64,000 nucleotides of DNA, from contig CALSLP010000001.1 in NCBI GenBank assembly GCA_943787225.1, forward strand, positions 840,964-904,963, given 5' to 3'. This DNA is from an uncultured Alphaproteobacteria bacterium. GTDB taxonomy: Bacteria > Pseudomonadota > Alphaproteobacteria > MPNO01 > UBA2964. This document shows positions 1 to 64,000 of this stretch, piece after piece. Position numbers and translations under genes: made by a program. Below the pieces are notes generated by a model, which searched no databases, was not told the origin of the DNA, and saw only the letters and a list, made by a program, of their open reading frames with translations. Within the stretch, counting starts at the first letter, position 1; the number at the start of each line of letters is the position of its first letter.

Positions 1-948
1 TACGTCATTCGCGGCGGCTTCTGGTGGTGCCGTTGCCGCACGGATCAAATGAACCCGCTCGTCAGAACAGCGAGACGGAACAGAGCTGACCCATGGTTCG
101 ACCTTGCCGCTTTCAATTCCAATGCGGCGGATCAATCGCGCCATACCGTATTGCGGATGGGTAGCTGGCAAATCAACCGGACCATGCTCTTCAAGAGTTG
201 GGTCATATCCCGGCAGAATGACTCCACCCTGCGGAAGATGCGCGATCATCTCCAACATCGCGGCGGTTGCCGGAATGCTACCTGTCGACCCCGCAGCATA
301 TACCGGACCCGCTGGTGGCGAATTTTGCCATCTCTCGACCTGCGCCGCGCTCAGCAGATTGCGCCGAATGGCGGGGTCTTCACATCCCAGCACCGCCAGA
401 ACGTCAGGCCATTGCTCCGTCACAATGCGCAGGAAATCGAGGGTTACCTGCCAATGCGCCGCATAATCGGCAGCAACGAGGTCTGATAAGCCGTCAAAGC
501 TCAGCTGCTCAGTTTCAACCTGATCAAGCAGCGAGATCAGAGCGGCCGCTAACCGGGCGGCATTGGCAGGGCTCGGTGCCTCATCAAGACGTTGCCGTTC
601 AGCTTCCAGGATCAATCGACTGAGCGCAAACTGGCGCTGCAGATCAGAAATAGCGGGTGGAATTTCCAGTGCAGGGCCGGATAGCGGCTCGTCTTCAGAC
701 AACAAGGTTTCATCAGATTGTTCTGCCTCACCGAGCGGCACGAGCTGCGGCAGGAGCAAGGCCTTGCCATCGCTCTGGCGTAGAAAAGCTTCCGTTAGAG
801 CCCGGCACGCGCGCCGGGTCGGCAAAAAAACCTTGATATCACTCAGCGCAAACGCGTCACCGCTATAGCGATCAAGCAGACCCGCCGCCAGGGAATCCAG
901 AAAAGGGACACCGGGCGCGATAGAATAAACGGTCGGGTTACCCGCCAT
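1..948 (-). CDS. addB: AddB double-strand break repair nuclease subunit, N-terminal 316 codons (gene continues past base 1)
   Basis: Absent from the ORF track because it leaves the window. Reverse-strand translation from the ATG at 948 stays open to base 1. It reads MAGNPTVYSIAPGVPFLDSLAAGLLDRY...FLPTRRACRAL...QFALSRLI, an alphaproteobacterial AddB-type N-terminus. The ATG overlaps the upstream gene's stop by 11 nt. The order tsaE / kinase / nucleotidyltransferase / addB is the synteny I recall for alphaproteobacteria. Confidence 0.7.
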   Translation of the reverse strand, partial: MAGNPTVYSIAPGVPFLDSLAAGLLDRYSGDAFALSDIKVFLPTRRACRALTEAFLRQSDGKALLLPQLVPLGEAEQSDETLLSEDEPLSGPALEIPPAISDLQRQFALSRLILEAERQRLDEAPSPANAARLAAALISLLDQVETEQLSFDGLSDLVAADYAAHWQVTLDFLRIVTEQWPDVLAVLGCEDPAIRRNLLSAAQVERWQNSPPAGPVYAAGSTGSIPATAAMLEMIAHLPQGGVILPGYDPTLEEHGPVDLPATHPQYGMARLIRRIGIESGKVEPWVSSVPSRCSDERVHLIRAATAPPEAAANDV

Positions 949-1684
949 TGGGTTCTTCGCTCGCGGCCGAATTAGCGCCAAAGATTTCTTCTGCTTCCGC
1001 CAACCCCGCTGGTGTCCCGATATGGTGCCAGGCACCGTCGTGAACAATGCCGAAAAGCCGATCTGATGCTTCCGCCTGATCATATAGCCGCGTGAGAGAG
1101 AACGGCCCTTCCGGCGCCCCAGCAAACAGCCGCGGATGTAACAGCTGAACACCACTAAACACATAGGGCGCTGTTGCGTCATTGCGCCGCCGCGTGAGCA
1201 TACCCTCGTCATTGCGGCGATAGTCGCCGACCCCGTCATAGCCCGTCGCCTGTGCCACCGGGTGCAAAAGCAAGAGAGCATCCATCGCATCATCGCGCCA
1301 AAATTCGGCCAATCGACTTAGGGCCGGATGCGATCCATCCTCCCAGGCGATATCCGCATTCACGACATAAAAAGGATTGTGTCCAAGCGTCGGTAACGCG
1401 GCCGCCACACCGCCACCGGTTTCCAAGAGAAGTTCGGTTTCTCCGGAGAAGGTGACCTGCGGTTCGGACCGTGCCGCCAGGTGGTCCTCAATCATATGAC
1501 TGAGATAATGGATATTGACCGTCGCGGCGCTGACGTTCACCGCCTGCAGTTGATCCAGTGCACGATCAAGAAGCGTTTTACCAGCGAGCGGCACGAGCGG
1601 TTTAGGCAGAGTATCGGTGATCGGCCGCATGCGCCGCCCAAGACCAGCCGCCAGCACCATGCCATGCGTCGGGCGCCCTGTCAT
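938..1684 (-). CDS. nucleotidyltransferase family protein (MurU-like sugar-1-phosphate nucleotidylyltransferase)
   Basis: 248-aa ORF with N-terminal LAAGLGRRMRPITDTLPKPLVPLAGK, a G-x-G-x-R nucleotidyltransferase signature. It overlaps the upstream kinase gene by 4 nt. Confidence 0.8.
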   Translation of the reverse strand: MTGRPTHGMVLAAGLGRRMRPITDTLPKPLVPLAGKTLLDRALDQLQAVNVSAATVNIHYLSHMIEDHLAARSEPQVTFSGETELLLETGGGVAAALPTLGHNPFYVVNADIAWEDGSHPALSRLAEFWRDDAMDALLLLHPVAQATGYDGVGDYRRNDEGMLTRRRNDATAPYVFSGVQLLHPRLFAGAPEGPFSLTRLYDQAEASDRLFGIVHDGAWHHIGTPAGLAEAEEIFGANSAASEEPNGG

Positions 1685-2694
1685 AATTCGCGGAGCCCTT
1701 CAGGAACGCCCCGTAATTCAACCGGGATATGGTCATCTAGCCATTCTTTCATCGGAGAGAGATCGGGATGCTGGCAGGCGGCTTCCAACAACCCCCATAC
1801 ACGCGGGATATGATCGAGGTAAACCGGCTTGCCATCGCGCACGCAAAGGCGGGTAAATATGCCGATCACCTTGGCGTGGCGTTGTGCGCCGAGAATCGCC
1901 ATGGAGCGATCAAACTCGTCTCGATCAAGGTCAGGAAAGGCGGCAAGATAGCGCGCCCTCACCGCGGCGGCTGTAACAGAGGAGATGTCGCGTCTGGCAT
2001 CCTCGATCAATGACACAAGGTCATAGGTCACAGGTCCTGCAACAGCATCCTGGAAATCCAGCAAGCCACAGGCGGCGATGCCCGCACGACCGTCGAGCCG
2101 CATCAGATTGTCGACATGATAGTCCCGCAAGACCAAAGTCTCGGGCAGGCCATTGGGTAGAGACAGGATTGCGCTCCAAAGCGCCTGATATTCTTGCGCT
2201 TCAGAAGCAGATAATTCCTTACCCCTTGCCGCGGGAACAAACCAATCCGTCAACAGGGCTGCCTCAGCCAGCAGCATTCCGCTATCATAAATCGGTACGT
2301 GTTCAGGGATCGCCTCAGCGGCTGGTTTTTTATGCAGATCAATCAGGACATCGGTTGCCAAATTGTAGAGCGATGTCTCGTCCACGCCTGCCGCCAGCAG
2401 ACGAGTGAAGGTCGAATCGCCAAAGTCTTCCAGCAGAATAAATCCCGCGTCGCGATCTTCCGCAAGGATTTCCGGCGCACTATAGCCAAGCCCGGTGAGA
2501 TGACGCGCGATGGCCAGAAACGGGCCGATATCCTCCTGCGGTGGCGGGGCATCCATCAACATCGCCTGTCGTCCGTTATCCGCAAGCCGATGATATCGGC
2601 GGAAAGAGGCATCGCCGGTGAGGGCCGTGCGCTGGGCATCAGCCCAGCCTTCCTGGACCAGAAACGCGTCGATGAGTGCCTGTCGATCAGCCAT
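1681..2694 (-). CDS. aminoglycoside phosphotransferase family protein (AmgK-like anomeric sugar kinase)
   Basis: 337-aa ORF with the APH-fold motifs DASFRRYHR and LVLRDYHVDNLM. It is translationally coupled to both tsaE and the nucleotidyltransferase gene. Confidence 0.75.
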   Translation of the reverse strand: MADRQALIDAFLVQEGWADAQRTALTGDASFRRYHRLADNGRQAMLMDAPPPQEDIGPFLAIARHLTGLGYSAPEILAEDRDAGFILLEDFGDSTFTRLLAAGVDETSLYNLATDVLIDLHKKPAAEAIPEHVPIYDSGMLLAEAALLTDWFVPAARGKELSASEAQEYQALWSAILSLPNGLPETLVLRDYHVDNLMRLDGRAGIAACGLLDFQDAVAGPVTYDLVSLIEDARRDISSVTAAAVRARYLAAFPDLDRDEFDRSMAILGAQRHAKVIGIFTRLCVRDGKPVYLDHIPRVWGLLEAACQHPDLSPMKEWLDDHIPVELRGVPEGLREL

Positions 2695-3178
2695 CTATTG
2701 GAAACTCCAGATCTCTCGTCATCCAGGCCCCGCATTTCTCGATCTCTATTGTCCGAGCGCCGTCATGATCGCCGGAGCCCAACGTCAAATGCAACCGATC
2801 TGCTGGCAAATAAGGGCCAAGCTGTTCCGGCCATTCGATCAGGGAAACCCCTTCAGAAAAGAAATCTTCGACCCCGAGTTCAAGCACATCTGCGGGCTGA
2901 TCAATCCGGTAGAGATCGATATGAAACAGTGAGAAGGACGGGAAGTCATATTGCTGAACCAGCGTAAAGGTCGGGCTCGGAATATCATCGACGGGCACAT
3001 TGTGTGTCGCGGCGAGCGCTTGAATCGTCGCGCGGGCGAGAACCGTCTTGCCTGTCCCAAGGTCACCCGACAAACCAACAACATCTCCCGGTTCCAGGAT
3101 CGCCGCCAGACGGCCAGCCAAACGTTCCGTTGCCGCGATATCGGCAAGTTTCAGGGTTACAGTTGCTGTAGTTGTCAT
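2687..3178 (-). CDS. tsaE: tRNA t6A37 threonylcarbamoyl-transfer ATPase TsaE
   Basis: 163-aa ORF with Walker A GDLGTGKT and TFTLVQQY...HIDLYR, typical of YjeE/TsaE. Confidence 0.85.
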   Translation of the reverse strand: MTTTATVTLKLADIAATERLAGRLAAILEPGDVVGLSGDLGTGKTVLARATIQALAATHNVPVDDIPSPTFTLVQQYDFPSFSLFHIDLYRIDQPADVLELGVEDFFSEGVSLIEWPEQLGPYLPADRLHLTLGSGDHDGARTIEIEKCGAWMTRDLEFPIDG

Positions 3179-3268
3179 TGGCCATATCTATGGCTGCTTG
3201 TACCGGTGGAACCCGAATCCCGCAACAACCGGCGAATGTCCGTAGATCGACTGCGTTCTGCTAGGGCG

Positions 3269-5667
3269 TCACGTCAAACGATGAGCCGAAGGGGCTGCGC
3301 GCGATGGCAAGGTACAGATGACGCTCGTCCCCACCTCAGGTTCAGATTCCAGAGCAACCTTACCGCCGTGCATTTCGACAAAGCTCTTCACCAGAGACAG
3401 GCCCAACCCGGCGCCCGACCGTCGGGCCTCCGCGCTCGTCCCACGCTCAAATTTTGCGAAAACCCGATCTTGATCCGCAGAGCTAATCCCGACCCCGCTA
3501 TCGCTCGTCGTCAAAATGATCTCATCGCCTTGTCGGCGTGCGGAGACAATGATTTCGCCGTCGTCAGGCGTAAACTTGACCGCATTGGACAGAATGTTGA
3601 ACAGCGCTTGTTTCAAACGCCTTTCATCGGCGACCATGGCCCCAATATCGGGGGGACAATCGCACTCTATCGTCAGTTTTTTCTGACGCGCTCGTTCATG
3701 GACCAATCCCAGCACACTATTCAGCATGCCATTGATATCGATCGAATCGAGTTCAAGGCTCATATGTCCAGCTTCAATTGTCGCCAGATCGAGAATGTCA
3801 TTGATCAGCAGCAGCAAGCGGTTGGAAGAAGCCAGAATACCAGTGGTGTATTCTGACTGCCGATCATTGAGGTCCCCGAAATATTCACCGCTGAGAATCT
3901 CCGTAAACCCGATAATAGTATTCAACGGTGTTCGGAGCTCATAGGAAACATTGGCGATAAATTCCGACTTGAGTCGGTCAGCTGTTTCCAGCGCCTCGTT
4001 TCGTTCACGCAGCGCGCGTTCCATATTGATCGCCGCCGACACATCCAGGAAGCTCAGCAACACCGCGCCATCGGGCAACGGCACTGTGGCGGTAGTCGAG
4101 CACACTGCCATCAACGCGCTCCATACGGCCGCTATGAGATTCGCGATCCGTCAGGATACCAATCAGCTGCTGCTTGTCGGCATGCATCGCGTCGCTATCG
4201 CCGATCAAATCAGAAATGTGGTTGGCGATCTCCGAAATATGCGGCTCATTTGCCAGCTCATGGGCCGGGATTTGCCACATACTGCCAAAGGCAGGGTTGG
4301 AAAGACGTAACCGGCCATTCGCGCCGATCACCGCGACACCCTCAAACAGATTGTCCAGGGTCTCCCGTTGCACAGCAATCAACGTGTTGTAATTGCGCTC
4401 CAGCGCCAGTGTGTCGGTGACGTCCTCCCACAGCAGCAAGAGGCCGCCGAAAGGATGTGGGATCGCCACAGAGCGGAGGGTCGTGCTGTCCGGCAAATGG
4501 ACCATCTCTTCAACGGGCTCAATCAGCGTCGTGAAAAGCCGCAGCTGTTCATTCTTAAAGGCCGGAAAATCGGCATATTCCGGAAGTCGGCGATCTTCCC
4601 GGAGCTGCTCAAGGACTTCACCCATCCGAGGGTTTGCGCGCAGCATCGCTTCGTCCAGCCCCCAAAGCTGGAGAAAGGCATTATTGAAGAATTGCAGCGA
4701 TTGATCGGCACCATAGATCGCGATCGCGGTCCCGAGGTTCTGTAAAATTACCTCCTGGCCAGCGACATGGCGTGACAACTCTGCCTGCACCTCTTCGAGT
4801 TGGGTCAGGTCGAGAGCAAATCCAGCGGTGCCGCCGATTGAGCGCCATCGGTGTTTCAATTAATTCGACAAAGTGACGGGCGCCCCTCATCACGACATGT
4901 TGCCGTTCACTTTGGGGGCCAAGCTGAGATGCTGCCCGTTCGGCAAGGGCCTTTGCACCCTGCAGCCCCGTACCGGCAGAAATCTCGGGCAGCTGATCTG
5001 CGGCAAGACTATCGTCGGCATCGACTGCATCACGATAGGCTTGATTGACGTATTTAAGCTGCTGCTGTTCATCCCGCAGCCAAACGGGAAGAGGCAAGGC
5101 ATCGAGAAGCTCATGCATCTGAGCCGCATCGCTGGACAACCGCTCAACCCGGGCAGCCTCAACCGTGCGATCCGAGACCAACATAACAGCGGCCCCAGAG
5201 GCATCGGCCACGACGCTATCACCCCGCACCGAAAACGTTCTCGATAAATCAACGGTGTAACCGTCAAAAGAAATGGCCGACGATCATGACGCAGCGTATG
5301 AACCGCCCCTTTGAGAGCGACAGCGTCATCTTGCTGCAACTGCTGAGAGGAAAACAGAAAACTGATTGTCGTCGGAACCCTCAATATCAAGGCTCGAGGC
5401 GAACCCGGCCGACACAATTTCGATATCCTTATCAAAAGGCCAAAGGATAGCTTGTTCCTGCCGTAACCAGGACATCGCATCGCGCAGGGCAAGCCCGGCA
5501 CGCATTTCTCGATTTTGCGCGGTTAACCGCCGTACCTTAATTGAGTAAATTAGCGCCGCTGCCGTTGCTGCAATAAACGCGACTGCGAAGATCGTAACCA
5601 GCGGGCCCGGAACCAAAGATGTAGATGTGGAGTTGAGCTTGAGCCAGTGCCGGGCTGGCCCAACCAC
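3269..5667 (-). pseudogene. membrane-anchored PAS sensor histidine kinase, read in four pieces (at least 4 frameshifts)
   Basis: Track ORFs 5326-5667 (TM N-terminus), 4681-5229 and 4005-4859 (PAS regions) and 3269-4114 (HisKA SYELRTPLN plus HATPase GLGLSLVK) are collinear. Their ends overlap in different frames. Reading across the junctions restores a continuous ~800-aa protein. Shifts lie near 5345, 5235, 4855 and 4095. The two upstream ones sit in T-runs. Confidence 0.75.
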
Positions 5668-5794
5668 TTAGCAACAAAACGTACGCCGAATATTTTCCGG
5701 CGAAAGAGCTTAACTCGCATCCCCTGTAACCCCCTTCAGGTGATCGCGATCTGGGACTCCAGCACTGAAAGTTCCGTGCCAGAGTCCCAACACG

Positions 5795-7093
5795 TTAGTA
5801 CCGGTAGTGATCCGGCTTATAGGGTCCTTCCTGAGGAAGCCCAAGATATGCCGATTGCTCATCCGACAGCTTGGTAAGTTTCACACCAAGCTTGGCCAGA
5901 TGAAGTGTCGCCACCTTCTCATCGAGATGTTTCGGCAGAACATAAACCTTGTTCTCGTAATTATCAGCATTGTTCCAGAGCTCGATCTGAGCAAGCGTCT
6001 GATTGGTGAAGGAGGCGCTCATCACAAAACTCGGATGACCCGTGGCGCAACCAAGATTCACCAAACGGCCTTCTGCGAGGATAATGATGCGTTTGCCATC
6101 AGGGAATTCGACTTCGTCGACCTGCGGCTTAACATTATGCCACTGATAGTTCCGGAGAGACTCAATTTGAATCTCGCTGTCAAAATGACCAATATTGCAA
6201 ACGATCGCGCGATCTTTCATCTCACGCATATGATCAAGCGTAATGACATCGATATTACCGGTGGTCGTTACAAAGATATCACCCACAGACGCGGCTTCTT
6301 CCATCGTCGTGACTTCATAGCCTTCCATCGCGGCCTGCAAGGCACAGATCGGATCAATCTCAGTGACCAGCACGCGAGCACCACTCACTTTCAAAGACTC
6401 GGCTGAACCCTTGCCAACATCACCATAACCAGCAACGACGGCTACCTTACCCGCCAGCATGACATCGGTTGCGCGCCGGATCCCATCAACCAGGCTCTCA
6501 CGGCAACCATAAAGATTATCAAATTTAGACTTGGTCACTGAATCGTTGACGTTAATGGCTGGCACGGCCAGCGTGCCGTTCTTTTCCATTTCATAAAGAC
6601 GATGAACACCCGTTGTGGTCTCTTCTGACAAGCCGCGGATATCGGCAAGCAATTCAGGGTATTTTTCATGGATAATCGCGGTGACATCACCACCGTCATC
6701 AAGGATCATATTTGGTGTCCAGCCATCAGGGCCTTCAAGCGTCTGCTCAATGCACCACCAAAATTCTTCGTCGGTTTCGCCCTTCCAGGCAAAGGTCGGA
6801 ATACCCGCCTCTGCAACGGCTGCCGCCGCCTGATCCTGGGTCGAGAAGATGTTGCATGAGCTCCACCTAATGGAGGCACCAAGCGCGGTCAATGTTTCCA
6901 TCAACACAGCGGTCTGAATGGTCATATGCAGACAGCCGACAATGCGCGCGCCTTTGAGTGGCTGCGATTTGCCATGTTCCTCGCGAAGCGCCATAAGACC
7001 GGGCATTTCGGTTTCAGCAATATTAATTTCTTTGCGGCCCCATTCGGCGAGCCCCATATCGGCGACTTTATAATCGTTCGCAGCGGTCATCAA
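5795..7093 (-). CDS. ahcY: adenosylhomocysteinase
   Basis: 432-aa ORF reading [32 protein letters not shown] ... GHFDSEI ... HLDEKVA, an unmistakable SAH hydrolase. Confidence 0.95.
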
Positions 7094-7224
7094 AAACTCC
7101 TGGATTTGCAGATGGCTTTATCCACTTTCCCGCGGGAATGAATGAATATGCCTAACACAGTGGAAACGCGCGCCGTATAGCAGTCAAATGCGCTAAATAG
7201 CAAGGATTTTAGCAAATTTCTGCG

Positions 7225-7491
7225 CTACTCTTCGTCAAACCGACTCTCTACAAGCGCAATAAGAGCCGCGAGACCGGCTTCGGCTTCGCGACCGTCCGAC
7301 GAAATCGAGATTTCAGTGCCCGGGCCTGCCGCCAGCAACATAAGACCCATAATTGACAACGCGGATACTTTGAGACCTGAAGCCTCAACATTGATATCAG
7401 CCTCAAACTGCTCGGCCAGCTTAGCAAACTTGGCTGCTGCCCGCGCATGAAGGCCGCGCTGATTTACGATCGTCACTTTTTCTTGAAACAC
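7225..7491 (-). CDS. ptsH: HPr/NPr family phosphocarrier protein
   Basis: 88-aa ORF with VTIVNQRGLHARAAAKF, which contains the active-site His. It has a GTG start and sits in the hprK / EIIA / HPr cluster. Confidence 0.9.
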   Translation of the reverse strand: MFQEKVTIVNQRGLHARAAAKFAKLAEQFEADINVEASGLKVSALSIMGLMLLAAGPGTEISISSDGREAEAGLAALIALVESRFDEE

Positions 7492-7951
7492 TCAAAATCC
7501 GATTTGTTTGGGTTTTCGCGGAGGGCTTCGACGACGGGCTTCTTTTCCGTTTGCGATCAGCAAGGAGCTTTGACGCCACGCTGATGTATTTTTTACCAGC
7601 CTCCTGGGCGTCCGTCACCGCATCCTCGAGCGTTTGCGTTTGACGCGCCCGTGCCAGCTGAATGAGCATTGGGAGATTAACGCCAGCAATCACTTCGACG
7701 TTACCTTCTCCCATCACCGAAATCGCGAGGTTGGAAGGGGTACCGCCAAACATATCCGTCAACAGAATGACCCCATCGCCATTTTCAACACTAGCGACAG
7801 CATCAACAATATCTGCCCGGCGTTTCTCCATATCGTCGTCAGGCTGGATACAGATCGTCGCCGTATGATCTTGTGTGCCGACAATATGCTCCATCGCGCT
7901 GAGAAATTCATCAGCAAGCTGACCATGGGTAACCAGGACTATTCCAATCAT
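7421..7951 (-). CDS. PTS EIIA component, mannose/fructose family
   Basis: Starts MIGIVLVTHGQLADEFLSAMEHIVG (EIIA-Man fold). The start is placed at that Met rather than the track start at 7999. The C-terminal tail is basic, looks non-homologous, and overlaps the HPr gene by 71 nt, so the 3' end is suspect. Confidence 0.75.
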   Translation of the reverse strand: MIGIVLVTHGQLADEFLSAMEHIVGTQDHTATICIQPDDDMEKRRADIVDAVASVENGDGVILLTDMFGGTPSNLAISVMGEGNVEVIAGVNLPMLIQLARARQTQTLEDAVTDAQEAGKKYISVASKLLADRKRKRSPSSKPSAKTQTNRILSVSRKSDDRKSARPSCAGSSQVC

Positions 7952-7958
7952 GACGCGT

Positions 7959-8900
7959 TCAATTCTTTTCGTTGCGGGTTTCGGCATCACGCAACTCACG
8001 ATGCATTACACCTGCATGTTGGCCGTTTTTGCTGAGCCATGCCACAAGTTCTTCTGCCACGAAGACGGAGCGATGTTGTCCCCCGGTACAGCCAACGGCA
8101 ATCGTGAGGTAGCTTTTGCCTTCATTCTGAAAGCGCGGCAAGAGCGGTTGCAACAATCCGGTTAATGACTGAAAGAATTCAGAAAAACCTGGGTCATCCG
8201 ATACAAATTTAGCGACACGTGCATCCAACCCAGTCAATGGTTTCAGTGCTTCGTCATAATGAGGGTTAGCCAGAAACCGGGCATCAAAAACCAAATCCGC
8301 TTCGCGCGGAATACCATTACGATAGGAGAATGACATCACAAAAACCGCAAAAGACGCTTCGACATCAAGCGCAAAATGACCTTTCAACAATCGTCGTAGA
8401 TCATTGAGTGATAGTTGCGACGTGTCGACAACCATATCTGCTAGATCACGCAGGGGCACCACCGACCGTCTTTCATGTTTGATGCCATCCATCACTGGTC
8501 GGTCAGCCGCCAAGGGATGCCGTCGGCGCGTTTCTGTAAACCGGCGTTGCAAGACCTCGTCATCACAATCCAGAAAAACCATTCTCGCGTCTAAATCATC
8601 GCGGGCGATGAGCGCATCGATTTCGTGCAGAAACTGATCAACACCGAAATCCCGGGTTCGAACATCAATGCCAATAGCCAACGGGCGGCGGTTCCCGAGC
8701 GCCGGAATGACCAGGCTCGGCAATAGCGTAAGCGGCAAATTATCGACCGCTTCATATCCGAGGTCTTCAAGAATCTTCAATGTCGTCGAGCGTCCAGCGC
8801 CGGAAATCCCGGTGACCAGAAGAACAGGAGTCCGGGTAGGGGATTCCCCAAGGACGGCATTGTTGCCGGTTTCAGGGACACTATTTGCGGGCATGGTCAT
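7959..8900 (-). CDS. rapZ: RNase adapter / P-loop NTPase RapZ (YhbJ family)
   Basis: 313-aa ORF with LLVTGISGAGRSTTLKILEDLGYEAVDNLP and C-terminal IAVGCTGGQHRSV. Confidence 0.9.
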   Translation of the reverse strand: MTMPANSVPETGNNAVLGESPTRTPVLLVTGISGAGRSTTLKILEDLGYEAVDNLPLTLLPSLVIPALGNRRPLAIGIDVRTRDFGVDQFLHEIDALIARDDLDARMVFLDCDDEVLQRRFTETRRRHPLAADRPVMDGIKHERRSVVPLRDLADMVVDTSQLSLNDLRRLLKGHFALDVEASFAVFVMSFSYRNGIPREADLVFDARFLANPHYDEALKPLTGLDARVAKFVSDDPGFSEFFQSLTGLLQPLLPRFQNEGKSYLTIAVGCTGGQHRSVFVAEELVAWLSKNGQHAGVMHRELRDAETRNEKN

Positions 8901-8970
8901 TTTCGGTCGCTACTATCGCGCTTTGTTATAAGAACGGCAAGCAATCTCATAACGCCGCTTGACTCCGATT

Positions 8971-9411
8971 TCATGTCATACGTGTAACCAATGATCGGAT
9001 TTTTGTCGCACAAGACGCATCGAAGGCGTGCAGCCGATACAGCGGCAAACTCCACCCAGCGATGTCGCAACAGGCGGGCTCGGGCAAACGAGGCACGTCT
9101 TCACGCTGGACGAGATCAATCACCAGCCGGATCGCGGTATTTTCTTCATAAGGAATATCAAAAATGCCACATCCCCGGACCTCAATTTTTCCCCGAAGAA
9201 TTACCGGCGCGCTGGCCAACAATGCGCCAGCTTCTTCGGACAACACGACCTGGTCATCGGCCACAAGCCTGGCACCACCATCGATAAGACGCAGTGCCAG
9301 ATCAGATTTGCCGCTGCCTGAGGGGCCGCGAAGCAGCACACCCACCTCGCCTATTGCCACACAAGTGGCATGGACAAGCATGTCCGGTTCCTTCTCCGGT
9401 CCTAATGTCAC
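8971..9411 (-). CDS. hprK: HPr kinase/phosphorylase, short alphaproteobacterial form
   Basis: 146-aa ORF with LVHATCVAIGEVGVLLRGPSGSGKSDLALRL. It lacks the N-terminal domain, as in alphaproteobacteria. It overlaps the chvG stop by 4 nt. Confidence 0.85.
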   Translation of the reverse strand: MTLGPEKEPDMLVHATCVAIGEVGVLLRGPSGSGKSDLALRLIDGGARLVADDQVVLSEEAGALLASAPVILRGKIEVRGCGIFDIPYEENTAIRLVIDLVQREDVPRLPEPACCDIAGWSLPLYRLHAFDASCATKIRSLVTRMT

Positions 9412-11093
9412 GAGAACGGTAGCCGCAGGATGAAGCGGGCACCGAGCACTTTACCGTGAAAATCCGTCCGGTTTTCTGCTTCGATCTTACCCTGATGTGC
9501 CTCTACTATTTGCCGTGAAATACTCAACCCCAAACCGGAGTGAGTACCGAATTGTTCTGTATCCGGCCGCTCGCTGTAAAACCGGTCAAAGATTTTTTCC
9601 AAACTACCCGGCGGTATGCCAGGGCCTTCGTCTTCGATTGTAGCAACCACCCAATCCCGGTCACGACCAATGCGCACCATGACAAGACCTTCAAGAGGGC
9701 TAAAAGAAAACGCATTGGTGATCAGATTTTGTAGAACCTGCACAACGCGCCCCTCGTTCCCTAATATCGTGAACGGTCCTTTCGCTGTTTCTTCAAACGC
9801 GATTTTCCGGTCACCGTGGCTGCCGGAGGTATGATGGACCTCGACCAAGGCGGCCAACATCCGGTTGAGCTCAATCTTGTCAGATTCATCCCGTGACATT
9901 TCTGCATCCAGGCGTGAGGCATCCGAGATGTCCGAGATAAGTCGATCGAGCCGCTTAACGTCGTCCTGAATGATATCCATCAATCGGCGCTGCTGGTCGG
10001 AATCCTTAATTCGAGCGGCGGTTTCAACAGCACTGCGGAGCGACGTTAAAGGGTTTTTCAATTCATGCGCGACATCTGCGGCAAAACTTTCGATGGCATC
10101 AAGACGCTGCGACAGAGCCTCGGTCATCGCATTCAAATCTGCAGCAAGGTCACCAATTTCGTCATTACGTCCCCTGAATTCCGGTAAGTATCGAACCTGT
10201 CCAGGAGCACTCCTTACTTTATCGGCCGCCGCCGCAAGCCGACGCAACGGCCGCACAATTGTATTCCCGAGATAGACCGACAACAAAACGGTGACACACA
10301 GGGCAACACCGAAAATAGTCAGGATATCGATCCGCACCGACCGCACCGCCTCTTCAATCGTCGAGCCGTCACGGGCGACAAACACCGCGCCTATAACTTG
10401 TTTAAAGCGCTGGACCGGGACGGCCACGCCGATCACCAATCGATCCGCATCATCAACCCGAAGAGCCGACTGCGATACACCTTCAAGGGCCCGGGCCACC
10501 TCTTCATAATCGGCAGCCCGCTGATCCGCCCGCTCCTCATATAAGGGCAAACCTCTGCCAGGGAGCCAGCCAATAATTTTGATATACGCTCGGTCAAAAA
10601 AATTACTGATCGACGCTTCTGAATTCGGCGGCGGCAACACACTCACCGTAATCGAGGCGCCCTGAGGGCCCAAAAGAGTCCGGCTGTCAGCAACCAGAAG
10701 ACCATCCTGATCAAATAACCTGGTACGGTTTTTTGTCGGCGTGACCAGTCTGCGCAACATAGTCGACGCGATAGCCCCTTGCAGCTCGGTTGTACCATCA
10801 GCGCGGGTGCCATAAGCACCTTCGGCGAGAGCCTCGGCGAAAATTTCGCCTTGCGTTCGGAGGGCCTGAACCTCGGAGGCGATTAAATTCTGTTCATAGC
10901 GGCCGAGATACAACAGCCCCGCCAGCAAGATCGCCAGCGCAAGGACATTAACAACGAGAATACGACGTGTGAGAGGCGACAAAAACCCACGGCGGGCAAC
11001 CCGGGCATTTTCGGCCAGCCCCGGATTGACATCCCCGGCCTCCGTTTTTTGACGCCCCTTATCCTCCGCGCTGAGATTGAGCCTCAGCGCCAA
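9408..11093 (-). CDS. chvG: two-component sensor histidine kinase ChvG/ExoS/BvrS family
   Basis: 561-aa ORF with a TM segment, a periplasmic domain, HAMP, an H-box FAADVAHELKNPLTSL and the HATPase motif SGLGLSISRQI. It lies directly downstream of chvI and upstream of hprK. Confidence 0.85.
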   Translation of the reverse strand: MALRLNLSAEDKGRQKTEAGDVNPGLAENARVARRGFLSPLTRRILVVNVLALAILLAGLLYLGRYEQNLIASEVQALRTQGEIFAEALAEGAYGTRADGTTELQGAIASTMLRRLVTPTKNRTRLFDQDGLLVADSRTLLGPQGASITVSVLPPPNSEASISNFFDRAYIKIIGWLPGRGLPLYEERADQRAADYEEVARALEGVSQSALRVDDADRLVIGVAVPVQRFKQVIGAVFVARDGSTIEEAVRSVRIDILTIFGVALCVTVLLSVYLGNTIVRPLRRLAAAADKVRSAPGQVRYLPEFRGRNDEIGDLAADLNAMTEALSQRLDAIESFAADVAHELKNPLTSLRSAVETAARIKDSDQQRRLMDIIQDDVKRLDRLISDISDASRLDAEMSRDESDKIELNRMLAALVEVHHTSGSHGDRKIAFEETAKGPFTILGNEGRVVQVLQNLITNAFSFSPLEGLVMVRIGRDRDWVVATIEDEGPGIPPGSLEKIFDRFYSERPDTEQFGTHSGLGLSISRQIVEAHQGKIEAENRTDFHGKVLGARFILRLPFS

Positions 11094-11099
11094 GAGACA

Positions 11100-11843
11100 T
11101 CACTCTTCGCGGTAGCGGTAGCCAATCCCATAGAGGGTTTCAATATGATCGAAATCATCATCGACAGCTTTGATTTTCTTGCGAAGCCGTTTGATGTGGC
11201 TATCGATTGTACGATCATCGACATAGATGTGCTCCCCATAGGCGGCGTCCATTAATTGGTCCCGATTTTTAACAAGGCCGGGACGCGCAGCCAGCACTTT
11301 TACAATAAGAAACTCGGTCACCGTTAGATTAACGGCTTCCCCACCCCAGGTGCAAAGGTGACGTGACGTGTCGAGAATGAGATTACCGCGCACGATAGGC
11401 GGCTCGACATCATCATCCTCACCGATGGAATCCATCCGGTCACGGCGGCGCAACAAGGCCTGAATGCGTTCGAGGAGCAAACGCTGCGAGAATGGCTTTT
11501 TGACATAATCATCCGCCCCCATCCGCAGCCCGAGAATTTCATCAACTTCATCGTCTTTCGAGGTCAGAAAGATCACTGGCAGATCACTTTGTTTGCGGAG
11601 CCGCTGCAGGAGCTCCATCCCATCCATGCGCGGCATCTTGATATCGAGGATCGCAAGATCGATCGGTTGAGCGCTTAAACCACGGAGCGCGGCATCACCA
11701 TCGGTGAAACTTCGAACATCAAACCCTTCCGCTTCCAACGCCATTGTCACCGACGTCAGGATGTTCCGATCATCATCAACCAACGCTATCGTATGCCCCA
11801 CAGGTACCCCTCCGATATTAATATGTCGTTCCAGCGTATCCAT
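11100..11843 (-). CDS. chvI: OmpR-family response regulator ChvI/BvrR
   Basis: Contains [15 protein letters not shown] ... [13 protein letters not shown] ... and a winged-helix C-terminus ending [11 protein letters not shown]. Start chosen at ATG 11843, which has a GGGAG RBS. GTG 11801 with a GGAGGGG RBS is an alternative. The track start at 11924 looks too long. Confidence 0.85.
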
Positions 11844-12029
11844 TTTCCAGCTCCCAAATTTCAGTGATACTGCGAGATATCGCTGAATGTGGGCGGAAAT
11901 GAGGCAGCAAAAAGGCCATAACACGGTCTTTTTTTCCTACCACACCTCAATATTAGGCCGAATCCTCAACAATTAGGCAATTTTAAAGCGCTATACTACC
12001 GCCTCGTTATATCTTTACAGGATAGGGTA

Positions 12030-12785
12030 ATGTCAGAGAAAGCCTCTCAAAAAGACCGCACGATTGAAAAAGAACTGGGCACGCAGACCAGGTTGCTGGC
12101 ACGATCAATCGATAAAGGATCACTCGCAACGGCCATGCGAGATGACCAATGGCCCTATGCATCGCTGGTTATGACAGCGAGCGACCATGACGGCAGCCCG
12201 CTTTTGCTGATTTCGGAACTTGCCGAGCACACCCAGAATATTCTCAAAGACCATCGCTGCGGGTTGTTGATCGACGGCACGGCGGGTCTCGACACGCCTT
12301 TGACCGGTTCACGTATTACGCTGATCGGAACCCTCCAAAGAACCGAGGAATCGCAACCCTTAGAGCGTTATATCAGGCGTCATACTGACGCCGAAATATA
12401 TGCCGGGTTTGCTGATTTCGCGCTGTACCGAATGACCGTCGAACGCGTCCATATGGTTGCTGGTTTCGGCGACATTCACTGGATAGGTGGCACGGCCTTC
12501 AGATTCAACGCCGATACCGCAGCGGCGCTAGCAGAGTCGGAGGCTGATATCATTGATCATATGAACGATGATCATCACGAGGCCGTCACCCTTTATGCGA
12601 CCAACCTGCTGGGTCTGCCTCCGAACGATTGGCGGTTAACCGGCATCGACCCGGAGGGCTGTGATTTGAGAGCGGCAGGAACCGTTGCCCGCCTCGCGTT
12701 TGACCGAATCGTTCGTGATGCAGAGGAGGCCCGTGCAGAACTTGTAAAACTGGTCAAAAAAGCCCGGAATTCTGGCAATTCTTGA
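12030..12785 (+). CDS. HugZ/HutZ-like pyridoxamine-5-phosphate-oxidase-fold protein with a DUF2470-type C-terminal domain
   Basis: 251-aa ORF. The N-terminal half reads LATAMRDDQWPYASLVMTASDHDGSPLLLISELAEHTQN (PNPOx-like split barrel). The C-terminus reads IIDHMNDDHHEAV. Confidence 0.6.
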   Translation: MSEKASQKDRTIEKELGTQTRLLARSIDKGSLATAMRDDQWPYASLVMTASDHDGSPLLLISELAEHTQNILKDHRCGLLIDGTAGLDTPLTGSRITLIGTLQRTEESQPLERYIRRHTDAEIYAGFADFALYRMTVERVHMVAGFGDIHWIGGTAFRFNADTAAALAESEADIIDHMNDDHHEAVTLYATNLLGLPPNDWRLTGIDPEGCDLRAAGTVARLAFDRIVRDAEEARAELVKLVKKARNSGNS

Positions 12786-12931
12786 GTCTTGTCCATGCTT
12801 TGTCCTTGGGTGTACTGACCGCGCTTATAAGGTTATGTTTGATACGATGGTAGGTTTGCGCTATAGACGCCCAAATCTAGTCAAAAATCGTCGGCAAGCC
12901 ATGTCGGCGATAACATTTTCAGGAGAGTAAT

Positions 12932-14542
12932 GTGGCGGTTATTGGACCTTATATAAGCAGCTTCGGCGTTAGCAATCAGGGACTGACAGGTAATTCGTCA
13001 GTTCATTGGAATCAAACAGCACCGCAACTATACGAAGCGGGTCTGCGACGCAAAGAAGGTGTTCTGTCCATTGATGGCGCATTTGTAACCAAGACCGGCG
13101 AATATACCGGTCGTTCCCCCAAAGATAAGTTCATGATCGAGGATCCATCGATCCAGGACGATGTCTGGTGGGGACCGGTCAACCAACCCCTCGGTGCCGA
13201 CAAGTTTACCGCCGTCCATGCCCGCATGATGGATTATCTCAAAGACAAAGAAGTCTTTATCCAGGATTGCTATTGTGGCGCTGATCCGGCGTATCGCCTG
13301 CCGGTCCGGATCATCACAGAAAATGCTTGGCATAGCTTGTTTGCCCGCAACATGTTCATTCAGCCCGCCAATGAAGAGCTCGCTGGGTTTACGCCGGAAT
13401 GGACCGTCATTCAGGCACCTGACTTCCACTCAATTCCCGAGACTGACGGCACCAATAGCGAAGTCTGCATTCTGGTCAATATTCCGTCCAAGACTGTCCT
13501 CGTTGGCGGTAGCCATTACACCGGCGAAATCAAGAAGAGCATCTTCGGTGTGATGAACTGGATCCTGCCAGCGCTCGGCGTCATGACCATGCATTGCTCC
13601 GCCAATATCGGCGCCAAGGGCGATGTCGCTATCTTCTTCGGCCTTTCCGGCACGGGTAAAACAACGTTGTCCTCTGATGCCACCCGCACCATGATCGGTG
13701 ATGACGAGCATGGTTGGTCAGACAATGGCGTCTTCAACTTCGAAGGCGGCTGCTACGCCAAGACGATCAACCTCTCGGCTGAAGCCGAACCGGAAATCTA
13801 CGGCGCCTCGCGGCGTTTTGGCACGGTTCTGGAAAATGTCGTTCTCGACCCGGTAACCCGGGCACCCGATTTTGACGATGGCTCGCTGGCCGAAAATGCC
13901 CGTTCGTCCTACCCGATCGATTTTATGGATAATATTGCCGAGAGCGGTATGGGTGGCCATCCCGATAATATCGTGATGTTGACGGCTGATGCGTTTGGCG
14001 TTCTACCCCCAATCAGCAAGATGACCGCTGAACAAGCGATGTACCACTTCCTGTCCGGCTACACAGCCAAGGTGGCTGGTACCGAGCGCGGCATGACATC
14101 CGGCGCTGAAGCAACTTTCTCGACTTGTTTTGGCGCACCATTCCTGCCGCGTCACCCAACGGTCTATGCCAAGATTCTTGGTGAGCGGATTGCCAAGCAT
14201 CAATCCAACTGCTGGTTGGTGAATACTGGCTGGAGCGGCGGTGGCTATGGTGTTGGCGAGCGGATGAAAATCTCTCACACCCGTGCCATGGTTCGGGCGG
14301 CTCTCGACGGCAAGCTGGCAACAACCGGTTTTGCAGAAGATTCTAACTTCGGTCTTTTGGTCCCTGAAGGCTGCCCCGATGTCCCGAGTGACGTTCTCGC
14401 CCCGCGCAACACTTGGAGCGACAAAGGCGAATATGACAGCACGGCCCAGCACCTCGCCAAGCAGTTTGAAGAGAACTTCAAACAGTTTGAATCAGAGGTT
14501 AGTGACGACGTCAACAAAGCGGCTATTCACGCCGCGGCCTAG
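12932..14542 (+). CDS. pckA: phosphoenolpyruvate carboxykinase (ATP)
   Basis: 536-aa ORF with GEYTGRSPKDKF and the kinase-1a motif FFGLSGTGKTTLS. It has a GTG start with an AGGAGAG RBS and is divergent from chvI, as in Rhizobiales and Rhodospirillales. Confidence 0.95.
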   Translation: MAVIGPYISSFGVSNQGLTGNSSVHWNQTAPQLYEAGLRRKEGVLSIDGAFVTKTGEYTGRSPKDKFMIEDPSIQDDVWWGPVNQPLGADKFTAVHARMMDYLKDKEVFIQDCYCGADPAYRLPVRIITENAWHSLFARNMFIQPANEELAGFTPEWTVIQAPDFHSIPETDGTNSEVCILVNIPSKTVLVGGSHYTGEIKKSIFGVMNWILPALGVMTMHCSANIGAKGDVAIFFGLSGTGKTTLSSDATRTMIGDDEHGWSDNGVFNFEGGCYAKTINLSAEAEPEIYGASRRFGTVLENVVLDPVTRAPDFDDGSLAENARSSYPIDFMDNIAESGMGGHPDNIVMLTADAFGVLPPISKMTAEQAMYHFLSGYTAKVAGTERGMTSGAEATFSTCFGAPFLPRHPTVYAKILGERIAKHQSNCWLVNTGWSGGGYGVGERMKISHTRAMVRAALDGKLATTGFAEDSNFGLLVPEGCPDVPSDVLAPRNTWSDKGEYDSTAQHLAKQFEENFKQFESEVSDDVNKAAIHAAA

Positions 14543-14567
14543 TCAAGACGGTTACATATTCAAGAAG

Positions 14568-14598
14568 ATAGGCGGGCGTTTTTCCCGCCTATTTTTTT
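14568..14598. terminator. rho-independent terminator between convergent pckA and the ABC permease gene
   Basis: ATAGGCGGG-cgttttt-CCCGCCTAT followed by a T7 run. It is A-rich on the other side, so it may act bidirectionally. Confidence 0.7.
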
Positions 14599-14608
14599 CG
14601 CCTGAGCA

Positions 14609-16243
14609 TTAAATTTTGTTACGCTGAGAGGCATTTATCAGAATCACCGGACCGAGCCCGGCGATGATAATTGTTAACGCAGCGAGGGCGGATTCTTCGA
14701 GCAGTTCATCCTTGGCGAACTGATAAACATAAGTCGACAAAGTCTCATAGTTGAACGGGCGCAGCAGGAGCGTCATCGGCAGCTCCTTCATAACATCAAC
14801 AAAGACCAGAATGCCCCCGGCCATTAACGATTTTCGTAAAAGCGGTGGCGCCAGGACAGCCATGCTGCTGGTAAAACTCCGCCCGAGCACAAAACTCGCA
14901 CTCATAATGTTGGGTGACAGACGATTAACACCCGATGTAATTGCACCATGGCCGACGGCCTGAAACCGGACGACATAGGCCAGGATCAGCAACCCAACAC
15001 TACCGATCAGGATTCCGTTCGAAGCCCCCAAACTGGCGGCCACCTGATCAACGCCGCCCGCAAAGAACACCACACCGATCGCCAGTATCGCCCCGGGAAA
15101 GGCATAGCCGAGGGCCGAGATCGTCGTAAGGGCTTTCAAAACCGGATGTTTTTGATAATGCGTTACCAGAATCATGACCGTAGCGATTGTCATAACCGCC
15201 AAGGCGGCAATCAGCGAAGTTGTGAGCGAATTAACCGTCGCCGATAACAACGCATCGACGTTGGTAATGGCGAGGCCTTTAACAACAAAGCTCAACAGAA
15301 CACCCACCGGGATGACAAAACCCAGGATGATCGGCAGCAGACACAAAACAATACAGAGCGCCGCTTTGCCACCGGAAACCCGGACCGCCGGCAGGGTCGT
15401 CGCCCGGCCACTGGTATTATTGAAGCGTTGCCGGCGTCGGGCACGACGTTCAATGATCACCAGCGCCAGAATAAAAATGAAGGCCATCCCGGCAATTTGC
15501 GCAGCGGCCGTCAAATTGTTCATGCCGAGCCAGACATTGAAGATCCCCAGCGTCAAAGTCTCAACGGCGAAGAACTCCACGGTGCCAAAATCTGACAAGA
15601 CCTCCATTAGCACCAACGCCAGGCCGGCAATAATCGCGGGCCGCGCCAAGGGCAGATCAACAGTGAAAGGCAGGTTCCGATTGTTAAGACGTGCGACCTC
15701 AAAATAAGAGGCCGGTGTCAGCCGAAAAGCGGTGCGCGCCATCAGGTAGATATAGGGATAGAGCACTGAGGCCATGACCAGGATCGCACCGCCCATCGAT
15801 CTTATTTCCGGAAACCAGTAATCATGGGCTGAGCTCCAGCCGAACATGTCCCGCAGGAAGACCTGCACAGGCCCGGCATATTCCAGCAGATCCGTATAGG
15901 TATAAGCAATGATATAGGCCGGGACAGTTGCTGGGAGCAGCAATGTCCATTCGAGAATTTTGGAACCGGGAAAAGTGAATCGCGCCACGATCCAGGCGGT
16001 GACAATACCAAATAACAGGCTGAGGACACCAACGCCCAACATCAGCCAGAGGGTATTGGCAACGTAGCGCGGGAACACCGTCGCCATGAGATGCGACCAA
16101 AGCCCGCCACTATCACCTGTTGCGGTGACAACAATGGCGGCGAACGGGCCGATCAGCAACAGGCTGAGAATTAGGGTCGTCACCGACCAGCCATCGACGG
16201 GATCACGGGCCAGGCGACGCCGGTTCAGGACATCAGCAAACAC
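14609..16243 (-). CDS. Fe(3+)-type ABC transporter permease (two fused MalFG-like domains)
   Basis: 544-aa polytopic ORF with duplicated permease halves, directly downstream of the periplasmic binding-protein gene. Confidence 0.8.
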   Translation of the reverse strand: MFADVLNRRRLARDPVDGWSVTTLILSLLLIGPFAAIVVTATGDSGGLWSHLMATVFPRYVANTLWLMLGVGVLSLLFGIVTAWIVARFTFPGSKILEWTLLLPATVPAYIIAYTYTDLLEYAGPVQVFLRDMFGWSSAHDYWFPEIRSMGGAILVMASVLYPYIYLMARTAFRLTPASYFEVARLNNRNLPFTVDLPLARPAIIAGLALVLMEVLSDFGTVEFFAVETLTLGIFNVWLGMNNLTAAAQIAGMAFIFILALVIIERRARRRQRFNNTSGRATTLPAVRVSGGKAALCIVLCLLPIILGFVIPVGVLLSFVVKGLAITNVDALLSATVNSLTTSLIAALAVMTIATVMILVTHYQKHPVLKALTTISALGYAFPGAILAIGVVFFAGGVDQVAASLGASNGILIGSVGLLILAYVVRFQAVGHGAITSGVNRLSPNIMSASFVLGRSFTSSMAVLAPPLLRKSLMAGGILVFVDVMKELPMTLLLRPFNYETLSTYVYQFAKDELLEESALAALTIIIAGLGPVILINASQRNKI

Positions 16244-16263
16244 GAGGCGTCATCATAAAAGGG

Positions 16264-17301
16264 TCACCAGCCAACGCGATCGATGATGCGTTGTGCGGTT
16301 GGGGCCAACTTGGCGATGGTCGCGATCGGTAATTGATCTGCCCTAAACTCGCCGAGGATTTTAACCTCCCGGCTGGCGTCCACGGCGGCGTTGGCGGGGT
16401 ATTCGTAATTGACCTCGGCATAGAGAGACTGCGCTTGTTTGGAACTAAGATATTCCATGAGGGTGATCGCCAGTTTTTTGTTTTTAGAATGCTTCGCCAA
16501 TCCGATGCCGGAAATATTGACATGATTACCGCGATCACCCTGGTTGGTAAAAACAATTCTGATCGACTCGGCCCATTTATGTTGAGCGGGGTTTTTGTTC
16601 TTTTTCATTTGGAAATAGTAGTAGTGATTCATGATCGCGATATCGCAGATGCCCTGCGAAATCGCTTTGGCCTGGGCTCGGTCATTGCCCTGCGGTTTGC
16701 GAGCGAGGTTTGCGACCATGCCTCGGGCCCATTTTTCCGCAGTCGCTTCACCATGCGCCGCCACTAAAGAGGCCAGCAAAGCACGGTTATAAACATGGCT
16801 GCCTTTGCGGGTGCAGATCTTGCCTTTCCATCTTGGATCGGCGAGGTCCTCTAATCGTTTGATCTCATCTTTGCCCACACGATCTTTTGAAACCGCGACG
16901 ACCCGGACGCGTTTAGAAAGCCCATACCAAAGACCATTTGGATTGCGCAGGTGAGCCGGGATATTGGCTTTAAGCGTTGGCGAAGAGACCGACGTAAAGA
17001 GCCCTTTGTTGGCGTATTGCTGCAATCGTGCGATATCGACAGTGAGAATAATATCGGCCGGGCTGCGGGGTCCCTCTGCGATCAATCTCTGAATCAGGCC
17101 TTTAGAGGCAAACACGATATTGATCTTGGTCCCGGTCTGTTTTTTGAAGCCTTCAAGGAGAGGGTTGAGCAAAAAGGCCTGACGGTGGGAATAGATATTC
17201 AGCTCTTTTGATTGTACGGGCGCAGATAGAACACCCGCTATCAAACCAGCGGTTAGAACAATAGGATTCAGGCGTTCCTTACAATTCTCAAACATCCTCA
17301 T
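16264..17301 (-). CDS. Fe(3+) ABC transporter substrate-binding protein (FbpA/AfuA-like)
   Basis: Signal peptide MRMFENCKERLNPIVLTAGLIAGVLSAPVQS, followed by a type-2 periplasmic binding fold. Start set at ATG 17301, which has a GAGGGA RBS. The track start at 17397 is a TTG inside the Fur-box region. Confidence 0.75.
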   Translation of the reverse strand: MRMFENCKERLNPIVLTAGLIAGVLSAPVQSKELNIYSHRQAFLLNPLLEGFKKQTGTKINIVFASKGLIQRLIAEGPRSPADIILTVDIARLQQYANKGLFTSVSSPTLKANIPAHLRNPNGLWYGLSKRVRVVAVSKDRVGKDEIKRLEDLADPRWKGKICTRKGSHVYNRALLASLVAAHGEATAEKWARGMVANLARKPQGNDRAQAKAISQGICDIAIMNHYYYFQMKKNKNPAQHKWAESIRIVFTNQGDRGNHVNISGIGLAKHSKNKKLAITLMEYLSSKQAQSLYAEVNYEYPANAAVDASREVKILGEFRADQLPIATIAKLAPTAQRIIDRVGW

Positions 17302-17376
17302 CACGGTTTCCCTCATCACAATTTGATATTTTAGGGCACAGGAACCAGTCGGTTTCATGGCTGTTATTTTCTTAAT

Positions 17377-17423
17377 AAGAATGATTATCAATGTCAACTC
17401 GTTTGCGAATGATTATTAGTTTC
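17377..17423. promoter_or_regulatory. two adjacent Fur-box-like operators upstream of the Fe(3+) binding-protein gene
   Basis: AAGAATGATTATCAATGTC (17377-17395) matches 15/19 positions of GATAATGATTATCATTATC. GCGAATGATTATTAGTTTC (17405-17423) matches 14/19. Confidence 0.55.
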
Positions 17424-17542
17424 AGAGAAGGATAATCTTTTTTTTGGCATTAATCGGCAGAAAACCACTATAAATTAGGTCTTCCGAGAATTCTGATTCG
17501 ACAACGAGTCTTGTTTACATCTCCGCACCCACGACATAAGAT

Positions 17543-17561
17543 GCGAATGATTTGCAATAGC
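17543..17561. promoter_or_regulatory. third, weaker Fur-box-like site upstream of the ABC ATPase gene
   Basis: GCGAATGATTTGCAATAGC matches 12/19 positions of the Fur consensus and shares the GCGAATGATT core with the site at 17405. Confidence 0.35.
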
Positions 17562-17642
17562 AGGCGACTTGTCTCCAACAAAATCTGTGTCCGGCATCCG
17601 CAATACACCGTGCCGGTGGTTTGGGAAGTTTAATTAATTTCG

Positions 17643-18809
17643 ATGCTTAAGCTAGAGAGTATAACCTTACGCTTTGATGACAGACCGGTCATCCGCGGTG
17701 TCTCGTTTGACGTCGCTGAAGGCGAGGTCGTATGTCTGCTTGGGCCGAGCGGTTGCGGCAAAACTACAACCTTGCGACTGATCGCCGGTTTTGAAAAACC
17801 GGATACCGGCACCATTACAATTGCCGACCAGATTGTGTCCTCTGCCCGGCAAACAGTTGCCCCGCAAAAACGCGGTGTCGGCTTTCTGTTTCAGGATTAT
17901 GCGCTGTTCCCCCATCTGACAGTCCTCGAAAACATAGCCTATGGTCTATCCCATCTGAACAGGCAGCAGGCTAAGGAACGCAGCTGCGAAGTCCTCAGCC
18001 AAATTCAGATGGCCCATCATGCCGATAAATATCCGCACGAGCTTTCCGGCGGCGAGCAGCAACGCGTTGCCCTCGCCCGGGCACGGGCACCTAGACCGCG
18101 CCTGCTTCTGCTGGATGAACCCTTTTCCGGTCTCGACACCGGGCTCCGCAATAAGCTGCGACGCGAAACCCATGACATTTTAAAAGAACGCGGCGTCACC
18201 GCCATCATGGTCACGCATGATCCCGAGGAAGCGATGCTGATGGCCGACCGGATCATCCTGATGCGCGATGGCCAGATTGTTCAGGCAGGAACACCGGAAG
18301 AGCTCTATACCAATCCGGTCGATGCTTTCGCTGCCGAGTTCTTTGGCGAGGTAAACCATCTCGATGGCATCGCCGAAGGCGACTGGATCAAAACAAAAGC
18401 GGGCCGCCTTCCCAACAGAAATTATCCCGATGGGATGAAACTCGACGTACTGGTCCGCCCCGAATCTGTGGCTTTAAGGTCAGACGCTTTCGACCAGGCG
18501 CTGTCGCAGGAAGTCCGGGTTTGTTCGGTCGATTATGCCGGGAGATCCAGCCATATCCGGCTCGGGATTGGCGATGGACCCGAACCGACAACCCATGTTC
18601 AAGCGCATTACCCAGGGCTCCTGAAGGCCGCCATCGGCGATCACCTGCATCTCAATATTGATCCGGCGCAAGCCTTCACCTTCCCCAAACAGCCGGACGG
18701 AATAATAGGCCCACGCCTTAGACACCGTCCACGACATCGTTTAGTACTGGTAGTCCCTTTCCGGTCGCCAAGACATCGACCGGCATCAAAAGACCAGAAA
18801 CATCGATGA
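17643..18809 (+). CDS. Fe(3+)-type ABC transporter ATP-binding protein (FbpC-like)
   Basis: Walker A GPSGCGKTT, signature LSGGEQQRVALARA, Walker B LLLLDEPFS and a TOBE-like C-terminal domain. The last ~35 aa are Arg/Pro-rich and look out of frame. An alternative frame gives a TAATAG double stop near 18703-18708. Confidence 0.85.
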   Translation: MLKLESITLRFDDRPVIRGVSFDVAEGEVVCLLGPSGCGKTTTLRLIAGFEKPDTGTITIADQIVSSARQTVAPQKRGVGFLFQDYALFPHLTVLENIAYGLSHLNRQQAKERSCEVLSQIQMAHHADKYPHELSGGEQQRVALARARAPRPRLLLLDEPFSGLDTGLRNKLRRETHDILKERGVTAIMVTHDPEEAMLMADRIILMRDGQIVQAGTPEELYTNPVDAFAAEFFGEVNHLDGIAEGDWIKTKAGRLPNRNYPDGMKLDVLVRPESVALRSDAFDQALSQEVRVCSVDYAGRSSHIRLGIGDGPEPTTHVQAHYPGLLKAAIGDHLHLNIDPAQAFTFPKQPDGIIGPRLRHRPRHRLVLVVPFRSPRHRPASKDQKHR

Positions 18810-19733
18810 CCCTGTATTCCGACCTGTCTGCAAAGTTTGACGCCGTCCCGGCACCCGCGCGGGCGGCTTTCTGGATCACTATGGCCGGGCTGTGCTTTAC
18901 CGTCTCGATGACGGCCGTGCGCAAAGTATCCGTCGACATGCATGTTCTGGAATCTGTCATGTTCCGCAGCCTGTTCGGCATCGCCTTTATGGTGCCATGG
19001 CTTATGCGCAAAGGCATTTCAGGAATCAAGACCAAGCGGCTTGGTCTGTACGCGATCCGGGGGTCAGGCGCCTATTTTGTCACCCTGTTTTACTTTACCG
19101 CCGCCTCCCTGATCCCGCTCGCCGATCTCACCTCCATCACCTTTACCCGACCGATCCTTGGCACCATCGCCGCCATCATCTTCCTCAAAGAAGTCGCAGG
19201 CCCCCGGCGCTGGACAGCCATCGGCATCGGATTTGTCGGCATGTTGATCATCATCCGGCCCGGGATTAGTCGATTTAAATTTCGGCGTGTTGCTCGTGCT
19301 CTGCGGCGTGATGTTCCAAACCTGCAACACGGTCATCGTCAAGAAACTGACCGAGACGGAACACCCCGATACCATCGTGCTCTATCACACGCTCTTTATT
19401 CTGCCACTCTCGATCATCCCGGCGATCTATGTCTGGCAGACACCAACCCTGGAACAATGGGGCTGGTTCGCGGTTATCGGCGGCGCCGGGATTCTGACCC
19501 AACGGGCGATGACTCGTGCGTTTGTCGCCGCCGATGCGACCTTCGTCTTAGCGATGAGCTATCTGCGCCTGCCAATCGCGGCCTTTGTCGGGTTCGCCAT
19601 CTTTGGCGAAGTACCGGAGATTTGGGTATGGGTTGGCGCCAGCGTCATCTGTGGGTCGTCAGCCTATATCGCGCATCGTGAATCTACCCTGGCCCGCGAA
19701 CGGCAGCAGCAGGAAAAATCGGACGCCGCATGA
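18806..19733 (+). pseudogene. DMT (EamA) family transporter, one frameshift near 19270-19280
   Basis: Track ORFs 18806-19681 and 19287-19733 are the two EamA halves. The first loses homology after IIIRPG. The other frame continues LVDLNFGVLLVLCG, which parallels the paralog's RPGMVDFNIGIFFVF. Confidence 0.75.
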
Positions 19734-20630
19734 GTCAGTTGACCAAAGCCATTGATAGCTGGCCAGCGGTCATCCAATGCACCTTCTGGGTTCTGATCTC
19801 CGGCACCCTCATGGTTGTGCAGCTTGGCATCGTCCGGATGATTGCCAATGATATCGGCATCTTTGAAATCGTCTTTTTCCGCGCTTTGTTCAGCTGCATC
19901 TTTATCGCGCCGCTGATCATGAGCAACCCGACGGTTTTGCTGCGCCCCAACCGACCCGGCATCATGGCGCTCTGCGGCACGCTCGCCTTCCTCGCCGGGG
20001 TGTTTATGTACTTTGCCGCCAAATACATGCCAATCGCCGACATCACCGCGATCCATTTTTCGCGCCCGATCTTTGCTGCCATCCTGGCAACGATTGTCCT
20101 GAAAGAATCAATAAAGGGCGCGCGCGGCATCGCTATTATCGGCGGGTTTTATTGGGGCCGCGATCATCATTCGGCCCGGCATGGTTGACTTCAATATCGG
20201 CATCTTTTTCGTGTTTGCTGTGGTCGCGGTTCAGACCTGGAACCCGATTAACCGCCGCCTGTTATCCCAAAGCGAACATCCCGATACCGTCGCGGTTTGG
20301 ACCCAGTTGATTGTCCTGCCTTTGGCCATGGTCCCGGCGCTCTATTTCTGGACCACACCAACCTTGGAACTGCTGGGTTGGATGGCGGCAATCGGCCTGC
20401 TTGAAATGCTCAACCAGCGCGTCCTCGCCCGCGCCTATGTGCAAGGCGAGACCGTTGTCGTCCTGGCCCTGCATTATACCCGCCTGCCGCTGGCAGCCAT
20501 CGTCGGCTATCTGATGTTTGGCGAGGTCTCCGAGATCTGGATCTGGATCGGCGGTGCCGTCATCGCCAGCGCCGCGCTCTACCTCGCGCATCACGAACGG
20601 CTGGCAGAGCGGGCAAAAGCAGCCACCTGA
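19730..20630 (+). pseudogene. DMT (EamA) family transporter paralog, one frameshift near 20146-20150
   Basis: Track ORFs 19730-20188 and 20181-20630. Removing one T from the run GGGTTTTATTGGGGCC restores GFIGAAIIIRPGMVDFN. The gene overlaps the upstream paralog's stop by 4 nt. Confidence 0.75.
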
Positions 20631-21010
20631 CACACCCCCCGGGCTATGGGAAACATGGACCCCGGATCGGTGTCCGGGGTGACGGTAGGAAAGTTTGCTA
20701 GCAATTTTCAAAATTCCTCGACACACGCGCCATTTGTCATCCCGCACTTGATGCGGGACCCATACCACAGCTGCTCCCACCCCCTAAAGATCTCGCCATA
20801 AAGTCAGTCAATAGCGTCTCAAATGCGGATTGACTGTCAGAAAACGGGGGTTTTCTGTATAAAATCCAGTGATATCCTGATCTGCGTGTCAGAATTTTGT
20901 TTCAACACCGGCGGCGGAATCGTCACTAATATTTGGATGGACGATTTCGCTCCCAAGGTCCACAGGACCAAAATGAGGGTTGGACATTAACAAATGAGGG
21001 GGGCTGCACC

Positions 21011-22492
21011 ATGCGGTCAATCATACGAACAATTTCATTTCTGTCTGCATTGGCAGCGCTGACTGGCTTCGGCACGGTCAGCACAACATCCATCGCAGCA
21101 GCGGCAGACATCACAAAGAGTTGCGGCGGCGTTAATCAGAAAAAATGCGGGACGTCCAAGGCGACCTATCGCGGCAAGGTCAAGAAATCAAAACCCAAGG
21201 GCGCGTTTTTTGATCCGCGCAAGGGCGGGGAATGGTGGAAATGCCCGAGCAATCGCCCGCGCCGCACCGCCTACCCCGTCACGCATAAATACGCCTGCGC
21301 CACCAAGCGCATTCTCGGCGAGAAGCTCAGCCGCGCCAAATACATGGGCAAGGCCAAGAACAAGAAGCCCAAGGGCGCTTTCTTTGACCCGCGCAAGGGT
21401 GGCGAATACTGGTCTTGTCCCAGAGGCTATATACGCAATCTGAACCCGGTGACCCATCGTGCAGCCTGCACGATTTCCCCGAAATATGTTTGCGATTCCG
21501 GTAATGTTGCAATGGGCAGCAAATGCTACAAAAGAGGCGCGTGCGGTAGAAATCTGCAACGACCCTGTCAGATTGTCGAGCGCATCCCGTCCTGTAACCG
21601 GGGGCTCGCCGAAGACTTTATCGCCAATAAATGCATCAAGCAAAGCGTTGCCGGCTGCCTGACGGTTGTCCGCGCGATCAAGGTGATAGACGGCGCTGGC
21701 AAAGGCACAGAGAAGATCGCCAAAACGTTCTTCAAAACACTCAGTATCCAGCTACCCTCTTCAAAAGGCAAGAAAAGCAAGATCAACAAGGCCGTCAAAA
21801 GCAAGAAGAGCAAGTACCGGAACAAGAAAAACAAGAACAAGCTGTTGAACGATATGACGGCGTCGATCAAGCCATTCGAACATGTCGTACCGGAGCTAAA
21901 GAAGACAGCGGCGACAATGGGGAAAAAGACCAAAGCCCTCAAAAGACTCTTTACCGATGAGGGTTTTTGCACCGCGACCAAAAAGCAGCGGGAACGGGCC
22001 TTCGCGAAGATTATCCCTAAACCCAATATCAGTCTCAAAAAGAAAGCCGGTCTGCTCGATGGGCTCCTGATCAAAAATGCCCATGCCGCAACAAACTCCG
22101 CAAGCGATGAGCACTTCTATATGAGCTATGATTTCGCGATCTCGGCGGGGGCCGGTCTTGGCTTCTCGCTGGGTCTAAGCTTTGTCACCGATTACCGAGG
22201 CAATGGCGGAGCCTATTTCTCAATCGGGCCTGAAGTTGTTACCAATGTCGCTGCGGGCGGCGGGTTTGGTCTGGGTTTCTGGCCCAAGGTCAATCAAGGC
22301 AGCTTTGTCGGCTGGGGATGGGGTCTCGGCGTTTCTGCCGGGCCGCCGACCAAAGTCGTCTCGGGCAGCGTCTCCATCTTCATGGATGAAGAGTTGAAAG
22401 ACGTTCAGGGCTTTGGCTTTGGGGTCGGCGCAGGGGCCGGTGTCTCACCAGTCGATCTGACCTTTGGCGCGTCACACGCCTGGAAGCTGTAA
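21011..22492 (+). CDS. secreted hypothetical protein: duplicated Cys/Lys-rich motif, poly-Lys linker, Gly-rich C-terminal domain
   Basis: Start set at MRSIIRTISFLSALAALTGFGTVSTTSIAAAAD (signal peptide, GAGGGGG RBS). The motif KPKGAFFDPRKGGE(W/Y)W.CP...PVTH..AC occurs twice. It is followed by a KSKINKAVKSKKSKYRNKKNKNK stretch and a C-terminal GLGFSLGLSF...GGGFGLGFWP...GFGFGVGAGAG domain. I recognise no family. Confidence 0.6.
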   Translation: MRSIIRTISFLSALAALTGFGTVSTTSIAAAADITKSCGGVNQKKCGTSKATYRGKVKKSKPKGAFFDPRKGGEWWKCPSNRPRRTAYPVTHKYACATKRILGEKLSRAKYMGKAKNKKPKGAFFDPRKGGEYWSCPRGYIRNLNPVTHRAACTISPKYVCDSGNVAMGSKCYKRGACGRNLQRPCQIVERIPSCNRGLAEDFIANKCIKQSVAGCLTVVRAIKVIDGAGKGTEKIAKTFFKTLSIQLPSSKGKKSKINKAVKSKKSKYRNKKNKNKLLNDMTASIKPFEHVVPELKKTAATMGKKTKALKRLFTDEGFCTATKKQRERAFAKIIPKPNISLKKKAGLLDGLLIKNAHAATNSASDEHFYMSYDFAISAGAGLGFSLGLSFVTDYRGNGGAYFSIGPEVVTNVAAGGGFGLGFWPKVNQGSFVGWGWGLGVSAGPPTKVVSGSVSIFMDEELKDVQGFGFGVGAGAGVSPVDLTFGASHAWKL

Positions 22493-22521
22493 CACCGGGC
22501 TTCCAAGCTCAACGCAGATCA

Positions 22522-22556
22522 GCCCCGGAGAGGACCACCCTTTCCGGGGCTTTTTT
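22522..22556 (+). terminator. rho-independent terminator after the 494-aa secreted protein gene
   Basis: GCCCCGGA-N13-TCCGGGGC followed by TTTTTT. Confidence 0.7.
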
Positions 22557-22666
22557 ATGGCGCTATGACGGCAGAATCTCTGCGCGGGGCTTGGCAGTCT
22601 CCCAAAAATTAGGTACGCCTTGTGCTACAAATGCCGGTTTGGCAGACACAAAAAACGGGAGACGTC

Positions 22667-23656
22667 ATGACACCGCTCAAGCTTAGTATAGCCTCCACTG
22701 ATTACGATCATTTCCGCGATTTCCGCACCGGCGATGTGCGCGCCCAGGGCATCGATCATACCTGGTCCACCTTGCGCCATCATGAAGTGTTCGCGCGTTT
22801 CACCGCCAGCCGCGATTGGGATGTCGCCGAGCTGAGCTTTGCCAAGTTTATGGCCCAGGTCACTCGTGAAGATTCCGACATCATCGGACTTCCCGTTGTT
22901 TGCTCACGACTGTTCCGCTTCTCGTCTTTCTATGTAAACAAGAATTCCGGGATCAAAACCGTTGAAGACCTCAAGGGCAAGCGCATCGGCTCACCGGAAT
23001 GGGCCCATTCCGCCGCCGTCTATATGCGCGGCTGGATGCATAATGATTGCGGCGTCAAATTGCAGGACGTCCATTGGTATCAAGCCGGTGCGAATGCGCC
23101 GGGCCGGGTTGAGAAGGTCGAGCTTTCCTTGCCGGAAGGCGTCGAGCTGACTCGGGTTTCTGACAAATCACTCTCCGAGCTTCTCGCCGCTGGCGAAATT
23201 GATTGCGCAATTATCGCCCGCCCACCGACCTGCTTCCTCGAAGACCATCCCGATGTCGTGCGGCTTTTCCCCAACTATCTCGAGATGGAAAAGGACTATT
23301 ACGCCAAGACCAAAATCTGGCCGATCATGCATATCATGGTGATGCAGAACAAAGTTCTGGAAGAGAATCCCTGGGTTGCCCGCAATTTGCTCAACGCGTT
23401 TAACGAATCCAAAGATAACAGCCTAGAGCGCATGCTCGACCCGGCCGTATCCCGCTATCCGCTGGCCTGGGTCCCGACCTATGCCCGCGAGATGCAGGCA
23501 ATGTTTGGCGATGATCCGTTCCCGTTCGGTATTGAAGAGAACCGCGCAACCTGGGAACAGATGCTGCTCTATACGTATCAGCAAGGCATCGCCCACAAGC
23601 ATGTGACGCCGGAAGACATCTTCCCGAAAAGCATCATGACCGACGTGGTGGTTTAA
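22667..23656 (+). CDS. 4,5-dihydroxyphthalate decarboxylase-like protein (PhtD family, periplasmic-binding-protein-like fold)
   Basis: MTPLKLSIASTDYDHFRDFRTGDVRAQGID...WDVAELSFAKFM resembles my recollection of the PhtD family. ATG with a GGGAGA RBS. Confidence 0.55.
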   Translation: MTPLKLSIASTDYDHFRDFRTGDVRAQGIDHTWSTLRHHEVFARFTASRDWDVAELSFAKFMAQVTREDSDIIGLPVVCSRLFRFSSFYVNKNSGIKTVEDLKGKRIGSPEWAHSAAVYMRGWMHNDCGVKLQDVHWYQAGANAPGRVEKVELSLPEGVELTRVSDKSLSELLAAGEIDCAIIARPPTCFLEDHPDVVRLFPNYLEMEKDYYAKTKIWPIMHIMVMQNKVLEENPWVARNLLNAFNESKDNSLERMLDPAVSRYPLAWVPTYAREMQAMFGDDPFPFGIEENRATWEQMLLYTYQQGIAHKHVTPEDIFPKSIMTDVVV

Positions 23657-23668
23657 GGGACTCACCTC

Positions 23669-24328
23669 ATGGCGCGCGAGCTCTATTTCATTTCCGGCTC
23701 GCCGCCCTGCTGGTCGGTGATGCTGGCGCTGGAGGTCAAAGGTCTTGCCTATACGCCACGCCGTCTCGATAACGCCAAGCGCGAACAAAAGAGCCCGGAA
23801 TACCTCGCCATCAATCCACGCGGTCAGGTGCCGGTGCTGGTTGAGGACGAGGTCACCGTCTGCGAAACCCTCGCCATCCTGTCCTATCTGGAGGCCGCGA
23901 CACCGACACCGACATTGTTCGGCAGCTCACCGATTGAGACCGCCAATATCTGGCAATCCATTTGCGATTGCGATGGCAATCTACGGGAGCCGGTCGGGCA
24001 AATTTCACGACCCTTGTTTCGTGGCAAGGCGGCAGAATCCGCAGAGAAAATCAAAGACGCGGCAGAAACCGTTCGCGACGAACTGGCCCTTTATGAAACG
24101 GCGCTAAATGAGAATGAGTGGCTCGCCGGTAACACCCTGAGTGCCGCTGATTTGATCGCGTTTCCGGTCATCATGCAGCTGATGCGGGCTGTGGGCCGGG
24201 AGGATGCCGAACCGTTGCAGCTCGCGATCCATCCCTTGGCGGATCACTTTCCCAATCTCGCCGCCTGGATTAGCCGCATCGAGGCGCTGCCCGGTTACGA
24301 CAACGCCTACCCGCCGCACTGGAAGTAG
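23669..24328 (+). CDS. glutathione S-transferase
   Basis: 219-aa ORF. It has the N-terminal thioredoxin-like part FISGSPPCWSVMLALEVKGL...INPRGQVPVLVED and an alpha-helical C-terminal domain. Confidence 0.8.
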   Translation: MARELYFISGSPPCWSVMLALEVKGLAYTPRRLDNAKREQKSPEYLAINPRGQVPVLVEDEVTVCETLAILSYLEAATPTPTLFGSSPIETANIWQSICDCDGNLREPVGQISRPLFRGKAAESAEKIKDAAETVRDELALYETALNENEWLAGNTLSAADLIAFPVIMQLMRAVGREDAEPLQLAIHPLADHFPNLAAWISRIEALPGYDNAYPPHWK

Positions 24329-24334
24329 CCGCCG

Positions 24335-25690
24335 CTAAAAATCCATCATGTGAATGAGTCGCCGCAGATCCGGCGCGTCAGCAACGTAGCTCCACGCTTT
24401 GATAACCTCATTACAACGTTCAGCACCAATCAATGGCTCGCCCATCAGGCGGAGCTTGTTCGCGGTATCTTCATCTGTCATCGGGTTGGCAGGATGACCG
24501 GGCGGGTTGGTGTTTTCAACCTCTAGCACCGTGCCATCCTGCATGGTCACGATAATCGCCAGCTTCATATCGGGCAGCAGGGCCTCAATTGCCGGATCGA
24601 CGGTCACCGTGATTTTGTTGAGCAAGGGCCGGAGTGACGGATCCTGCACACGGTCTTCTTCGAACGAGGCAATCGAGATCGTGCCATCCACTAACGTTCG
24701 CGCAAAAATATAGGGCAGGCTGTGATCTGCTGTTTCGCGGGTCTGGGGATCCCATTTTTCAGCCTCACCACCAATTTCTATCCGGGTGAGTTCGTCACAG
24801 AAAATCTCAATAGATTTGATGTTGTTGATGTCGCCCGGCGTCAACTTGTCGCGCAACTCCATCGCCGCCCATACGGCAGGTTGGCCATTGGTTTCCAGTG
24901 GCCAATACTTAAAAAGAATTTGCGCCAGAGTGAAATCGCCTCCTTCAGTGGGGAACGGCGCGAGATCGAACGGCCCGGTAATATTGTCGAACAGCCCATG
25001 CCGCCCTTCAAAGGCATTGCCGGGACCAACCATGCCTTCGGCCGCCAGCGTCGCGGCAAACACACCGTTGCGTGCCGCAAAGGGTGTTGCGACGCTCTTC
25101 CAGGATGTCAGCTCACCGGATCGTGTGACCCGCAACGGCACCGAGGCTGTTGCGCTCATGCCAATGGCATTGGCGGTCTGCTCAAAGGTGAGGCCTAGCA
25201 GATTGCAGACCCCCGCCGTGGTCGACACCGCGACCATAAACCCCTGATCCCAGCCGAGTTTACGCAGATTGGCGCCATCGCAGAGCCGCGTATAAATCTC
25301 GTAGGTCACCATCATCGCAGCAAGAAACTGCTTGCCGCTGAAGGGTGCCGCACCGACCAAGGCGAGATGCGCGCCAAGCCCATCGCTCGGATGACCTCCG
25401 GGAAACCGGTCATTGAAATCATATTTTCGGATCATGCCTGAATTGACGAACGTCGCCATTTCCACCGGCATCGCAGCATCGACAAACAAAGTCCGCCCGG
25501 CATAGAGACCCGCCGTTTGCGACCCCGCGAGCCGTCGTCCGATTGCGGCCGCCTCACACTCATGCGCCGCAAAGGCACAGCCCAGCGTATCGATCAGATG
25601 CTGCGTCGCGGAGCGCGCAATCTCATCGCCAAGATGATCAAAATTCAGTGTCGTCGCAAATGTGGCGAGCTGTTTGGTCAGCAGATCCAT
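24335..25690 (-). CDS. MmgE/PrpD family protein (2-methylcitrate-dehydratase-like)
   Basis: MDLLTKQLATFATTLNFDHLGDEIARSATQHLIDTLGCAFAA is a typical PrpD-family N-terminus. Start set at the internal Met at 25690. Confidence 0.8.
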   Translation of the reverse strand: MDLLTKQLATFATTLNFDHLGDEIARSATQHLIDTLGCAFAAHECEAAAIGRRLAGSQTAGLYAGRTLFVDAAMPVEMATFVNSGMIRKYDFNDRFPGGHPSDGLGAHLALVGAAPFSGKQFLAAMMVTYEIYTRLCDGANLRKLGWDQGFMVAVSTTAGVCNLLGLTFEQTANAIGMSATASVPLRVTRSGELTSWKSVATPFAARNGVFAATLAAEGMVGPGNAFEGRHGLFDNITGPFDLAPFPTEGGDFTLAQILFKYWPLETNGQPAVWAAMELRDKLTPGDINNIKSIEIFCDELTRIEIGGEAEKWDPQTRETADHSLPYIFARTLVDGTISIASFEEDRVQDPSLRPLLNKITVTVDPAIEALLPDMKLAIIVTMQDGTVLEVENTNPPGHPANPMTDEDTANKLRLMGEPLIGAERCNEVIKAWSYVADAPDLRRLIHMMDF

Positions 25691-25700
25691 CACATTTCCA

Positions 25701-26963
25701 TCAGATCGGCACGTATTCGCTGCGGAACGACGATAGTGGCATCGGCGGATCTTCGTCGCTGCCATCGATCCACATATCGAACACGATTTCGTTGTCCGGC
25801 GTCACTTCCAGCAGCCGCGCCCGGCACATGCCGCCACGATTGTCATTGGTCGGCACGCCATCGATGGTGCACACACCACCAAAATTCATAAAGGTGTTGC
25901 CGGTCTTTGGCAGACGATACGCACCGCCCTGATAGCAACCATACAACCCTTCCCCCGGACCATCCCCGTCACCAAATGACCAAACCTGTTCGACGGTCTT
26001 TGCCTGTTCATCGACTTTAAATTCAACCACCCGGCTGTAGTTTTCTTCGCCCGCCAGCGGTTCGGCAAACGGCAACGCACGATGATTACCATTATCAAAG
26101 CACAGGATGGTGCCGGTCGGGGTCACCGAGCAATCATGCTGGTGATATTGCCATTCGACATCACCGACCGGTTTAAGCAGGAAATGTGACCATGGCGCAC
26201 GCCAATTGCCGGGATCGCCGAGAATCCATTTGATCTCGCCGGTGCTCCTGTGGAATTTCAAAATGCAGTCCTGGGTGCGCAGCGACAGCATGATGGTGTC
26301 ATCGCGCGCGTCATAAAACACCGCATTGGTGTGGCACCAATCATTGCTATCGTCAAAACCCAGCTTGCGCCAATAGCCTGAACAGCTGCCATAGCACAGC
26401 CGGTAGGGATCAAGCATGTCGAGCAGATGCCACTTATTGATGATATCGCCCTTCGGCGTCACTTCGAGCACGACATCACCGACGACATTTGCCATACCGC
26501 GCGGCGCGTCAGGGTCAGTATCGTTCTGCGGCCAGTCCGGCAGCTCGCGCATCTCGGCACTCAACAGCAACAGATTGCCATTGGGGAAGCGGTTCACGCG
26601 ATGATGGGTTAGCGGCACATCAATTTCGACAGAATTGGGCGGCGGCTCTTTATCTTGCCATTTGCCCGCAATGTGCCATTGCCGGACGACCTGGCCGGAG
26701 CGCAGGACTTCCTTGATCAACCCGGCACCGGTCAGCGAGAACATCAGATTCCCATTGGGCAGCGCGCAGCTATCCTGGGCCGCGGTGTCGAACTTCATAT
26801 TGAGCGGGAAATTGCCGTCCTGATCGACCCCGATAATCCAGCCAACAGTGTTCCGTCCGAGATCAGGCCCACCGGGGCGGACATTGAAGACCATCATCCC
26901 CGGCTCACGCCGCGCCGGAATACAGACATCAACATGATGCGGCGGCAGGTTTCCGTTATTCAT
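25701..26963 (-). CDS. arylsulfotransferase (ASST)-like beta-propeller protein
   Basis: 420-aa ORF. Its repeated WHxND / FDxGN-type blades (CHTNAVFYDARDDTIMLSLR, ILCFDNGNHR) fit the ASST family as I recall it. Confidence 0.55.
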   Translation of the reverse strand: MNNGNLPPHHVDVCIPARREPGMMVFNVRPGGPDLGRNTVGWIIGVDQDGNFPLNMKFDTAAQDSCALPNGNLMFSLTGAGLIKEVLRSGQVVRQWHIAGKWQDKEPPPNSVEIDVPLTHHRVNRFPNGNLLLLSAEMRELPDWPQNDTDPDAPRGMANVVGDVVLEVTPKGDIINKWHLLDMLDPYRLCYGSCSGYWRKLGFDDSNDWCHTNAVFYDARDDTIMLSLRTQDCILKFHRSTGEIKWILGDPGNWRAPWSHFLLKPVGDVEWQYHQHDCSVTPTGTILCFDNGNHRALPFAEPLAGEENYSRVVEFKVDEQAKTVEQVWSFGDGDGPGEGLYGCYQGGAYRLPKTGNTFMNFGGVCTIDGVPTNDNRGGMCRARLLEVTPDNEIVFDMWIDGSDEDPPMPLSSFRSEYVPI

Positions 26964-27055
26964 TTAACTGATCCATCCCTGGTATGTTCCCCACAGGTTA
27001 TCACAGCCTTCCGCCGGGGCTAGAGGACGACCAAAGGTGATTGGGCCAGTGCCCG

Positions 27056-28906
27056 CTATTTCATCCGTGCCAGTTCGGCCTGGGCACTCTTATATTCAGT
27101 GAATGATTTGACACCCAGCTTCAGGGATGAGCGAAACAGTTCCTTGGCCTTGTTCCGCAACCCTCTCAGCAGATGATATTGCCCGACATAGAAATAAGCC
27201 TCGGTAAGTTGCTCGCGCTGTTTTTTCGCATCCTCGTTTCTCGCTCGCGCCAAAACCTGTTCTGGCTTCGTCCGTCCAAGGAACATGGATACCACCGGCC
27301 CCGGCCATGTATTGAGATCGAGTTTTTTCACGTTGCGTTCAAGATCGGCTCGCCCGTTCCGCCCTGCGCGCCCTTGGGCAAGATAGAGCCAGATGGCGGC
27401 GAAACGATGTTTAGGCCATTTCTGCACCACTCTCTTAAATTCAGGGATCGCATTTTCAAAACGGGCGGAATTGAAAATTGCAAAGCCCCGGTTATAGAAG
27501 GCACTGGGATAATCAGGCTTGAGGCGGATGGCCTCGTCATAGTCCCGGATCGCCCGCCCGTATTGGCCTTTGTGCTTGTAGGAAATGCCTCGGTTATAGA
27601 AGGCAATGGCATAATCGGGCTTGAGGCGGATGGCCTCGTCATAGTCCCGGATCGCCCGCCCGTATTGGCCTTTGTGCTTGTAGGAAATGCCCCGATTATT
27701 GAAGGCAATGGCAAAATCGGGCTTGAGGCGGATGGCCTCGTCATAGTCCCGGATCGCCCTGTCGTATTGGCCTTTATTCTTGTAGGCAAGGCCCCGGTTA
27801 TAGAAAACCTCGGCAAAATCGGGCTTGAGGCGAATGGCCTCGTCAAAGTCCCGGATCGCCCTGTCGTATTGGCCGTTTTCCCGGTAGGCATTGCCCCGGT
27901 TATTAAAGGCAATGGCGTAATCGGGCTTGAGGCGGATAACCTCGTCAAAGTCCCGGATCGCCCGCTCGTTTTGGCCTTTGTTCCGGAAGGCATTGCCCCG
28001 GTTATTGAAGGCACCTGCAAAGTCGGGTTTGAGACGGATGGCCTCGTCATAGTCCCGGATCGCTCGGTCGTATTGGCCTTTGCTCTTATAGGCAAGGCCC
28101 CGGTTATAGAAAGCCATGGCAAAGTCGGGCTTGAGGCGGATAGCCTCGTCATTGTCCCGGATCGTCCGGTCGAATTGGCCTTTGTTCGCGTGGGCAAGGC
28201 CTCGGTAATAGAAGGCAATGGCATAATCGGGCTTGAGGCGGATAACCTCGTCAAAATCCCGGATTGCCCGATCGTATTGGCCTTTGTTCTCGTAGGTAAT
28301 GCCCCGGTTATTGAGGGCAAGGGCATAATCGGGCTTGATACGGATAGCATGATCAAAGTCGACAAGGGCTCGATCAAGTTGTTTCTTTTCGACATAGAGA
28401 GCTCCCCGACTATTGTATATTTCAGCATCGTCGGGCTTGAGGCGGATGGCTTGAGTATAGTCAGCAATGGCGCGGTCAAGTTTCCTTTGGGTTTGGTAGA
28501 CTGAACCCCTAATTTTGAAGGCATCGGCATAGTCAGGTTTAAGGCGAATGGCCTCACCGAAGTCGGCGATAGCGCGATCACGCTGCCATTTACTATAATA
28601 TGCGTTCCCTCGATCAAAGAATGCAAAAGCGTTGTTAGGCTGGAGGCGGATGACCTGATCATAGTCGGCAATGGCGCTGTCAGCCTGCGATTTTCTAAAA
28701 TAAGCGCCGCCCCTGTTGTAGAAAGCGAAAGCAATATTAGGGCCCTGCAATTCCCCAGAGTTTAAAAGCCATGTACAGGCCTCAATCCTCAAGTCCGGTT
28801 TGGTCGTTCGATCTTGGCAGCGTTGAGCGTTGCTATTTAGATCCTTCGATTGCGCACCAGTAGCGAACAACCCGAGAGCGAAAAGCCAGATCAAATATTT
28901 TCTCAT
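27056..28906 (-). CDS. secreted tetratricopeptide-repeat protein (about 12-13 tandem TPR units plus a C-terminal helical domain)
   Basis: 616-aa ORF with signal peptide MRKYLIWLFALGLFATGAQS. It then iterates AIRDYDEAIRLKPD(Y/F)A.AF.NRG.AY..KGQYDR every 34 aa. Confidence 0.9.
   Translation of the reverse strand: MRKYLIWLFALGLFATGAQSKDLNSNAQRCQDRTTKPDLRIEACTWLLNSGELQGPNIAFAFYNRGGAYFRKSQADSAIADYDQVIRLQPNNAFAFFDRGNAYYSKWQRDRAIADFGEAIRLKPDYADAFKIRGSVYQTQRKLDRAIADYTQAIRLKPDDAEIYNSRGALYVEKKQLDRALVDFDHAIRIKPDYALALNNRGITYENKGQYDRAIRDFDEVIRLKPDYAIAFYYRGLAHANKGQFDRTIRDNDEAIRLKPDFAMAFYNRGLAYKSKGQYDRAIRDYDEAIRLKPDFAGAFNNRGNAFRNKGQNERAIRDFDEVIRLKPDYAIAFNNRGNAYRENGQYDRAIRDFDEAIRLKPDFAEVFYNRGLAYKNKGQYDRAIRDYDEAIRLKPDFAIAFNNRGISYKHKGQYGRAIRDYDEAIRLKPDYAIAFYNRGISYKHKGQYGRAIRDYDEAIRLKPDYPSAFYNRGFAIFNSARFENAIPEFKRVVQKWPKHRFAAIWLYLAQGRAGRNGRADLERNVKKLDLNTWPGPVVSMFLGRTKPEQVLARARNEDAKKQREQLTEAYFYVGQYHLLRGLRNKAKELFRSSLKLGVKSFTEYKSAQAELARMK
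27466..28726. repeat. in-frame 102-bp tandem repeat array inside the TPR gene
   Basis: DNA-level periodicity of 102 bp. Two adjacent units (about 27527-27628 and 27629-27730) are nearly identical. The array generates long shadow ORFs on both strands. Confidence 0.85.
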
Positions 28907-29069
28907 TAATTCCTCCCAAGAAGTGGACGAAAAAAGTTGAGGATAGACTCATGCAACGTCCGCGCAAAGCAGCCCAGACGTCATTCTAGGATTAAAGATC
29001 GAATGGCGACCGGTGCCTGCCAGTTTCGTTTGCTCAATGCCTGCTTTGGGTCAGTGGCTGCCATCACCC

Positions 29070-31893
29070 CTAATGCGCGACGTCCCAGTTCGCGCCGGAG
29101 CCGGTGTCACAGATCAGTGGCACTGACAGGCTGGCAGCTGATTCCATGGTCTTTTTCACCACGGCCTCGGTTTTCTCCAGTTCGCTTTCAGGCAGCTCGA
29201 AGATCAATTCATCATGGACCTGCAGTAACATGCGGGCCGAGAGATTGGCCGATGTCAGGGCGTTGGGCATCAGGATCATCGCGCGTTTGATGATATCGGC
29301 GGCCGAGCCCTGGAGCGGTGCGTTGATGGCGGCGCGTTCCATGAAATTGCGGCGTGCCGGGTTCTTATCCTGGATACCCGGGACATGAACGCGGCGACCA
29401 TAGATGGTTTCGACATAGCCGTTTTCACGCGCGAATTCCTTGGCGTCATCCATATAGCCCTTTACGCCAGGATAGCGTTCAAAATAGGCCTCGATATAGG
29501 ATTTGGCGTCGCCCTGCGCGATGCCGAGCTGACGTGCCAGACCAAACGGGCTGATGCCATAGATGATACCAAAATTGATCGCCTTGGCGCGGCTGCGGGT
29601 GGCGCTATCAAGCTCATCAATGGGAATGCCGAACACGTCGCTGGCGGTCATCGCATGAATATCAGCGCCATCCTTGAAAGCCTTTTTGAGGACCTCAATA
29701 TCCGCGACATGGGCCAGCAGGCGCAGCTCAATCTGTGAGTAATCCGCCGAGAGCAACACATTGCCCTCGTCGGCCACAAAGGCAGTTCTGATCTTGCGGC
29801 CTTCTTCCGTGCGGATCGGAATGTTCTGCAGATTGGGATCGTTGGACGATAGCCGCCCGGTCGACGCAATCGCCTGCGCATAGGACGTATGCACCCGCCC
29901 GGTTCGGGCATCGATCTGCCCCATCAGCGCATCGGTATAGGTGCTCTTGAGTTTGCTGAGCTGCCGCCACTCCAGGACTTTCACGGGCAGGTCATGGCCC
30001 TGCGCCGCCAGCCCATCGAGAATATCAGCACCGGTTCCGTAGGCGCCGGTCTTGACCTTTCTTGCCGCCCGGCAGACCCATCTCGTCAAACAGCACTTCA
30101 CCGAGCTGCTTGGGCGAGCCGATATTGAACTCGTGACCCGCCAGCGCGTGAATGGCATCACCGAGCGTCGCGATGCGTTTCTCAAAATCATCGGATAGCG
30201 ATCTCAGAACATTGACGTCGACCTTGATGCCAGCGCTTTCCATCTCTTCCAACACACCGATCAACGGCCGTTCGATCCGCTCATAGACCGTCGCCATCTT
30301 CTCAAACACCAGACGCGGTTTGAGCAGCCGGTGCAGACCGAGCGTCACATCAGCGTCTTCGGCGGCATAATCCAGCGCCGCCTCTAGCTCGACCTCGGCA
30401 AAGCTGATCTTCTTTTTACCGGTGCCGGTTACCTCACTGTACTTAATGTTCGTACGATCAAGATGCAGCCGCGTCAGATCATCAAGACCATGGCCATGCG
30501 AGCCGCCATCGAGCACATAGGATAGCAGCATCGTGTCATCGACCGGCGTCATATCGATGCCGTAGCGCGCAAAGACCTCGCTGTCATATTTGGCGTTATG
30601 CGCGACCTTCAGCGTGCCGCGATCCTCGAGCATCGGCTTGAGCATTTTGATCGCTTTCTCGAACGCGATCTGCTTCGGCGCGCCATCCGCGCCGGGGTCC
30701 TCCGTCATCACCGCCACCGAGATCAAGCGATCCCTGGCTTTTGGGGCGACATGGCCGAGCGGAATATAGCAGGCGCGCGCGCCAGCCACCGGGATGGCCA
30801 TCGATAGCGAGACCCCCACCAGCTCTGCATTCAGAGAATCCAGTGAATTGGTTTCGGTGTCGACCGCGACCGTGCCTTGTTCCATCGCCGAGGCGATCCA
30901 GGCCTCGAGCGCTGCTTCATCCTGAACCAGCGCATACCCCGCCTTATCCCGACCATCATCAGCAGCGGGGGTGGGAGCGTCTTCAGGCACGTCATGGCCA
31001 GCTTTAACGAAACCGGCCTTGACCTTGGCGAGGATCGATTTAAAACCCTGTTGCTCAAGAAACGCGATCAGCCTGTCAGGCTCAGGGTCCTGCACTTCAA
31101 AGCTCTCATAGGTCTGTGTGACCGGCGCATCGACCGCCAGGGTGACCAGATCGCGTGAGATGCGCGCCTGATCGGCAAACTCAATCAGGTTCTCGCGGCG
31201 CTTGTTCTGTTTGATTTCACCAGCGCGTTCCAGCAGCGTGTCGAGATCGCCATATTCCTCGATCAGCTGGGCGGCAGTCTTTACCCCGATCCCCGGCACA
31301 CCCGGCACGTTATCGGCAGAATCACCAGCCAGTGACTGGATGTCGATGACCTTGTCCGGCCGGACGCCAAACTTTTTCTCGACTTCTTCATAGCTGATCT
31401 GGGTGCCCTTCATCGGGTCCTGCATCGAAATATTATCGTCGATCAGCTGCATCAGATCTTTATCAGACGACACAATAGTGACACGCAGGCCATCGGCAGC
31501 AGCCTTCCGGGCATAGGTCGCGATCAGATCATCGGCCTCATAGCCCTCCATCTCCGCCTGCGGCAGACCATAGGCCTCCACCGATTCGCGGATCAGGGCA
31601 AATTGCGGGATCAGGTCTTCCGGGGGCGGTGGACGATGTGCCTTATATTCCGGATAGATATCAGAACGAAAAGTCTTGCGGGCGGTGTCAAAGATGACGG
31701 CGAGATAGTCGCACTCTGAATCCTCAACCAGCTTGGTCAGCATCGAGGTAAAGCCATACACCGCATTGACCGGGGTGCCGTCTGGCCGCGTCATCGGCGG
31801 CAAGGCGTGATAGGCCCGGAAGATATAACCCGACCCATCGATCAGAAATAAATGTTTGGGTTCTCCGTCATCCGATTTGCTTGTCGCGGCCAT
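29070..31893 (-). pseudogene. polA: DNA polymerase I, interrupted by one frameshift near 30050-30060
   Basis: Track ORF 30025-31932 covers the 5'-3' exonuclease (LFLIDGSGYIFRAYHAL), the 3'-5' exonuclease and the start of the polymerase domain. ORF 29070-30191 covers the rest (RRSAKAINFGIIYG-type motif AKAINFGIIYGIS, and QVHDELIFE). Across the junction GLPGGKKG / KTGAYGTGADILD is restored by a 1-nt change at AAAGGTCAAGACC. Confidence 0.85.
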
Positions 31894-31967
31894 CTTTTCG
31901 TCCCCTGTTTCGATCTCTGAAACATGCCGCAAGGGGGCTGGGGAGTCGAGGGTGAGTCGAGTCGTCC

Positions 31968-33059
31968 TTAAGGGATATCCACAGATATCTGCTGTGTTTG
32001 AGACGTTTTACCCGTGGCTGACGCAGACTGTAATTTTGCCACGCCACGATAGCGGCCAGACGGCCATTGGCGTCCGGCCTTTCGCTTGCGCCCGATATAC
32101 ACCATGCGCCAGGCCTGGTTGCGCGTGATCGCGATCTCTCTGGTGGTAAAGGGCTTTCCGTCAGGCGCAAATATCGTGAGCTGCAGCCTGCTGCCCTTCG
32201 CGGCGCCAAAGATCGCCGCCCAGAAAACCACTGCGGGAGCATCCCGCGCGATCACTGGCGGAGACGCCGCATCTGTCTTAATCGCGCTGCCGGTTGGGAC
32301 CGACGGGGCAAACCCCGCGGCATAAAGCCGGGAGCGATGATAGCGAATTTTCGAGGTGTCTTTGAAAAGCGTCTTGCCGTCCAAGCCGCAGCCTTTGCCG
32401 ACAGCTTGGCCGACGGTTTGACCATTGATGGGGTCAACAAGTTGGCCATCCTTGCGCAACGACAGATGAACATGCGGGAACGCCGTGCGACCTGACATAC
32501 CAATCTGTCCGATGGTTTCGCCGCGCGCAATCTGGTCGCCGCGATTAACGCGGATACTGCCACGCCCAAGATGGCAATACTGGCTTTCCCACCCATCGGC
32601 ATGGCGGATCACGATTCCATTGCCGCATTCCTTGCCCTGAACCTGGTCTGCGGAAAAAGCGAGCCCGTGGTCATTTGCATTATTCCGCAAGCGCCGAACG
32701 GTTCCCGCCGCAATCGCACGGACATCAACTCCCCGCCGCATCGCCGTCAAATCCCGCACCGCAAAATCGGTACCCTTATGACCGTCATAGCTGCGAGGAC
32801 CACAAGCGCTATCGGCAACCACTGCACTGCTGTCGTGATCGACATAGTTCATGACCCAGCAATTCTGACCGAGCGCACATTTAAGAGGTAAGTCGAAACC
32901 CGTCGCAGAGAAGGTGCGTTCTTCGGCGTTGCTCGCCAAAGGAGCAGCACCAAGCGAAACGGAAATTACGAACAGGCGAAGCGGGCGATAAAGGCCCCAC
33001 CCGGTTTTCAGGAACAGCTTAATGGCCGCCAGAGATTTTAGTCCCAGGCTTAAGAACAT
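31968..33059 (-). CDS. M23 family metallopeptidase with an extra C-terminal domain
   Basis: Contains GHKGTDFAV ... GMSGRTAFPHVHLSL (the LytM HxxxD / HxH motifs). The start is uncertain: the track start at 33152 overlaps the upstream gene, and Met 33059 precedes a hydrophobic leader. Confidence 0.7.
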   Translation of the reverse strand: MFLSLGLKSLAAIKLFLKTGWGLYRPLRLFVISVSLGAAPLASNAEERTFSATGFDLPLKCALGQNCWVMNYVDHDSSAVVADSACGPRSYDGHKGTDFAVRDLTAMRRGVDVRAIAAGTVRRLRNNANDHGLAFSADQVQGKECGNGIVIRHADGWESQYCHLGRGSIRVNRGDQIARGETIGQIGMSGRTAFPHVHLSLRKDGQLVDPINGQTVGQAVGKGCGLDGKTLFKDTSKIRYHRSRLYAAGFAPSVPTGSAIKTDAASPPVIARDAPAVVFWAAIFGAAKGSRLQLTIFAPDGKPFTTREIAITRNQAWRMVYIGRKRKAGRQWPSGRYRGVAKLQSASATGKTSQTQQISVDIP

Positions 33060-33207
33060 ACATCCGGTCGCAATAGCCACATTCGACCTTGCCGTCGACC
33101 AGTGTGAGAAAAACCCGAGGGTGTCCGAGCGCACCGCCGCCATCACAGGCAACAGTCATCTCTGTAACTTCAATGGTTTCGGGCGGTTCCGGGGCTGTTC
33201 CGGCCAT
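33019..33207 (-). CDS. zinc-finger (zf-CHCC type) domain protein
   Basis: MAGTAPEPPETIEVTEMTVACDGGGALGHPRVFLTL...VECGYCDRMYVLK is a small conserved alphaproteobacterial zinc-finger protein. Start set at the internal Met. Confidence 0.65.
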   Translation of the reverse strand: MAGTAPEPPETIEVTEMTVACDGGGALGHPRVFLTLVDGKVECGYCDRMYVLKPGTKISGGH

Positions 33208-33335
33208 ATCTCTATCCTTATAGGCTGTCTGCAGTTCATTGACCGCGAAGGCTGCGCGATGATACCCAATGTGCCGCGAAGTGCAATCAATCTTGCATAT
33301 AAGACAACCGCCCGAATTACAGGAATTTACCGCGC

Positions 33336-34370
33336 ATGAATGCTCCCGCAATGCCCTCGTCAGACGATATGCCCGACCTTGCGGTTGAGACTGAGAATCT
33401 GACTAAAATCTATAGCCCGTCTTACGGCCCAACGGTCCGGGCGCTGGATAATGTCAGCCTGCAAGTGCCACGCGGTTCGGTCTTCGGTTTGCTGGGGCCC
33501 AACGGTGCCGGGAAATCAACACTCATCAACATCCTTGCCGGGCTGACGATCAAAACCTCCGGCAGTGCACGGATCTGGGATTTTGACACCGAGAAACAAT
33601 TCCGCCGCGCGCGATCTGCGATTGGCGTCGTACCGCAGGAAGTAAATCTCGACGCGTTCTTCTGTCCGCGGGAAGTGCTGGAGCTGCAGGCCGGTCTATA
33701 CGGCGTGCCCAAGAACGAACGCCGCACCATGGAGATCCTCGAGGCTGTTGGCCTGGCCGATAAGGCAGATGCCTATGCGCGCTCGTTATCCGGTGGCATG
33801 AAACGTCGCCTGTTGATCGCCAAGGCGCTGGTCCATACCCCGCCGGTCGTGGTGCTGGATGAGCCGACCGCCGGGGTCGATGTCGAGCTGCGGCGACAGC
33901 TCTGGGCCTATATGCGCGTGCTCAATGAGGCCGGGACGACCATCCTGCTGACAACGCATTATCTCGAAGAAGCCGAAGAGATGTGCGACACCATCGCGAT
34001 TATCGATCATGGCAAGCTGATTGCCTGCGAGCCCACGCCAGAGCTGGTCGGACGGCTCGATCAGCGGACGCTCACCATCACCGTCTCGTCATCGCTGGAC
34101 GCTGTCCCCGAAACGCTCGTGCCGTTTTCCGCCAGCCTGACCGCCCCCAACGAGCTGACCTTTTGTTTTTCACCGAGCAGCATGACCGTGGGTGAAATTC
34201 TTGCCGCCATCCAGTCCGCCGGGCTGACAGTCGCCGATCTGGCGACACAGGAAGCCGATTTGGAAGACATTTTTCTGCGGCTCACCGGGATCGATGAAGA
34301 AACACATGTCGTGGCGACCGACCCACCATCCAGCGTTGTTCAGGACGCCCGCAGCAACCCGCCGCTCTAA
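33336..34370 (+). CDS. ABC transporter ATP-binding protein (ABC-2/drug-exporter type)
   Basis: Walker A GPNGAGKST, signature LSGGMKRRLLIAKAL and Walker B VVVLDEPTAGVD. No adjacent permease gene. Confidence 0.85.
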   Translation: MNAPAMPSSDDMPDLAVETENLTKIYSPSYGPTVRALDNVSLQVPRGSVFGLLGPNGAGKSTLINILAGLTIKTSGSARIWDFDTEKQFRRARSAIGVVPQEVNLDAFFCPREVLELQAGLYGVPKNERRTMEILEAVGLADKADAYARSLSGGMKRRLLIAKALVHTPPVVVLDEPTAGVDVELRRQLWAYMRVLNEAGTTILLTTHYLEEAEEMCDTIAIIDHGKLIACEPTPELVGRLDQRTLTITVSSSLDAVPETLVPFSASLTAPNELTFCFSPSSMTVGEILAAIQSAGLTVADLATQEADLEDIFLRLTGIDEETHVVATDPPSSVVQDARSNPPL

Positions 34371-34376
34371 CCCAAG

Positions 34377-35375
34377 ATGCGGCTCGCGGTTCTATCCCTG
34401 CTGGTTCTGTGTGTCGGGTGTGCCTCGCCGGTCCTGAAGCCGATGGGACCGGCAACCGTCAGCCCAACGGCGAGTGACACATTCCTGACGGTCGCCGATG
34501 GCGCGCAGTTACCGCTCCGGATTTGGCAGGCTGAACCCGCGACAGCAAAACCGCGCGCGGTGATTATCGCAGTGCATGGCTTTAACGATTACGCCAACGC
34601 GTTTTATTTACCGGCACCGTTTTGGGCAAAGCAAGGCATCGTCACCTATGCCTATGACCAGCGCGGCTTTGGCGGCGCACCGCATCGGGGCTTTTGGCCC
34701 GGCACCAAAACCCTCACCGCCGATTTGCGGGCGGCGGTCACCGCGACCCGTCAACGTCATGCCGGAACCCCGATCTATGTGCTAGGCGTCAGCATGGGAG
34801 GTGCCGTGGTGATGGCCACCCTCGCCGATGGGCCGATTGAAGGCATCGAGGGTGCGATCCTCGCAGCCCCGGCCGTGTGGGGGCGGGCCCATATGAATAT
34901 ATTTCAGCGCGCCGCTTTATGGCTGGCCTATCACACCATGCCGGGTCTCAAGCTGACCGGGCGCGGGCTTAAAATCCAGCCCAGCGACAATATCAAGATG
35001 CTGCGCAAGATTTCCAAAGACCGCCAGATGATCCGCGAAACCCGCGTTGATACGATCAAAGGACTGGTTGATTTGATGGACATAGCCTTTGCCGCCGCAC
35101 CGAAAATCGGGCACACACCGCTGCTCATCGCTTACGGCCTCAAAGACGAGATTGTGCCCAAGAACCCCAGCCTGATCGTCATGCGACAGCTCGACCCAGA
35201 ACACGCGACCCGGGCACTCTATGACACCGCCTGGCACATGCTGCTGCGCGATCTCAAAGCCGAGATCATTTGGCGCGACATCGTTGCCTGGATTGAAGAC
35301 CGCCGCCAGCCGCTCCCTTCCGGAGCCGACCAGCAGGCGGCCGAATCCCTGAAACCGAGTCTATCGGCCCGCTAA
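34377..35375 (+). CDS. alpha/beta hydrolase lipoprotein (lysophospholipase/monoglyceride-lipase-like)
   Basis: Lipobox LLVLCVGCAS, the HGFNDY oxyanion region and the nucleophile elbow GVSMGG. Confidence 0.8.
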   Translation: MRLAVLSLLVLCVGCASPVLKPMGPATVSPTASDTFLTVADGAQLPLRIWQAEPATAKPRAVIIAVHGFNDYANAFYLPAPFWAKQGIVTYAYDQRGFGGAPHRGFWPGTKTLTADLRAAVTATRQRHAGTPIYVLGVSMGGAVVMATLADGPIEGIEGAILAAPAVWGRAHMNIFQRAALWLAYHTMPGLKLTGRGLKIQPSDNIKMLRKISKDRQMIRETRVDTIKGLVDLMDIAFAAAPKIGHTPLLIAYGLKDEIVPKNPSLIVMRQLDPEHATRALYDTAWHMLLRDLKAEIIWRDIVAWIEDRRQPLPSGADQQAAESLKPSLSAR

Positions 35376-35444
35376 AAATAACGGTCAATCAGGCAACGAA
35401 GACAATTGCACCAAGGGGTCCGGCTGGAGTAGTCTCCGCCCAAC

Positions 35445-35521
<77 letters not shown>

Positions 35522-35841
35522 ATTATATCAATAACTTAGAAATATTTCGTTCTAGTGGGCTTCTCTGGTGCAACCACCATGCAACCACGCCGATTTAAAT
35601 CGGAGCAAAATTATAGGTAGTTTTTTGGGCTAACTAAATTCGTTCCTGACCTAGTCTTGTCGGAAATAGCGGTATCGAATCGAGTTAATTACTAGAATAC
35701 CGGCATGGCCATTACCCTGTCTCAAACCCCCTATACTCGTCCCTTAAAAAAGAAACCATTTATTCTACCCTGGACACCTGCGGGAAATTTAGTTCTCCGA
35801 GAAGCATTACAGCTGGCTGGGAAAACCCACTACCAAAATGA

Positions 35842-36960
35842 ATGGGTGAGGATCTCGTTCTTTATCGTGACCTTTCGGGAAATTACGGTCTCGTGGACAA
35901 ACACTGTCCGCACCGTCGGGCTGATCTGGCGTTTGGCTTTGTCGAGGAATGCGGTATTCGATGCAGCTACCATGGTTGGCAGTTCGATCAAACCGGTGCC
36001 TGTGTCCAGCAACCGTTCGAGGACACGGTTGCGCCCGAGTCGACTTTCAAGGAAAAGATACGCATCAAAGCATACCCGGTTGAGGCCAAAGCCGGATTAC
36101 TCTGGGCGTATCTCGGTCCTGATCCCGTACCTTTGGTGCCGAACTGGGAACCCTTTACCTGGGAAAATGGGTTCCGTCAGATCGTTTTTTCCGTGGTGCC
36201 CTGCAACTGGTTTCAGGACCAGGAAAACTCTATCGATCCGATCCATTTTGAATGGCAGCATTCTAACTGGCGGGTAAGGGCAACCGGTGAAACCGGTCCC
36301 TATACGCCCAAACACCTAAAGATCGATTTCGAAGAATTCGATTACGGTATTTCGTACAAGCGCATTCGCGAAGACACTGACGAGAACAACCCGCTATGGA
36401 CGGTCGGGCGCAATTGTCTTTGGCCAAATTCGCTTTTCACTGGCGAACATTTTGAATGGCGGGTGCCGATCGACGATGAAAATATGTTGAGCGTCGGCTG
36501 GTTTTTCAATCCCCTGCCACAAGACAGACGCCCCTACGTACAGGAGGAAATCCCAAGCTGGGAAGGTCCGGTCGTCGACGCGGAGGGAGAATGGATTACC
36601 AGCCATGTGATGAACCAGGATTTCGCAGCCTGGGTTGGTCAGGGCGCGATCGCGGACCGGACCAAGGAGCATCTCGGGCGGAGCGACCGCGGTGTCATCA
36701 TGATGCGAAAGCGTTTCGAGGACGATCTTGCAAAACTCAAAGTCGGCAACGAGGACCCCAAGGCAGTTGTTAGAGATCCCGCAGTAAATAGCTGCATAAA
36801 ACTGCCGCTCTTCGACAGAGATTACCTTATCCAAGGACCCACACGTGACTTGCTTGCCGACGCAGAACACCCACGCACTCGCTCGATGCTAAACTTCGTA
36901 TTTCAGGCCGGCCAACCACCCGACGTCCGCGAAGCCTATGTTGAGGCGATGGGGTTTTAG
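35842..36960 (+). CDS. Rieske [2Fe-2S] non-heme-iron oxygenase alpha subunit; the N-terminus appears degraded
   Basis: Rieske motif CPHRRADLAFGFVEECGIRCSYHGWQF. Immediately upstream in the same frame, ...ITAGWENPLPK-TGA-MGEDLVLYRD continues the family's N-terminal region through a stop at 35839-35841. Further upstream, homology switches to the frame of track ORF 35705. Confidence 0.75.
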   Translation: MGEDLVLYRDLSGNYGLVDKHCPHRRADLAFGFVEECGIRCSYHGWQFDQTGACVQQPFEDTVAPESTFKEKIRIKAYPVEAKAGLLWAYLGPDPVPLVPNWEPFTWENGFRQIVFSVVPCNWFQDQENSIDPIHFEWQHSNWRVRATGETGPYTPKHLKIDFEEFDYGISYKRIREDTDENNPLWTVGRNCLWPNSLFTGEHFEWRVPIDDENMLSVGWFFNPLPQDRRPYVQEEIPSWEGPVVDAEGEWITSHVMNQDFAAWVGQGAIADRTKEHLGRSDRGVIMMRKRFEDDLAKLKVGNEDPKAVVRDPAVNSCIKLPLFDRDYLIQGPTRDLLADAEHPRTRSMLNFVFQAGQPPDVREAYVEAMGF

Positions 36961-37073
36961 CGGAGCGCGGCAAACCAGACCGGCTTGTTGTGTCAGCTAG
37001 GATTGTAAAGATGATCTGCGATTTTTGCAGTGGTGGGTGGTGTCAGTGAGGTCTGCAATCGCTGGGCCAAAGA

Positions 37074-37823
37074 CTAAACGGGATTGTGGCGATAAGTCAG
37101 AACCAATATGTCGCGAAATCCCTCACGCTTCGAATCGAGTCGCGAGATCGGCGTAACGCTATGCTGTACTCTAATATCATCGAGAAAAATGGTATCGAGC
37201 GCATCCGTCAGGGTAAACTCATTGAGCGACCCACTTTGATTATCAAAAATTCTGGTCACGCCGCTCGAGACATTTTGGCGATTGATGAGCACGACGCACA
37301 CCCAGTCGACGCCATCTCGGTGCATGCCTTCAGGCGTCGGCAGGCCAGATTCTTCCTGTCCGGCCTCAATTCGAAATTGGTGCACCTCAGCGTGCCACGG
37401 CGATGAACGCGTAGAGCTTGGCGATATGATATCGAATAACCTTCCGCAATCGCCTAAGAGTTTCAGCATGAAGTCGTGATTAGCGACTTCTTCAAGGATA
37501 GGTGCAAAACAGCGTTGGATCCCCCCATTCAAAATATTGTAGTCCCTACTCTGATAATGCGGTTGATGGGGTTTGCGTCGGATTACGTCATCGGCAACGT
37601 GGAACGAAGCGAACCGCCGGCGTCGATATCTGCCACCGTCGGCCATATAGAGGTCGAGCCCGAGATCATTCCAACTTGATGCGAATAAGGGCCAGCTCGT
37701 ATCTAAACCGCAATGTTTCATGGCGGCTTGAATTTCTCTTCCTGATCGAAAAGCGTAACCGCTACGTATGATCTCTTGTTCGATTTGCGAGAATTCGGCG
37801 GGTAAGGAGTCGCGGGTTTTCAT
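37074..37823 (-). CDS. 2OG-Fe(II) dioxygenase family protein (PF10014-like, the family of amino-acid hydroxylases such as IDO)
   Basis: 249-aa ORF. LYMADGGRYRRRRFASF and GMHRDGVDWVCVVLINRQN are the family hallmarks as I recall them. Confidence 0.6.
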   Translation of the reverse strand: MKTRDSLPAEFSQIEQEIIRSGYAFRSGREIQAAMKHCGLDTSWPLFASSWNDLGLDLYMADGGRYRRRRFASFHVADDVIRRKPHQPHYQSRDYNILNGGIQRCFAPILEEVANHDFMLKLLGDCGRLFDIISPSSTRSSPWHAEVHQFRIEAGQEESGLPTPEGMHRDGVDWVCVVLINRQNVSSGVTRIFDNQSGSLNEFTLTDALDTIFLDDIRVQHSVTPISRLDSKREGFRDILVLTYRHNPV

Positions 37824-37938
37824 ATGCGCGGGAAGCCATTAATAGCGTTGTCGAAAAGTGAGTGAGTTACTCGGTCTTAAGTGATTTTTAGACGGAGATG
37901 GCGACGCCGAAAGTAAGGTTTAACGGTAGTTCTATTTT

Positions 37939-37964
37939 TACGCATGCAGCCAGCAATTGGATCA
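37939..37964 (-). promoter_or_regulatory. ECF sigma-E-type promoter candidate (TGATCC-N16-CGTA) upstream of the 2OG dioxygenase gene
   Basis: Minus strand reads TGATCC aattgctggctgcatg CGTA, about 115 nt upstream of the start at 37823. Confidence 0.6.
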
Positions 37965-38036
37965 CACGAACGTGGGCCCAGCGATACGGATCAACTTGGA
38001 GAAGATCTGATTGTTCTTGGCGCCGTATAACGGCTC

Positions 38037-38477
38037 TTACACGTGTTGCTCGCTATTCGGTATATCTTCCAACAAACGGACCATGAGTTCCGTTACCATT
38101 TCTGGATCGTTTTTGAGACTCGATAGTATTTCTTCGACAGTCCTCGTGTCGTCCAATCCTGACCAAATTGCCAATTTTTTTGCACTTGGGCTGGTATAAG
38201 CAATTTCCCAGTTTGAGAACGTAAGTTTTTCAACATTCGACCCACGTATCACTTTGATATCTTGGTGCCGAGTATCTTCAGTAATCTTTTTCATAAGATC
38301 TTTTACTGTACCTTCTTCGCCCTCCAGGACCTGTAGGAACATTCCATCTATAAAAACTAACAGGCCCGTGACGTCGGATAATTTATTTTTCGTACGTGCC
38401 TGACGCAGAATCCCAATCAAATGAGACAGCATCATTTCATTTGTAGCCTTCGATGAGTAATCTAACTGATACAGCAT
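38037..38477 (-). CDS. BLUF-domain blue-light FAD sensor, short stand-alone form
   Basis: MLYQLDYSSKA...ILRQARTKNKLSDVTGLLVFIDGMFLQVLEGEEGTV...DTRH matches the BLUF core (Tyr, Gln, N..ITG, FxQxLEG). Confidence 0.85.
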   Translation of the reverse strand: MLYQLDYSSKATNEMMLSHLIGILRQARTKNKLSDVTGLLVFIDGMFLQVLEGEEGTVKDLMKKITEDTRHQDIKVIRGSNVEKLTFSNWEIAYTSPSAKKLAIWSGLDDTRTVEEILSSLKNDPEMVTELMVRLLEDIPNSEQHV

Positions 38478-38742
38478 GATTATGACCCCTAAGAGAGAAA
38501 TTTCTTATCGGCCAGGAAATTATATTTAGGGCGTTTCAGGGCCGCTCCCATGCAAATGACGTTAACTTGGATCAGCTGAATGCGCAATCTGACCGGGCTG
38601 CCTGGCGATGTGACCAGTGTTATGGGAGCGCGGCGGCAGGTGATCCGCAAATTCCTAGTGCGCTTCAAGGGGCCGAAAGTAGTGTAGAACTTGTTTTGTA
38701 TGGCAGTTATTGGCCTAACCCGAAACCGGTTTGCAGGCTTGG

Positions 38743-39354
38743 TTATTCTGTTTCGATGGTGCCAACAACGGTTAGACCGCCCTTTTCAGAGCGCCGAACA
38801 ATTATGAGCTCTCCTGAGCTGGGATAAACACCGGTAAGCGCAGTGATATTTACCTGATGGGTGACCAGAATAATTGGGCGGCGTAAGTCTTGGTTCTTTA
38901 ACCACGCCTTCAACGCCCTAGTCTGGGGCTTGCGTCGTTCAAAACTTTGGAAGAATGAATTTAGTGCTGGTAGTTCGTTAACAAGACCGAGCTGTAAAAG
39001 TCGTGCTGTTTGCAAACATCGGCACCACTGGCTGGAGAAAACGGGTGCGCTCTCGATACCGTTCACGTGGAACCGATCACCAATTCGCTTAGCCTGAGCG
39101 CGCCCTTCGTCGGAGAGGTTTCTTTGAGTTCTGCAGTCCCCGATAACAAAGTTGTCTGGATCACCGGTTCCTGGAGCGATCGCATGTCGAATAAGCGCAA
39201 GGTGCCCACCCGCCCTGAGTGCCGCCCAAACATCGGCCTGATCTGAAATGGCGGGCTTCTCGAAGAGACAGGACAAGGCGATGGCCATCGCAATAACGGT
39301 CAAGACTTTCAGCCGTATTAAGTGATTTACTGATAACGGATGGTCGCCAAACAT
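38743..39354 (-). CDS. histidine phosphatase family protein (periplasmic, SixA/PGAM-like)
   Basis: Hydrophobic leader followed by LALIRHAIAPGTGDP (RHA/G catalytic motif) and ILVTHQVN. Confidence 0.75.
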   Translation of the reverse strand: MFGDHPLSVNHLIRLKVLTVIAMAIALSCLFEKPAISDQADVWAALRAGGHLALIRHAIAPGTGDPDNFVIGDCRTQRNLSDEGRAQAKRIGDRFHVNGIESAPVFSSQWCRCLQTARLLQLGLVNELPALNSFFQSFERRKPQTRALKAWLKNQDLRRPIILVTHQVNITALTGVYPSSGELIIVRRSEKGGLTVVGTIETE

Positions 39355-39408
39355 CTCAGCCTATCCTCTGAATTAACGGCTCGGGTTCCCCAAAGCGGGA
39401 TTATGAAG

Positions 39409-39434
39409 CGATCCAAAACTAGAATCGGGTCGTA
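39409..39434 (+). promoter_or_regulatory. ECF sigma-E-type promoter candidate (CGATCC-N16-CGTA) upstream of the FAD oxidoreductase / Sel1 / tspO unit
   Basis: Plus strand reads CGATCC aaaactagaatcgggt CGTA, about 30 nt upstream of the ORF. Confidence 0.6.
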
Positions 39435-39464
39435 TAATGCACATAGCTAAGTCTCAGGTTCAAT

Positions 39465-40481
39465 TTGGCAATTTACGAAAAAGACACGAGGGCACACGAA
39501 GTGGCGGCAAAAACGAGCATTGCAATAATAGGGGCCGGGGTGTGCGGTCTTGCGTGCGCCAATCTTTTAAGATCTGAAGGCTATTCGCCGAAAATATTTG
39601 AGAAAAGCCGCGGGATCGGTGGACGCATGGCCACCCGAAGGGCAAAAAATGGGGTCGCTTTCGATCATGGTGCTCAATATGTCACTGCGCGTAACCCAGA
39701 TTTTAAAGCTCTTATGGCGGAGGCGATGCAGGATGGATCTGCCGGCTACTGGTATCCATCTCGAATTGACCCAAATACCGTCATGTCACAAGATTGGATG
39801 GTTGGCCTTCCCGGCATGAGCGGCCTTGTAAAGCCGCTCGCTAACGGGATCGATATTCGTCTTCATACCGAAGTTACCGGCGTCGATCGGGTGTCAAATT
39901 CTTGGTGCATTCGTACTCAGATGAATCCCAATGGTGATATTTTTGATAGGTTAGTGGTGACGGCTCCCGCGCCTCAAGCCCGTGCCTTGCTGGCGTCAGA
40001 GCCCAGCATTGGTAGAGTGCTAGACAGGGTCTCAATTGAGCCTTGTTTGGCCTTGATGGTGGCCTTTGACGATCCGCTAAACGTGAAAATTGATGCTCAG
40101 CGCTGGGACTCGGGTGATCTTGCTTGGGTCGCTCGAAATAGTTCAAAGCCTGAGCGCGACGGCTCCGCAGATTGCTGGGTTGTTCACGCAAGCCCGTCGT
40201 GGAGTGAAAAATACCTCGAACTTGACCGCGACGAAATCGCACAAAAGCTTCTGAGCCTCTTCAAAAGCACGCTTGGCATTGACCTCCCATCGATGAGTCA
40301 CATGAGCGGACATAAATGGCGCTATGCGTTAACGACTTCGCCTTTGGGCAAACCTTTCCTGGAATCCGAAGATAAGTCTCTTTTCGTTGGTGGCGATTGG
40401 TGTATGGGTGCTCGCGTGGAATACGCTTTCGAGAGCGGGCAGGCGATTGCGTCAGCAGTAACTGATTCGTTTAGGAATTAG
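39465..40481 (+). CDS. NAD(P)/FAD-dependent oxidoreductase (renalase/amine-oxidase-like)
   Basis: Dinucleotide fold IAIIGAGVCGLACA...EKSRGIGGRM..FDHGAQY. The track start at 39465 is TTG. GTG 39501 with a GAGGG RBS is an alternative. Confidence 0.8.
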   Translation: MAIYEKDTRAHEVAAKTSIAIIGAGVCGLACANLLRSEGYSPKIFEKSRGIGGRMATRRAKNGVAFDHGAQYVTARNPDFKALMAEAMQDGSAGYWYPSRIDPNTVMSQDWMVGLPGMSGLVKPLANGIDIRLHTEVTGVDRVSNSWCIRTQMNPNGDIFDRLVVTAPAPQARALLASEPSIGRVLDRVSIEPCLALMVAFDDPLNVKIDAQRWDSGDLAWVARNSSKPERDGSADCWVVHASPSWSEKYLELDRDEIAQKLLSLFKSTLGIDLPSMSHMSGHKWRYALTTSPLGKPFLESEDKSLFVGGDWCMGARVEYAFESGQAIASAVTDSFRN

Positions 40482-40522
40482 GATTATTCATGACCAACTG
40501 AATTTATGTTGGTCGACGTAGT

Positions 40523-40906
40523 TTGGCCAGTTTGGCTGTCTCTGACCTGTGTTCCAGGCAACAACGCCCAACGAGTATAGCAACTGAGACTAGTATCTCG
40601 GCATTTGACGTGGTTCGATCCAAAGATACAGAGACGATCGCTTGGATAAAGAAGGGCGCCCAGCAAGGTAACGTGCTCGCTCAATTCAATCTGGGCGGAG
40701 CTTATCTAAAAGGCAACGGCGTCAGCCGGGACACTATCGAAGCTTACAAGTGGTTATTTCTTGCTGCTGACAATGGACACAACGATGCCCGAGCCATTTG
40801 TAATGCGCTCGCGAAAAAGATGGATGCTGGGGCTGTGGTAAAGGCACAGGAACTTGCCAACAATTGGCAGGTAGATTTCAGTAAGACTAGCAAGTGGCGG
40901 CGATGA
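40523..40906 (+). CDS. Sel1-repeat protein
   Basis: GNVLAQFNLGGAYLKGNGVSRDTIEAYKWLFLAADNGHNDA forms Sel1/TPR-like repeats. A lipoprotein-like leader MLVDVVWPVWLSLTC starts at ATG 40506 in another frame, suggesting a 5' frameshift. Confidence 0.65.
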   Translation: MASLAVSDLCSRQQRPTSIATETSISAFDVVRSKDTETIAWIKKGAQQGNVLAQFNLGGAYLKGNGVSRDTIEAYKWLFLAADNGHNDARAICNALAKKMDAGAVVKAQELANNWQVDFSKTSKWRR

Positions 40907-41394
40907 TAAAGCTTGAAACAAGTGGGCACCGAAGCCTCATCGCATTTCTCGTCTTCGCTGGTGCGACGGCTTTCGTCTATATCGTTTCCGGCATCGTTAC
41001 GGCGACCTCTGTTAGCTCCTGGTATCAGACGCTCAACAAGCCCTCTTTCAATCCGCCGGACTGGATCTTTGCGCCGGTTTGGTCTGTGCTCTTTGTAATG
41101 ATTGCGATCGCCGGCTGGATGGCATTGCGCAGGGCAAAAATATATCAGCGACGCCTCGTCCTACTGGTTTTCAGTACTCAGCTCTTACTGAACTGCCTGT
41201 GGTCGGTCCTGTTCTTTGGTTTGCAGTGGGTGGGCACTGCGCTCGTTGAAATTATGTTGCTATGGGTTTCTATCCTTTGGGCAATGTATGTTTTCTGGCC
41301 CATCGATCGGCGGGCAACAATACTTTTTGCTCCGTATGCGTGTTGGGTGACGTTTGCGATTGCTCTCAATGCGGCTATCTGGTCACTAAATTGA
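40903..41394 (+). CDS. tspO: tryptophan-rich sensory protein TspO
   Basis: WYQTLNKPSFNPPDWIFAPVWSVLFVMIAIAGW is the TspO/MBR signature, with five TM segments. Its ATG overlaps the Sel1 stop (ATGA). Confidence 0.9.
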   Translation: MIKLETSGHRSLIAFLVFAGATAFVYIVSGIVTATSVSSWYQTLNKPSFNPPDWIFAPVWSVLFVMIAIAGWMALRRAKIYQRRLVLLVFSTQLLLNCLWSVLFFGLQWVGTALVEIMLLWVSILWAMYVFWPIDRRATILFAPYACWVTFAIALNAAIWSLN

Positions 41395-41540
41395 GCGTTG
41401 AATTTCCCACTATTGGTAGATCAAGGCATTCGATAGGCCAAACCACCCGACCACTTGTCCATGAATTTCAGAATTTTGGCGTGAGATATCTGGGTATGGT
41501 GGTTTGGTTAAGTGCTTTAAGAATTTAATACGCTGGCCTC

Positions 41541-42329
41541 CTATCGTCCCGAATAGGTGGGCGTTCTTTTCTCCAGGATGCTTGATACGGCTTCGATATG
41601 GTCTTCGGTCGAATGACAAATCGCCTGAATGGCAGCGCAATTATCAAGAAAGTCATGGAGGTGGGATGACAGGAACTGACGGAACAGCGTCTTGATCATC
41701 CGCGCCGTCACGGTAGGTCGCGCCGCGATTGTCTCAGCGAGTTCCATGACGCGCGTAATGAGTGCGTGGGATTCCACGCATTCCAGTGCCAATCCGATTT
41801 CCGCGGCTTCCTCTCCACCGACAATGCGCCCGGTAAAGGTCAGTTCCGCTGCCCGTTACAGGCCCACCCGGCGCGGCAGTATCCAGGCGCCGCCGTCACC
41901 CGGGATGATTCCGACATTGATGAAGGTTTCTCCAAACCGGGCCTCGCTGGAACAGATGGTGAGATCGCAATAAAGGGTGAGATCGCAGCCGGCGCCGATA
42001 GCCGGTACCTGGACGGCCGAAATCGACGGGATGTCAAGGCCGTACAGCGCTTTTGGAATCCTTTGAATACCCTCTATATAGCCCCGCCTGATGCCGGCGG
42101 TGCCGCCGCCGAAGGTTCCTCTCTTGTCACGCTTATCCTTGACGTTTCCGCCAGCCCAGAAGGATGTGCCTTCCGCCGATAAAACGAAAACGTGGGCTTC
42201 CGGATCGACATTAACCCTGGCCAGCACGTCCAGGATTTCATCCGTGAAGTCCTTTTCGGAATAGGCATTGCGAATGTCATGTCGCGCCAGGACCAAATGC
42301 GCGATGCCATTTTCCAGGCTGTATTTCAC
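41541..42329 (-). pseudogene. enoyl-CoA hydratase/isomerase family protein with an in-frame TAA at 41856-41858
   Basis: Track ORFs 41856-42329 and 41541-41792 are in the same frame. Reading through gives LPRRVGL-TAA-RAAELTFTGRIVGGEEAAEIGLALECV. The family normally has Ser (TCA) at the stop position. Confidence 0.75.
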
Positions 42330-42458
42330 GTTCTTGTATGAAAGCTCCTTGATTGTCCTACTCCTCCTCGGGTCTTTTTGTGAGATTGCAGTTTATCCAT
42401 AAGAAAGGCATTCGGGCCAAACCGGCCGCGACACCCGCAACTGGTTTCATCGGCTTAC

Positions 42459-43250
42459 TTAAGCGTCGCCCATCGGCGGTTGGCAAGTTTCGCACACGAA
42501 TGTCCGTCGCCCATTGATTTCGAAGCGTCGTATTGCTCCCTTGCAGGCCGGACATTGGTCTTTGGCGAAAATGTTGACCTGTTCGCGATAGCGGCTTTCT
42601 GGCGGACGCGCGTCATCAACCGTAATGATTGCGTTGCGCTTTACGCCGATCGCAAGCAACGCTTTCGCATCGCCCCATATCCGATCAAATGTTGCGCGGT
42701 CGATGGCGCGGCCGGGCGTTTCAGGGTGGACTGCCTGACGCCACAAGATTTCCGAGCGATAGATATTGCCGATCCCCGCCATCACCGACTGGTCCATGAT
42801 CAGCCGTCCGATGGGCGCGTTGCTCTTGGCGATTTTTTCGAAAGCCTGGGCCGGATTGGCGTCAGATCTCAAAACATCCGGTCCGATGCGGTGGAGCAGG
42901 GACAAGGTTTCCGGCTCATCGAGGACCCGGCAAATGGTCGGCCCATTGACATCGACGACATGCGCGTCGCTGACAAGGCGGACACGTACGGCGCCCCGCG
43001 GTTCCAACAGTGGCAACTTGTGCTTCCGAATTCGGCCAAAGAGACCGAGGTGGACGTGGAGCACGTCGCCGCTATTAAAACAATAAAGAAGGTGCTTTCC
43101 GTATGCCTCGACCACACGGCAACGCTGCCCCGTAATGCGGGCCGCGCCTTCGGAGAACCGACCTTGCGGTGACGACACACTGAGGATTTGGCCTGCCAGC
43201 ATCCGGTGATGGTCGCGTGCAGCACGATGGATTGTGTGGCCTTCTGGCAC
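42459..43250 (-). CDS. Fpg/Nei family DNA glycosylase (endonuclease VIII-like)
   Basis: N-terminal MPEGHTI, an H2TH region, and the C-terminal zinc finger CPACKGAIRRFEINGRRTFVCETCQ. Confidence 0.85.
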   Translation of the reverse strand: MPEGHTIHRAARDHHRMLAGQILSVSSPQGRFSEGAARITGQRCRVVEAYGKHLLYCFNSGDVLHVHLGLFGRIRKHKLPLLEPRGAVRVRLVSDAHVVDVNGPTICRVLDEPETLSLLHRIGPDVLRSDANPAQAFEKIAKSNAPIGRLIMDQSVMAGIGNIYRSEILWRQAVHPETPGRAIDRATFDRIWGDAKALLAIGVKRNAIITVDDARPPESRYREQVNIFAKDQCPACKGAIRRFEINGRRTFVCETCQPPMGDA

Positions 43251-43294
43251 CGAGCCTCTCTAATTTCCCAGGACTACCTCGCCCCTCACTTTGA

Positions 43295-43816
43295 TCAGGG
43301 GTTATCGGCTTTCTTTAATTTGTCCAACCAGTTTCTAATCCGCTCACGATTAACCCCCAGATCCCAATAACCGTAGTTTGACCGACTATAGATGATGAAC
43401 GAAGCTCTTGAGTCGACGCTTGCACCCTGGATCCAAATCGTATCCGGAAAACCGAATAATCGGGAACGCTGGATAAACACCAACTGGTTAAAAGTCGGAT
43501 TGGATCCTACGAGCGTTGTGCGAGGCTCGGCTGTTATCAGCTTCCTCGCCTGATTAATTAGCTCGGTCTTGGTTGTCTGGAAAATTGGGCTTTCAAAGTC
43601 GGCTTCCGCTCGACAAAGTCTTGGCGGACAGGCAAGAGCATCGTTCGGCGAATGCGACCGTTCAACGTTACGGAGATCGATTGTCTCGCTCTTCTTGACG
43701 TCCAGCGAACAACCAGGCAACAGAGCCAATAGCATCAAAGTAATTACCTTCCTTCCGATGGAATTGCATCTAAGGATAGGGCACTTCCGTTCTACGCTTC
43801 TCAACAGCCGAATCAT
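43295..43816 (-). CDS. DUF1499 family lipoprotein
   Basis: Lipobox LMLLALLPGCS followed by LFGFPDTIWIQ...IYSRSNYGYWDLGVNRERIRNWL. Start set at the internal Met. Confidence 0.6.
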   Translation of the reverse strand: MIRLLRSVERKCPILRCNSIGRKVITLMLLALLPGCSLDVKKSETIDLRNVERSHSPNDALACPPRLCRAEADFESPIFQTTKTELINQARKLITAEPRTTLVGSNPTFNQLVFIQRSRLFGFPDTIWIQGASVDSRASFIIYSRSNYGYWDLGVNRERIRNWLDKLKKADNP

Positions 43817-44069
43817 GATTTTCCCTATTGCATACTGATATAGCGCGCTTTTTTGTTGATCCAATAACTGGCTCAAATCGTATTAATGATGTGTTCAGTA
43901 GTGATTATGCAGTAGTTTTCTTAACGGCGCTACTGATTGTCACTTAGTAGCGAACAGTGACCTGAGGGCCACCCAGATTTCCTCCCTGATCTCCGGTGGC
44001 CCTCTACTTCCCGCCAGCCAATAAATGGCTGCTCGTTCGTAAAAGGTCCACATTTGAGAGGAGAGCTTT

Positions 44070-44240
44070 GTGGCCACCAACGCAAAAAAACCCTCGCCTG
44101 ATCACCCGTACCGCGTTTTGAAGCGCAAGGGCCTACGATGTCGCGCAAACTTTATTAGCTCTTGGGAGGGAGAGCGCATATGCAAGAGATGCAAGAACTC
44201 TCATGATTGGCGCAGCGGCACTACACCGTTTGATGACTAA
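44070..44240 (+). CDS. possible 56-aa basic Cys/His-containing protein (below the ORF-track size cut-off)
   Basis: GTG preceded by GAGAGGAGAG at 6-nt spacing. Reads (M)ATNAKKPSPDHPYRVLKRKGLRCRANFISSWEGERICKRCKNSHDWRSGTTPFDD. It fills an otherwise empty 440-bp gap. Confidence 0.35.
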   Translation: MATNAKKPSPDHPYRVLKRKGLRCRANFISSWEGERICKRCKNSHDWRSGTTPFDD

Positions 44241-44312
44241 CCAAAGCCAACGAGAGCAAGTACCTAAGGTGCAACGGAACAATCGGAGCCTCGATTTGGG
44301 TGTCAAAAGTCC

Positions 44313-44927
44313 ATGACAATGAAAACGCGTTGGTGGTGGATCCGGCACGCGCCGGTTGTTAACCCGGAGGGCAAACTCTACGGCCAGCTAGATCTGGACG
44401 TCGATTTCTCTGACGGCAAAAAGCTCGAAGCTTTGGCTAAAATTCTTCCTGATAACGCGGTCTGGGTAACAACATCGTTGCGCCGGGCGAGAGAAACAGC
44501 AAATAGATTGTCTGCAATTACGACGACGGCGCGGTCGATAGATGAGCATGACAATTTGCGCGAACAATCTTTCGGTGACTGGGAGGGTTCCCGTTGGCAG
44601 GATATACCTGCTGCTGTTAGCGACGCATTTTGGAAGGATCCAGCAAAAAATCGTGTTCCAAATGGCGAGAGCTTTGCTGATGTTGTGACGCGCGTAACCG
44701 AGACGGTTGAACAACTTAATACCCACCATACCGGCAGAGATATTGTTGCGGTAACGCATACGGGATCTATTCGCGCTGCAATCACCCACGCCTTAGGAGG
44801 AGATGCACGGGCTGGTTTGTCGTTTCAGCTAGCACCTCTCTCGCTTACACGTATCGACGCGATCCATCAGGATGACAACGTTTGGTGGCGGGTTTCAGGG
44901 GTTAATCTCTTCGGGGATCATGAATGA
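44313..44927 (+). CDS. histidine phosphatase family protein (PGAM/CobC-like)
   Basis: WWWIRHAPV (RHG-type motif), ...SLRRARETA... and VAVTHTGSIRA. Confidence 0.8.
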   Translation: MTMKTRWWWIRHAPVVNPEGKLYGQLDLDVDFSDGKKLEALAKILPDNAVWVTTSLRRARETANRLSAITTTARSIDEHDNLREQSFGDWEGSRWQDIPAAVSDAFWKDPAKNRVPNGESFADVVTRVTETVEQLNTHHTGRDIVAVTHTGSIRAAITHALGGDARAGLSFQLAPLSLTRIDAIHQDDNVWWRVSGVNLFGDHE

Positions 44928-45093
44928 CCTTTTACCCTGGGGACTAAGTAATTCTTGCGGAGGTTAGAGACGGTGTTATCCGTGTACTCTCCTCTCACAG
45001 GAAAAATACAGAACATTAGTTTGAGCCATGGTGTATAAAATTAGTCTTTGCTAAGGTGACTTTAACGGGGTTCACGATGATCGGAGAAAGAAC

Positions 45094-45492
45094 GTGGTTT
45101 TTGTAAAAGCCTATGCCATTACTTTGATAGTGTTCCTCGGTCTCGATTTCCTTTGGTTAGGCTTTGTTGCACGAGGATTTTACGCGTCCCAGTTGGGCGA
45201 TCTTATGCGTGAAAACATAAACTACTTGGCGGCTGGCATTTTCTATCTCGCCTACGTCGCGGGCATTGTGTTTTTTGCGATTGCTCCGGCTTTGGCGGAG
45301 GGAAGTTGGCGCAAGGCTGTCATCCATGGCGCTATTCTCGGGCTTCTCGCCTATGGCACCTATGACATGACAAATATGGCCACGCTAAACAATTGGCCTA
45401 TTACCATGAGCTTCGTTGACATAATTTGGGGTGGCGTACTCACTGGTCTTTCGGGACTTCTTGGATTCTTGATCGTACGAGCTTTACCTTAA
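45094..45492 (+). CDS. DUF2177 family membrane protein
   Basis: 132-aa ORF with 4 TM segments. LDFLWLGFVARGFYASQLGDL and YGTYDMTNMATLNNWP match my recollection of DUF2177. Confidence 0.65.
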   Translation: MVFVKAYAITLIVFLGLDFLWLGFVARGFYASQLGDLMRENINYLAAGIFYLAYVAGIVFFAIAPALAEGSWRKAVIHGAILGLLAYGTYDMTNMATLNNWPITMSFVDIIWGGVLTGLSGLLGFLIVRALP

Positions 45493-45634
45493 ACACTGGT
45501 CCACTAAAAAAGGAGGCTATTGTTCCCCCGACGAATAATCCAGAATTGAGAGTTTCTTCTATTTTTCGGCCGGTCTTCCAGCGTGCCCCCTATCAACTAA
45601 CAACCAGGTAACGTTTAACCACGGCCTGCGAGCC

Positions 45635-45880
45635 TTACAACGCGCGGGAATGGTTCTGCACTTGCTTGTGTGCTTCGCTGTCCCGCAAGGCATCGATATC
45701 TGCCTGGGTTTCCCACTCCGCATAAGAAATATATTCGCCTGGCGCATCCTCGCATTTCAGGAGTTGCTCCGAACGGCACCCTTTTTGCTTAATCATCAAA
45801 GGCGCACAATCTTCCTTCCAAATCCCCTCCGCTTCGCTTGCCTGGCCCGGATCGACTGCCACGTGTATCACACCTAACAA
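45635..45880 (-). CDS. antibiotic-biosynthesis-monooxygenase (ABM) domain protein
   Basis: VIHVAVDPGQ...GCRSEQLLKCEDAPGEYISYAEWETQADIDA fits the ABM ferredoxin-like fold. An ATG just upstream (ATGACGG) is out of frame by one base, so the 5' end is uncertain. Confidence 0.6.
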   Translation of the reverse strand: MLGVIHVAVDPGQASEAEGIWKEDCAPLMIKQKGCRSEQLLKCEDAPGEYISYAEWETQADIDALRDSEAHKQVQNHSRAL

Positions 45881-46039
45881 CCGTCATTTTCTAGGCTCCA
45901 TTATTCTGATTCTCGTTCGTTAAATACTACACATTCGCCGGCCTCTCCTCCCAATTTATCGAGACTTAAATGTCGATGGGTCTAATCGATTCCTAAGCAC
46001 GCTCGTCGTCCATTTGAACTGAGGGACGAGATGTTACCC

Positions 46040-46438
46040 TTAGATTGTCGTGCCTTCTCGCTGGATCGCCAGCCATACCTTTGTATTTTTGCCAACTTTG
46101 GCAGGCACAACGCGCCAATACATGATAAAGGGTGTCCCGTCTTTTTTGTAGTTTATTGCCTTGCCTTCGAAACGGCCGCCCGTCTTCAGTGCCGTGCTTA
46201 GACGGGCTATCACTGCATTATCGGTCGCTGGGCCTTGCAAAATACGCGGCGTCTTCCCGAGGACCTCATCCGGTGAGAAGCCCGTCAGCTTCTTAAACGC
46301 CTTATTCGCATAGATGATCTTTGAATCTTTGGTCGCATCCGTAATCAGGATCGAGTCAAAACTGTTTTCGGCGAGCGCTTTTAGGACACTGAGGCTCACA
46401 TCTGCCCCTTCTAGTACTTTTTCGACGGATTTTGCCAT
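46040..46438 (-). CDS. short LOV-like PAS protein lacking the adduct-forming cysteine
   Basis: SILITDATKDSKIIYANKAFKKLTGFSPDEVLGKTPRILQGPATD...INYKKDGTPF...WLAIQRE aligns residue-for-residue with the LOV core. However, GxNCRFLQG is replaced by GKTPRILQG, with Pro at the Cys position. Confidence 0.7.
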   Translation of the reverse strand: MAKSVEKVLEGADVSLSVLKALAENSFDSILITDATKDSKIIYANKAFKKLTGFSPDEVLGKTPRILQGPATDNAVIARLSTALKTGGRFEGKAINYKKDGTPFIMYWRVVPAKVGKNTKVWLAIQREGTTI

Positions 46439-46557
46439 TGGCGTAAAGCTCCCATAATAGGCTGTTGCACAATCGGGTGTTGGCACTGTTACCAAGCAAA
46501 GGTAAGCGACAAAGCAAGCACCAAGACAGATGTAAGATTGCCGCTCTATAACTTTAG

Positions 46558-46583
46558 TACGCGTCTTCCAAGGATTTAGATCA
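46558..46583 (-). promoter_or_regulatory. ECF sigma-E-type promoter candidate (TGATCT-N16-CGTA) upstream of the LOV-like gene
   Basis: Minus strand reads TGATCT aaatccttggaagacg CGTA. Confidence 0.55.
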
Positions 46584-46690
46584 CAGTGCTGAAATATTTA
46601 TCTAAATGCCGTTGCACCGTGGAAACACTAGTTTGAGCGAGATGTATAGACAATGCTAGAAAAGAGTGTATTCGAACCCCAAGGTATCGT

Positions 46691-48133
46691 TTAGCTCTGC
46701 TTTCGCGCCTTTAGCTCGGCGTACGCATCCAAGGCACGCTGCCTTGCCCATTTGTGATCGACTAGCGGTTCCGGGTACCCCTCAATTCGAACCCCGCTTT
46801 CCCATGGCGCGTGCACGTGCTTGTCGGGCAGTTCAGCGATTTCGGGTACCCATTTTCGGACATAGGTTCCTTCTGGATCGAATTTTTGACCCTGCAATAT
46901 GGGGTTGAAAATTCGAAAATAGGGCGATGCATCCGCTCCAGAGCCGGAAACCCACTGCCAACTTGCCGAGTTGTTCGCGAGATCGGCATCGACGAGAGTG
47001 TCCCAGAACCAACGAGCTCCCTCCTGCCAGGGAATAAGCAAGTGTTTGGTCAAAAATGAGGCCACGATCATTCGAACGCGATTGTGCATCCAACCGGTTT
47101 GCCATAGCTGGCGCATACCGGCATCGACGATTGGGTAGCCGGTTTTACCTGATTGCCACGCTTCAACTGCCTGCTGATCCTCCCGCCACGGGAAATCCGC
47201 AAATTTGTTATTGAACGATGACTCGGTTATGTGCGGCCAATGCCATAACAAGTGATAGGAAAACTCACGCCAAACCAATTCACGAAGATAAGACGTGCGG
47301 CCTTTACGAGTGTTTTCATAGGTGTCTGTGGACTGATGGATAAAGTGCCAGATCTCTCGTGGACTGATCTCGCCGTAATGGAGGTGCGGTGACAGTGCCG
47401 ATGTACCCTTTCTGTCGGGCCGATCGCGATCTTTGTCATAAGTGGCAAGGCGATCCTCAACAAAATCGTTAAGTTTTGAAAATGCGCCGGTCGCACCTGG
47501 TTGCCAATGCTCTTGAAATCCTGAAGCCCAATTGGGTGCGGTAGGCCGTAACGCCCAGTTGTTGAGCTGCTCGCTCTTCGGCCACGTCTTGGGCGGGGTT
47601 AGTTTGCCCGGTGCAGGGAGAGGATCCCTCACAGGCTCCATTGCGAGACACGCCTTGTAGAAGGGCGTGAATACGCGGAACGGGTCGCCTGATTTGGTTT
47701 TTACGGCTTCGGGTTCGAATAATAACGCACCGCCAAATCGTCGACATTCTATGCCTTTATCCATCAGATATTCGGAAATGATTTTTTCTTCGGCAGCGTT
47801 TTCCGACTCGTAGCGGCGGGTGAAATAAATTTCCTTGGCGCCAATTTCATCAACCACGCTGGCAAGCACGTCTTGCGCTTGTCCCGCGGCGCAGGATCAA
47901 CCGGCTCTGCATGGTTTGAAGAGCGTTATCCAGTTCAGCCAGGCTGCCTTCGAGCCACCAACGGCTTGCCCCGCCCGGTGTCCAATCGGCCCGGTGTTTG
48001 TTCGCCGTATATGAAGAGGGGAACGACCGGCGCGCCGCTTTGCGACGCCGCATGCAGTGCCGCATGGTCGCTCGATCCGCAAGTCTTGACGAAACCAGAG
48101 AATAATGGGATCGGCCTGTGAAATACTAGGCAT
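46691..48133 (-). pseudogene. phr: deoxyribodipyrimidine (CPD) photolyase with about 3 frameshifts in the first 280 nt
   Basis: The main ORF 46691-47869 carries the FAD-binding domain (WREFSYHLL, WMHNRVRMIVASFL, NNSASWQWVSGSGADASPYFRIFNP). The N-terminal alpha/beta domain is spread over three frames: ILWFRQDLRI, then SDHAALHAASQSGAPVVPLFIYGE, then GGASRWWLEGSLAELDNAL..SRLILRRG. Confidence 0.8.
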
Positions 48134-48274
48134 TCTTCAAAAAAACACAGGTCAGTGGTTCCATATTAAGTCGTATTCGCTACAATTCTGCCGATAACGT
48201 CCGACAATAATGCCTTTCTAAAAAATGCTTTATTCATGGTTGACCCGTATCTGAATCGTTGCCCTGTTGATAGA

Positions 48275-48766
48275 TCATGATCCCTCTTTCGGCTCAACAT
48301 GAGCCTCGACCAACCATAAACTTTTGTCGGTAGCTCGCGAAATCTAAGTGAACATGTCAGCGGTGTCATCGTCGCCGAGTTCGGCCGCCTCCTTAGAAGC
48401 GTCGCGCACCGTTTTAGCGAATACAGACAAGGCGTCAGAGACTGCATCGACGTGACTGGATTGAGTATGGATATCCATAGGATACTCTGCCAAGCTTGAT
48501 GTTTGCTCTGCCACCCGCACGGTGCCATTGGCTTGACCGCCAAGGGCGATGATCCTCTCGGCCATCATATCGCTTTCAGCTAACACCTCTGCTGCAATCT
48601 GGTCGAACAGCTCATGCAGGCCGATAAAGCTCGGCCCCCGCACATTCCAGTGGGCCTGCTTGATCTGGGTTTACAAATCAATGGAATCCACAAGTCTCGG
48701 CTGAATTATTGACACCATGTCTGACCGGATATTTTCCGACATGTCGTTGCGTGTTCTGATCATCAT
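48275..48766 (-). pseudogene. dps: Dps family ferritin-like DNA-protection protein with two in-frame stops
   Basis: A single frame reads MMIRTRNDMSENIRSDMVSIIQPRLVDSIDL-TAA(48671-48673)-TQIKQAHWNVRGPSFIGLHELF...DDDTADMFT-TAG(48344-48346)-ISRATDKSLWLVEAHVEPKEGS. The stops replace the Tyr and Glu expected in Dps. Confidence 0.75.
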
Positions 48767-48937
48767 CTTGTCCGTCCTTTGTTGTCTAGTAACTCATGGG
48801 AACTTGCCGCCCCTTGGTATTCCAAATCTTTGGTATACCGCTGACGATTGTGGTTACGCTTCTTTTCTTTGGTCACTCAGACAGCCGAACCCTCTTCACC
48901 TTGGGGGTGTGGTGCGAGACTGGGCAGTGACATATAT

Positions 48938-48963
48938 TACGGACGACAGGGCGCTTTGGTTCA
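48938..48963 (-). promoter_or_regulatory. weaker sigma-E-type promoter candidate (TGAACC-N16-CGTA) upstream of dps-phr
   Basis: Minus strand reads TGAACC aaagcgccctgtcgtc CGTA. It has one mismatch in the -35 core relative to the other sites. Confidence 0.3.
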
Positions 48964-49044
48964 GAATCGATCGTTATAGATGTCGTCAGAAAGTCCAAAG
49001 GATGGCGATCAGATCATGGCCTGTGCCGCTTTTAGTTAGCGTGC

Positions 49045-49680
49045 TCAAGTATTGATCAAGTCCATCAGTCGTCGCTCGATCGCGGGATCGGCGTCGAACG
49101 CCCCGGTAAAGGTTCTCGTCACCATGGCAACGCCAGGTTTATTGACGCCACGGGTTGTCATGCATTGATGCTGTGCCTTTATGATTACGGCGACACCTCT
49201 TGGGAGGAGCGCCTGATCGATGCAATTGGCAATTTGCGCCGTCATAGTTTCCTGGGTTTGAAGGCGACGCGCATAGGCATCCACCACACGAGCCAGTTTA
49301 CTTATTCCGACCACCCTATCGGCAGGCAGATAGGCGACATGCGCGGTGCCGGTGATTGGAACAACATGATGTTCGCAATGCGATTGGAAAGTAATATCGC
49401 GCAGCAACACGATGTCGTTATATCCATGAACTTCTTCGAAGGTGCGCGACAGCATGGCCGCGGGATCGGTTTCATAGCCGCTGAAAAATTCTGAATAGGC
49501 CTCGGCAACCCGTGACGGCGTATCCACCAGCCCCTCGCGGTTGGGGTCATCCCCGGCCCAGATGAGAAGTGTCCGCACGGCCGCTTCGGCGTCCTCTCGC
49601 GAGACCCCGTGCAATACTGTAGCTGTTTCGGTCAGAACTTCTCCTGTATCCGATGATGTCGGTTGATCCAATGGTGCCAT
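49045..49680 (-). CDS. folE: GTP cyclohydrolase I
   Basis: 211-aa ORF reading [47 protein letters not shown]. Confidence 0.9.
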
Positions 49681-49758
49681 GATCTTTCCCCCTGCTATGT
49701 GCGATTACGATTTTGAGTCTGTGTCTGCGTACAGCTCGACGTTGATGAATGTTCGGAT

Positions 49759-50368
49759 CTAGGATTTGTCCATCTCAATGACCTGGCCGACAGCCGGAAC
49801 GCCGCCTTCCTCTCCCCAGCGGGGTGAGGATTCGAGATGCACGCCCAGTTGATCGAGCATGCGCATGCAACTTTGATCGACAACGTCCTGCAGACGTCTT
49901 CGGCCTGTTATAGAACGCGGGTACCGGTGGGAAGATCACCGTACCCAACCGTGTCAGCTTCATCATATTTTCCAGATGACCTGCATGCAGTGGCGTCTCG
50001 CGGACGGCAAGCACCAGTTTGCGGCGTTCCTTGAGAATAACGTCGGCAGCGCGGCTTATAAGATCGCCCGTATTGCCTGACGCGATGTTGGACATGGTCT
50101 TGATGGAACAGGGCGCGACGATCATACCTTCGCTGAAAAACGACCCCGACGAAATGGCCGCGCCGATGTTGCCGGGCGCATGGACTTCATGGGCTAGCTC
50201 ATTAAGACGTCCGGGGTCCACGTCATGTTCCATCTTGAGCGTTAGCTTGGCGGACTGGCTCATCACCAGATGGATTTCCGTGTCCCCTTCGCTACGAAGC
50301 AGCTCCATCAGACGCCAACCAAAAATAGTCCCCGTGGCGCCGGTGATGCCGATGATAATTCTCTTCAT
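49759..50368 (-). pseudogene. ubiX: UbiX-family flavin prenyltransferase with one frameshift near 49900
   Basis: MKRIIIGITGATG...MIVAPCSIKTMSNIA...VRETPLH is intact up to PAFYNRPKT. The family-like C-terminus LQDVVDQSCMRMLDQLGVHLESSPRWGEE...stop then continues in another frame. Confidence 0.8.
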
Positions 50369-50463
50369 GATGGGTTCTCCAAAGGTCGCGGGAAGGATGG
50401 GGATGGCTTACAGGAATACGGGGGCCGCGCCGATGGCAAGACCCCCGTCGTCTGAGCGGCGGA

Positions 50464-50973
50464 TCACATGGTCGGGGGCATGATCACCGTGTCGATGACA
50501 TGGATAACACCGTCGGAGGCGACCACGTCGGCCTTGACCACATTGCGTTGTCATCTTGACGCCCTTCATGGCGTCGACCGAAACCTTACTGCCCTGCACG
50601 GTGGCGACTTTCAGGGACTTGCCGGCGATATCGCTCGCCATGACCTTCCCGGGCAGCACGTGACAGGTGAGGATCGCGGCTAGCTTGCTTTTGTTTTCGG
50701 GCTTGAGCAGGGATTCCAAAGTACCGGCTGGTAGCTTGGCAAAGGCCGCGTCGGTCGGGGCGAAAACCGTAAACGGACCCTTTCCTTTTAGCGTTTTAAC
50801 CAGCCCGGCAGCCTTAACGGTTGCAACGAGGGTGTTGAAAGAGCCAGCCGACACAGCAGTATCGACGATATCTTTCTTATGCTTCCGTGACCGTCTGCGT
50901 TGACAGCGACGGCACCAAACATGAGAGGGAGAGTTACGGCGAATACCGCTATGCGGGAGAGGAAGGTTGACAT
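50464..50973 (-). pseudogene. secreted fasciclin (FAS1) domain protein with at least 2 frameshifts
   Basis: The signal peptide [26 protein letters not shown] (track ORF 50788-50994) is in one frame. The FAS1 core [24 protein letters not shown]...[11 protein letters not shown] is in another. The C-terminus [25 protein letters not shown] is in a third. Confidence 0.75.
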
Positions 50974-51096
50974 ACTTGAAAGCTCCTTGAGCATAAATGT
51001 GAATGTTGCTTTTGCGTTCTCGGTCGAACCCGCCGCTCGAGCAGATCAAAACCATATCACATCGATCACTCTGCAGTCTCGTCCGTTAACAGTTGA

Positions 51097-51122
51097 TACG
51101 GCGTCGCTCCACTTCCAGATCA
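51097..51122 (-). promoter_or_regulatory. ECF sigma-E-type promoter candidate (TGATCT-N16-CGTA) upstream of fasciclin / ubiX / folE
   Basis: Minus strand reads TGATCT ggaagtggagcgacgc CGTA. Confidence 0.55.
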
Positions 51123-51294
51123 TATGTTGTCAAAAAATTCTGCCACGCAGCCGACTCAACGATCCGCTAGCTCGCCGATTTGATAATAATAAATGAAGCC
51201 GCTCGCGAGTTGTACAGCGTGTCTGCGAGGCGTGAGCTCTGGGCTCAGGAAACGGCAAAGAACACTGAACTGCTTTAGGACGATCGCTTTCCCG

Positions 51295-51783
51295 TCACTG
51301 GGTTTCGCAATAGTCAAGCAACGCCTTTACCATTCCCACGTAACCGGTACATCGACACAAATGTCCAGACAACATATCGCGGATCTCTTCTTCGGTGGGG
51401 CGAGGATTTTCTCTCAAGAATGCGGTCAATGACATCAGTATTCCTGGTGTGCAGTAACCACATTGCAGAGCGTGATGCTTTCTGCAGGCCTTTGCGCAGA
51501 TCCGAGAGCTCGCCTTTTTCATCTGCTAAGCTCCCCGACGTTTCGATCGTGCATCCATCTGCTTGAACGGCCAATGTCAGGCAAGCTCTTGCTATCTCGC
51601 CATAATGAGAAGCGTGCATGCCCCACAAACCCCGTGCTCGCAGCCAACATGGCAGGTCGTTATGCCAATTTCATGAGTGAGAAAATCAGTCAGCAGCATC
51701 CGGGGTTCGGCGTGGCCGGAAACCTTTTGCCCATTGAGAATAAATGAAACGGGGTGGAGGGCGTTTTTCTGAAGGACTGCCAT
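51295..51783 (-). pseudogene. (2Fe-2S)-binding protein, CoxS / aldehyde-oxidase small-subunit type, with 2 frameshifts and no partner subunits
   Basis: MAVLQKNALHPVSFILNGQKV...CHVGCEHGVCGACTLL (end of track ORF 51592-52206). This is followed by ACLTLAVQADGCTIETS (ORF 51314-51628), and then [13 protein letters not shown]...HLCRCTGY (ORF 51295-51522). Confidence 0.75.
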
Positions 51784-51818
51784 GTGATCTAAATGAACCT
51801 GCGGATGAACTTTTAAAT

Positions 51819-51844
51819 TACGTTCCCCGCTTCGCCGTGGATCA
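51819..51844 (-). promoter_or_regulatory. ECF sigma-E-type promoter candidate (TGATCC-N16-CGTA) upstream of the 2Fe-2S protein gene
   Basis: Minus strand reads TGATCC acggcgaagcggggaa CGTA, about 35 nt upstream of ATG 51783. Confidence 0.6.
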
Positions 51845-51918
51845 ACGTTCCGGGGCTTGAACAACAGAAGGCATGGGGCAGCTGTCACGTGCGAAGAAGA
51901 TGATTCCGAGAACAGGCA

Positions 51919-51944
51919 TGATCCATTCGGGAAGCGATGTCGTA
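51919..51944 (+). promoter_or_regulatory. ECF sigma-E-type promoter candidate (TGATCC-N16-CGTA) upstream of the membrane protein / NmrA-like / GNAT unit
   Basis: Plus strand reads TGATCC attcgggaagcgatgt CGTA. It is divergent from the site at 51819-51844. Confidence 0.6.
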
Positions 51945-51982
51945 AACCATATGAACCGCAAACGTCAGACAAGGAGAGGATT

Positions 51983-52276
51983 GTGCGAGACCTTTTTGCT
52001 AGTGTAATGAACGAAAATAAGAACCCGTTACAGAGCCTTCCCAAAATACAGCGATACCAAATCATGGTCATTTTATCGCTCATGTGGAGTACCATTTTTA
52101 GCGTTGCAATTGGCTCTTGGTACTGGTGGGGCGAATTAGTTATCGGCCACGTGGCCGTGGCAACTGGCGTTCTTTTCACCGGATTAACGTTCCGCGCGGC
52201 GCGCAAGAAGACGCATAGGGATATGTATCGCGCTACGGATGGATCGGCGCGTTACGACGATATTTGGGGCGGTTGA
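51983..52276 (+). CDS. small membrane protein (2 TM), hypothetical
   Basis: GTG with an AAGGAGAGG RBS, downstream of the promoter candidate. Reads IMVILSLMWSTIFSVAIGSWYWWGELVIGHVAVATGVLFTGL. The track start at 51857 lies upstream of the predicted transcription start. Confidence 0.5.
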   Translation: MRDLFASVMNENKNPLQSLPKIQRYQIMVILSLMWSTIFSVAIGSWYWWGELVIGHVAVATGVLFTGLTFRAARKKTHRDMYRATDGSARYDDIWGG

Positions 52277-52329
52277 ACACGGTCCGCTTGACATCTTTAG
52301 ACTCAAAGCAAAGGCTCGGCGCTTTGAAA

Positions 52330-52971
52330 ATGGCAAAAGTAATCATCATCGGCGCGAGCCGGGGCATCGGCTTAAAAACCGTAAAGAGCGCTTTGGACCT
52401 TGGGCATGACGTTCGGGCCTTTGCCCGAACAATCGATCAGACAGCAATCACGCATCCCAGGCTTGAAAAATTTCAGGGCGACGCGCTTCTCGAGAAAGAT
52501 TTGAAGCGCGGCTTGCGTGGCGTAGACACCGTTATCCAGTGTCTCGGTCTCCCTTTGGGCCCAAAGCTTATTCTTAAACCGACCAATCTTTTCTCGCATG
52601 CAACTCGACTCCTTATAGCCTCAATGGAGCAGTCATCTGCCAAAAAGTTGATCGCTGTAACGGGATTTGGCGCCGGTGACAGCAAGTCGAGCATCAGCTG
52701 TTTCCAAAAGATCCCATTCAGGCTCGTTTTTGGCAGGGCCTATGACGACAAATCCGTTCAAGAAGATCTAATTCGTAAAAGCAACCTGGATTGGATCATC
52801 GCACGACCTGTTGTTTTAACGAATGGACCACGAACAGAACGGTACCGTGTACTCGCTGAACCGAGGGAGTGGAGAAACGGTTTGATTTCTCGCGCTGATG
52901 TCGCTGACTTCCTGGCTCAGCAAATCGATAGTGATGACTATCTCGGAAAGGCGCCGGTTCTCGCTTACTGA
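52330..52971 (+). CDS. NAD(P)H-binding NmrA/SDR-like oxidoreductase
   Basis: MAKVIIIGASRGIGLKTVKSALDLGHDVRAFAR is an atypical SDR/NmrA Rossmann N-terminus. Confidence 0.75.
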   Translation: MAKVIIIGASRGIGLKTVKSALDLGHDVRAFARTIDQTAITHPRLEKFQGDALLEKDLKRGLRGVDTVIQCLGLPLGPKLILKPTNLFSHATRLLIASMEQSSAKKLIAVTGFGAGDSKSSISCFQKIPFRLVFGRAYDDKSVQEDLIRKSNLDWIIARPVVLTNGPRTERYRVLAEPREWRNGLISRADVADFLAQQIDSDDYLGKAPVLAY

Positions 52972-53045
52972 TATTCTTCATCGGCGCCTTGATTCCGCAA
53001 AAACTTTTACATTTATCTTCATTTAAAACACAACGAGAGTGCAAC

Positions 53046-53318
53046 ATGGATGAGCGTTGGCAGTGCGGCGACGGAAATTGCATAACGCCGCATGTTTATG
53101 AAAACTCGATTGTGTTGCGAAACGCAAACACGACGGTCGGATATGCGACGTTCTCTAAAGCCGACGCGTCGCTTGATTACATATTCGTTAACCCTGCCTT
53201 TCGGCGGCAGGGATTAGGTCGACAACTCGTCGCGTTCTGCGAAAAAGAGTGTGGAGCCAAATTGGCGCCCGCTCCACCGATTTCGCCCGTCGGCCAGCTG
53301 TTTTTCTCTGCGATTTAA
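53046..53318 (+). CDS. small GNAT family N-acetyltransferase
   Basis: YIFVNPAFRRQGLGRQLVAFCE is GNAT motif A (Q/RxxGxG/A). Confidence 0.6.
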   Translation: MDERWQCGDGNCITPHVYENSIVLRNANTTVGYATFSKADASLDYIFVNPAFRRQGLGRQLVAFCEKECGAKLAPAPPISPVGQLFFSAI

Positions 53319-53346
53319 GATACCGGCATTTTGCTCCGTTCGTCTG

Positions 53347-53372
53347 TGATCCACCGGATCTGCCGACGCGTA
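53347..53372 (+). promoter_or_regulatory. ECF sigma-E-type promoter candidate (TGATCC-N16-CGTA) upstream of two small hypothetical genes
   Basis: Plus strand reads TGATCC accggatctgccgacg CGTA, about 25 nt upstream of ATG 53398. Confidence 0.6.
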
Positions 53373-53397
53373 TACTAATAAACGGATGGAGCAACCT

Positions 53398-53571
53398 ATG
53401 TTCAAACACCTCTCAAAGCTATTCGATCACGCGGAACTAAGTGGTCTCGTAAACCGTTATGAGCGCCTACGAACGAATGGGGAATTAGCCGAAGCGGAAG
53501 CAATACGAGCGAATATTTCCCATATCCTCGTAAATGGGCGAAAGAACTATCCCTTGAATCCACGGAGGTGA
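53398..53571 (+). CDS. hypothetical 57-aa protein
   Basis: ATG with a GGAG RBS. The track alternative start is 53386. No recognisable family. Confidence 0.4.
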   Translation: MFKHLSKLFDHAELSGLVNRYERLRTNGELAEAEAIRANISHILVNGRKNYPLNPRR

Positions 53572-53600
53572 CTCTTCGTTGATCGAAGATCCGGACCACT

Positions 53601-54023
53601 TTGCCCGCAGAGATATGCATAATGGATCATCACAATCAATCTTTTATAGAACGTGCCTCGAGGCGTATGCGTGCCTTCCTGATCGTGTCGGGGTTAGTGC
53701 TACCTGCGGGCATAATTTCGCCCGCGAAATCCGCTGATCTCGAATGCGCTGCCCGTGATCGCCTTGCGAAGCAGCTTCAGGTAGAATTTTCAGAGCTACC
53801 TACCGGGGTAGGCGTTACATCGGCTGGCACTTTGATAGAACTTTGGAAAGCCGATGGTGGAGAGACATGGACGTTAATGGTGTCATTACCAGACGGCACC
53901 AGTTGTATTGTTGGCTCCGGTAACAATTGGATGCCGATGGCTTCTAAAGGGGCATCAGCCGTTGCACTAGGTATGGCAAAGCTAGTCCCAGAAACTCGTG
54001 TCGACGTAAAGAGCCGGCCCTAA
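53601..54023 (+). CDS. hypothetical secreted protein
   Basis: An internal signal peptide MRAFLIVSGLVLPAGIISPAKSA is followed by a ~100-aa domain containing 2 Cys. No recognisable family. Confidence 0.45.
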   Translation: MPAEICIMDHHNQSFIERASRRMRAFLIVSGLVLPAGIISPAKSADLECAARDRLAKQLQVEFSELPTGVGVTSAGTLIELWKADGGETWTLMVSLPDGTSCIVGSGNNWMPMASKGASAVALGMAKLVPETRVDVKSRP

Positions 54024-54472
54024 TCAGGGTTGCTGCACACTTTTTCATTTAAGCTTACTGCAGAAATAGCCACCGTTTTTAGGGCCTTTGGCGGCCATCT
54101 GCATCTCAAAAGGGAACAATCTTCTCAGATTAGTTTTTTAGTTACCTGTTTTTACTTAATTGATAATTCTACTTTTTGTTTCCCAACACTTTGTTACGTG
54201 CCAAAAAAGCTTATTGCAGGAACAAGATTAAAAAACCCTGCAAACTTAATTTTATGGTTTAATGGTGGATATCCCGTCTGATTCTCGAACTAATCGCTGA
54301 CGAATATCATGAGGTTGTCTGGTCGCGCAGGATCGGTGTTGACCACACTTTGCTGAAGTTCTTCGTCTGTTAATCACATCGCTTCGGCAACATCGCCGTG
54401 ACCATTAGTCATTTCCAATGCACTCCTCATCACTCAGTTGGAGTGTCAATCGGGCAGCACCAGGCCGAATGT

Positions 54473-54943
54473 TTACGGTCGCCCGCGTGGCCCTACCGTA
54501 GCCATTCTTGAAGTATAGTCCCAAGATTGAATGCGGATTGGATCTAGGCGGATCGCGACTTCACCTTCAGCTCGTGCAAGTAACCAACGGGCGAGTCGGC
54601 CTTCCCGGTTCTCCAAATATCGGTCAATCAATCGGACAAGGATTTCCTGCCCGCGATCCGGGCAAATCTTGGCTCGGGCCTGCCCACGAAGGCCACGGTA
54701 TGGCGGCTGATCGGCAGCAACTTCGAAGCCGCATTTCTTATTCGCCGATAAGAATCGAACGACTTTCGCTGCCTTTGAGGTGGCGCACCAAATCACGTTT
54801 TTATCACTCACGAACCAAAGCGATACGACGATCGGAAAACCGCTCGGTGATACGGCCGATAGTCGCAAGGGTATAGCTGTTGCGCACAAAAAGGACTGGG
54901 CTTCGGCGCTGGTCCAAGGGCCGCTCGGCTCCATATGCGTCAC
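54473..54943 (-). CDS. pyridoxamine 5'-phosphate oxidase family (FMN-binding split-barrel) protein
   Basis: IPLRLSAVSPSGFPIVVSLWFVSDKNVIWCAT...YRGLRGQARAKI fits the PNPOx-like fold. Confidence 0.6.
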   Translation of the reverse strand: MTHMEPSGPWTSAEAQSFLCATAIPLRLSAVSPSGFPIVVSLWFVSDKNVIWCATSKAAKVVRFLSANKKCGFEVAADQPPYRGLRGQARAKICPDRGQEILVRLIDRYLENREGRLARWLLARAEGEVAIRLDPIRIQSWDYTSRMATVGPRGRP

Positions 54944-55175
54944 ACCTTCCTCACATCGGTTCTATATTGGGATTCCTCAATTGAGATCCCTAGACGGGGT
55001 TGAGCATGGCTCAAAATCGTTTGGCTGACAAGCGGGCTGGGTTCGGCAACCATGGCCTCGCCAATATCATAGTATGGAACGCCATGCGGGCGTGTCGGCA
55101 CGGTAAGTCGCCGTTCGAGGCAGGCTCCAGACATTCCCGTCCTGTCATTGGCTTTCATCAGCGGGAGCCCGTCGA

Positions 55176-55900
55176 TCATACCCGACATGGCTTCGGTCTG
55201 AGCCGGTCGATACGACGCATGATGTCGGCGAAAAGGTCACGGTGGATGGCGATCTCAGCCACCTAGAACATGACGTAGCGCCCGTGGTGGACGATCTGCG
55301 CGCCGATCTTGATGAGCTTTTCGCGCAGCGTCGTCAGTGACCACTTGTTCACGGTATCGGGCAGCGCGAGCGGCCTCATGAGGTTGCCGAGATTGCGGGC
55401 GAGTGCGTGGAGGTGGAGCCTGACCTCGTTGTTGCGGGACTTCTGGCACGATAGCCGGGTCCACTTGATGGCGTTCTTGCCTTCCTTGATGTGCTGTTCC
55501 GCCGTGCCTCGTTGATTGTAGAAGGCGACGACGCGCTTGGGCGATCGAGACAAATTGGTGAAGGTGAAGCCGACGCGCTGATACAGGTCGCCCGGATGCC
55601 CTCGGACCTTGGCGACCACGCGACGGGGCTTCGTCCAGCTAGCGGTTTGGTAGCTGAAGTTTGCGTGATACCGGCGCACATCGTTCGGTGGCCGGCCGAC
55701 CGGTCGCTTGAGCAGTTGCGCGATGCTGTCCCGGAGCACCTTGTTGGCCGGCAGGCGGATCGTATAACTGAAGGCTTCGGCCTCGAGCAACTTTTACATC
55801 CCGGGTAATGCAAACGCCGCGTCTCTCTGGAAGTGGCGTCGAAACAGCCTGTCTCGGTAACGGGCGACAGCTTCGTCGAGTTCACTGTAGGAGCCTAGAC
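55176..55900 (-). mobile_element. IS1380-family transposase remnant (C-terminal ~240 codons, two in-frame stops, 5' truncated)
   Basis: Reads SELDEAVARYRDRLFRRHFQRDAAFALPGM-TAA(55794-55796)-KLLEAEAFSYTIRLPANKVL...VVAFYNQRGTAEQHIKEGKNAIKWTRLSC...HGRYVMF-TAG(55263-55265)-VAEIAIHRDLFADIMRRIDRLRP. This matches the IS1380 transposase C-terminal half as I recall it. No N-terminal half and no terminal inverted repeats were found. Confidence 0.75.
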
Positions 55901-56118
55901 CCGTGTCGAACGTGACACGGGAGCCATGGAACTCCAGCGTCAATCAGCGGCCGAAATTTGGCCGGATTGGGCGGAGATCCAATTCACCTTCTCGGTTTCG
56001 CATCCAGACCGAACTTCAAATTATCTACTAGGCTGTTACTTAGTTCGGACTTATACCCTATCTGCATTAGATCGATCGGCCACTTAAGAACTGCGGGTCT
56101 TATTGTCCTGGTAGAAGG

Positions 56119-56791
56119 TCAAATTCCTATCATTGGTTGGAAAAGTCGCGGCACCCATTCCTTAAACTTTATGGGCGCATCAGTGATGACCAGGCAGATA
56201 CAGTCTGTTGCCGTGTCTGCTATCGGTTTATGGACGAGTTCTTCATCCACGTCTTCCATATCGCCCGCGCTAAAGAGCGACAATTCATCCTGATAACTAC
56301 CAGAGAGAACGAGCGTCAACTCTCTTCCGCGATGTCCGTGACTGGGGACCGGTTTTCCTGCTTCTAATGCGCAACAGACGTGCACGCGCGCTTTTATCAG
56401 CGGTTTCAATCAAGTGTTGATAAGCCCCGCCGCCAATAGATTTCCATGGGACATCATCCACATCGTGCCCCACATACTCACGAAGGACGCGTGGAAATGT
56501 TGTGCTAACAATCGCGCGTTTATCCAACGAGAGCTGGGTATTCCCGGATGCTGCCTCGCTAGAAGGTTGATCGATTCTGGCAAGAACGTGGTCGAGGGCA
56601 TCCAATGACATCCGTTCGTCAGGCATGTCCGCAAACAGGATGCCACCGATTGTTTCAGCAAGTTCGAGTGTCCTCCGACATTCGGGGCATAATGAGAGGT
56701 GCGATGCTACCGCAAGGCTCCAGGTCTCCGAAAGTGAGCCCGCTGCATAGCTCAGTAGCAGATCGTCATGTGGATGATGGTTTACTGTCAC
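56119..56791 (-). pseudogene. chrR: anti-sigma-E factor ChrR (zinc ASD plus cupin domain), split by a 1-nt insertion near 56355
   Basis: The N-terminal ORF 56297-56791 carries the ZAS motif H-LSL-C-PE-C. The C-terminal ORF 56119-56409 carries the cupin AGKPVPSHGHRGRELTLVLSG. Deleting one base in CGCATTAGAAGCAGG restores LLRIEAGKPVPSHGH. Confidence 0.8.
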
Positions 56792-56821
56792 TGTAAATCT
56801 CCTAGCGCATGGCGCAATTTT

Positions 56822-57370
56822 TCAAAAGATAATCTCAAGACGTGATTTGACCGTCCCAAGGGGAATGCCGATGGCGTCCGATATTTCCTGGTGTGATAGG
56901 CCTTCGATAAACGAAAGCTGGACCACCTCCCGCTGATCTTCGGGCAGATCAGCAATCGAGCGTTTTACGCGCTCGACGATTGTCGATTGCTCCATATTCT
57001 GAAGGGGCGTTGGCGAGTCGTCCGGCACGAGCATTGGGTCATCAGGGTCGAGGGCCGGTCGTTTCTCCTTCCGCAGTCGATCGATCCTCCGGTTTCTCGC
57101 AATGGTAAATATCCACGTGACCGCAGAGGCCTTTTTGGGGTCGAATTGACCTGCTTTACGCCACACCGTAATGAACGTCTCCTGCGTGATTTCTTCAGCT
57201 AACGCAGGATCAGAGCCGATCTTCATCATGTAAGCCTTCACGCGGGGCCCTAATGCCGCAAATAACTTCGCAAAGGCGTCGCGATCTTGTGTCGAGCCAA
57301 CTCGCTCAAGCAGATCGTTTTCGGAAAGCGGCACTTTAATGTTTTCCTCTATGGAAACTTGCCACTTCAT
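56822..57370 (-). CDS. rpoE: ECF sigma-70 family factor, RpoE (ChrR-partnered) type
   Basis: Region 2 is FAKLFAALGPRVKAYMMK...AEEITQETFITVWRKA. Region 4 is LPEDQREVVQLSFIEGLSHQEISDAIGIPLGTVKSRL. Start set at Met 57370, downstream of the predicted transcription start. Confidence 0.85.
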   Translation of the reverse strand: MKWQVSIEENIKVPLSENDLLERVGSTQDRDAFAKLFAALGPRVKAYMMKIGSDPALAEEITQETFITVWRKAGQFDPKKASAVTWIFTIARNRRIDRLRKEKRPALDPDDPMLVPDDSPTPLQNMEQSTIVERVKRSIADLPEDQREVVQLSFIEGLSHQEISDAIGIPLGTVKSRLEIIF

Positions 57371-57474
57371 AACTTCACTGCGAGCTACAGTCAATCCGAT
57401 CACTGCAAGATTTGAAGCGAGCAAGACCCCTGGATGATCTGAATTGGAATGAAGCATGGTTGCCATGTGCGTGC

Positions 57475-57500
57475 TACGCATCTAATTGGCTTTTGGATCA
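57475..57500 (-). promoter_or_regulatory. autoregulatory sigma-E-type promoter candidate (TGATCC-N16-CGTA) upstream of rpoE-chrR
   Basis: Minus strand reads TGATCC aaaagccaattagatg CGTA. Confidence 0.65.
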
Positions 57501-57633
57501 GTTTTATTGCTTAAAGTTGACCCTGAAGGCTTTGCACGCCCAAATGTTAAAATGAGACCTTGGCGAAGGAGATTGCACCGGCCCGATGATGCACCAAACA
57601 CCGCTTAAAACTAGATTCATTTGCAATGTTTAG

Positions 57634-57659
57634 TGATCTAAGTATTTTCGGGCTGCGTA
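57634..57659 (+). promoter_or_regulatory. ECF sigma-E-type promoter candidate (TGATCT-N16-CGTA) upstream of the BoxB-like gene
   Basis: Plus strand reads TGATCT aagtattttcgggctg CGTA, 30 nt upstream of ATG 57689 and divergent from the rpoE promoter. Confidence 0.6.
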
Positions 57660-57688
57660 ATAATCTGGTTCCCTACTTGGAGTACCCC

Positions 57689-59113
57689 ATGACCATCGAT
57701 TTGACTGCTCGAATACCCAATAACGTCAATCTCGCCGAAGACCGTCGCCTTCAAAGGGCCTTGGAGTCTTGGCAACCGACATTCGTTAATTGGTGGAAGG
57801 ATATGGGTCCTGAAGGAGCGCTTAATCACGATATCTATTTGAGAACGGCAGTTGACGTGGCGGCAGAGGGCTGGGCGCATTTCGATTATGTGAAGATGCC
57901 GGAATACCGTTGGGGTATATTTGTCGCGCCACCGGTCGAAGGCCGGACAATTGGTTTCGGTGAGCACAAAGGGCAAGCGGTCTGGAATGAAGTGCCCGGG
58001 GAATATCGGTCTTCGCTTCGTCGCTTGATCGTTACGCAGGGCGATACGGAGCCTGCCTCCGTTGAACAGCAACGAATGCTCGGTCTCACCTGTCCTTCTC
58101 TTTATGACCTGCGAAACCTATTCCAGGTTAACTGCGAGGAGGGCCGCCACTTGTGGGCCATGGTTTACCTGCTACACGCTTATTTTGGTCGCGATGGCCG
58201 TGAGGAGGCGGAGGCGCTGCTGGAACGTCATTCGGGTGACCCGGACAAGCCGCGTATTCTCGGGGCTTTTAATGAACAGACGCCAGACTGGCTTTCCTAC
58301 TTTATGTTTACGTTCTTCACCGACCGGGATGGTAAGTTCCAACTGTCCTCCCTAGCTGAATCAGCCTTCGATCCGTTAGCCCGAACCTGTCAGTTTATGC
58401 TGACGGAGGAGGGGCACCATATGTTCATCGGCACGACCGGTGTTGCGCGCGTGGTCACCCGCACCTGCCAGGTCATGAAGGACCTAAAGACCGATGATCC
58501 GGAGCGTATTCGATCAGCGGGCGCAATTGATCTGCCAACCTTGCAGCGTTACCTCAATTTTCATTACAGCGTGTCTCTTGATCTCTTTGGTCAGGAGATA
58601 TCAACTAATGCAGCCAACTACTTCACGGCGGGCCTCAAGGGACGTTTTGAGGAGAGCAAAATCGATGACGATCATCATCTAAACGATGACACATATTCGA
58701 TCACCATGTTTGACGATGATCAGATCAAGAAAATCGATTGCAATGCGCTGGTCGCCGTCAACGAACGCCTGAGGGATGATTATGTAACGGACTGTCAATT
58801 GGGCGTCGATCGCTGGAATAAAATATTGCGGAAATACAAGATCGATTCCCGGCTGGCTCTCCCGCACCGCGGCTTTAACCGATATGTCGGTTCTTTTTCT
58901 GGTGCGACGATAACGCCTGATGGAGACCTCATCACTGCGGCCGAGTGGACAAAGGGCAAAGATGACTGGTTGCCATCAGAGCACGACCGCGCCTTTGTCA
59001 TTTCGCTCCAGAAGCCTGTCACAGAGCCCGGAAAGATGGCTGGATGGATCGCTCCACCCGGTCGTGGGATCGACGGGCGCCCGCTAGACTTCGAATATGT
59101 CAAGTTCCACTGA
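57689..59113 (+). CDS. BoxB-like di-iron protein (benzoyl-CoA 2,3-epoxidase oxygenase-component family), orphan
   Basis: MTIDLTARIPNNVNLAEDRRLQRALESWQPTFVNWWKDMGPEG...VTQGDTEPASVEQQR...NCEEGRHLWAMVYLLH...MLTEEGHHMF closely follows the BoxB sequence pattern I recall, including the two ExxH di-iron motifs. No boxA or boxC lies nearby. Confidence 0.75.
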   Translation: MTIDLTARIPNNVNLAEDRRLQRALESWQPTFVNWWKDMGPEGALNHDIYLRTAVDVAAEGWAHFDYVKMPEYRWGIFVAPPVEGRTIGFGEHKGQAVWNEVPGEYRSSLRRLIVTQGDTEPASVEQQRMLGLTCPSLYDLRNLFQVNCEEGRHLWAMVYLLHAYFGRDGREEAEALLERHSGDPDKPRILGAFNEQTPDWLSYFMFTFFTDRDGKFQLSSLAESAFDPLARTCQFMLTEEGHHMFIGTTGVARVVTRTCQVMKDLKTDDPERIRSAGAIDLPTLQRYLNFHYSVSLDLFGQEISTNAANYFTAGLKGRFEESKIDDDHHLNDDTYSITMFDDDQIKKIDCNALVAVNERLRDDYVTDCQLGVDRWNKILRKYKIDSRLALPHRGFNRYVGSFSGATITPDGDLITAAEWTKGKDDWLPSEHDRAFVISLQKPVTEPGKMAGWIAPPGRGIDGRPLDFEYVKFH

Positions 59114-59174
59114 GATGATATCGAGGCGAGAAAGATTTTTTTGAGCGTATTCTTTCGCGACGCGCTAGACGCGG

Positions 59175-60707
59175 CTAGACCTCGCGACTTAGGAATCTAG
59201 CTGCGTCTTCGCGCACAGCCTTTTTTCTTTCCTCGCTCATCCGATCCCAAGTGCGATAGACAGGCCCCAAACGCGGATTATCACCCAGATGTTCTCTATT
59301 CCTCGCCATAAAGTCCCAATAGAGATAATTGAACGGACAAGCGTCGGGCCCTTCTTTTTCTTTAACCTTGTAACGGCAAGATGAACAGTAATCGGACATC
59401 TTGTTGATGTAATTGCCGCTCGCTGCATAGGGCTTTGAGCCTAACAAGCCACCATCGGCAAACTGACTCATGCCAAGCGTATTGGGCAGTTCGACCCATT
59501 CATAAGCGTCGGCATAAACAGCGAGATACCATTCATGCACAGCTTTGGGATCCACACCGGCGAGCATGGCAAAATTACCCGTGACCATAAGTCTCTGAAT
59601 GTGATGGGCGTAGGCTTCATCTCGCGTTTGTTCTATGCAGGCCCGGAGGCAAGCCATGTCAGTGTCAGCGGACCAGTAGAAGGCCGGCAGTTGCTTTGAA
59701 TTTCCAAAAAAGTTTAGGTCCACATAGTCCGGCATTTTTAGCCAGTAAATACCGCGCACATATTCTCGCCATCCAATGATCTGCCGGATGAAACCCTCTG
59801 CCGAATTCAACGGCACGCGCCCTTTGCGGTATTCCTCTTCTATGAGCCGGCAAACTGTGAGCGGGTCAAGCAAGCCTGCATTGATGTAAAGCGAAAGGAA
59901 GGCATGAAAGAGGAACCGCTCGTCTTTTAGCATGGCGTCCTGGTAATCGCCGAAGGAGGGTAGTCCGCTGTCGATGAATTGCTGGAGTGCTGCTTCGGCT
60001 TCCCGGCGCGTGACCGCGAACCAAAACGGCTCTAGCGTGCCAAAATGATCGGTAAAGCGGTCTGATACCAGGGCAAGGACGTCCTCGGTAATAGCGTCGG
60101 GTTCAAAACGTTTTGGACCGACGAAGTCGAGATCTTTTCCCGCAGGCTTTCTATTCTCCGCATCGAAATTCCATTTACCGCCTTCCGGCTTGTCTCCATC
60201 TATAAGAAGCCCGGTCTTGCGGCGCATGTCGCGATAGAAATATTCCATACGGAGCTGTTTGCGGCCATGCGCCCATCCAGCAAATTCGGAGCGGGAACAC
60301 AAAAATCGGTCGTCATCGAGAATGGTCACAGGGACCGACAGTCGATTTGCCAGCTCCTCGAAATTTCTTCTCAGGCGCCATTCTCCTGGTTCCGTGACAA
60401 GGACGCGATCGCAACCGTGATCCTTCACAGCACGCTCGATTTCGCCGACCAGCGATCCTGAGTTCTTCGGATCATCCAACTTAAAGTAATTAACGGACCA
60501 TCCGGCTTCTCTGAGCTCCTCCGCGAAATGGCGCATTGCCGAAAAGAGAAAGGCTATTTTTTTCTTATGGTGAGGAACATAAGTAGCCTCGTCTACCACT
60601 TCTGACATCAGGACCACGTCTTGAGCTGGGTCAGCGGCGTTGAGAGACGAAATCATTGGCGAGAGTTGGTCGCCCAAGATCACGACAAGAGTATTATCAG
60701 TTTTCAA
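59175..60707 (-). CDS. FeS-containing cryptochrome/photolyase family protein (PhrB/CryB-like, (6-4) photolyase group)
   Basis: 510-aa ORF with N-terminal LVVILGDQLS. The C-terminal Cys pattern CSSC-x12-C fits the [4Fe-4S] ligands of the FeS-BCP group. TTG start. Confidence 0.8.
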   Translation of the reverse strand: MKTDNTLVVILGDQLSPMISSLNAADPAQDVVLMSEVVDEATYVPHHKKKIAFLFSAMRHFAEELREAGWSVNYFKLDDPKNSGSLVGEIERAVKDHGCDRVLVTEPGEWRLRRNFEELANRLSVPVTILDDDRFLCSRSEFAGWAHGRKQLRMEYFYRDMRRKTGLLIDGDKPEGGKWNFDAENRKPAGKDLDFVGPKRFEPDAITEDVLALVSDRFTDHFGTLEPFWFAVTRREAEAALQQFIDSGLPSFGDYQDAMLKDERFLFHAFLSLYINAGLLDPLTVCRLIEEEYRKGRVPLNSAEGFIRQIIGWREYVRGIYWLKMPDYVDLNFFGNSKQLPAFYWSADTDMACLRACIEQTRDEAYAHHIQRLMVTGNFAMLAGVDPKAVHEWYLAVYADAYEWVELPNTLGMSQFADGGLLGSKPYAASGNYINKMSDYCSSCRYKVKEKEGPDACPFNYLYWDFMARNREHLGDNPRLGPVYRTWDRMSEERKKAVREDAARFLSREV

Positions 60708-60754
60708 CTAAGCGTGCCTTAATGGCTAAACCAAAAACTCGACATCATAAAAGA

Positions 60755-60780
60755 TACGTAACCCGTCCTCTGTTGGATCG
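60755..60780 (-). promoter_or_regulatory. ECF sigma-E-type promoter candidate (CGATCC-N16-CGTA) upstream of the FeS photolyase gene
   Basis: Minus strand reads CGATCC aacagaggacgggtta CGTA. Confidence 0.6.
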
Positions 60781-60789
60781 CCTTCGATG

Positions 60790-60815
60790 TGATCGGACCG
60801 GCGTCGAACCACGTA
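60790..60815 (+). promoter_or_regulatory. ECF sigma-E-type promoter candidate (TGATCG-N16-CGTA) upstream of the gpx / ubiG / DUF3429 / DUF2256 / DUF4149 unit
   Basis: Plus strand reads TGATCG gaccggcgtcgaacca CGTA. Its -35 hexamer lies 9 bp from the -35 of the divergent site at 60755-60780. Confidence 0.6.
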
Positions 60816-60851
60816 AAATGGTTAGAATCGACTAACAGGAACCCTCCTCTA

Positions 60852-61412
60852 ATGCGACTATTCATTCTGTCAGCGATGTTGCCGATGTTCATGTCGTTTG
60901 CCGTTATCTCAGATGACATAAAGTCCGCCCACGCCTTTACCTTTACGTCTATCGAGGGCTCTCCCTTGCCTCTTGCCTCGTTCGAAGGAAAAACAGTGTT
61001 GGTGGTTAACACCGCCTCGCGCTGTGGCTTCACTAAACAGTATGGCGGTCTGCAAACCGTGTGGAAGCGCTATCGCGACCGCGGGCTCGTGGTTCTCGGT
61101 GTGCCGTCAAACGATTTTGGTAATCAAGAGCCAGGGACTGCGGCAGAGATTAAGAACTTCTGCGAGGTAAATTTCGACGTGGATTTCCCAATGGCCGATA
61201 AAGTCCATGTCAAAGGCGAAAATGCACATCCTTTCTATCGGTGGGCAGCAAGGAAGCTTGGACCAAACGCTAAACCACGTTGGAATTTTCACAAGTACCT
61301 GATCGCACCGGACGGAAAGCTTGTCGCCTGGTTTTCCACGACCACATCACCGACCTCGACCGAGGTGACGCGCACTATCGAGAAATACCTCGTTAGGGCG
61401 CCAAAGGGTTAA
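60852..61412 (+). CDS. glutathione peroxidase (periplasmic leader)
   Basis: GKTVLVVNTASRCGFTKQYGGLQ...LGVPSNDFGNQEPG...WNFHKYLI are the Gpx motifs with a catalytic Cys. Start set at Met 60852, downstream of the promoter candidate. Confidence 0.85.
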   Translation: MRLFILSAMLPMFMSFAVISDDIKSAHAFTFTSIEGSPLPLASFEGKTVLVVNTASRCGFTKQYGGLQTVWKRYRDRGLVVLGVPSNDFGNQEPGTAAEIKNFCEVNFDVDFPMADKVHVKGENAHPFYRWAARKLGPNAKPRWNFHKYLIAPDGKLVAWFSTTTSPTSTEVTRTIEKYLVRAPKG

Positions 61413-61492
61413 ATAGAAAGAGCGAGCATTGCAGTCTTGGCCAACTCATTTGCTTTTCAATGCTGACTAAAGACCAGTTAGACGGAAACGTA

Positions 61493-62233
61493 ATGGCGTC
61501 AGACACCGTAGACCCGGCGGAGATAGCTAGGTTCACATCGCTCGCCGAAGAGTGGTGGAACCCAAACGGCAGATTCCGCGCGATCCATAAGTTCAATCCA
61601 GTTCGGCGCGACTACATTTTGAATGCGATCTCTATCACTTTTGGCCTGAAACTATCGGATAGGTACCCATTGGCCGGTTTGAATGTTCTGGATGTGGGTT
61701 GCGGCGCTGGCCTCCTTTGCGAACCCCTCGCTGAGCAGGGCGCACATGTGGTCGGCATTGACGCCACCGCTCGAAACATAGACGTCGCCCGCCTGCATGC
61801 TTCGGCGCAGTCGCTGCCAATCGACTATCGTCACTCTCTCGCGGAGCATGTCCGCGAGAGAGGCGAGCGCTTCGATGTGGTTCTCAACACAGAAGTCGTC
61901 GAACATGTGGCCAATCCCGAACAGCTTTTGGCGGACTGTGCTGCTCTCGTAAAACCCGGCGGCATTATGGTCGTGGCGACGCTGAACCGGACACTGCGGG
62001 CTTTCTTGTTGGCTATCGTTGGTGCCGAATACATTTTGAGGTGGTTGCCAAAGGGTACGCACGATTGGCGGCGTTTCCTTCGGCCGAAAGAGATCGGCGA
62101 CATGCTGGCTCGCCATGGCCTTGAGACCAAAGAAGTCCGAGGGGTGTCTTTCAATCCATGGGCCAACCGCTGGCGTCTATCCAATGATGACAGCGTCAAC
62201 TACATGCTTCTCGCAGAAAAAAAAGGGTCATGA
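61493..62233 (+). CDS. ubiG: ubiquinone biosynthesis O-methyltransferase UbiG
   Basis: DPAEIARFTSLAEEWWNPNGRFRAIHKFNPVRRDYI and the SAM motif VLDVGCGAGLLCEPLA. Confidence 0.85.
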   Translation: MASDTVDPAEIARFTSLAEEWWNPNGRFRAIHKFNPVRRDYILNAISITFGLKLSDRYPLAGLNVLDVGCGAGLLCEPLAEQGAHVVGIDATARNIDVARLHASAQSLPIDYRHSLAEHVRERGERFDVVLNTEVVEHVANPEQLLADCAALVKPGGIMVVATLNRTLRAFLLAIVGAEYILRWLPKGTHDWRRFLRPKEIGDMLARHGLETKEVRGVSFNPWANRWRLSNDDSVNYMLLAEKKGS

Positions 62234-62712
62234 ACGCTTTGAGGGATGCTCAGGGGGCGTCGGATGAGGCAAGGCGCGTGCCACGTGCAGCAAAATATCT
62301 GGGTGCCGCAGGCGTTATACCTTTCGCGGCGATTGCGATTGCGGGGCCATTCCTAACCGATCCGCTCAAGAATTCTGCGTTACTTGCCCTGATTGCATAT
62401 GGTGCTGTCATTCTTTCCTTCTTAGGCGGCATTCATTGGGGCTTATCGATTGCAACGCCGCGAGAGAGGGGACCGGGTGGCGCAAGCTTTCGGCGACTTG
62501 GTATAAGCGTTCTCCCCGCCCTGATTGGATGGGTCGCACTAATTTTGGACCCACCGGTCGGCATATTCATCCTGGCGATTTCATTCGGCCTGGTGCTCGC
62601 TGTTGATTTAGACGCGAGCCGCAAAGGGGAAGCGCCGGCTTGGTATCCAAGCCTTCGTTGGCCTCTTACCCTGGGCGTTATCGCCTCACTTCTCATTGGC
62701 GCGTTAGCGTAA
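62230..62712 (+). CDS. DUF3429 family membrane protein
   Basis: 160-aa ORF with 4 TM segments and the motif YGAVILSFLGGIHWG. Its ATG overlaps the ubiG stop (ATGA). Confidence 0.6.
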   Translation: MNALRDAQGASDEARRVPRAAKYLGAAGVIPFAAIAIAGPFLTDPLKNSALLALIAYGAVILSFLGGIHWGLSIATPRERGPGGASFRRLGISVLPALIGWVALILDPPVGIFILAISFGLVLAVDLDASRKGEAPAWYPSLRWPLTLGVIASLLIGALA

Positions 62713-62744
62713 TGCAAGCGTGACGTTAAGAGCAGCGGTAAACC

Positions 62745-62909
62745 ATGAGCCCTAAATGCGATTTCCCGACAAAAACGTGCATGTCCTGCGGCAGACCGTT
62801 TGTCTGGCGGCGCGAGTGGATCGCGTGCTGGGACTCGGTCAAGTATTGCTCCGAACGGTGTCGACGCGGCCGTCGCACGCCCCTGCAGTCTGAACGACGA
62901 GTGTCATGA
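62745..62909 (+). CDS. DUF2256-type small zinc-ribbon protein (54 aa, below the ORF-track cut-off)
   Basis: MSPKCDFPTKTCMSCGRPFVWRREWIACWDSVKYCSERCRRGRR matches the DUF2256 pattern I recall, a family often found next to photolyase genes. Its stop overlaps the next gene's ATG (ATGA). Confidence 0.65.
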   Translation: MSPKCDFPTKTCMSCGRPFVWRREWIACWDSVKYCSERCRRGRRTPLQSERRVS

Positions 62910-63337
62910 ACATTTTGGACATTTTTGATGTCGTAGGTCTGGTCGCGGTGGCCGGCGTCTTTGGGGTAATGGCTTTTTTCTCTTTTGTGGTCGCCCCGGT
63001 AACCTTCATTCATCTGGATGAGGCCACGGCCGGACGCTTTATCCGGAGCCTTTTCCCCTGGTACTATCTTACCCTGATAGTACTCCCTTTTATCGGCGCG
63101 GCTTCGCTTTCGGCCACGCATTATATCGACGCGTCCATCATGGCATTGATCGCCCTTGGCGCCGTCTTTTCCCGCCAGATTTTGCTGCCACGGATAAACG
63201 GGTACAGAGACCGTATGCTTTCAGGAGACATATCCGCGGAAAAGAAATTCGACGGCCTTCACAGATTGTCGGTTTTGATCAACGGCGTTCAGCTATTGGG
63301 CGCCTTTGCGGTGCTTGTCCATCTAGCGATCACTTGA
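62906..63337 (+). CDS. DUF4149 (TMEM205-like) membrane protein
   Basis: 143-aa ORF with 4 TM segments, reading FFSFVVAPVTFIHLDEATAGRFIRSLFPWYY. Confidence 0.55.
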   Translation: MNILDIFDVVGLVAVAGVFGVMAFFSFVVAPVTFIHLDEATAGRFIRSLFPWYYLTLIVLPFIGAASLSATHYIDASIMALIALGAVFSRQILLPRINGYRDRMLSGDISAEKKFDGLHRLSVLINGVQLLGAFAVLVHLAIT

Positions 63338-63356
63338 TGCCAACCAGGAGACCTCT

Positions 63357-63683
63357 TTGAAAAAACTCCCCTATACGGCGACAACACGGACCGGCGACGT
63401 GTTCGATATTGAGTTCCCGTTACACAACGATACGGTGGATGCAGTCAGAGTGGGACAGCTAGTCTCCTCACTATTGCAGGCAATCGACAAGGACTTTGAT
63501 GTTGTCGGAGAAATGAGCAATGGCGACGTGCTCCAAGCCCTAGCCATGGCCACTGCTGTTCGAGCCCGAATGATCCATGCCTCACAAGACTTAACCGAGG
63601 CTATTGCGAAAGAACTTGTCGGCATTGCGCTAGGAGCGGTCGCAGAGGCAGGACATCATGAGGCAACGGCGGGCCATGCTTAG
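63357..63683 (+). CDS. hypothetical protein
   Basis: 108-aa ORF with a TTG start preceded by AGGAG. No recognisable family. Confidence 0.4.
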   Translation: MKKLPYTATTRTGDVFDIEFPLHNDTVDAVRVGQLVSSLLQAIDKDFDVVGEMSNGDVLQALAMATAVRARMIHASQDLTEAIAKELVGIALGAVAEAGHHEATAGHA

Positions 63684-63767
63684 GACCGCGCCCCTTATGT
63701 AAAAAGAGAACCGCACCTCCAGCCTTTCCAAACCGCAACGCACCTTATCGGCGAGGAGATTTGGACG

Positions 63768-64000
63768 TTAAATTCGGCGCGCCAGTGTAACGGCGACCGC
63801 TGAACCAAGACCTACAAGCGAACACCATGCCTCAGAGAACATCGATGGCGTATTATCGAGTCTATTTCGGGCATCATCTCGGTGCCGAATTTCGTCTGTC
63901 CGGCAGCGTTCCAATATATCGAGGATCTCGCTGAACCGCTCGTCTTGAGACAAGCGACCGATCTGTCTGGCGTAATGTTCGTCCACAAATGTCTCGACCG
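63768..64000 (-). CDS. demethoxyubiquinone hydroxylase (Coq7)-family protein, C-terminal part (gene starts beyond the window end)
   Basis: The frame is open to base 64000. ERCRTDEIRHRD (an ExxH di-iron motif) is followed by a hydrophobic tail, as in Coq7-like proteins. Confidence 0.5.
   Translation of the reverse strand, partial: VETFVDEHYARQIGRLSQDERFSEILDILERCRTDEIRHRDDARNRLDNTPSMFSEAWCSLVGLGSAVAVTLARRI

Follow-up and report, generated by a model that had tools for sequence, protein, structure and literature searches.

A probable photo-oxidative stress island organized around an ECF11 sigma factor (RpoE–ChrR type) in an uncultured marine alphaproteobacterium

Introduction

The promoter element recognized by ECF11 sigma factors has been defined in Pseudomonas syringae, as TGATCC-N16-CGTA, by ChIP-seq and qRT-PCR (PMC5507510), and in Shewanella oneidensis, as TGATCC/CGTA(A/T)T with mapped starts (PMC4336711). 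In Rhodobacter sphaeroides, the RpoE–ChrR singlet-oxygen regulon comprises 15 genes, including rpoHII, cycA, cfaS and the divergent RSP_1087–1091 operon, and the member types known in Rhodobacter include photolyase, a CryB-type protein, glutathione peroxidase and GTP cyclohydrolase (PMC7074977). The core members of Dufour et al. 2008, as relayed in PMC5507510, are phrB, cfaS and RSP_1087, 1088, 1090 and 1091. The zinc ligands of the anti-sigma factor ChrR are H6, H31, C35 and C38, and H141, H143, E147 and H177 (PMC6852236).

Here we analyze a 64-kb stretch of DNA, referred to as the window, in which a sequence-only reading had noticed a repeated bipartite element and attributed it to an RpoE–ChrR-type regulon. 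The −35/−10 consensus given in that reading equals the published ECF11 consensus (PMC5507510, PMC4336711). The region from ~35.8 to 64 kb is very likely (probability about 0.9) a photo-oxidative stress island located on the chromosome of an uncultured marine alphaproteobacterium from a Rhodospirillales-like MAG lineage. The system is of a well-known regulatory kind, of which it is a real and exceptionally dense example, and not a new kind of regulation.

Results

The island holds 13 copies of the motif in ~28 kb, i.e. 12 strict sites and one relaxed site. Eleven strict sites and the relaxed TGAACC copy at 48938–48963 (−) had been listed from the sequence alone, and all lie where they were placed, on the same strands; the twelfth strict site, also high-scoring, was absent from that list and reads TGATCCAATAACTGGCTCAAATCGTA at 43857–43882 (+). 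The predicted promoters and the genes around them are as follows (window coordinates; L007 and L087 are contigs of relatives, L087 being 99.5% identical to the window).

35445–35521 (+): tRNA-Arg(CCG), left island border
37074–37823 (−): 2OG-Fe(II) dioxygenase, PF10014
37939–37964 (−): sigma-E-type promoter TGATCCAATTGCTGGCTGCATGCGTA for the 2OG-Fe dioxygenase gene, 115 nt before it
39409–39434 (+): sigma-E-type promoter, CGATCC...CGTA, for the following operon
39501–41394 (+): operon for a flavin amine-oxidoreductase-like protein (326 aa), a Sel1-repeat protein and TspO
43857–43882 (+): strict sigma-E-type promoter, then a structured ~180-nt leader
44070–44240, 44313–44927 and 45094–45492, after the 43857 (+) site: 56-codon Cys-rich ORF, histidine phosphatase and DUF2177 protein
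45635–45862 and 46040–46438: ABM monooxygenase and LOV-like PAS protein without the photoactive Cys
46558–46583 (−): sigma-E-type promoter for the LOV-like PAS protein and the ABM monooxygenase
46691–48130 (−): class I CPD photolyase (5′ end 48130 estimated), disrupted by three 1-nt insertions in the window, intact (479 aa) in L087
48938–48963 (−): relaxed promoter TGAACC-N16-CGTA, upstream of dps with an in-frame TAA
49045–50972 (−): fasciclin-domain protein, UbiX flavin prenyltransferase and GTP cyclohydrolase I
51097–51122 (−): sigma-E-type promoter for fasciclin–ubiX–folE
51314–51783 (approximate): degraded CoxS-like [2Fe-2S] remnant
51819–51844 (−): sigma-E-type promoter before the CoxS-like remnant
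51919–51944 (+): sigma-E-type promoter for a 97-aa membrane protein, an NAD(P)H-binding protein and a GNAT protein
51983–52276 (+): the 97-aa membrane protein, no family assigned
53347–53372 (+): sigma-E-type promoter for two small proteins, 53398–53571 and 53622–54023
55263–55790 (−): DDE transposase remnant (GC3 0.83) downstream of chrR, also in L007 and L087
56119–56791 (−): chrR, zinc anti-sigma and cupin domains, overlapping the rpoE stop
56788–57466 (−): rpoE, ECF11 sigma factor
57475–57500 (−): predicted autoregulatory sigma-E promoter, rpoE ATG at 57466
57634–57659 (+): sigma-E-type promoter for solo boxB
57689–59113 (+): BoxB, benzoyl-CoA 2,3-epoxidase subunit B, no boxA or boxC nearby
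59175–60707: FeS-BCP/CryB-type photolyase-related protein
60755–60780 (−): sigma-E-type promoter for the photolyase-related protein
60790–60815 (+): sigma-E-type promoter, back to back with the preceding one
60852–61412, 61460–62233 and 62230–62712, after the 60790 (+) site: glutathione peroxidase, ubiG and DUF3429 protein

None of these 13 sites overlaps the refined coding map, and every intergenic site is directed toward a gene on the same strand, as the sequence-only reading had it; that reading gave a distance of 25–170 nt to a start codon, and the interval between CGTA and the first start codon is 8–187 nt here. The 43857 (+) site stands apart, with 430 nt to the first annotated gene and 187 nt to the 56-codon ORF. 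The reported lack of intergenic copies in bases 1–35,400 was confirmed, the matches found there being intragenic. The 51097–51122 (−) promoter probably also serves dps and the photolyase gene downstream of it. Since two promoters stand before decayed genes (dps with its in-frame stop and the CoxS-like remnant), usefulness today is not required of every site. An Rfam search of the whole window returned tRNA-Arg only, so that none of the promoters is followed by a known sRNA or riboswitch, and a scan of 43.0–46.7 kb for terminators and sigma-70 promoters gave nothing above shuffles. Concerning boxB, a 157-aa enoyl-CoA hydratase fragment was considered as a BoxC remnant that had arrived with it and was rejected (25% identity, E 0.003); no BoxC match was found anywhere in the window.

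The sigma factor gene behind the 57475–57500 (−) site bears out the claim that one copy precedes an ECF sigma/ChrR operon. The best match of its product is R. sphaeroides RpoE (2Q1Z_A, E 1.4e-42, 149 bits), the next-best being SigK (E 7e-22); the protein contains Pfam domains Sigma70_r2 and Sigma70_r4_2, i.e. regions 2 and 4 only, as in group IV, and scores 105–108 bits on TIGR02937 (cutoff 42.9). Its closest characterized relative, its domains and its ChrR neighbor thus support the assignment to ECF11, RpoE–ChrR type. The next gene encodes ChrR (2Q1Z_B, E 3.7e-22), with homology over the anti-sigma and cupin domains; its start (56791) overlaps the corrected rpoE stop (56788), and a 4-nt overlap is also seen in L087. 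The intact ChrR of L087 reaches 217.6 bits on TIGR02451 (cutoff 124.5) and contains Cupin_7, and the frameshifted ORF of the window taken alone reaches 109.5 bits, below that cutoff. All eight zinc ligands are present in the translated window frames: alignment to 2Q1Z_B gives H6 and HLSLCPEC in the anti-sigma domain, and the second chrR frame contains HGHRGRE, followed by H 30 residues further on, in the cupin domain.

The motif upstream of rpoE predicts autoregulation of rpoE–chrR, as known for the ECF11 family. It could instead be read by another regulator, either an ECF sigma factor encoded elsewhere or a DNA-binding repressor or activator: 64 kb of the genome is visible and ECF paralogs are common, so that another ECF11 paralog in the rest of the genome could share the motif. 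We regard this as improbable, because the motif is asymmetric, always directed toward a gene and spaced like the −35 and −10 elements of a promoter, because ECF11 sigma factors have been shown to use the identical consensus, and because 51 of 80 alphaproteobacterial loci have the motif before their rpoE.

The rpoE ATG (57466) lies 8 nt after the CGTA of its promoter, so that the rpoE mRNA is probably leaderless. An in-frame ATG is found 8–9 nt after CGTA in 45 of the 51 rpoE loci with the motif, which fixes the expected start-site distance, and rpoE appears to be leaderless across Alphaproteobacteria. A conserved TTGAC(A/T) in this region was considered as the −35 box of a second, sigma-70-type promoter in an rpoE leader and rejected: lineages differ by exactly 3 nt in its distance from the putative −10 box, with the frame kept open, indicating that the region is coding. 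A literature search for leaderless ECF11 rpoE genes yielded nothing specific, only a general remark that leaderless mRNAs arise from some predicted ECF promoters.

The window copy of rpoE has an extra C at 56836 that puts its last ~15 codons out of frame, an extra C at 56364 splits chrR into two frames, and ten further indels lie between 47.9 and 51.0 kb, including 50542, 50552 and 50884 in the fasciclin gene and 49895 in ubiX. If real, the two insertions would cripple both RpoE and ChrR, and the regulon would be dead in this strain, with genuine pseudogenes and relic promoters; the decay of dps and of the CoxS-like gene in all strains examined would fit this picture. But the 12 indels are private to the window, the 99.5% and 96% identical contigs agreeing mutually and carrying intact genes. 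Moreover, the housekeeping gene polA is likewise interrupted, both in the window and in long-read-style ENA contigs, whereas an Illumina-type contig from this population carries it as a 940-aa ORF, and the promoter boxes are perfectly kept. On these grounds, the rpoE and chrR frameshifts are almost certainly assembly errors; real pseudogenes are unlikely, and a dead regulon is very improbable.

Boxes of the form TGATC(C/T)...CGTA are kept, with different spacers, upstream of the orthologous rpoE in relatives whose sigma factors are 59–82% identical and whose genes are ~70% identical at the nucleotide level. They are also kept before the 97-aa and 57-aa proteins, ubiX–folE–phr and histidine phosphatase–DUF2177, and, in several loci, before the genes for the fasciclin protein, glutathione peroxidase and the photolyase-related protein. 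More specifically, the motif is found (i) ~85 nt before the orthologous histidine phosphatase gene in loci L009 and L010; (ii) before the orthologous ubiX–folE–phr operon in L008; (iii) upstream of orthologs and paralogs of the 97-aa protein in L007–L010; (iv) immediately before the gene for the 57-aa ortholog in L007 and L008, the only motif in L009 and L010 lying ~346 nt upstream of that gene, before an intervening 97-aa gene. The clustering had been called unusual, which is a matter of degree: 8–9 strict sites lie within ~10 kb either side of rpoE in the present clade, and the median in other alphaproteobacteria is already 3.

That the matches merely reflect chance or composition, e.g. GATC-rich DNA, is refuted by the shuffles and the spacing scan. 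The exact pattern GATC-N17-CGTA (equivalent to TGATCC-N16-CGTA) has 16 matches on both strands of the window, against 1.71 ± 1.37 (largest value 5) in 100 dinucleotide shuffles, none of which reached 16. When the spacing is varied from 8 to 27 nt, 16 matches occur at 17 nt and 0–5 at each other spacing. Chance matches do occur: the four remaining ones (4124 −, 21865 +, 28270 + and 37744 +) are all inside ORFs, and their number agrees with the chance level of ~1.7 per window. By contrast, 12 of the 13 strict island matches are intergenic in a part of the window that is 78% coding and 22% non-coding (binomial P ~1e-7), and diverged relatives have kept the boxes. The matrix derived from the sites in the window overfits the spacer and was set aside; another, derived from 15 published sites only, from P. 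syringae (PMC5507510) and S. oneidensis (PMC4336711), gave 14 window matches above 13 bits versus 1.7 expected, namely all 12 strict sites plus the relaxed one and a single intragenic match. There is next to no likelihood left for chance. Just as negligible is a mobile or repeated element (MITE/REP) containing both boxes, which the transposase remnant and the adjoining tRNA integration hot spot might suggest, since the inner spacers are 25% identical pairwise, as in random sequence (maximum 57%), the flanks are unrelated and orthologous sites in relatives keep the boxes only.

Discussion

The RpoE–ChrR regulon proposed in the sequence-only reading is upheld: the consensus is equal, the sigma factor is closest to R. 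sphaeroides RpoE, ChrR lies downstream and relatives keep the boxes. By analogy with the family, sigma-E would be sequestered by ChrR in the resting state, and singlet oxygen or related photo-oxidative signals would lead to the removal of ChrR, presumably by proteolysis. Free sigma-E would then guide RNA polymerase to TGATCC (−35) and CGTA (−10), separated by a 16-nt spacer, and activate transcription. One promoter would drive rpoE–chrR, thereby creating a positive feedback, and the 11 other strict copies and the decayed copy would drive neighboring units, which encode two photolyase-family proteins, GTP cyclohydrolase I, UbiX, UbiG, glutathione peroxidase, TspO, the LOV-like protein, solo BoxB, the 2OG dioxygenase and several small membrane proteins.

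How such an island might arise can be sketched tentatively, at somewhat less than even odds: an ECF regulon would grow in cis, around a sigma/anti-sigma pair located in the middle of a block that adjoins a tRNA integration hot spot, and would be coupled to a generally leaderless rpoE mRNA in alphaproteobacteria. Newcomer genes would gain TGATCC-N16-CGTA and so join the photo-oxidative response, as solo boxB may have done, while the unused dps and CoxS-like genes would decay in place. The first codon of rpoE would be fixed 8–9 nt after the −10 box, forcing a variable, unconserved N-terminal tail on the sigma factor. Note that the nearest relatives of boxB lie in ordinary boxC–boxB benzoate clusters without the motif, and that tRNA-Arg(CCG) is the point where other strains hold an integrase-bearing insertion.

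Altogether, the predicted sigma-E/ChrR regulon of this uncultured marine alphaproteobacterial lineage is nearly complete and physically compact in the island, with 13 predicted promoters testable in one cloned fragment. The sequence-only reading had nominated several members that it did not recognize as described. This does not hold for photolyase, the CryB-type protein, glutathione peroxidase and GTP cyclohydrolase, which are already known; solo boxB, ubiX/ubiG, the 2OG dioxygenase and the cysteine-less LOV-like protein do look lineage-specific. Candidate functions of an extended regulon are the solo BoxB epoxidase, ubiX/ubiG, the PF10014 dioxygenase, the cysteine-less LOV-like protein and the conserved 97-aa and 57-aa proteins. 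In addition, the ATG conserved 8–9 nt after CGTA in 45 loci serves as a comparative substitute for start-site mapping and suggests a general leaderless design for alphaproteobacterial ECF11 rpoE genes.

The window resembles the R. sphaeroides RpoE–ChrR singlet-oxygen regulon in its homologous sigma/anti-sigma pair, zinc ligands and TGATCC/CGTA promoters, and the island shares with it photolyase and a GTP cyclohydrolase among the members (PMC7074977). It differs from it in several respects. No rpoH is visible in the window. Of the Dufour core list as relayed, a photolyase lies behind sigma-E-type promoters, but neither cfaS nor a gene of the RSP_1090/1091 type is visible in the 64 kb. Neither UbiG nor the 326-aa amine oxidase is an ortholog of these, and the missing genes may lie elsewhere in the genome. 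The gene divergent from rpoE is solo boxB instead of the RSP_1087–1091 operon, whereas the more distant relatives L011, L012 and L014 have there a ~450–470-aa FAD-oxidoreductase-like ORF, judged by eye to be RSP_1091-like. The N-terminal tail of the island sigma factor is also ~40 aa longer than that of R. sphaeroides RpoE. The rpoE–chrR locus of Rhodobacter capsulatus is similar in that a CryB-type gene and glutathione peroxidase adjoin the regulators, and TspO is shared with the island; here, however, each unit has its own sigma-E box and the cluster is far larger (13 promoters in 28 kb). Finally, the gammaproteobacterial ECF11 regulons (P. syringae PSPTO_1043, S. oneidensis RpoE2 and V. cholerae SigmaE–ChrR) have an identical consensus and, like the island, include photolyases, a photolyase-related protein and glutathione peroxidase (periplasmic there), but their targets are scattered over the genome, as judged from locus tags (PMC5507510, PMC4336711), whereas those of the island are packed around the regulator.

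A rigidly spaced sigma-E box recurs across the island

The motif GATC-N17-CGTA (equivalent to TGATCC-N16-CGTA and referred to as the sigma-E box) has 16 matches on the two strands of the whole window, compared to a mean of 1.71 ± 1.37 in dinucleotide shuffles, none of which (0 of 100) reaches 16. Scanning the window with gaps of 8–27 nt gave 16 matches at 17 nt and 0–5 at any other gap; the excess is tied to a single rigid spacing, the behaviour expected of −35/−10 elements. All eleven strict sites of the sequence-only reading were recovered with their coordinates and strands, as was its relaxed copy (TGAACC, 48938–48963), but the list was not complete, a strict, high-scoring site at 43857–43882 (+) having been overlooked. 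Four other matches (4124, 21865, 28270 and 37744) lie inside ORFs, a number that fits chance expectation. According to the refined coding map, the island surrounding rpoE–chrR (35.5–64 kb) is 78% coding, and its non-coding DNA holds in full 12 of the 13 strict island matches plus the relaxed copy. Each of these non-coding sites faces a gene on the same strand, in agreement with the earlier claim that they point into genes. The sites are not repeat copies, since their 14-nt inner spacers show only 25% pairwise identity; the consensus derived from 12 sites is TGATC(C/T)A(A)-N14-CGTA(A/T)nA.

The motif established for P. syringae PSPTO_1043 by ChIP-seq and qRT-PCR is TGATCC-N16-CGTA (PMC5507510), and that of S. 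oneidensis RpoE2 is TGATCC / CGTA(A/T)T, with starts mapped to a downstream A (PMC4336711). A matrix built from those 15 published sites only (boxes scored, spacer neutral) yielded 14 window matches above 13 bits, against shuffles that averaged 1.7 and never exceeded 5. These matches comprise the 12 strict intergenic sites, the relaxed copy and one intragenic match, at 37743. This last copy (37743–37768, +; 18.6 bits) falls within the 2OG dioxygenase gene, at its 5' end and antisense to it, and is directed at the BLUF gene's 3' end; either chance or an antisense promoter could explain it.

Genes behind the boxes

The contents of the units, as identified by Pfam and NCBIfam scans, are as follows.

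Units of the island, with the first position and strand of the sigma-E box
35445–35521 (+), tRNA-Arg(CCG), then Rieske oxygenase: no promoter site found
37939 (−): PF10014 2OG-Fe dioxygenase
BLUF protein and histidine-phosphatase-like gene: no promoter site
39409 (+): amine-oxidoreductase-like protein, Sel1, TspO
DUF1499, Fpg/Nei, truncated enoyl-CoA hydratase: no promoter site
43857 (+): structured leader, 56-codon Cys-rich ORF, histidine phosphatase, DUF2177
46558 (−): LOV-like PAS protein, ABM monooxygenase
48938 (−), relaxed: dps, then class I photolyase
51097 (−): fasciclin, UbiX, GTP cyclohydrolase I
51819 (−): CoxS-like [2Fe-2S] remnant
51919 (+): 97-aa membrane protein, NAD(P)H-binding protein, GNAT
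53347 (+): two small unknown proteins
57475 (−): rpoE, chrR, then transposase remnant and PNPOx-like gene
57634 (+): BoxB
60755 (−): DPRP / FeS-BCP (CryB-type) photolyase-related protein
60790 (+): glutathione peroxidase, UbiG, DUF3429

The stretch behind the predicted 43857 promoter (43883–44312, +) contains a leader of about 180 nt with an unusually stable fold (z −3.76) and then the Cys-rich ORF (44070–44240, +), which has a good ribosome-binding site. In two diverged relatives (L009 and L010), the equivalent promoter lies only about 85 nt from the phosphatase gene, so that the window carries about 345 nt extra at this point. The short LOV-like PAS protein (46040–46438, −) displays GKTPRILQG in place of the GxNCRFLQ motif and hence lacks the photoactive, adduct-forming cysteine. 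The 97-aa protein (51983–52276, +) is a two-helix membrane protein (…NPLQSLPKIQRYQIMV…DDIWGG) with no match in Pfam or NCBIfam. The 96% identical MAG contig L007 (copy at 2475–2744) and the more diverged L008–L010 each encode it once or twice, every copy having its own sigma-E box.

At the tRNA-Arg(CCG) gene (35445–35521, +) the sequences of other strains part ways: between it and the island, contigs L001, L004, L095 and L096, which come from other samples, carry an integrase/resolvase element. GC content drops to its right. The transposase remnant downstream of chrR (55263–55790, −) is a truncated DDE transposase (profile positions 235–411 of 435, GC3 0.83), also kept in L007 and in the Logan contig L087, which matches the window at 99.5% identity.

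The rpoE–chrR pair

The sigma factor consists of regions 2 and 4 only. Among solved structures it is closest to R. sphaeroides RpoE (2Q1Z_A, E 1.4e-42), followed by SigK (7e-22). The following ORF aligns with residues 1–136 of R. sphaeroides ChrR (E 3.7e-22) and the cupin part continues in a different frame; the window's ChrR frames contain each of the eight zinc ligands listed in the Donohue review (H6, H31, C35, C38, H141, H143, E147 and H177; PMC6852236). In L087 the pair is intact (225 and 223 aa), and ChrR contains Cupin_7 and scores 217.6 bits on TIGR02451 (cutoff 124.5). The 2Q1Z_A match, the ChrR homology and the published ECF11 motif support the earlier assignment of the regulon to an RpoE–ChrR-type ECF sigma factor.

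The window has 12 private single-base indels (47886, 47988, 48073, 49687, 49895, 50542, 50552, 50884, 51004, 51022, 56364 and 56836), relative to L087 and equally to L007. They break rpoE (extra C at 56836), chrR (extra C at 56364), the photolyase gene (three extra bases) and other genes. The polA gene (29070–31932) is split too; long-read-style ENA contigs from the same population show similar breaks, and an Illumina-type contig encodes a 940-aa PolA. Because they are private to the window, and because polA, likewise split here, is intact in the Illumina-type contig, the frameshifts are probably long-read assembly errors rather than biology. Genuine decay does exist in the island: in the window, L087 and L007 alike, an in-frame TAA interrupts dps (48344–48769, −) where a Tyr is otherwise conserved, and the CoxS-like gene is fragmentary in L087 also. 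As dps sits behind the sole degenerate promoter copy (TGAACC), the gene seems to be degenerating along with its promoter.

Conservation of the boxes and a probably leaderless rpoE

A GTDB genome scan with the sigma factor returned 80 loci, all of them (80/80) alphaproteobacterial, the closest being uncultured marine MAGs labelled Alphaproteobacteria or Rhodospirillaceae (96, 82, 76 and 75% identity); cultured relatives in the set include Devosia, Henriciella, Marinicauda and Parvibaculum. In L008–L010, whose genes are about 70% identical at the nucleotide level, the boxes ahead of rpoE, the 97-aa protein and its paralog are retained with different spacers. Boxes also lie upstream of ubiX-folE-phr in L008, of histidine phosphatase-DUF2177 in L009/L010 and of the photolyase-related gene in L015/L018. 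The 57-aa protein has a motif directly upstream in L007 and L008 only; in L009/L010 the nearest one is about 346 nt off, ahead of an intervening 97-aa gene. In more remote relatives, genes for fasciclin, glutathione peroxidase and DUF2177 are again located close to rpoE together with the motif, and the gene divergent from rpoE in three of these loci (L011, L012 and L014) is an FAD-oxidoreductase-like ORF of about 450–470 aa, judged by eye to be RSP_1091-like. Such conservation amounts to phylogenetic footprinting, which favours function.

The rpoE ATG of the window (57466, −) lies 8 nt past CGTA. Among the alphaproteobacterial loci L007–L086, 51 have the motif upstream of rpoE, and in 45 of these an ATG lies 8–9 nt past CGTA, in frame with sigma and open over 29–66 codons. 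The intervening stretch is poorly conserved, and its length differences between the window's clade and L008/L009 are multiples of three. This pattern indicates that the rpoE mRNA would be leaderless, starting at the ATG, and that sigma would bear a variable N-terminal tail; here the N terminus extends about 40 aa beyond that of R. sphaeroides RpoE. If so, the conserved ATG places the start site, by an independent route, as far downstream as a CGTA −10 box predicts. The searchable literature offered nothing specific on such a leaderless rpoE beyond a general comment that certain predicted ECF promoters yield leaderless transcripts.

Clustering around rpoE

Packing was compared by counting strict sites within about 10 kb on either side of rpoE in 49 loci of at least 18 kb. 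The median is 3 and the maximum 9, the latter in L007 and L008, which belong to the window's own clade. The window covers 17 kb of this range around rpoE, with 8 sites, and over 28 kb it has 13 predicted promoters; L007 has two further sites just past the position of the window's right end. The packing had been called unusual: clustering near rpoE is in itself normal, but it is about threefold stronger in this clade.

Known and new members

R. sphaeroides RpoE drives 15 genes directly, including phrA, FolE2, cfaS and RSP_1087-1091, and in R. capsulatus a singlet-oxygen-induced glutathione peroxidase-CryB operon adjoins rpoE-chrR, tspO being induced as well (PMC7074977; PMC5507510). Given these Rhodobacter precedents, one would expect to find members such as the photolyase, the CryB-type protein, glutathione peroxidase, GTP cyclohydrolase and TspO. 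BoxB (57689–59113, +; 845 bits on TIGR03225, 757 bits versus 3PER) is a solo benzoyl-CoA epoxidase B, encoded without boxA or boxC nearby, divergently from rpoE and behind its own sigma-E box. Its nearest other relatives (80% identity) are encoded in canonical boxC-boxB clusters with CoA ligases, with no motif upstream, and in L008–L010 boxB is absent from the interval that separates rpoE from the photolyase-related gene; a solo boxB therefore appears to have been inserted beside rpoE and now has its own sigma-E box. It looks like a lineage-specific member. UbiX, UbiG, the 2OG dioxygenase, the LOV-like protein and the small conserved proteins are candidates for further new members. Altogether, the sequence-only observation is confirmed and slightly extended, and its interpretation is supported: the system adds a new and dense case to a well-studied family, ECF11 sigma-E/ChrR, and involves no new mechanism.

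Follow-up and report, generated by a model that had tools for sequence, protein, structure and literature searches.

To our knowledge, BoxB, the di-iron oxygenase subunit of benzoyl-CoA 2,3-epoxidase, has no known place outside the aerobic benzoyl-CoA pathway. The epoxide that it forms is reactive and normally passes directly to BoxC, the product of the adjacent gene. In the sigma factor family of RpoE-ChrR, release of sigma-E from the anti-sigma factor ChrR by singlet oxygen or photo-oxidative stress is established. We analyzed a 64-kb window (the whole stretch of DNA under study) from an uncultured alphaproteobacterial lineage in which boxB and rpoE-chrR are neighbors. Unlike boxB of Azoarcus evansii and the boxABC clusters of Cupriavidus and Burkholderia, this boxB has no boxC upstream and has neither boxA, boxR nor a benzoate-CoA ligase gene nearby; it is monocistronic and lies behind a predicted ECF11-type promoter within an island of light-stress genes. 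The locus resembles described ECF11 regulons (Rhodobacter sphaeroides RpoE-ChrR; Pseudomonas syringae PSPTO_1043/1042) in its anti-sigma factor of the ChrR family (ZAS and cupin domains), in a predicted autoregulation of rpoE, in promoters of the form TGATCC-N16-CGTA and in photolyase-type genes among the targets, which here are predicted; what is said here of the core regulon in R. sphaeroides draws on PMC5507510 and PMC6852236. In the literature searched, no ECF11 sigma-E regulon was found to include BoxB, and, unlike in known ECF11 regulons, boxB would be a lineage-specific member of an ‘extended regulon’.

The closest relatives of the window gene are the boxC-boxB operons of marine Rhodospirillaceae-type metagenome-assembled genomes (e.g. 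L003 and L004), whose BoxB proteins are 77–80% identical to that of the window and which likewise have no adjacent boxA. They differ from the window locus in having boxC immediately upstream, a benzoate-CoA ligase and a 3-hydroxybenzoate 6-monooxygenase gene nearby, and no sigma-E motif upstream. The PaaA/PaaC subunits of phenylacetyl-CoA epoxidase (PF05138) belong to the same di-iron carboxylate fold family and also epoxidize aromatic acyl-CoA, but the window protein matched PF05138 weakly and under the cut-off (19.7 bits); it is clearly BoxB and not PaaA, with a distant relationship only to PaaA/PaaC.

Table 1 Features of the boxB locus and its surroundings, in window coordinates.
Feature	Position	Strand	Basis or remark
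Eight further TGATC-N17-CGTA sites (37743+, 37939−, 43857+, 46558−, 51097−, 51819−, 51919+, 53347+)	37743–53372		Motif match
Degraded DDE transposase remnant between PNPOx-like gene and chrR	55263–55885	−	Overlapping broken ORFs; PF01609 and PF13701 on the L081 equivalent
chrR (ZAS/cupin anti-sigma factor)	56119–56791	−	N-terminal part 109.5 bits on TIGR02451
rpoE (ECF sigma factor)	56822–57466	−	ECF sigma models; 3′ end altered by 1-nt insertion at ~56836
Predicted ECF11 sigma-E-type promoter of rpoE-chrR (autoregulatory), TGATCC-N16-CGTA	57475–57500	−	Motif; equivalent position in sister L164
Block absent from sister lineage L164–L167: 188-nt promoter region and boxB CDS up to the stop	57501–59110	+	Comparison with L164
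Predicted ECF11 sigma-E-type promoter of boxB, TGATCT-N16-CGTA	57634–57659	+	Exact motif match; −10 ends 29 nt before ATG
Shine-Dalgarno GGAG	57679–57682	+	About 6–7 nt 5′ of boxB ATG; read from sequence
boxB, CDS for 474 aa (di-iron oxygenase subunit, benzoyl-CoA 2,3-epoxidase)	57689–59113	+	TIGR03225, PDB 3PER alignment, Fe ligands
Photolyase-related protein (DPRP family, PF04244)	59175–60707	−	Pfam 292.8 bits; convergent with boxB
Near-consensus sigma-E-type promoter (predicted) 5′ of photolyase-related gene, cGATCC-N16-CGTA	60755–60780	−	Motif, 1 mismatch
Predicted sigma-E-type promoter of gpx (60852–61412) and ubiG (61460–62233)	60790–60815	+	Motif match

The BoxB protein and its usual partners

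The likely start codon of the ORF at 57626–59113 (plus strand) is ATG 57689, which gives a product of 474 residues. This product scored 845.7 bits against TIGR03225, the NCBI equivalog model for BoxB (cut-off 499.1), with residues 4–473 matching profile positions 2–471 of 471, i.e., the full length. Aligned with the crystallized BoxB of Azoarcus evansii (PDB 3PER, 3PM5; also 3PF7 and 3Q1G), a protein of the same length, residues 3–474 matched residues 2–473 at 68% identity without a single gap. In this gap-free alignment all six di-iron ligands (E120, E150, H153, D211, E240 and H243 in A. evansii numbering) are identical, appearing in the window protein as E121, E151-x2-H154, D212 and E241-x2-H244 with both ExxH motifs kept. 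An earlier note on this DNA had described a 474-residue product of the BoxB pattern with both motifs, a description that these comparisons bear out. The same note had proposed a new substrate, and here the alignment to the solved structure argued the other way: six of the seven second-shell residues that position benzoyl-CoA are identical (Q116, T119, S123, F193, F206 and T210), while the seventh, F203, is replaced by a tyrosine that occurs in 12 of 80 aligned BoxB sequences and is common to 10 boxC-linked homologues. Only 12 lineage-specific substitutions were found, none of them in the active site or near the metal site, and the distances of the window BoxB to outgroups equal those of its boxC-linked sisters, with no acceleration in rate. 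These comparisons show that the gene encodes an ordinary, canonical BoxB, which is probably catalytically active.

Genes of the box pathway were sought by tblastn in the 64-kb window and the flanks of related contigs, with BoxA, BoxC and BoxR of Cupriavidus and BoxA, BoxC and benzoate-CoA ligase of alphaproteobacterial relatives as queries. There were no matches to boxA, boxC, boxR or benzoate-CoA ligase up to E ≤ 10, and the earlier statement that the window holds no boxA, boxC or ligase gene held even at this threshold. Genomic context was surveyed in 80 genome loci and 80 metagenome loci, with 138 other loci having enough upstream sequence to be counted. boxC lay directly 5′ of boxB (≤700 nt) in 135 of these 138, and because this adjacency is nearly universal, a BoxB apart from BoxC is abnormal. 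None of the 138 had rpoE-chrR upstream, nor a sigma-E motif in promoter position. The rpoE-boxB arrangement was confined to a single lineage, seen in metagenomes only, whose members are at least 96% identical in DNA, roughly the species or genus level; a BoxB clade consistently tied to rpoE-chrR, which the earlier note had suggested looking for, did not emerge. In the closest boxC-linked clade boxA adjoined boxB in 0 of 10 loci, which makes it plausible that partners of BoxB are supplied in trans. If boxC were missing from the genome, a canonical BoxB would yield a reactive product that leads nowhere. The BoxB of the near-identical contig L001 is MGB0575112.1, and a search for BoxC of the same metagenome-assembled genome through NCBI accession numbering returned almost no accessions, the single one obtained (MFL2668795.1) belonging to another genome.

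Predicted sigma-E promoters and the light-stress island

We found 11 matches to TGATC-N17-CGTA in the window, compared with 0.49 expected, a count that none of 100 shuffles reached, and 10 of the 11 sites lay 8–190 nt 5′ of an ORF on the same strand. The earlier note had placed boxB head-to-head with rpoE-chrR with one element on each side, and both sides indeed carry a perfect match. The distance of the boxB element to its start codon resembles that of other sites in the window, and the motif rate of the window gives ~8 × 10−4 expected chance matches within 200 nt on the boxB strand. The element is kept in L001, L081–L083, L170 and L172–L173, and also in L163 and L174, in which boxB is 5′-deleted, with changes in the spacer only; this conservation covers at least nine assemblies, including lineages at dS ~0.4. 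In the boxCB operons of relatives the frequency of the motif matched background and none of its occurrences had the position of a promoter; in 78 other genome loci, the sequence 5′ of boxC or boxB lacked it. Searches of the window and of all loci by short-word blastn found no second copy of the 188-nt region upstream of boxB, so this region does not duplicate another of the sigma-E promoters here.

The form TGATCC-N16-CGTA is that of experimentally tested ECF11 promoters of P. syringae (PMC5507510). Many ECF11 motif sites in that organism are bound yet sit in non-promoter positions (PMC5507510), so that the motif alone is no proof of regulation. This observation, together with the fully canonical protein, would agree with a catabolic boxB controlled by a benzoate-responsive regulator, with boxA and boxC elsewhere and a sigma-E motif that is non-functional or secondary. 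We consider this unlikely, because the window contains no gene for a BoxR-type regulator, no sigma-70-like promoter was found in 57350–59300, which includes the intergenic region, and the motif, whose spacing to the start codon is typical, remained intact in L001 while two spacer bases changed.

The sigma-E sites delimit a 24-kb island of light- and oxidative-stress genes. Genes behind the sites include photolyases, BLUF and LOV sensors, Fpg/Nei, gpx and others, and the families downstream of the eight further sites in Table 1 include a 2OG-Fe dioxygenase, a LOV-like PAS protein, fasciclin-ubiX-folE and an NAD(P)H-binding protein, among others. Because boxB has its own ECF11-type promoter and stands in a dense cluster of such promoters, there is good ground for predicting that it is co-regulated with the photo-oxidative stress response. 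This much remains of the suggestion in the earlier note that a BoxB homologue was recruited to photo-oxidative stress, whereas a new substrate and a clade-wide linkage found no support.

Both regulatory genes carry a 1-nt insertion in the window relative to four near-identical contigs (for rpoE, L001, L081, L082 and L170), and chrR reads as two frames because of its insertion at ~56364. The intact ChrR (223 aa) in the near-identical contig L082 scored 218 bits on TIGR02451 (cut-off 124.5), and a cognate pair of sigma-E and ChrR-family anti-sigma factor is present in the lineage; the true start of rpoE may be the ATG at 57370. Further 1-nt insertions relative to L001 and L170 occur in other genes of the window, and the frameshifts fit assembly error because of these insertions and the intact genes in the four near-identical contigs. 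On the same grounds we set aside a real loss of the anti-sigma factor that would leave the regulon constitutively active. If the frameshifts in rpoE and chrR were real, the proposed control would be disabled in this strain.

Insertion history and selection

In the sister lineage (L164–L167) the photolyase-like gene is followed directly by rpoE-chrR, without boxB, and this direct junction shows boxB and its 188-nt promoter region to be an inserted block. Homology to L164 stops just past the −35 element of rpoE and resumes at window position 59111, with ~55 nt in between in L164. A third lineage (L163, L174 and L175) also carries the inserted block, but there rpoE-chrR and the 5′ portion of boxB are gone, and what is left of boxB contains a further stop codon. 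The transposase remnant on the other side of chrR is absent in L164, where window position 56089 joins 55246 directly.

boxB is under purifying selection in its sigma-E context. Its dN/dS was 0.096 in comparison with L001 and 0.079 at a dS of 0.40 in comparison with the L163 fragment, similar to the 0.091 of the neighboring photolyase-like gene, and strains with synonymous differences in the gene all encode the same BoxB amino-acid sequence. The gene is also dispensable on short time scales, since one sister lineage lacks it and another has a 5′-deleted copy with a further stop. Such patchiness among close relatives, the IS remnants that flank the locus and the restriction of the linkage to one narrow lineage would be expected if boxB had arrived by rearrangement, without a role in stress, as a stranded piece of a box cluster that is heading for loss, irrespective of any effect of the motif. 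We judge this improbable given a constraint (dN/dS 0.08 over dS 0.40) as strong as that on the photolyase-like neighbor, the unchanged protein sequence and a promoter motif that is both perfect and conserved.

Predicted expression, possible function and meaning

The explanation that we favor, at little better than even confidence, is that a canonical BoxB was inserted as a single-gene block between the photolyase-like gene and rpoE-chrR and is now driven by an ECF11 sigma-E promoter of its own. Its context suggests expression at times of stress, and a new function is unsupported; we infer both the sigma-E dependence of boxB and its physiological role from sequence, the promoter being a prediction. 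By analogy with the family, singlet oxygen or photo-oxidative stress would free sigma-E from ChrR, the sigma-E RNA polymerase would start transcription a few bases 3′ of the CGTA at 57656–57659, and a leader of ~20–25 nt carrying GGAG would lead to translation from ATG 57689. BoxB would then take electrons from a reductase encoded elsewhere and probably epoxidize benzoyl-CoA or a very close analogue, and the fate of the epoxide would depend on genes beyond the examined region, whether a boxC elsewhere or something else.

A neofunctionalized BoxB would act independently of the box pathway, either on a different, stress-derived substrate of aromatic or quinone type, or as an epoxide deoxygenase or oxygen scavenger. 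Consistent with this, purifying selection persisted despite the lack of boxC, boxA and ligase genes within ~57 kb upstream and ~11 kb downstream, the gene is embedded among predicted sigma-E promoters and light-stress genes, boxB decayed in the sole lineage that lost rpoE-chrR at the locus, and a computational study has proposed that BoxB can act as a deoxygenase (PMC5489048). We nonetheless find it doubtful, as the benzoyl-CoA pocket is unchanged apart from the F203Y substitution shared with boxC-linked homologues, the few lineage-specific substitutions avoid the metal site, evolution has not accelerated relative to sisters and the equivalog score is far over its cut-off. There is a similarly small chance that BoxB serves in the singlet-oxygen response independently of BoxC, as a stand-alone, sigma-E-induced di-iron enzyme served by a generic reductase. 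Such roles may include the removal or repair of oxidized aromatic acyl-CoA (e.g., by epoxide deoxygenation), or the consumption of O2 and NADPH under photo-oxidative stress, and, if true, would give benzoyl-CoA epoxidase a physiological role beyond benzoate catabolism.

Under the favored explanation, insertion of a canonical BoxB as a single-gene block, the locus is a natural case of an oxygenase gene that moved alone and either gained an ECF11 sigma-E promoter or brought it along. Should boxA and boxC simply be encoded elsewhere, the locus would be a modest case of a split operon with rewired regulation. Should the promoter function as predicted, the case would show how single-gene capture adds members to the variable ‘extended’ sigma-E regulon, and photo-oxidative stress would be linked, in a way open to testing, to the metabolism of aromatic acyl-CoA in an uncultured alphaproteobacterial lineage.

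BoxB identity and box partner genes

We assessed the boxB product by profile search and by alignment to the crystallised Azoarcus evansii BoxB (PDB 3PER, 3PM5). The protein scored 845.7 bits over its full length on the NCBI BoxB equivalog model TIGR03225 (cut-off 499.1 bits), compared with 915 bits for an authentic Cupriavidus BoxB whose gene has boxC (ring-cleaving enzyme) and boxA (reductase) as neighbours, and its residues 3–474 aligned to the A. evansii protein at 68% identity with zero gaps. The probable start codon has GGAG 7 nt upstream, and all homologues begin there. Six of six iron ligands (E120, E150, H153, D211, E240, H243) were kept, as were Q116, T119, S123, F193, F206 and T210 (A. 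evansii numbering; residues from the published structure description, PMC5489048), which bears out the earlier note's description of a 474-aa BoxB-pattern product with both ExxH motifs. The sole change among the ligand and pocket residues compared was F203 to Y. Tyrosine at this position occurs in 12 of 80 aligned BoxB sequences, boxC-linked ones among them, and the comparison with the Azoarcus pocket gives no sign of a substrate shift.

Queries for BoxR, BoxC and BoxA from the Cupriavidus necator locus (L048), and for BoxC, BoxA and benzoate-CoA ligase from alphaproteobacterial relatives, matched nothing in the 64-kb window with a threshold as loose as E ≤ 10. They likewise matched nothing in the flanks of closely related contigs, of which L001 and L170 reach several kb past the window end; the reported lack of box partners was thus upheld. 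boxA adjoined boxB in 0 of 10 loci of the sister clade versus 59 of 79 loci that are more distant and mostly betaproteobacterial. For this clade, then, a boxB without adjacent boxA is the rule, but one without boxC is an exception. Across the surveyed flanks of the closest alphaproteobacterial boxC-boxB operons (loci L002-L017, L084-L087, L100), boxA was absent at BoxB identities of at least 75% (0/10) and present in 6 of 38 loci at 67–74%, so the reductase serving BoxB in this clade does not seem obvious.

Sigma-E-type promoters and the surrounding genes

Exact matches to TGATC-N17-CGTA, the ECF11 promoter form, precede both rpoE (ECF sigma factor, sigma-E) and boxB, in agreement with the earlier reading that each side of the divergent pair carries its own element. 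The motif has 11 sites in the window versus 0.49 expected from shuffles, a count reached by 0 of 100 shuffles. All 11 lie in the right-hand 24 kb (37743-60815), 10 of them 8–190 nt upstream of a same-strand ORF, and a one-mismatch version lies upstream of a photolyase-related gene. The window motif has exactly the form of Pseudomonas syringae ECF11 promoters that have been tested by experiment, such as TGATCCactcttcatcccgctaCGTA (PMC5507510). No sigma-70-like promoter was detectable between rpoE and boxB. The same 24 kb also encodes a BLUF protein, a CPD photolyase, an Fpg/Nei glycosylase and a DPRP-type photolyase-like protein. Given these dense sites and light-stress genes, boxB lies within a consistent island of light and photo-oxidative stress genes, and the prediction that it depends on sigma-E has the best footing that sequence by itself can give.

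Features of the boxB region, genes behind motif sites, and the lineage with deleted boxB
Feature	Position	Strand	Remark
ChrR-type anti-sigma gene (chrR)	56119-56791	-	divergent from boxB
ECF sigma gene (rpoE)	56822-57466	-	divergent from boxB
TGATCC-N16-CGTA, before rpoE	57475-57500	-	exact motif match
TGATCT-N16-CGTA, before boxB	57634-57659	+	exact match; -10 element ends 29 nt before ATG
boxB ORF	57626-59113	+	probable start ATG 57689, 474-aa product; behind motif site
rpoE-chrR operon			behind motif site
PF10014 2OG-Fe dioxygenase gene			behind motif site
LOV-like PAS protein gene			behind motif site
fasciclin-UbiX-GTP cyclohydrolase I (folE) operon			behind motif site
NAD(P)H-binding protein gene			behind motif site
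gpx-ubiG			behind motif site
Deleted-boxB lineage, L163	4347-4422 and 3490-4350		
Deleted-boxB lineage, L174	3783-4715		
Deleted-boxB lineage, L175			

The predicted sigma-E regulon of the window is much larger than the six-gene Rhodobacter core and differs from it in gene content. One exact site, 37743-37768 (+), lies within and antisense to a 2OG-Fe dioxygenase ORF (37074-37823, minus) with no convincing downstream ORF, and could either match by chance or serve as an antisense or small-RNA promoter. Ubiquinone-related genes occur behind or beside sigma-E-type promoters of the island: UbiX flavin prenyltransferase (49775-50368), UbiG (61460-62233) and, just past the window end, COQ7 (L164 2383-2913, L170 6671-6940). 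This is a hint that the stress regulon extends to quinone biosynthesis.

Both rpoE and chrR carry a 1-nt insertion (56836 and 56364, respectively) relative to four contigs that are 96–99.6% identical to the window (L001, L081, L082, L170), so that RpoE ends about a dozen residues early and chrR is split into two frames. Both genes are intact in the four related assemblies, and the intact 223-aa ChrR of L082 scored 218 bits on TIGR02451 (cut-off 124.5). The frameshifts are probably assembly errors, because the window has further single-base coding insertions against near-identical contigs: relative to L001 at 47886, 47988 and 48073, which disrupt the CPD photolyase (46691-47869) at its N-terminus, and at 49894, 51004 and 51022; against L170 there are ten gaps over 14.8 kb. 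A strain-specific defect is less favoured; if real, it would mean a strain without a working sigma-E/ChrR switch.

Distribution and origin of the arrangement

We surveyed 80 genome and 80 metagenome loci encoding the closest BoxB relatives. Outside the window lineage, boxC lay within 700 nt upstream of boxB in 135 of the 138 loci with enough upstream sequence, and none of these loci had rpoE-chrR, so that no wider BoxB clade is tied to these genes. In the 78 other genome loci, which total about 1.44 Mb, the motif was no more frequent than background and no copy stood in promoter position. The rpoE-boxB arrangement was found only in contigs 96–100% identical to the window (L001, L081-L083, L170-L173, L176). 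In the protein database, the window BoxB belongs to a single 26-member cluster at 90% identity, with next relatives at ≤80%. These are marine Rhodospirillaceae-type MAGs that, unlike the window lineage, keep boxC-boxB and encode benzoate-CoA ligase and 3-hydroxybenzoate 6-monooxygenase close by. Methylomirabilota/Rokubacteria-type loci (L022, L029, L036, L093, L102, L110) have an ECF sigma gene about 2–3.5 kb downstream of boxC-boxB; its product is 29–36% identical to the window RpoE, the motif is absent, and it is probably unrelated to the boxB finding. We found no literature linking BoxB to sigma-E/ChrR or singlet oxygen.

Two sister lineages were recovered using the neighbouring photolyase-like protein as anchor. 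The first (L164-L167, anchor 89% identical) has the order ubiG / photolyase-like gene, rpoE, chrR, PNPOx-like gene, with neither boxB nor an IS remnant. Homology between L164 and the window ends just past the rpoE -35 element and restarts at 59111, inside the boxB stop codon, with about 55 unrelated bases in between, so 57501-59110, comprising a 188-nt promoter-bearing upstream region and the boxB CDS, behaves as an inserted block. No second copy of the 188-nt region was present in the window or in any comparison locus. The second lineage (L163, L174, L175, anchor 87% identical; one is NCBI MAG GCA_038123115.1) shares the insertion site and promoter with the window, so the insertion predates the split of these lineages. 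Here a 589-bp deletion has brought the -10 element right up to boxB codon 189, an extra stop codon is present in the boxB of L174 and L175, and IS sequence replaces rpoE-chrR in L163 and L174 (L175 being too short to tell). This one lineage thus lacks both rpoE-chrR at the locus and a working boxB, a joint loss that is only suggestive because it is a single evolutionary event involving adjacent genes.

A degraded DDE transposase remnant (55247-56088) separates the PNPOx-like gene from chrR in the window lineage. It is absent from L164, where window positions 56089 and 55246 are directly joined. L164 2681-5245 is 98.4% identical to window 61436-64000 across ubiG, DUF3429 and DUF4149. Over the photolyase-like gene and rpoE-chrR next to this segment, identity between L164 and the window falls to about 84%. 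So abrupt a mosaic boundary suggests that the lineages recombined recently.

Selection on boxB and interpretation

Compared with L001, boxB showed 5 non-synonymous and 15 synonymous differences (dN/dS 0.096), and strains with 1–2 nucleotide differences had identical proteins. Over the 286 codons retained in L163, dN/dS was 0.079 at dS 0.40, and in the same comparison 0.091 at dS 0.65 for the adjacent photolyase-like gene. This boxB divergence must mostly be older than the recent deletion, so boxB was under strong purifying selection while already orphan and sigma-E-linked. Twelve BoxB positions were lineage-specific, three of them at otherwise conserved sites (S56D, I400V, M441Q) and none near the metal centre, and identity to seven outgroup sequences equalled that of boxC-linked sisters. 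These comparisons do not point to any change of function.

The evidence fits best with a canonical enzyme that has come under sigma-E control by regulatory capture. A standard benzoyl-CoA epoxidase oxygenase gene would form a monocistronic unit under an ECF11 sigma-E promoter and, through that promoter, would be expressed under photo-oxidative stress along with the photolyases, gpx and the other genes; the electron donor and the epoxide-handling function would be encoded elsewhere or be generic. We infer both the regulation and the activity of boxB from sequence. The earlier note went further, to a homologue that has adapted to some new substrate arising from stress; what chiefly favours this is that selection persisted with no boxC next door, but the protein sequence gives no support, and we consider it unlikely. 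What stands of the proposed recruitment to photo-oxidative stress is the predicted sigma-E co-regulation, from the motif and the stress island, and not the new substrate. That boxB is purely a passenger on its way out would fit its patchy distribution, but is improbable given the low dN/dS and the conserved promoter. The orphan boxB facing rpoE-chrR is thus confirmed as an observation and its interpretation partly supported: the enzyme family and the regulon type are each known, and their combination is confined to a narrow lineage.
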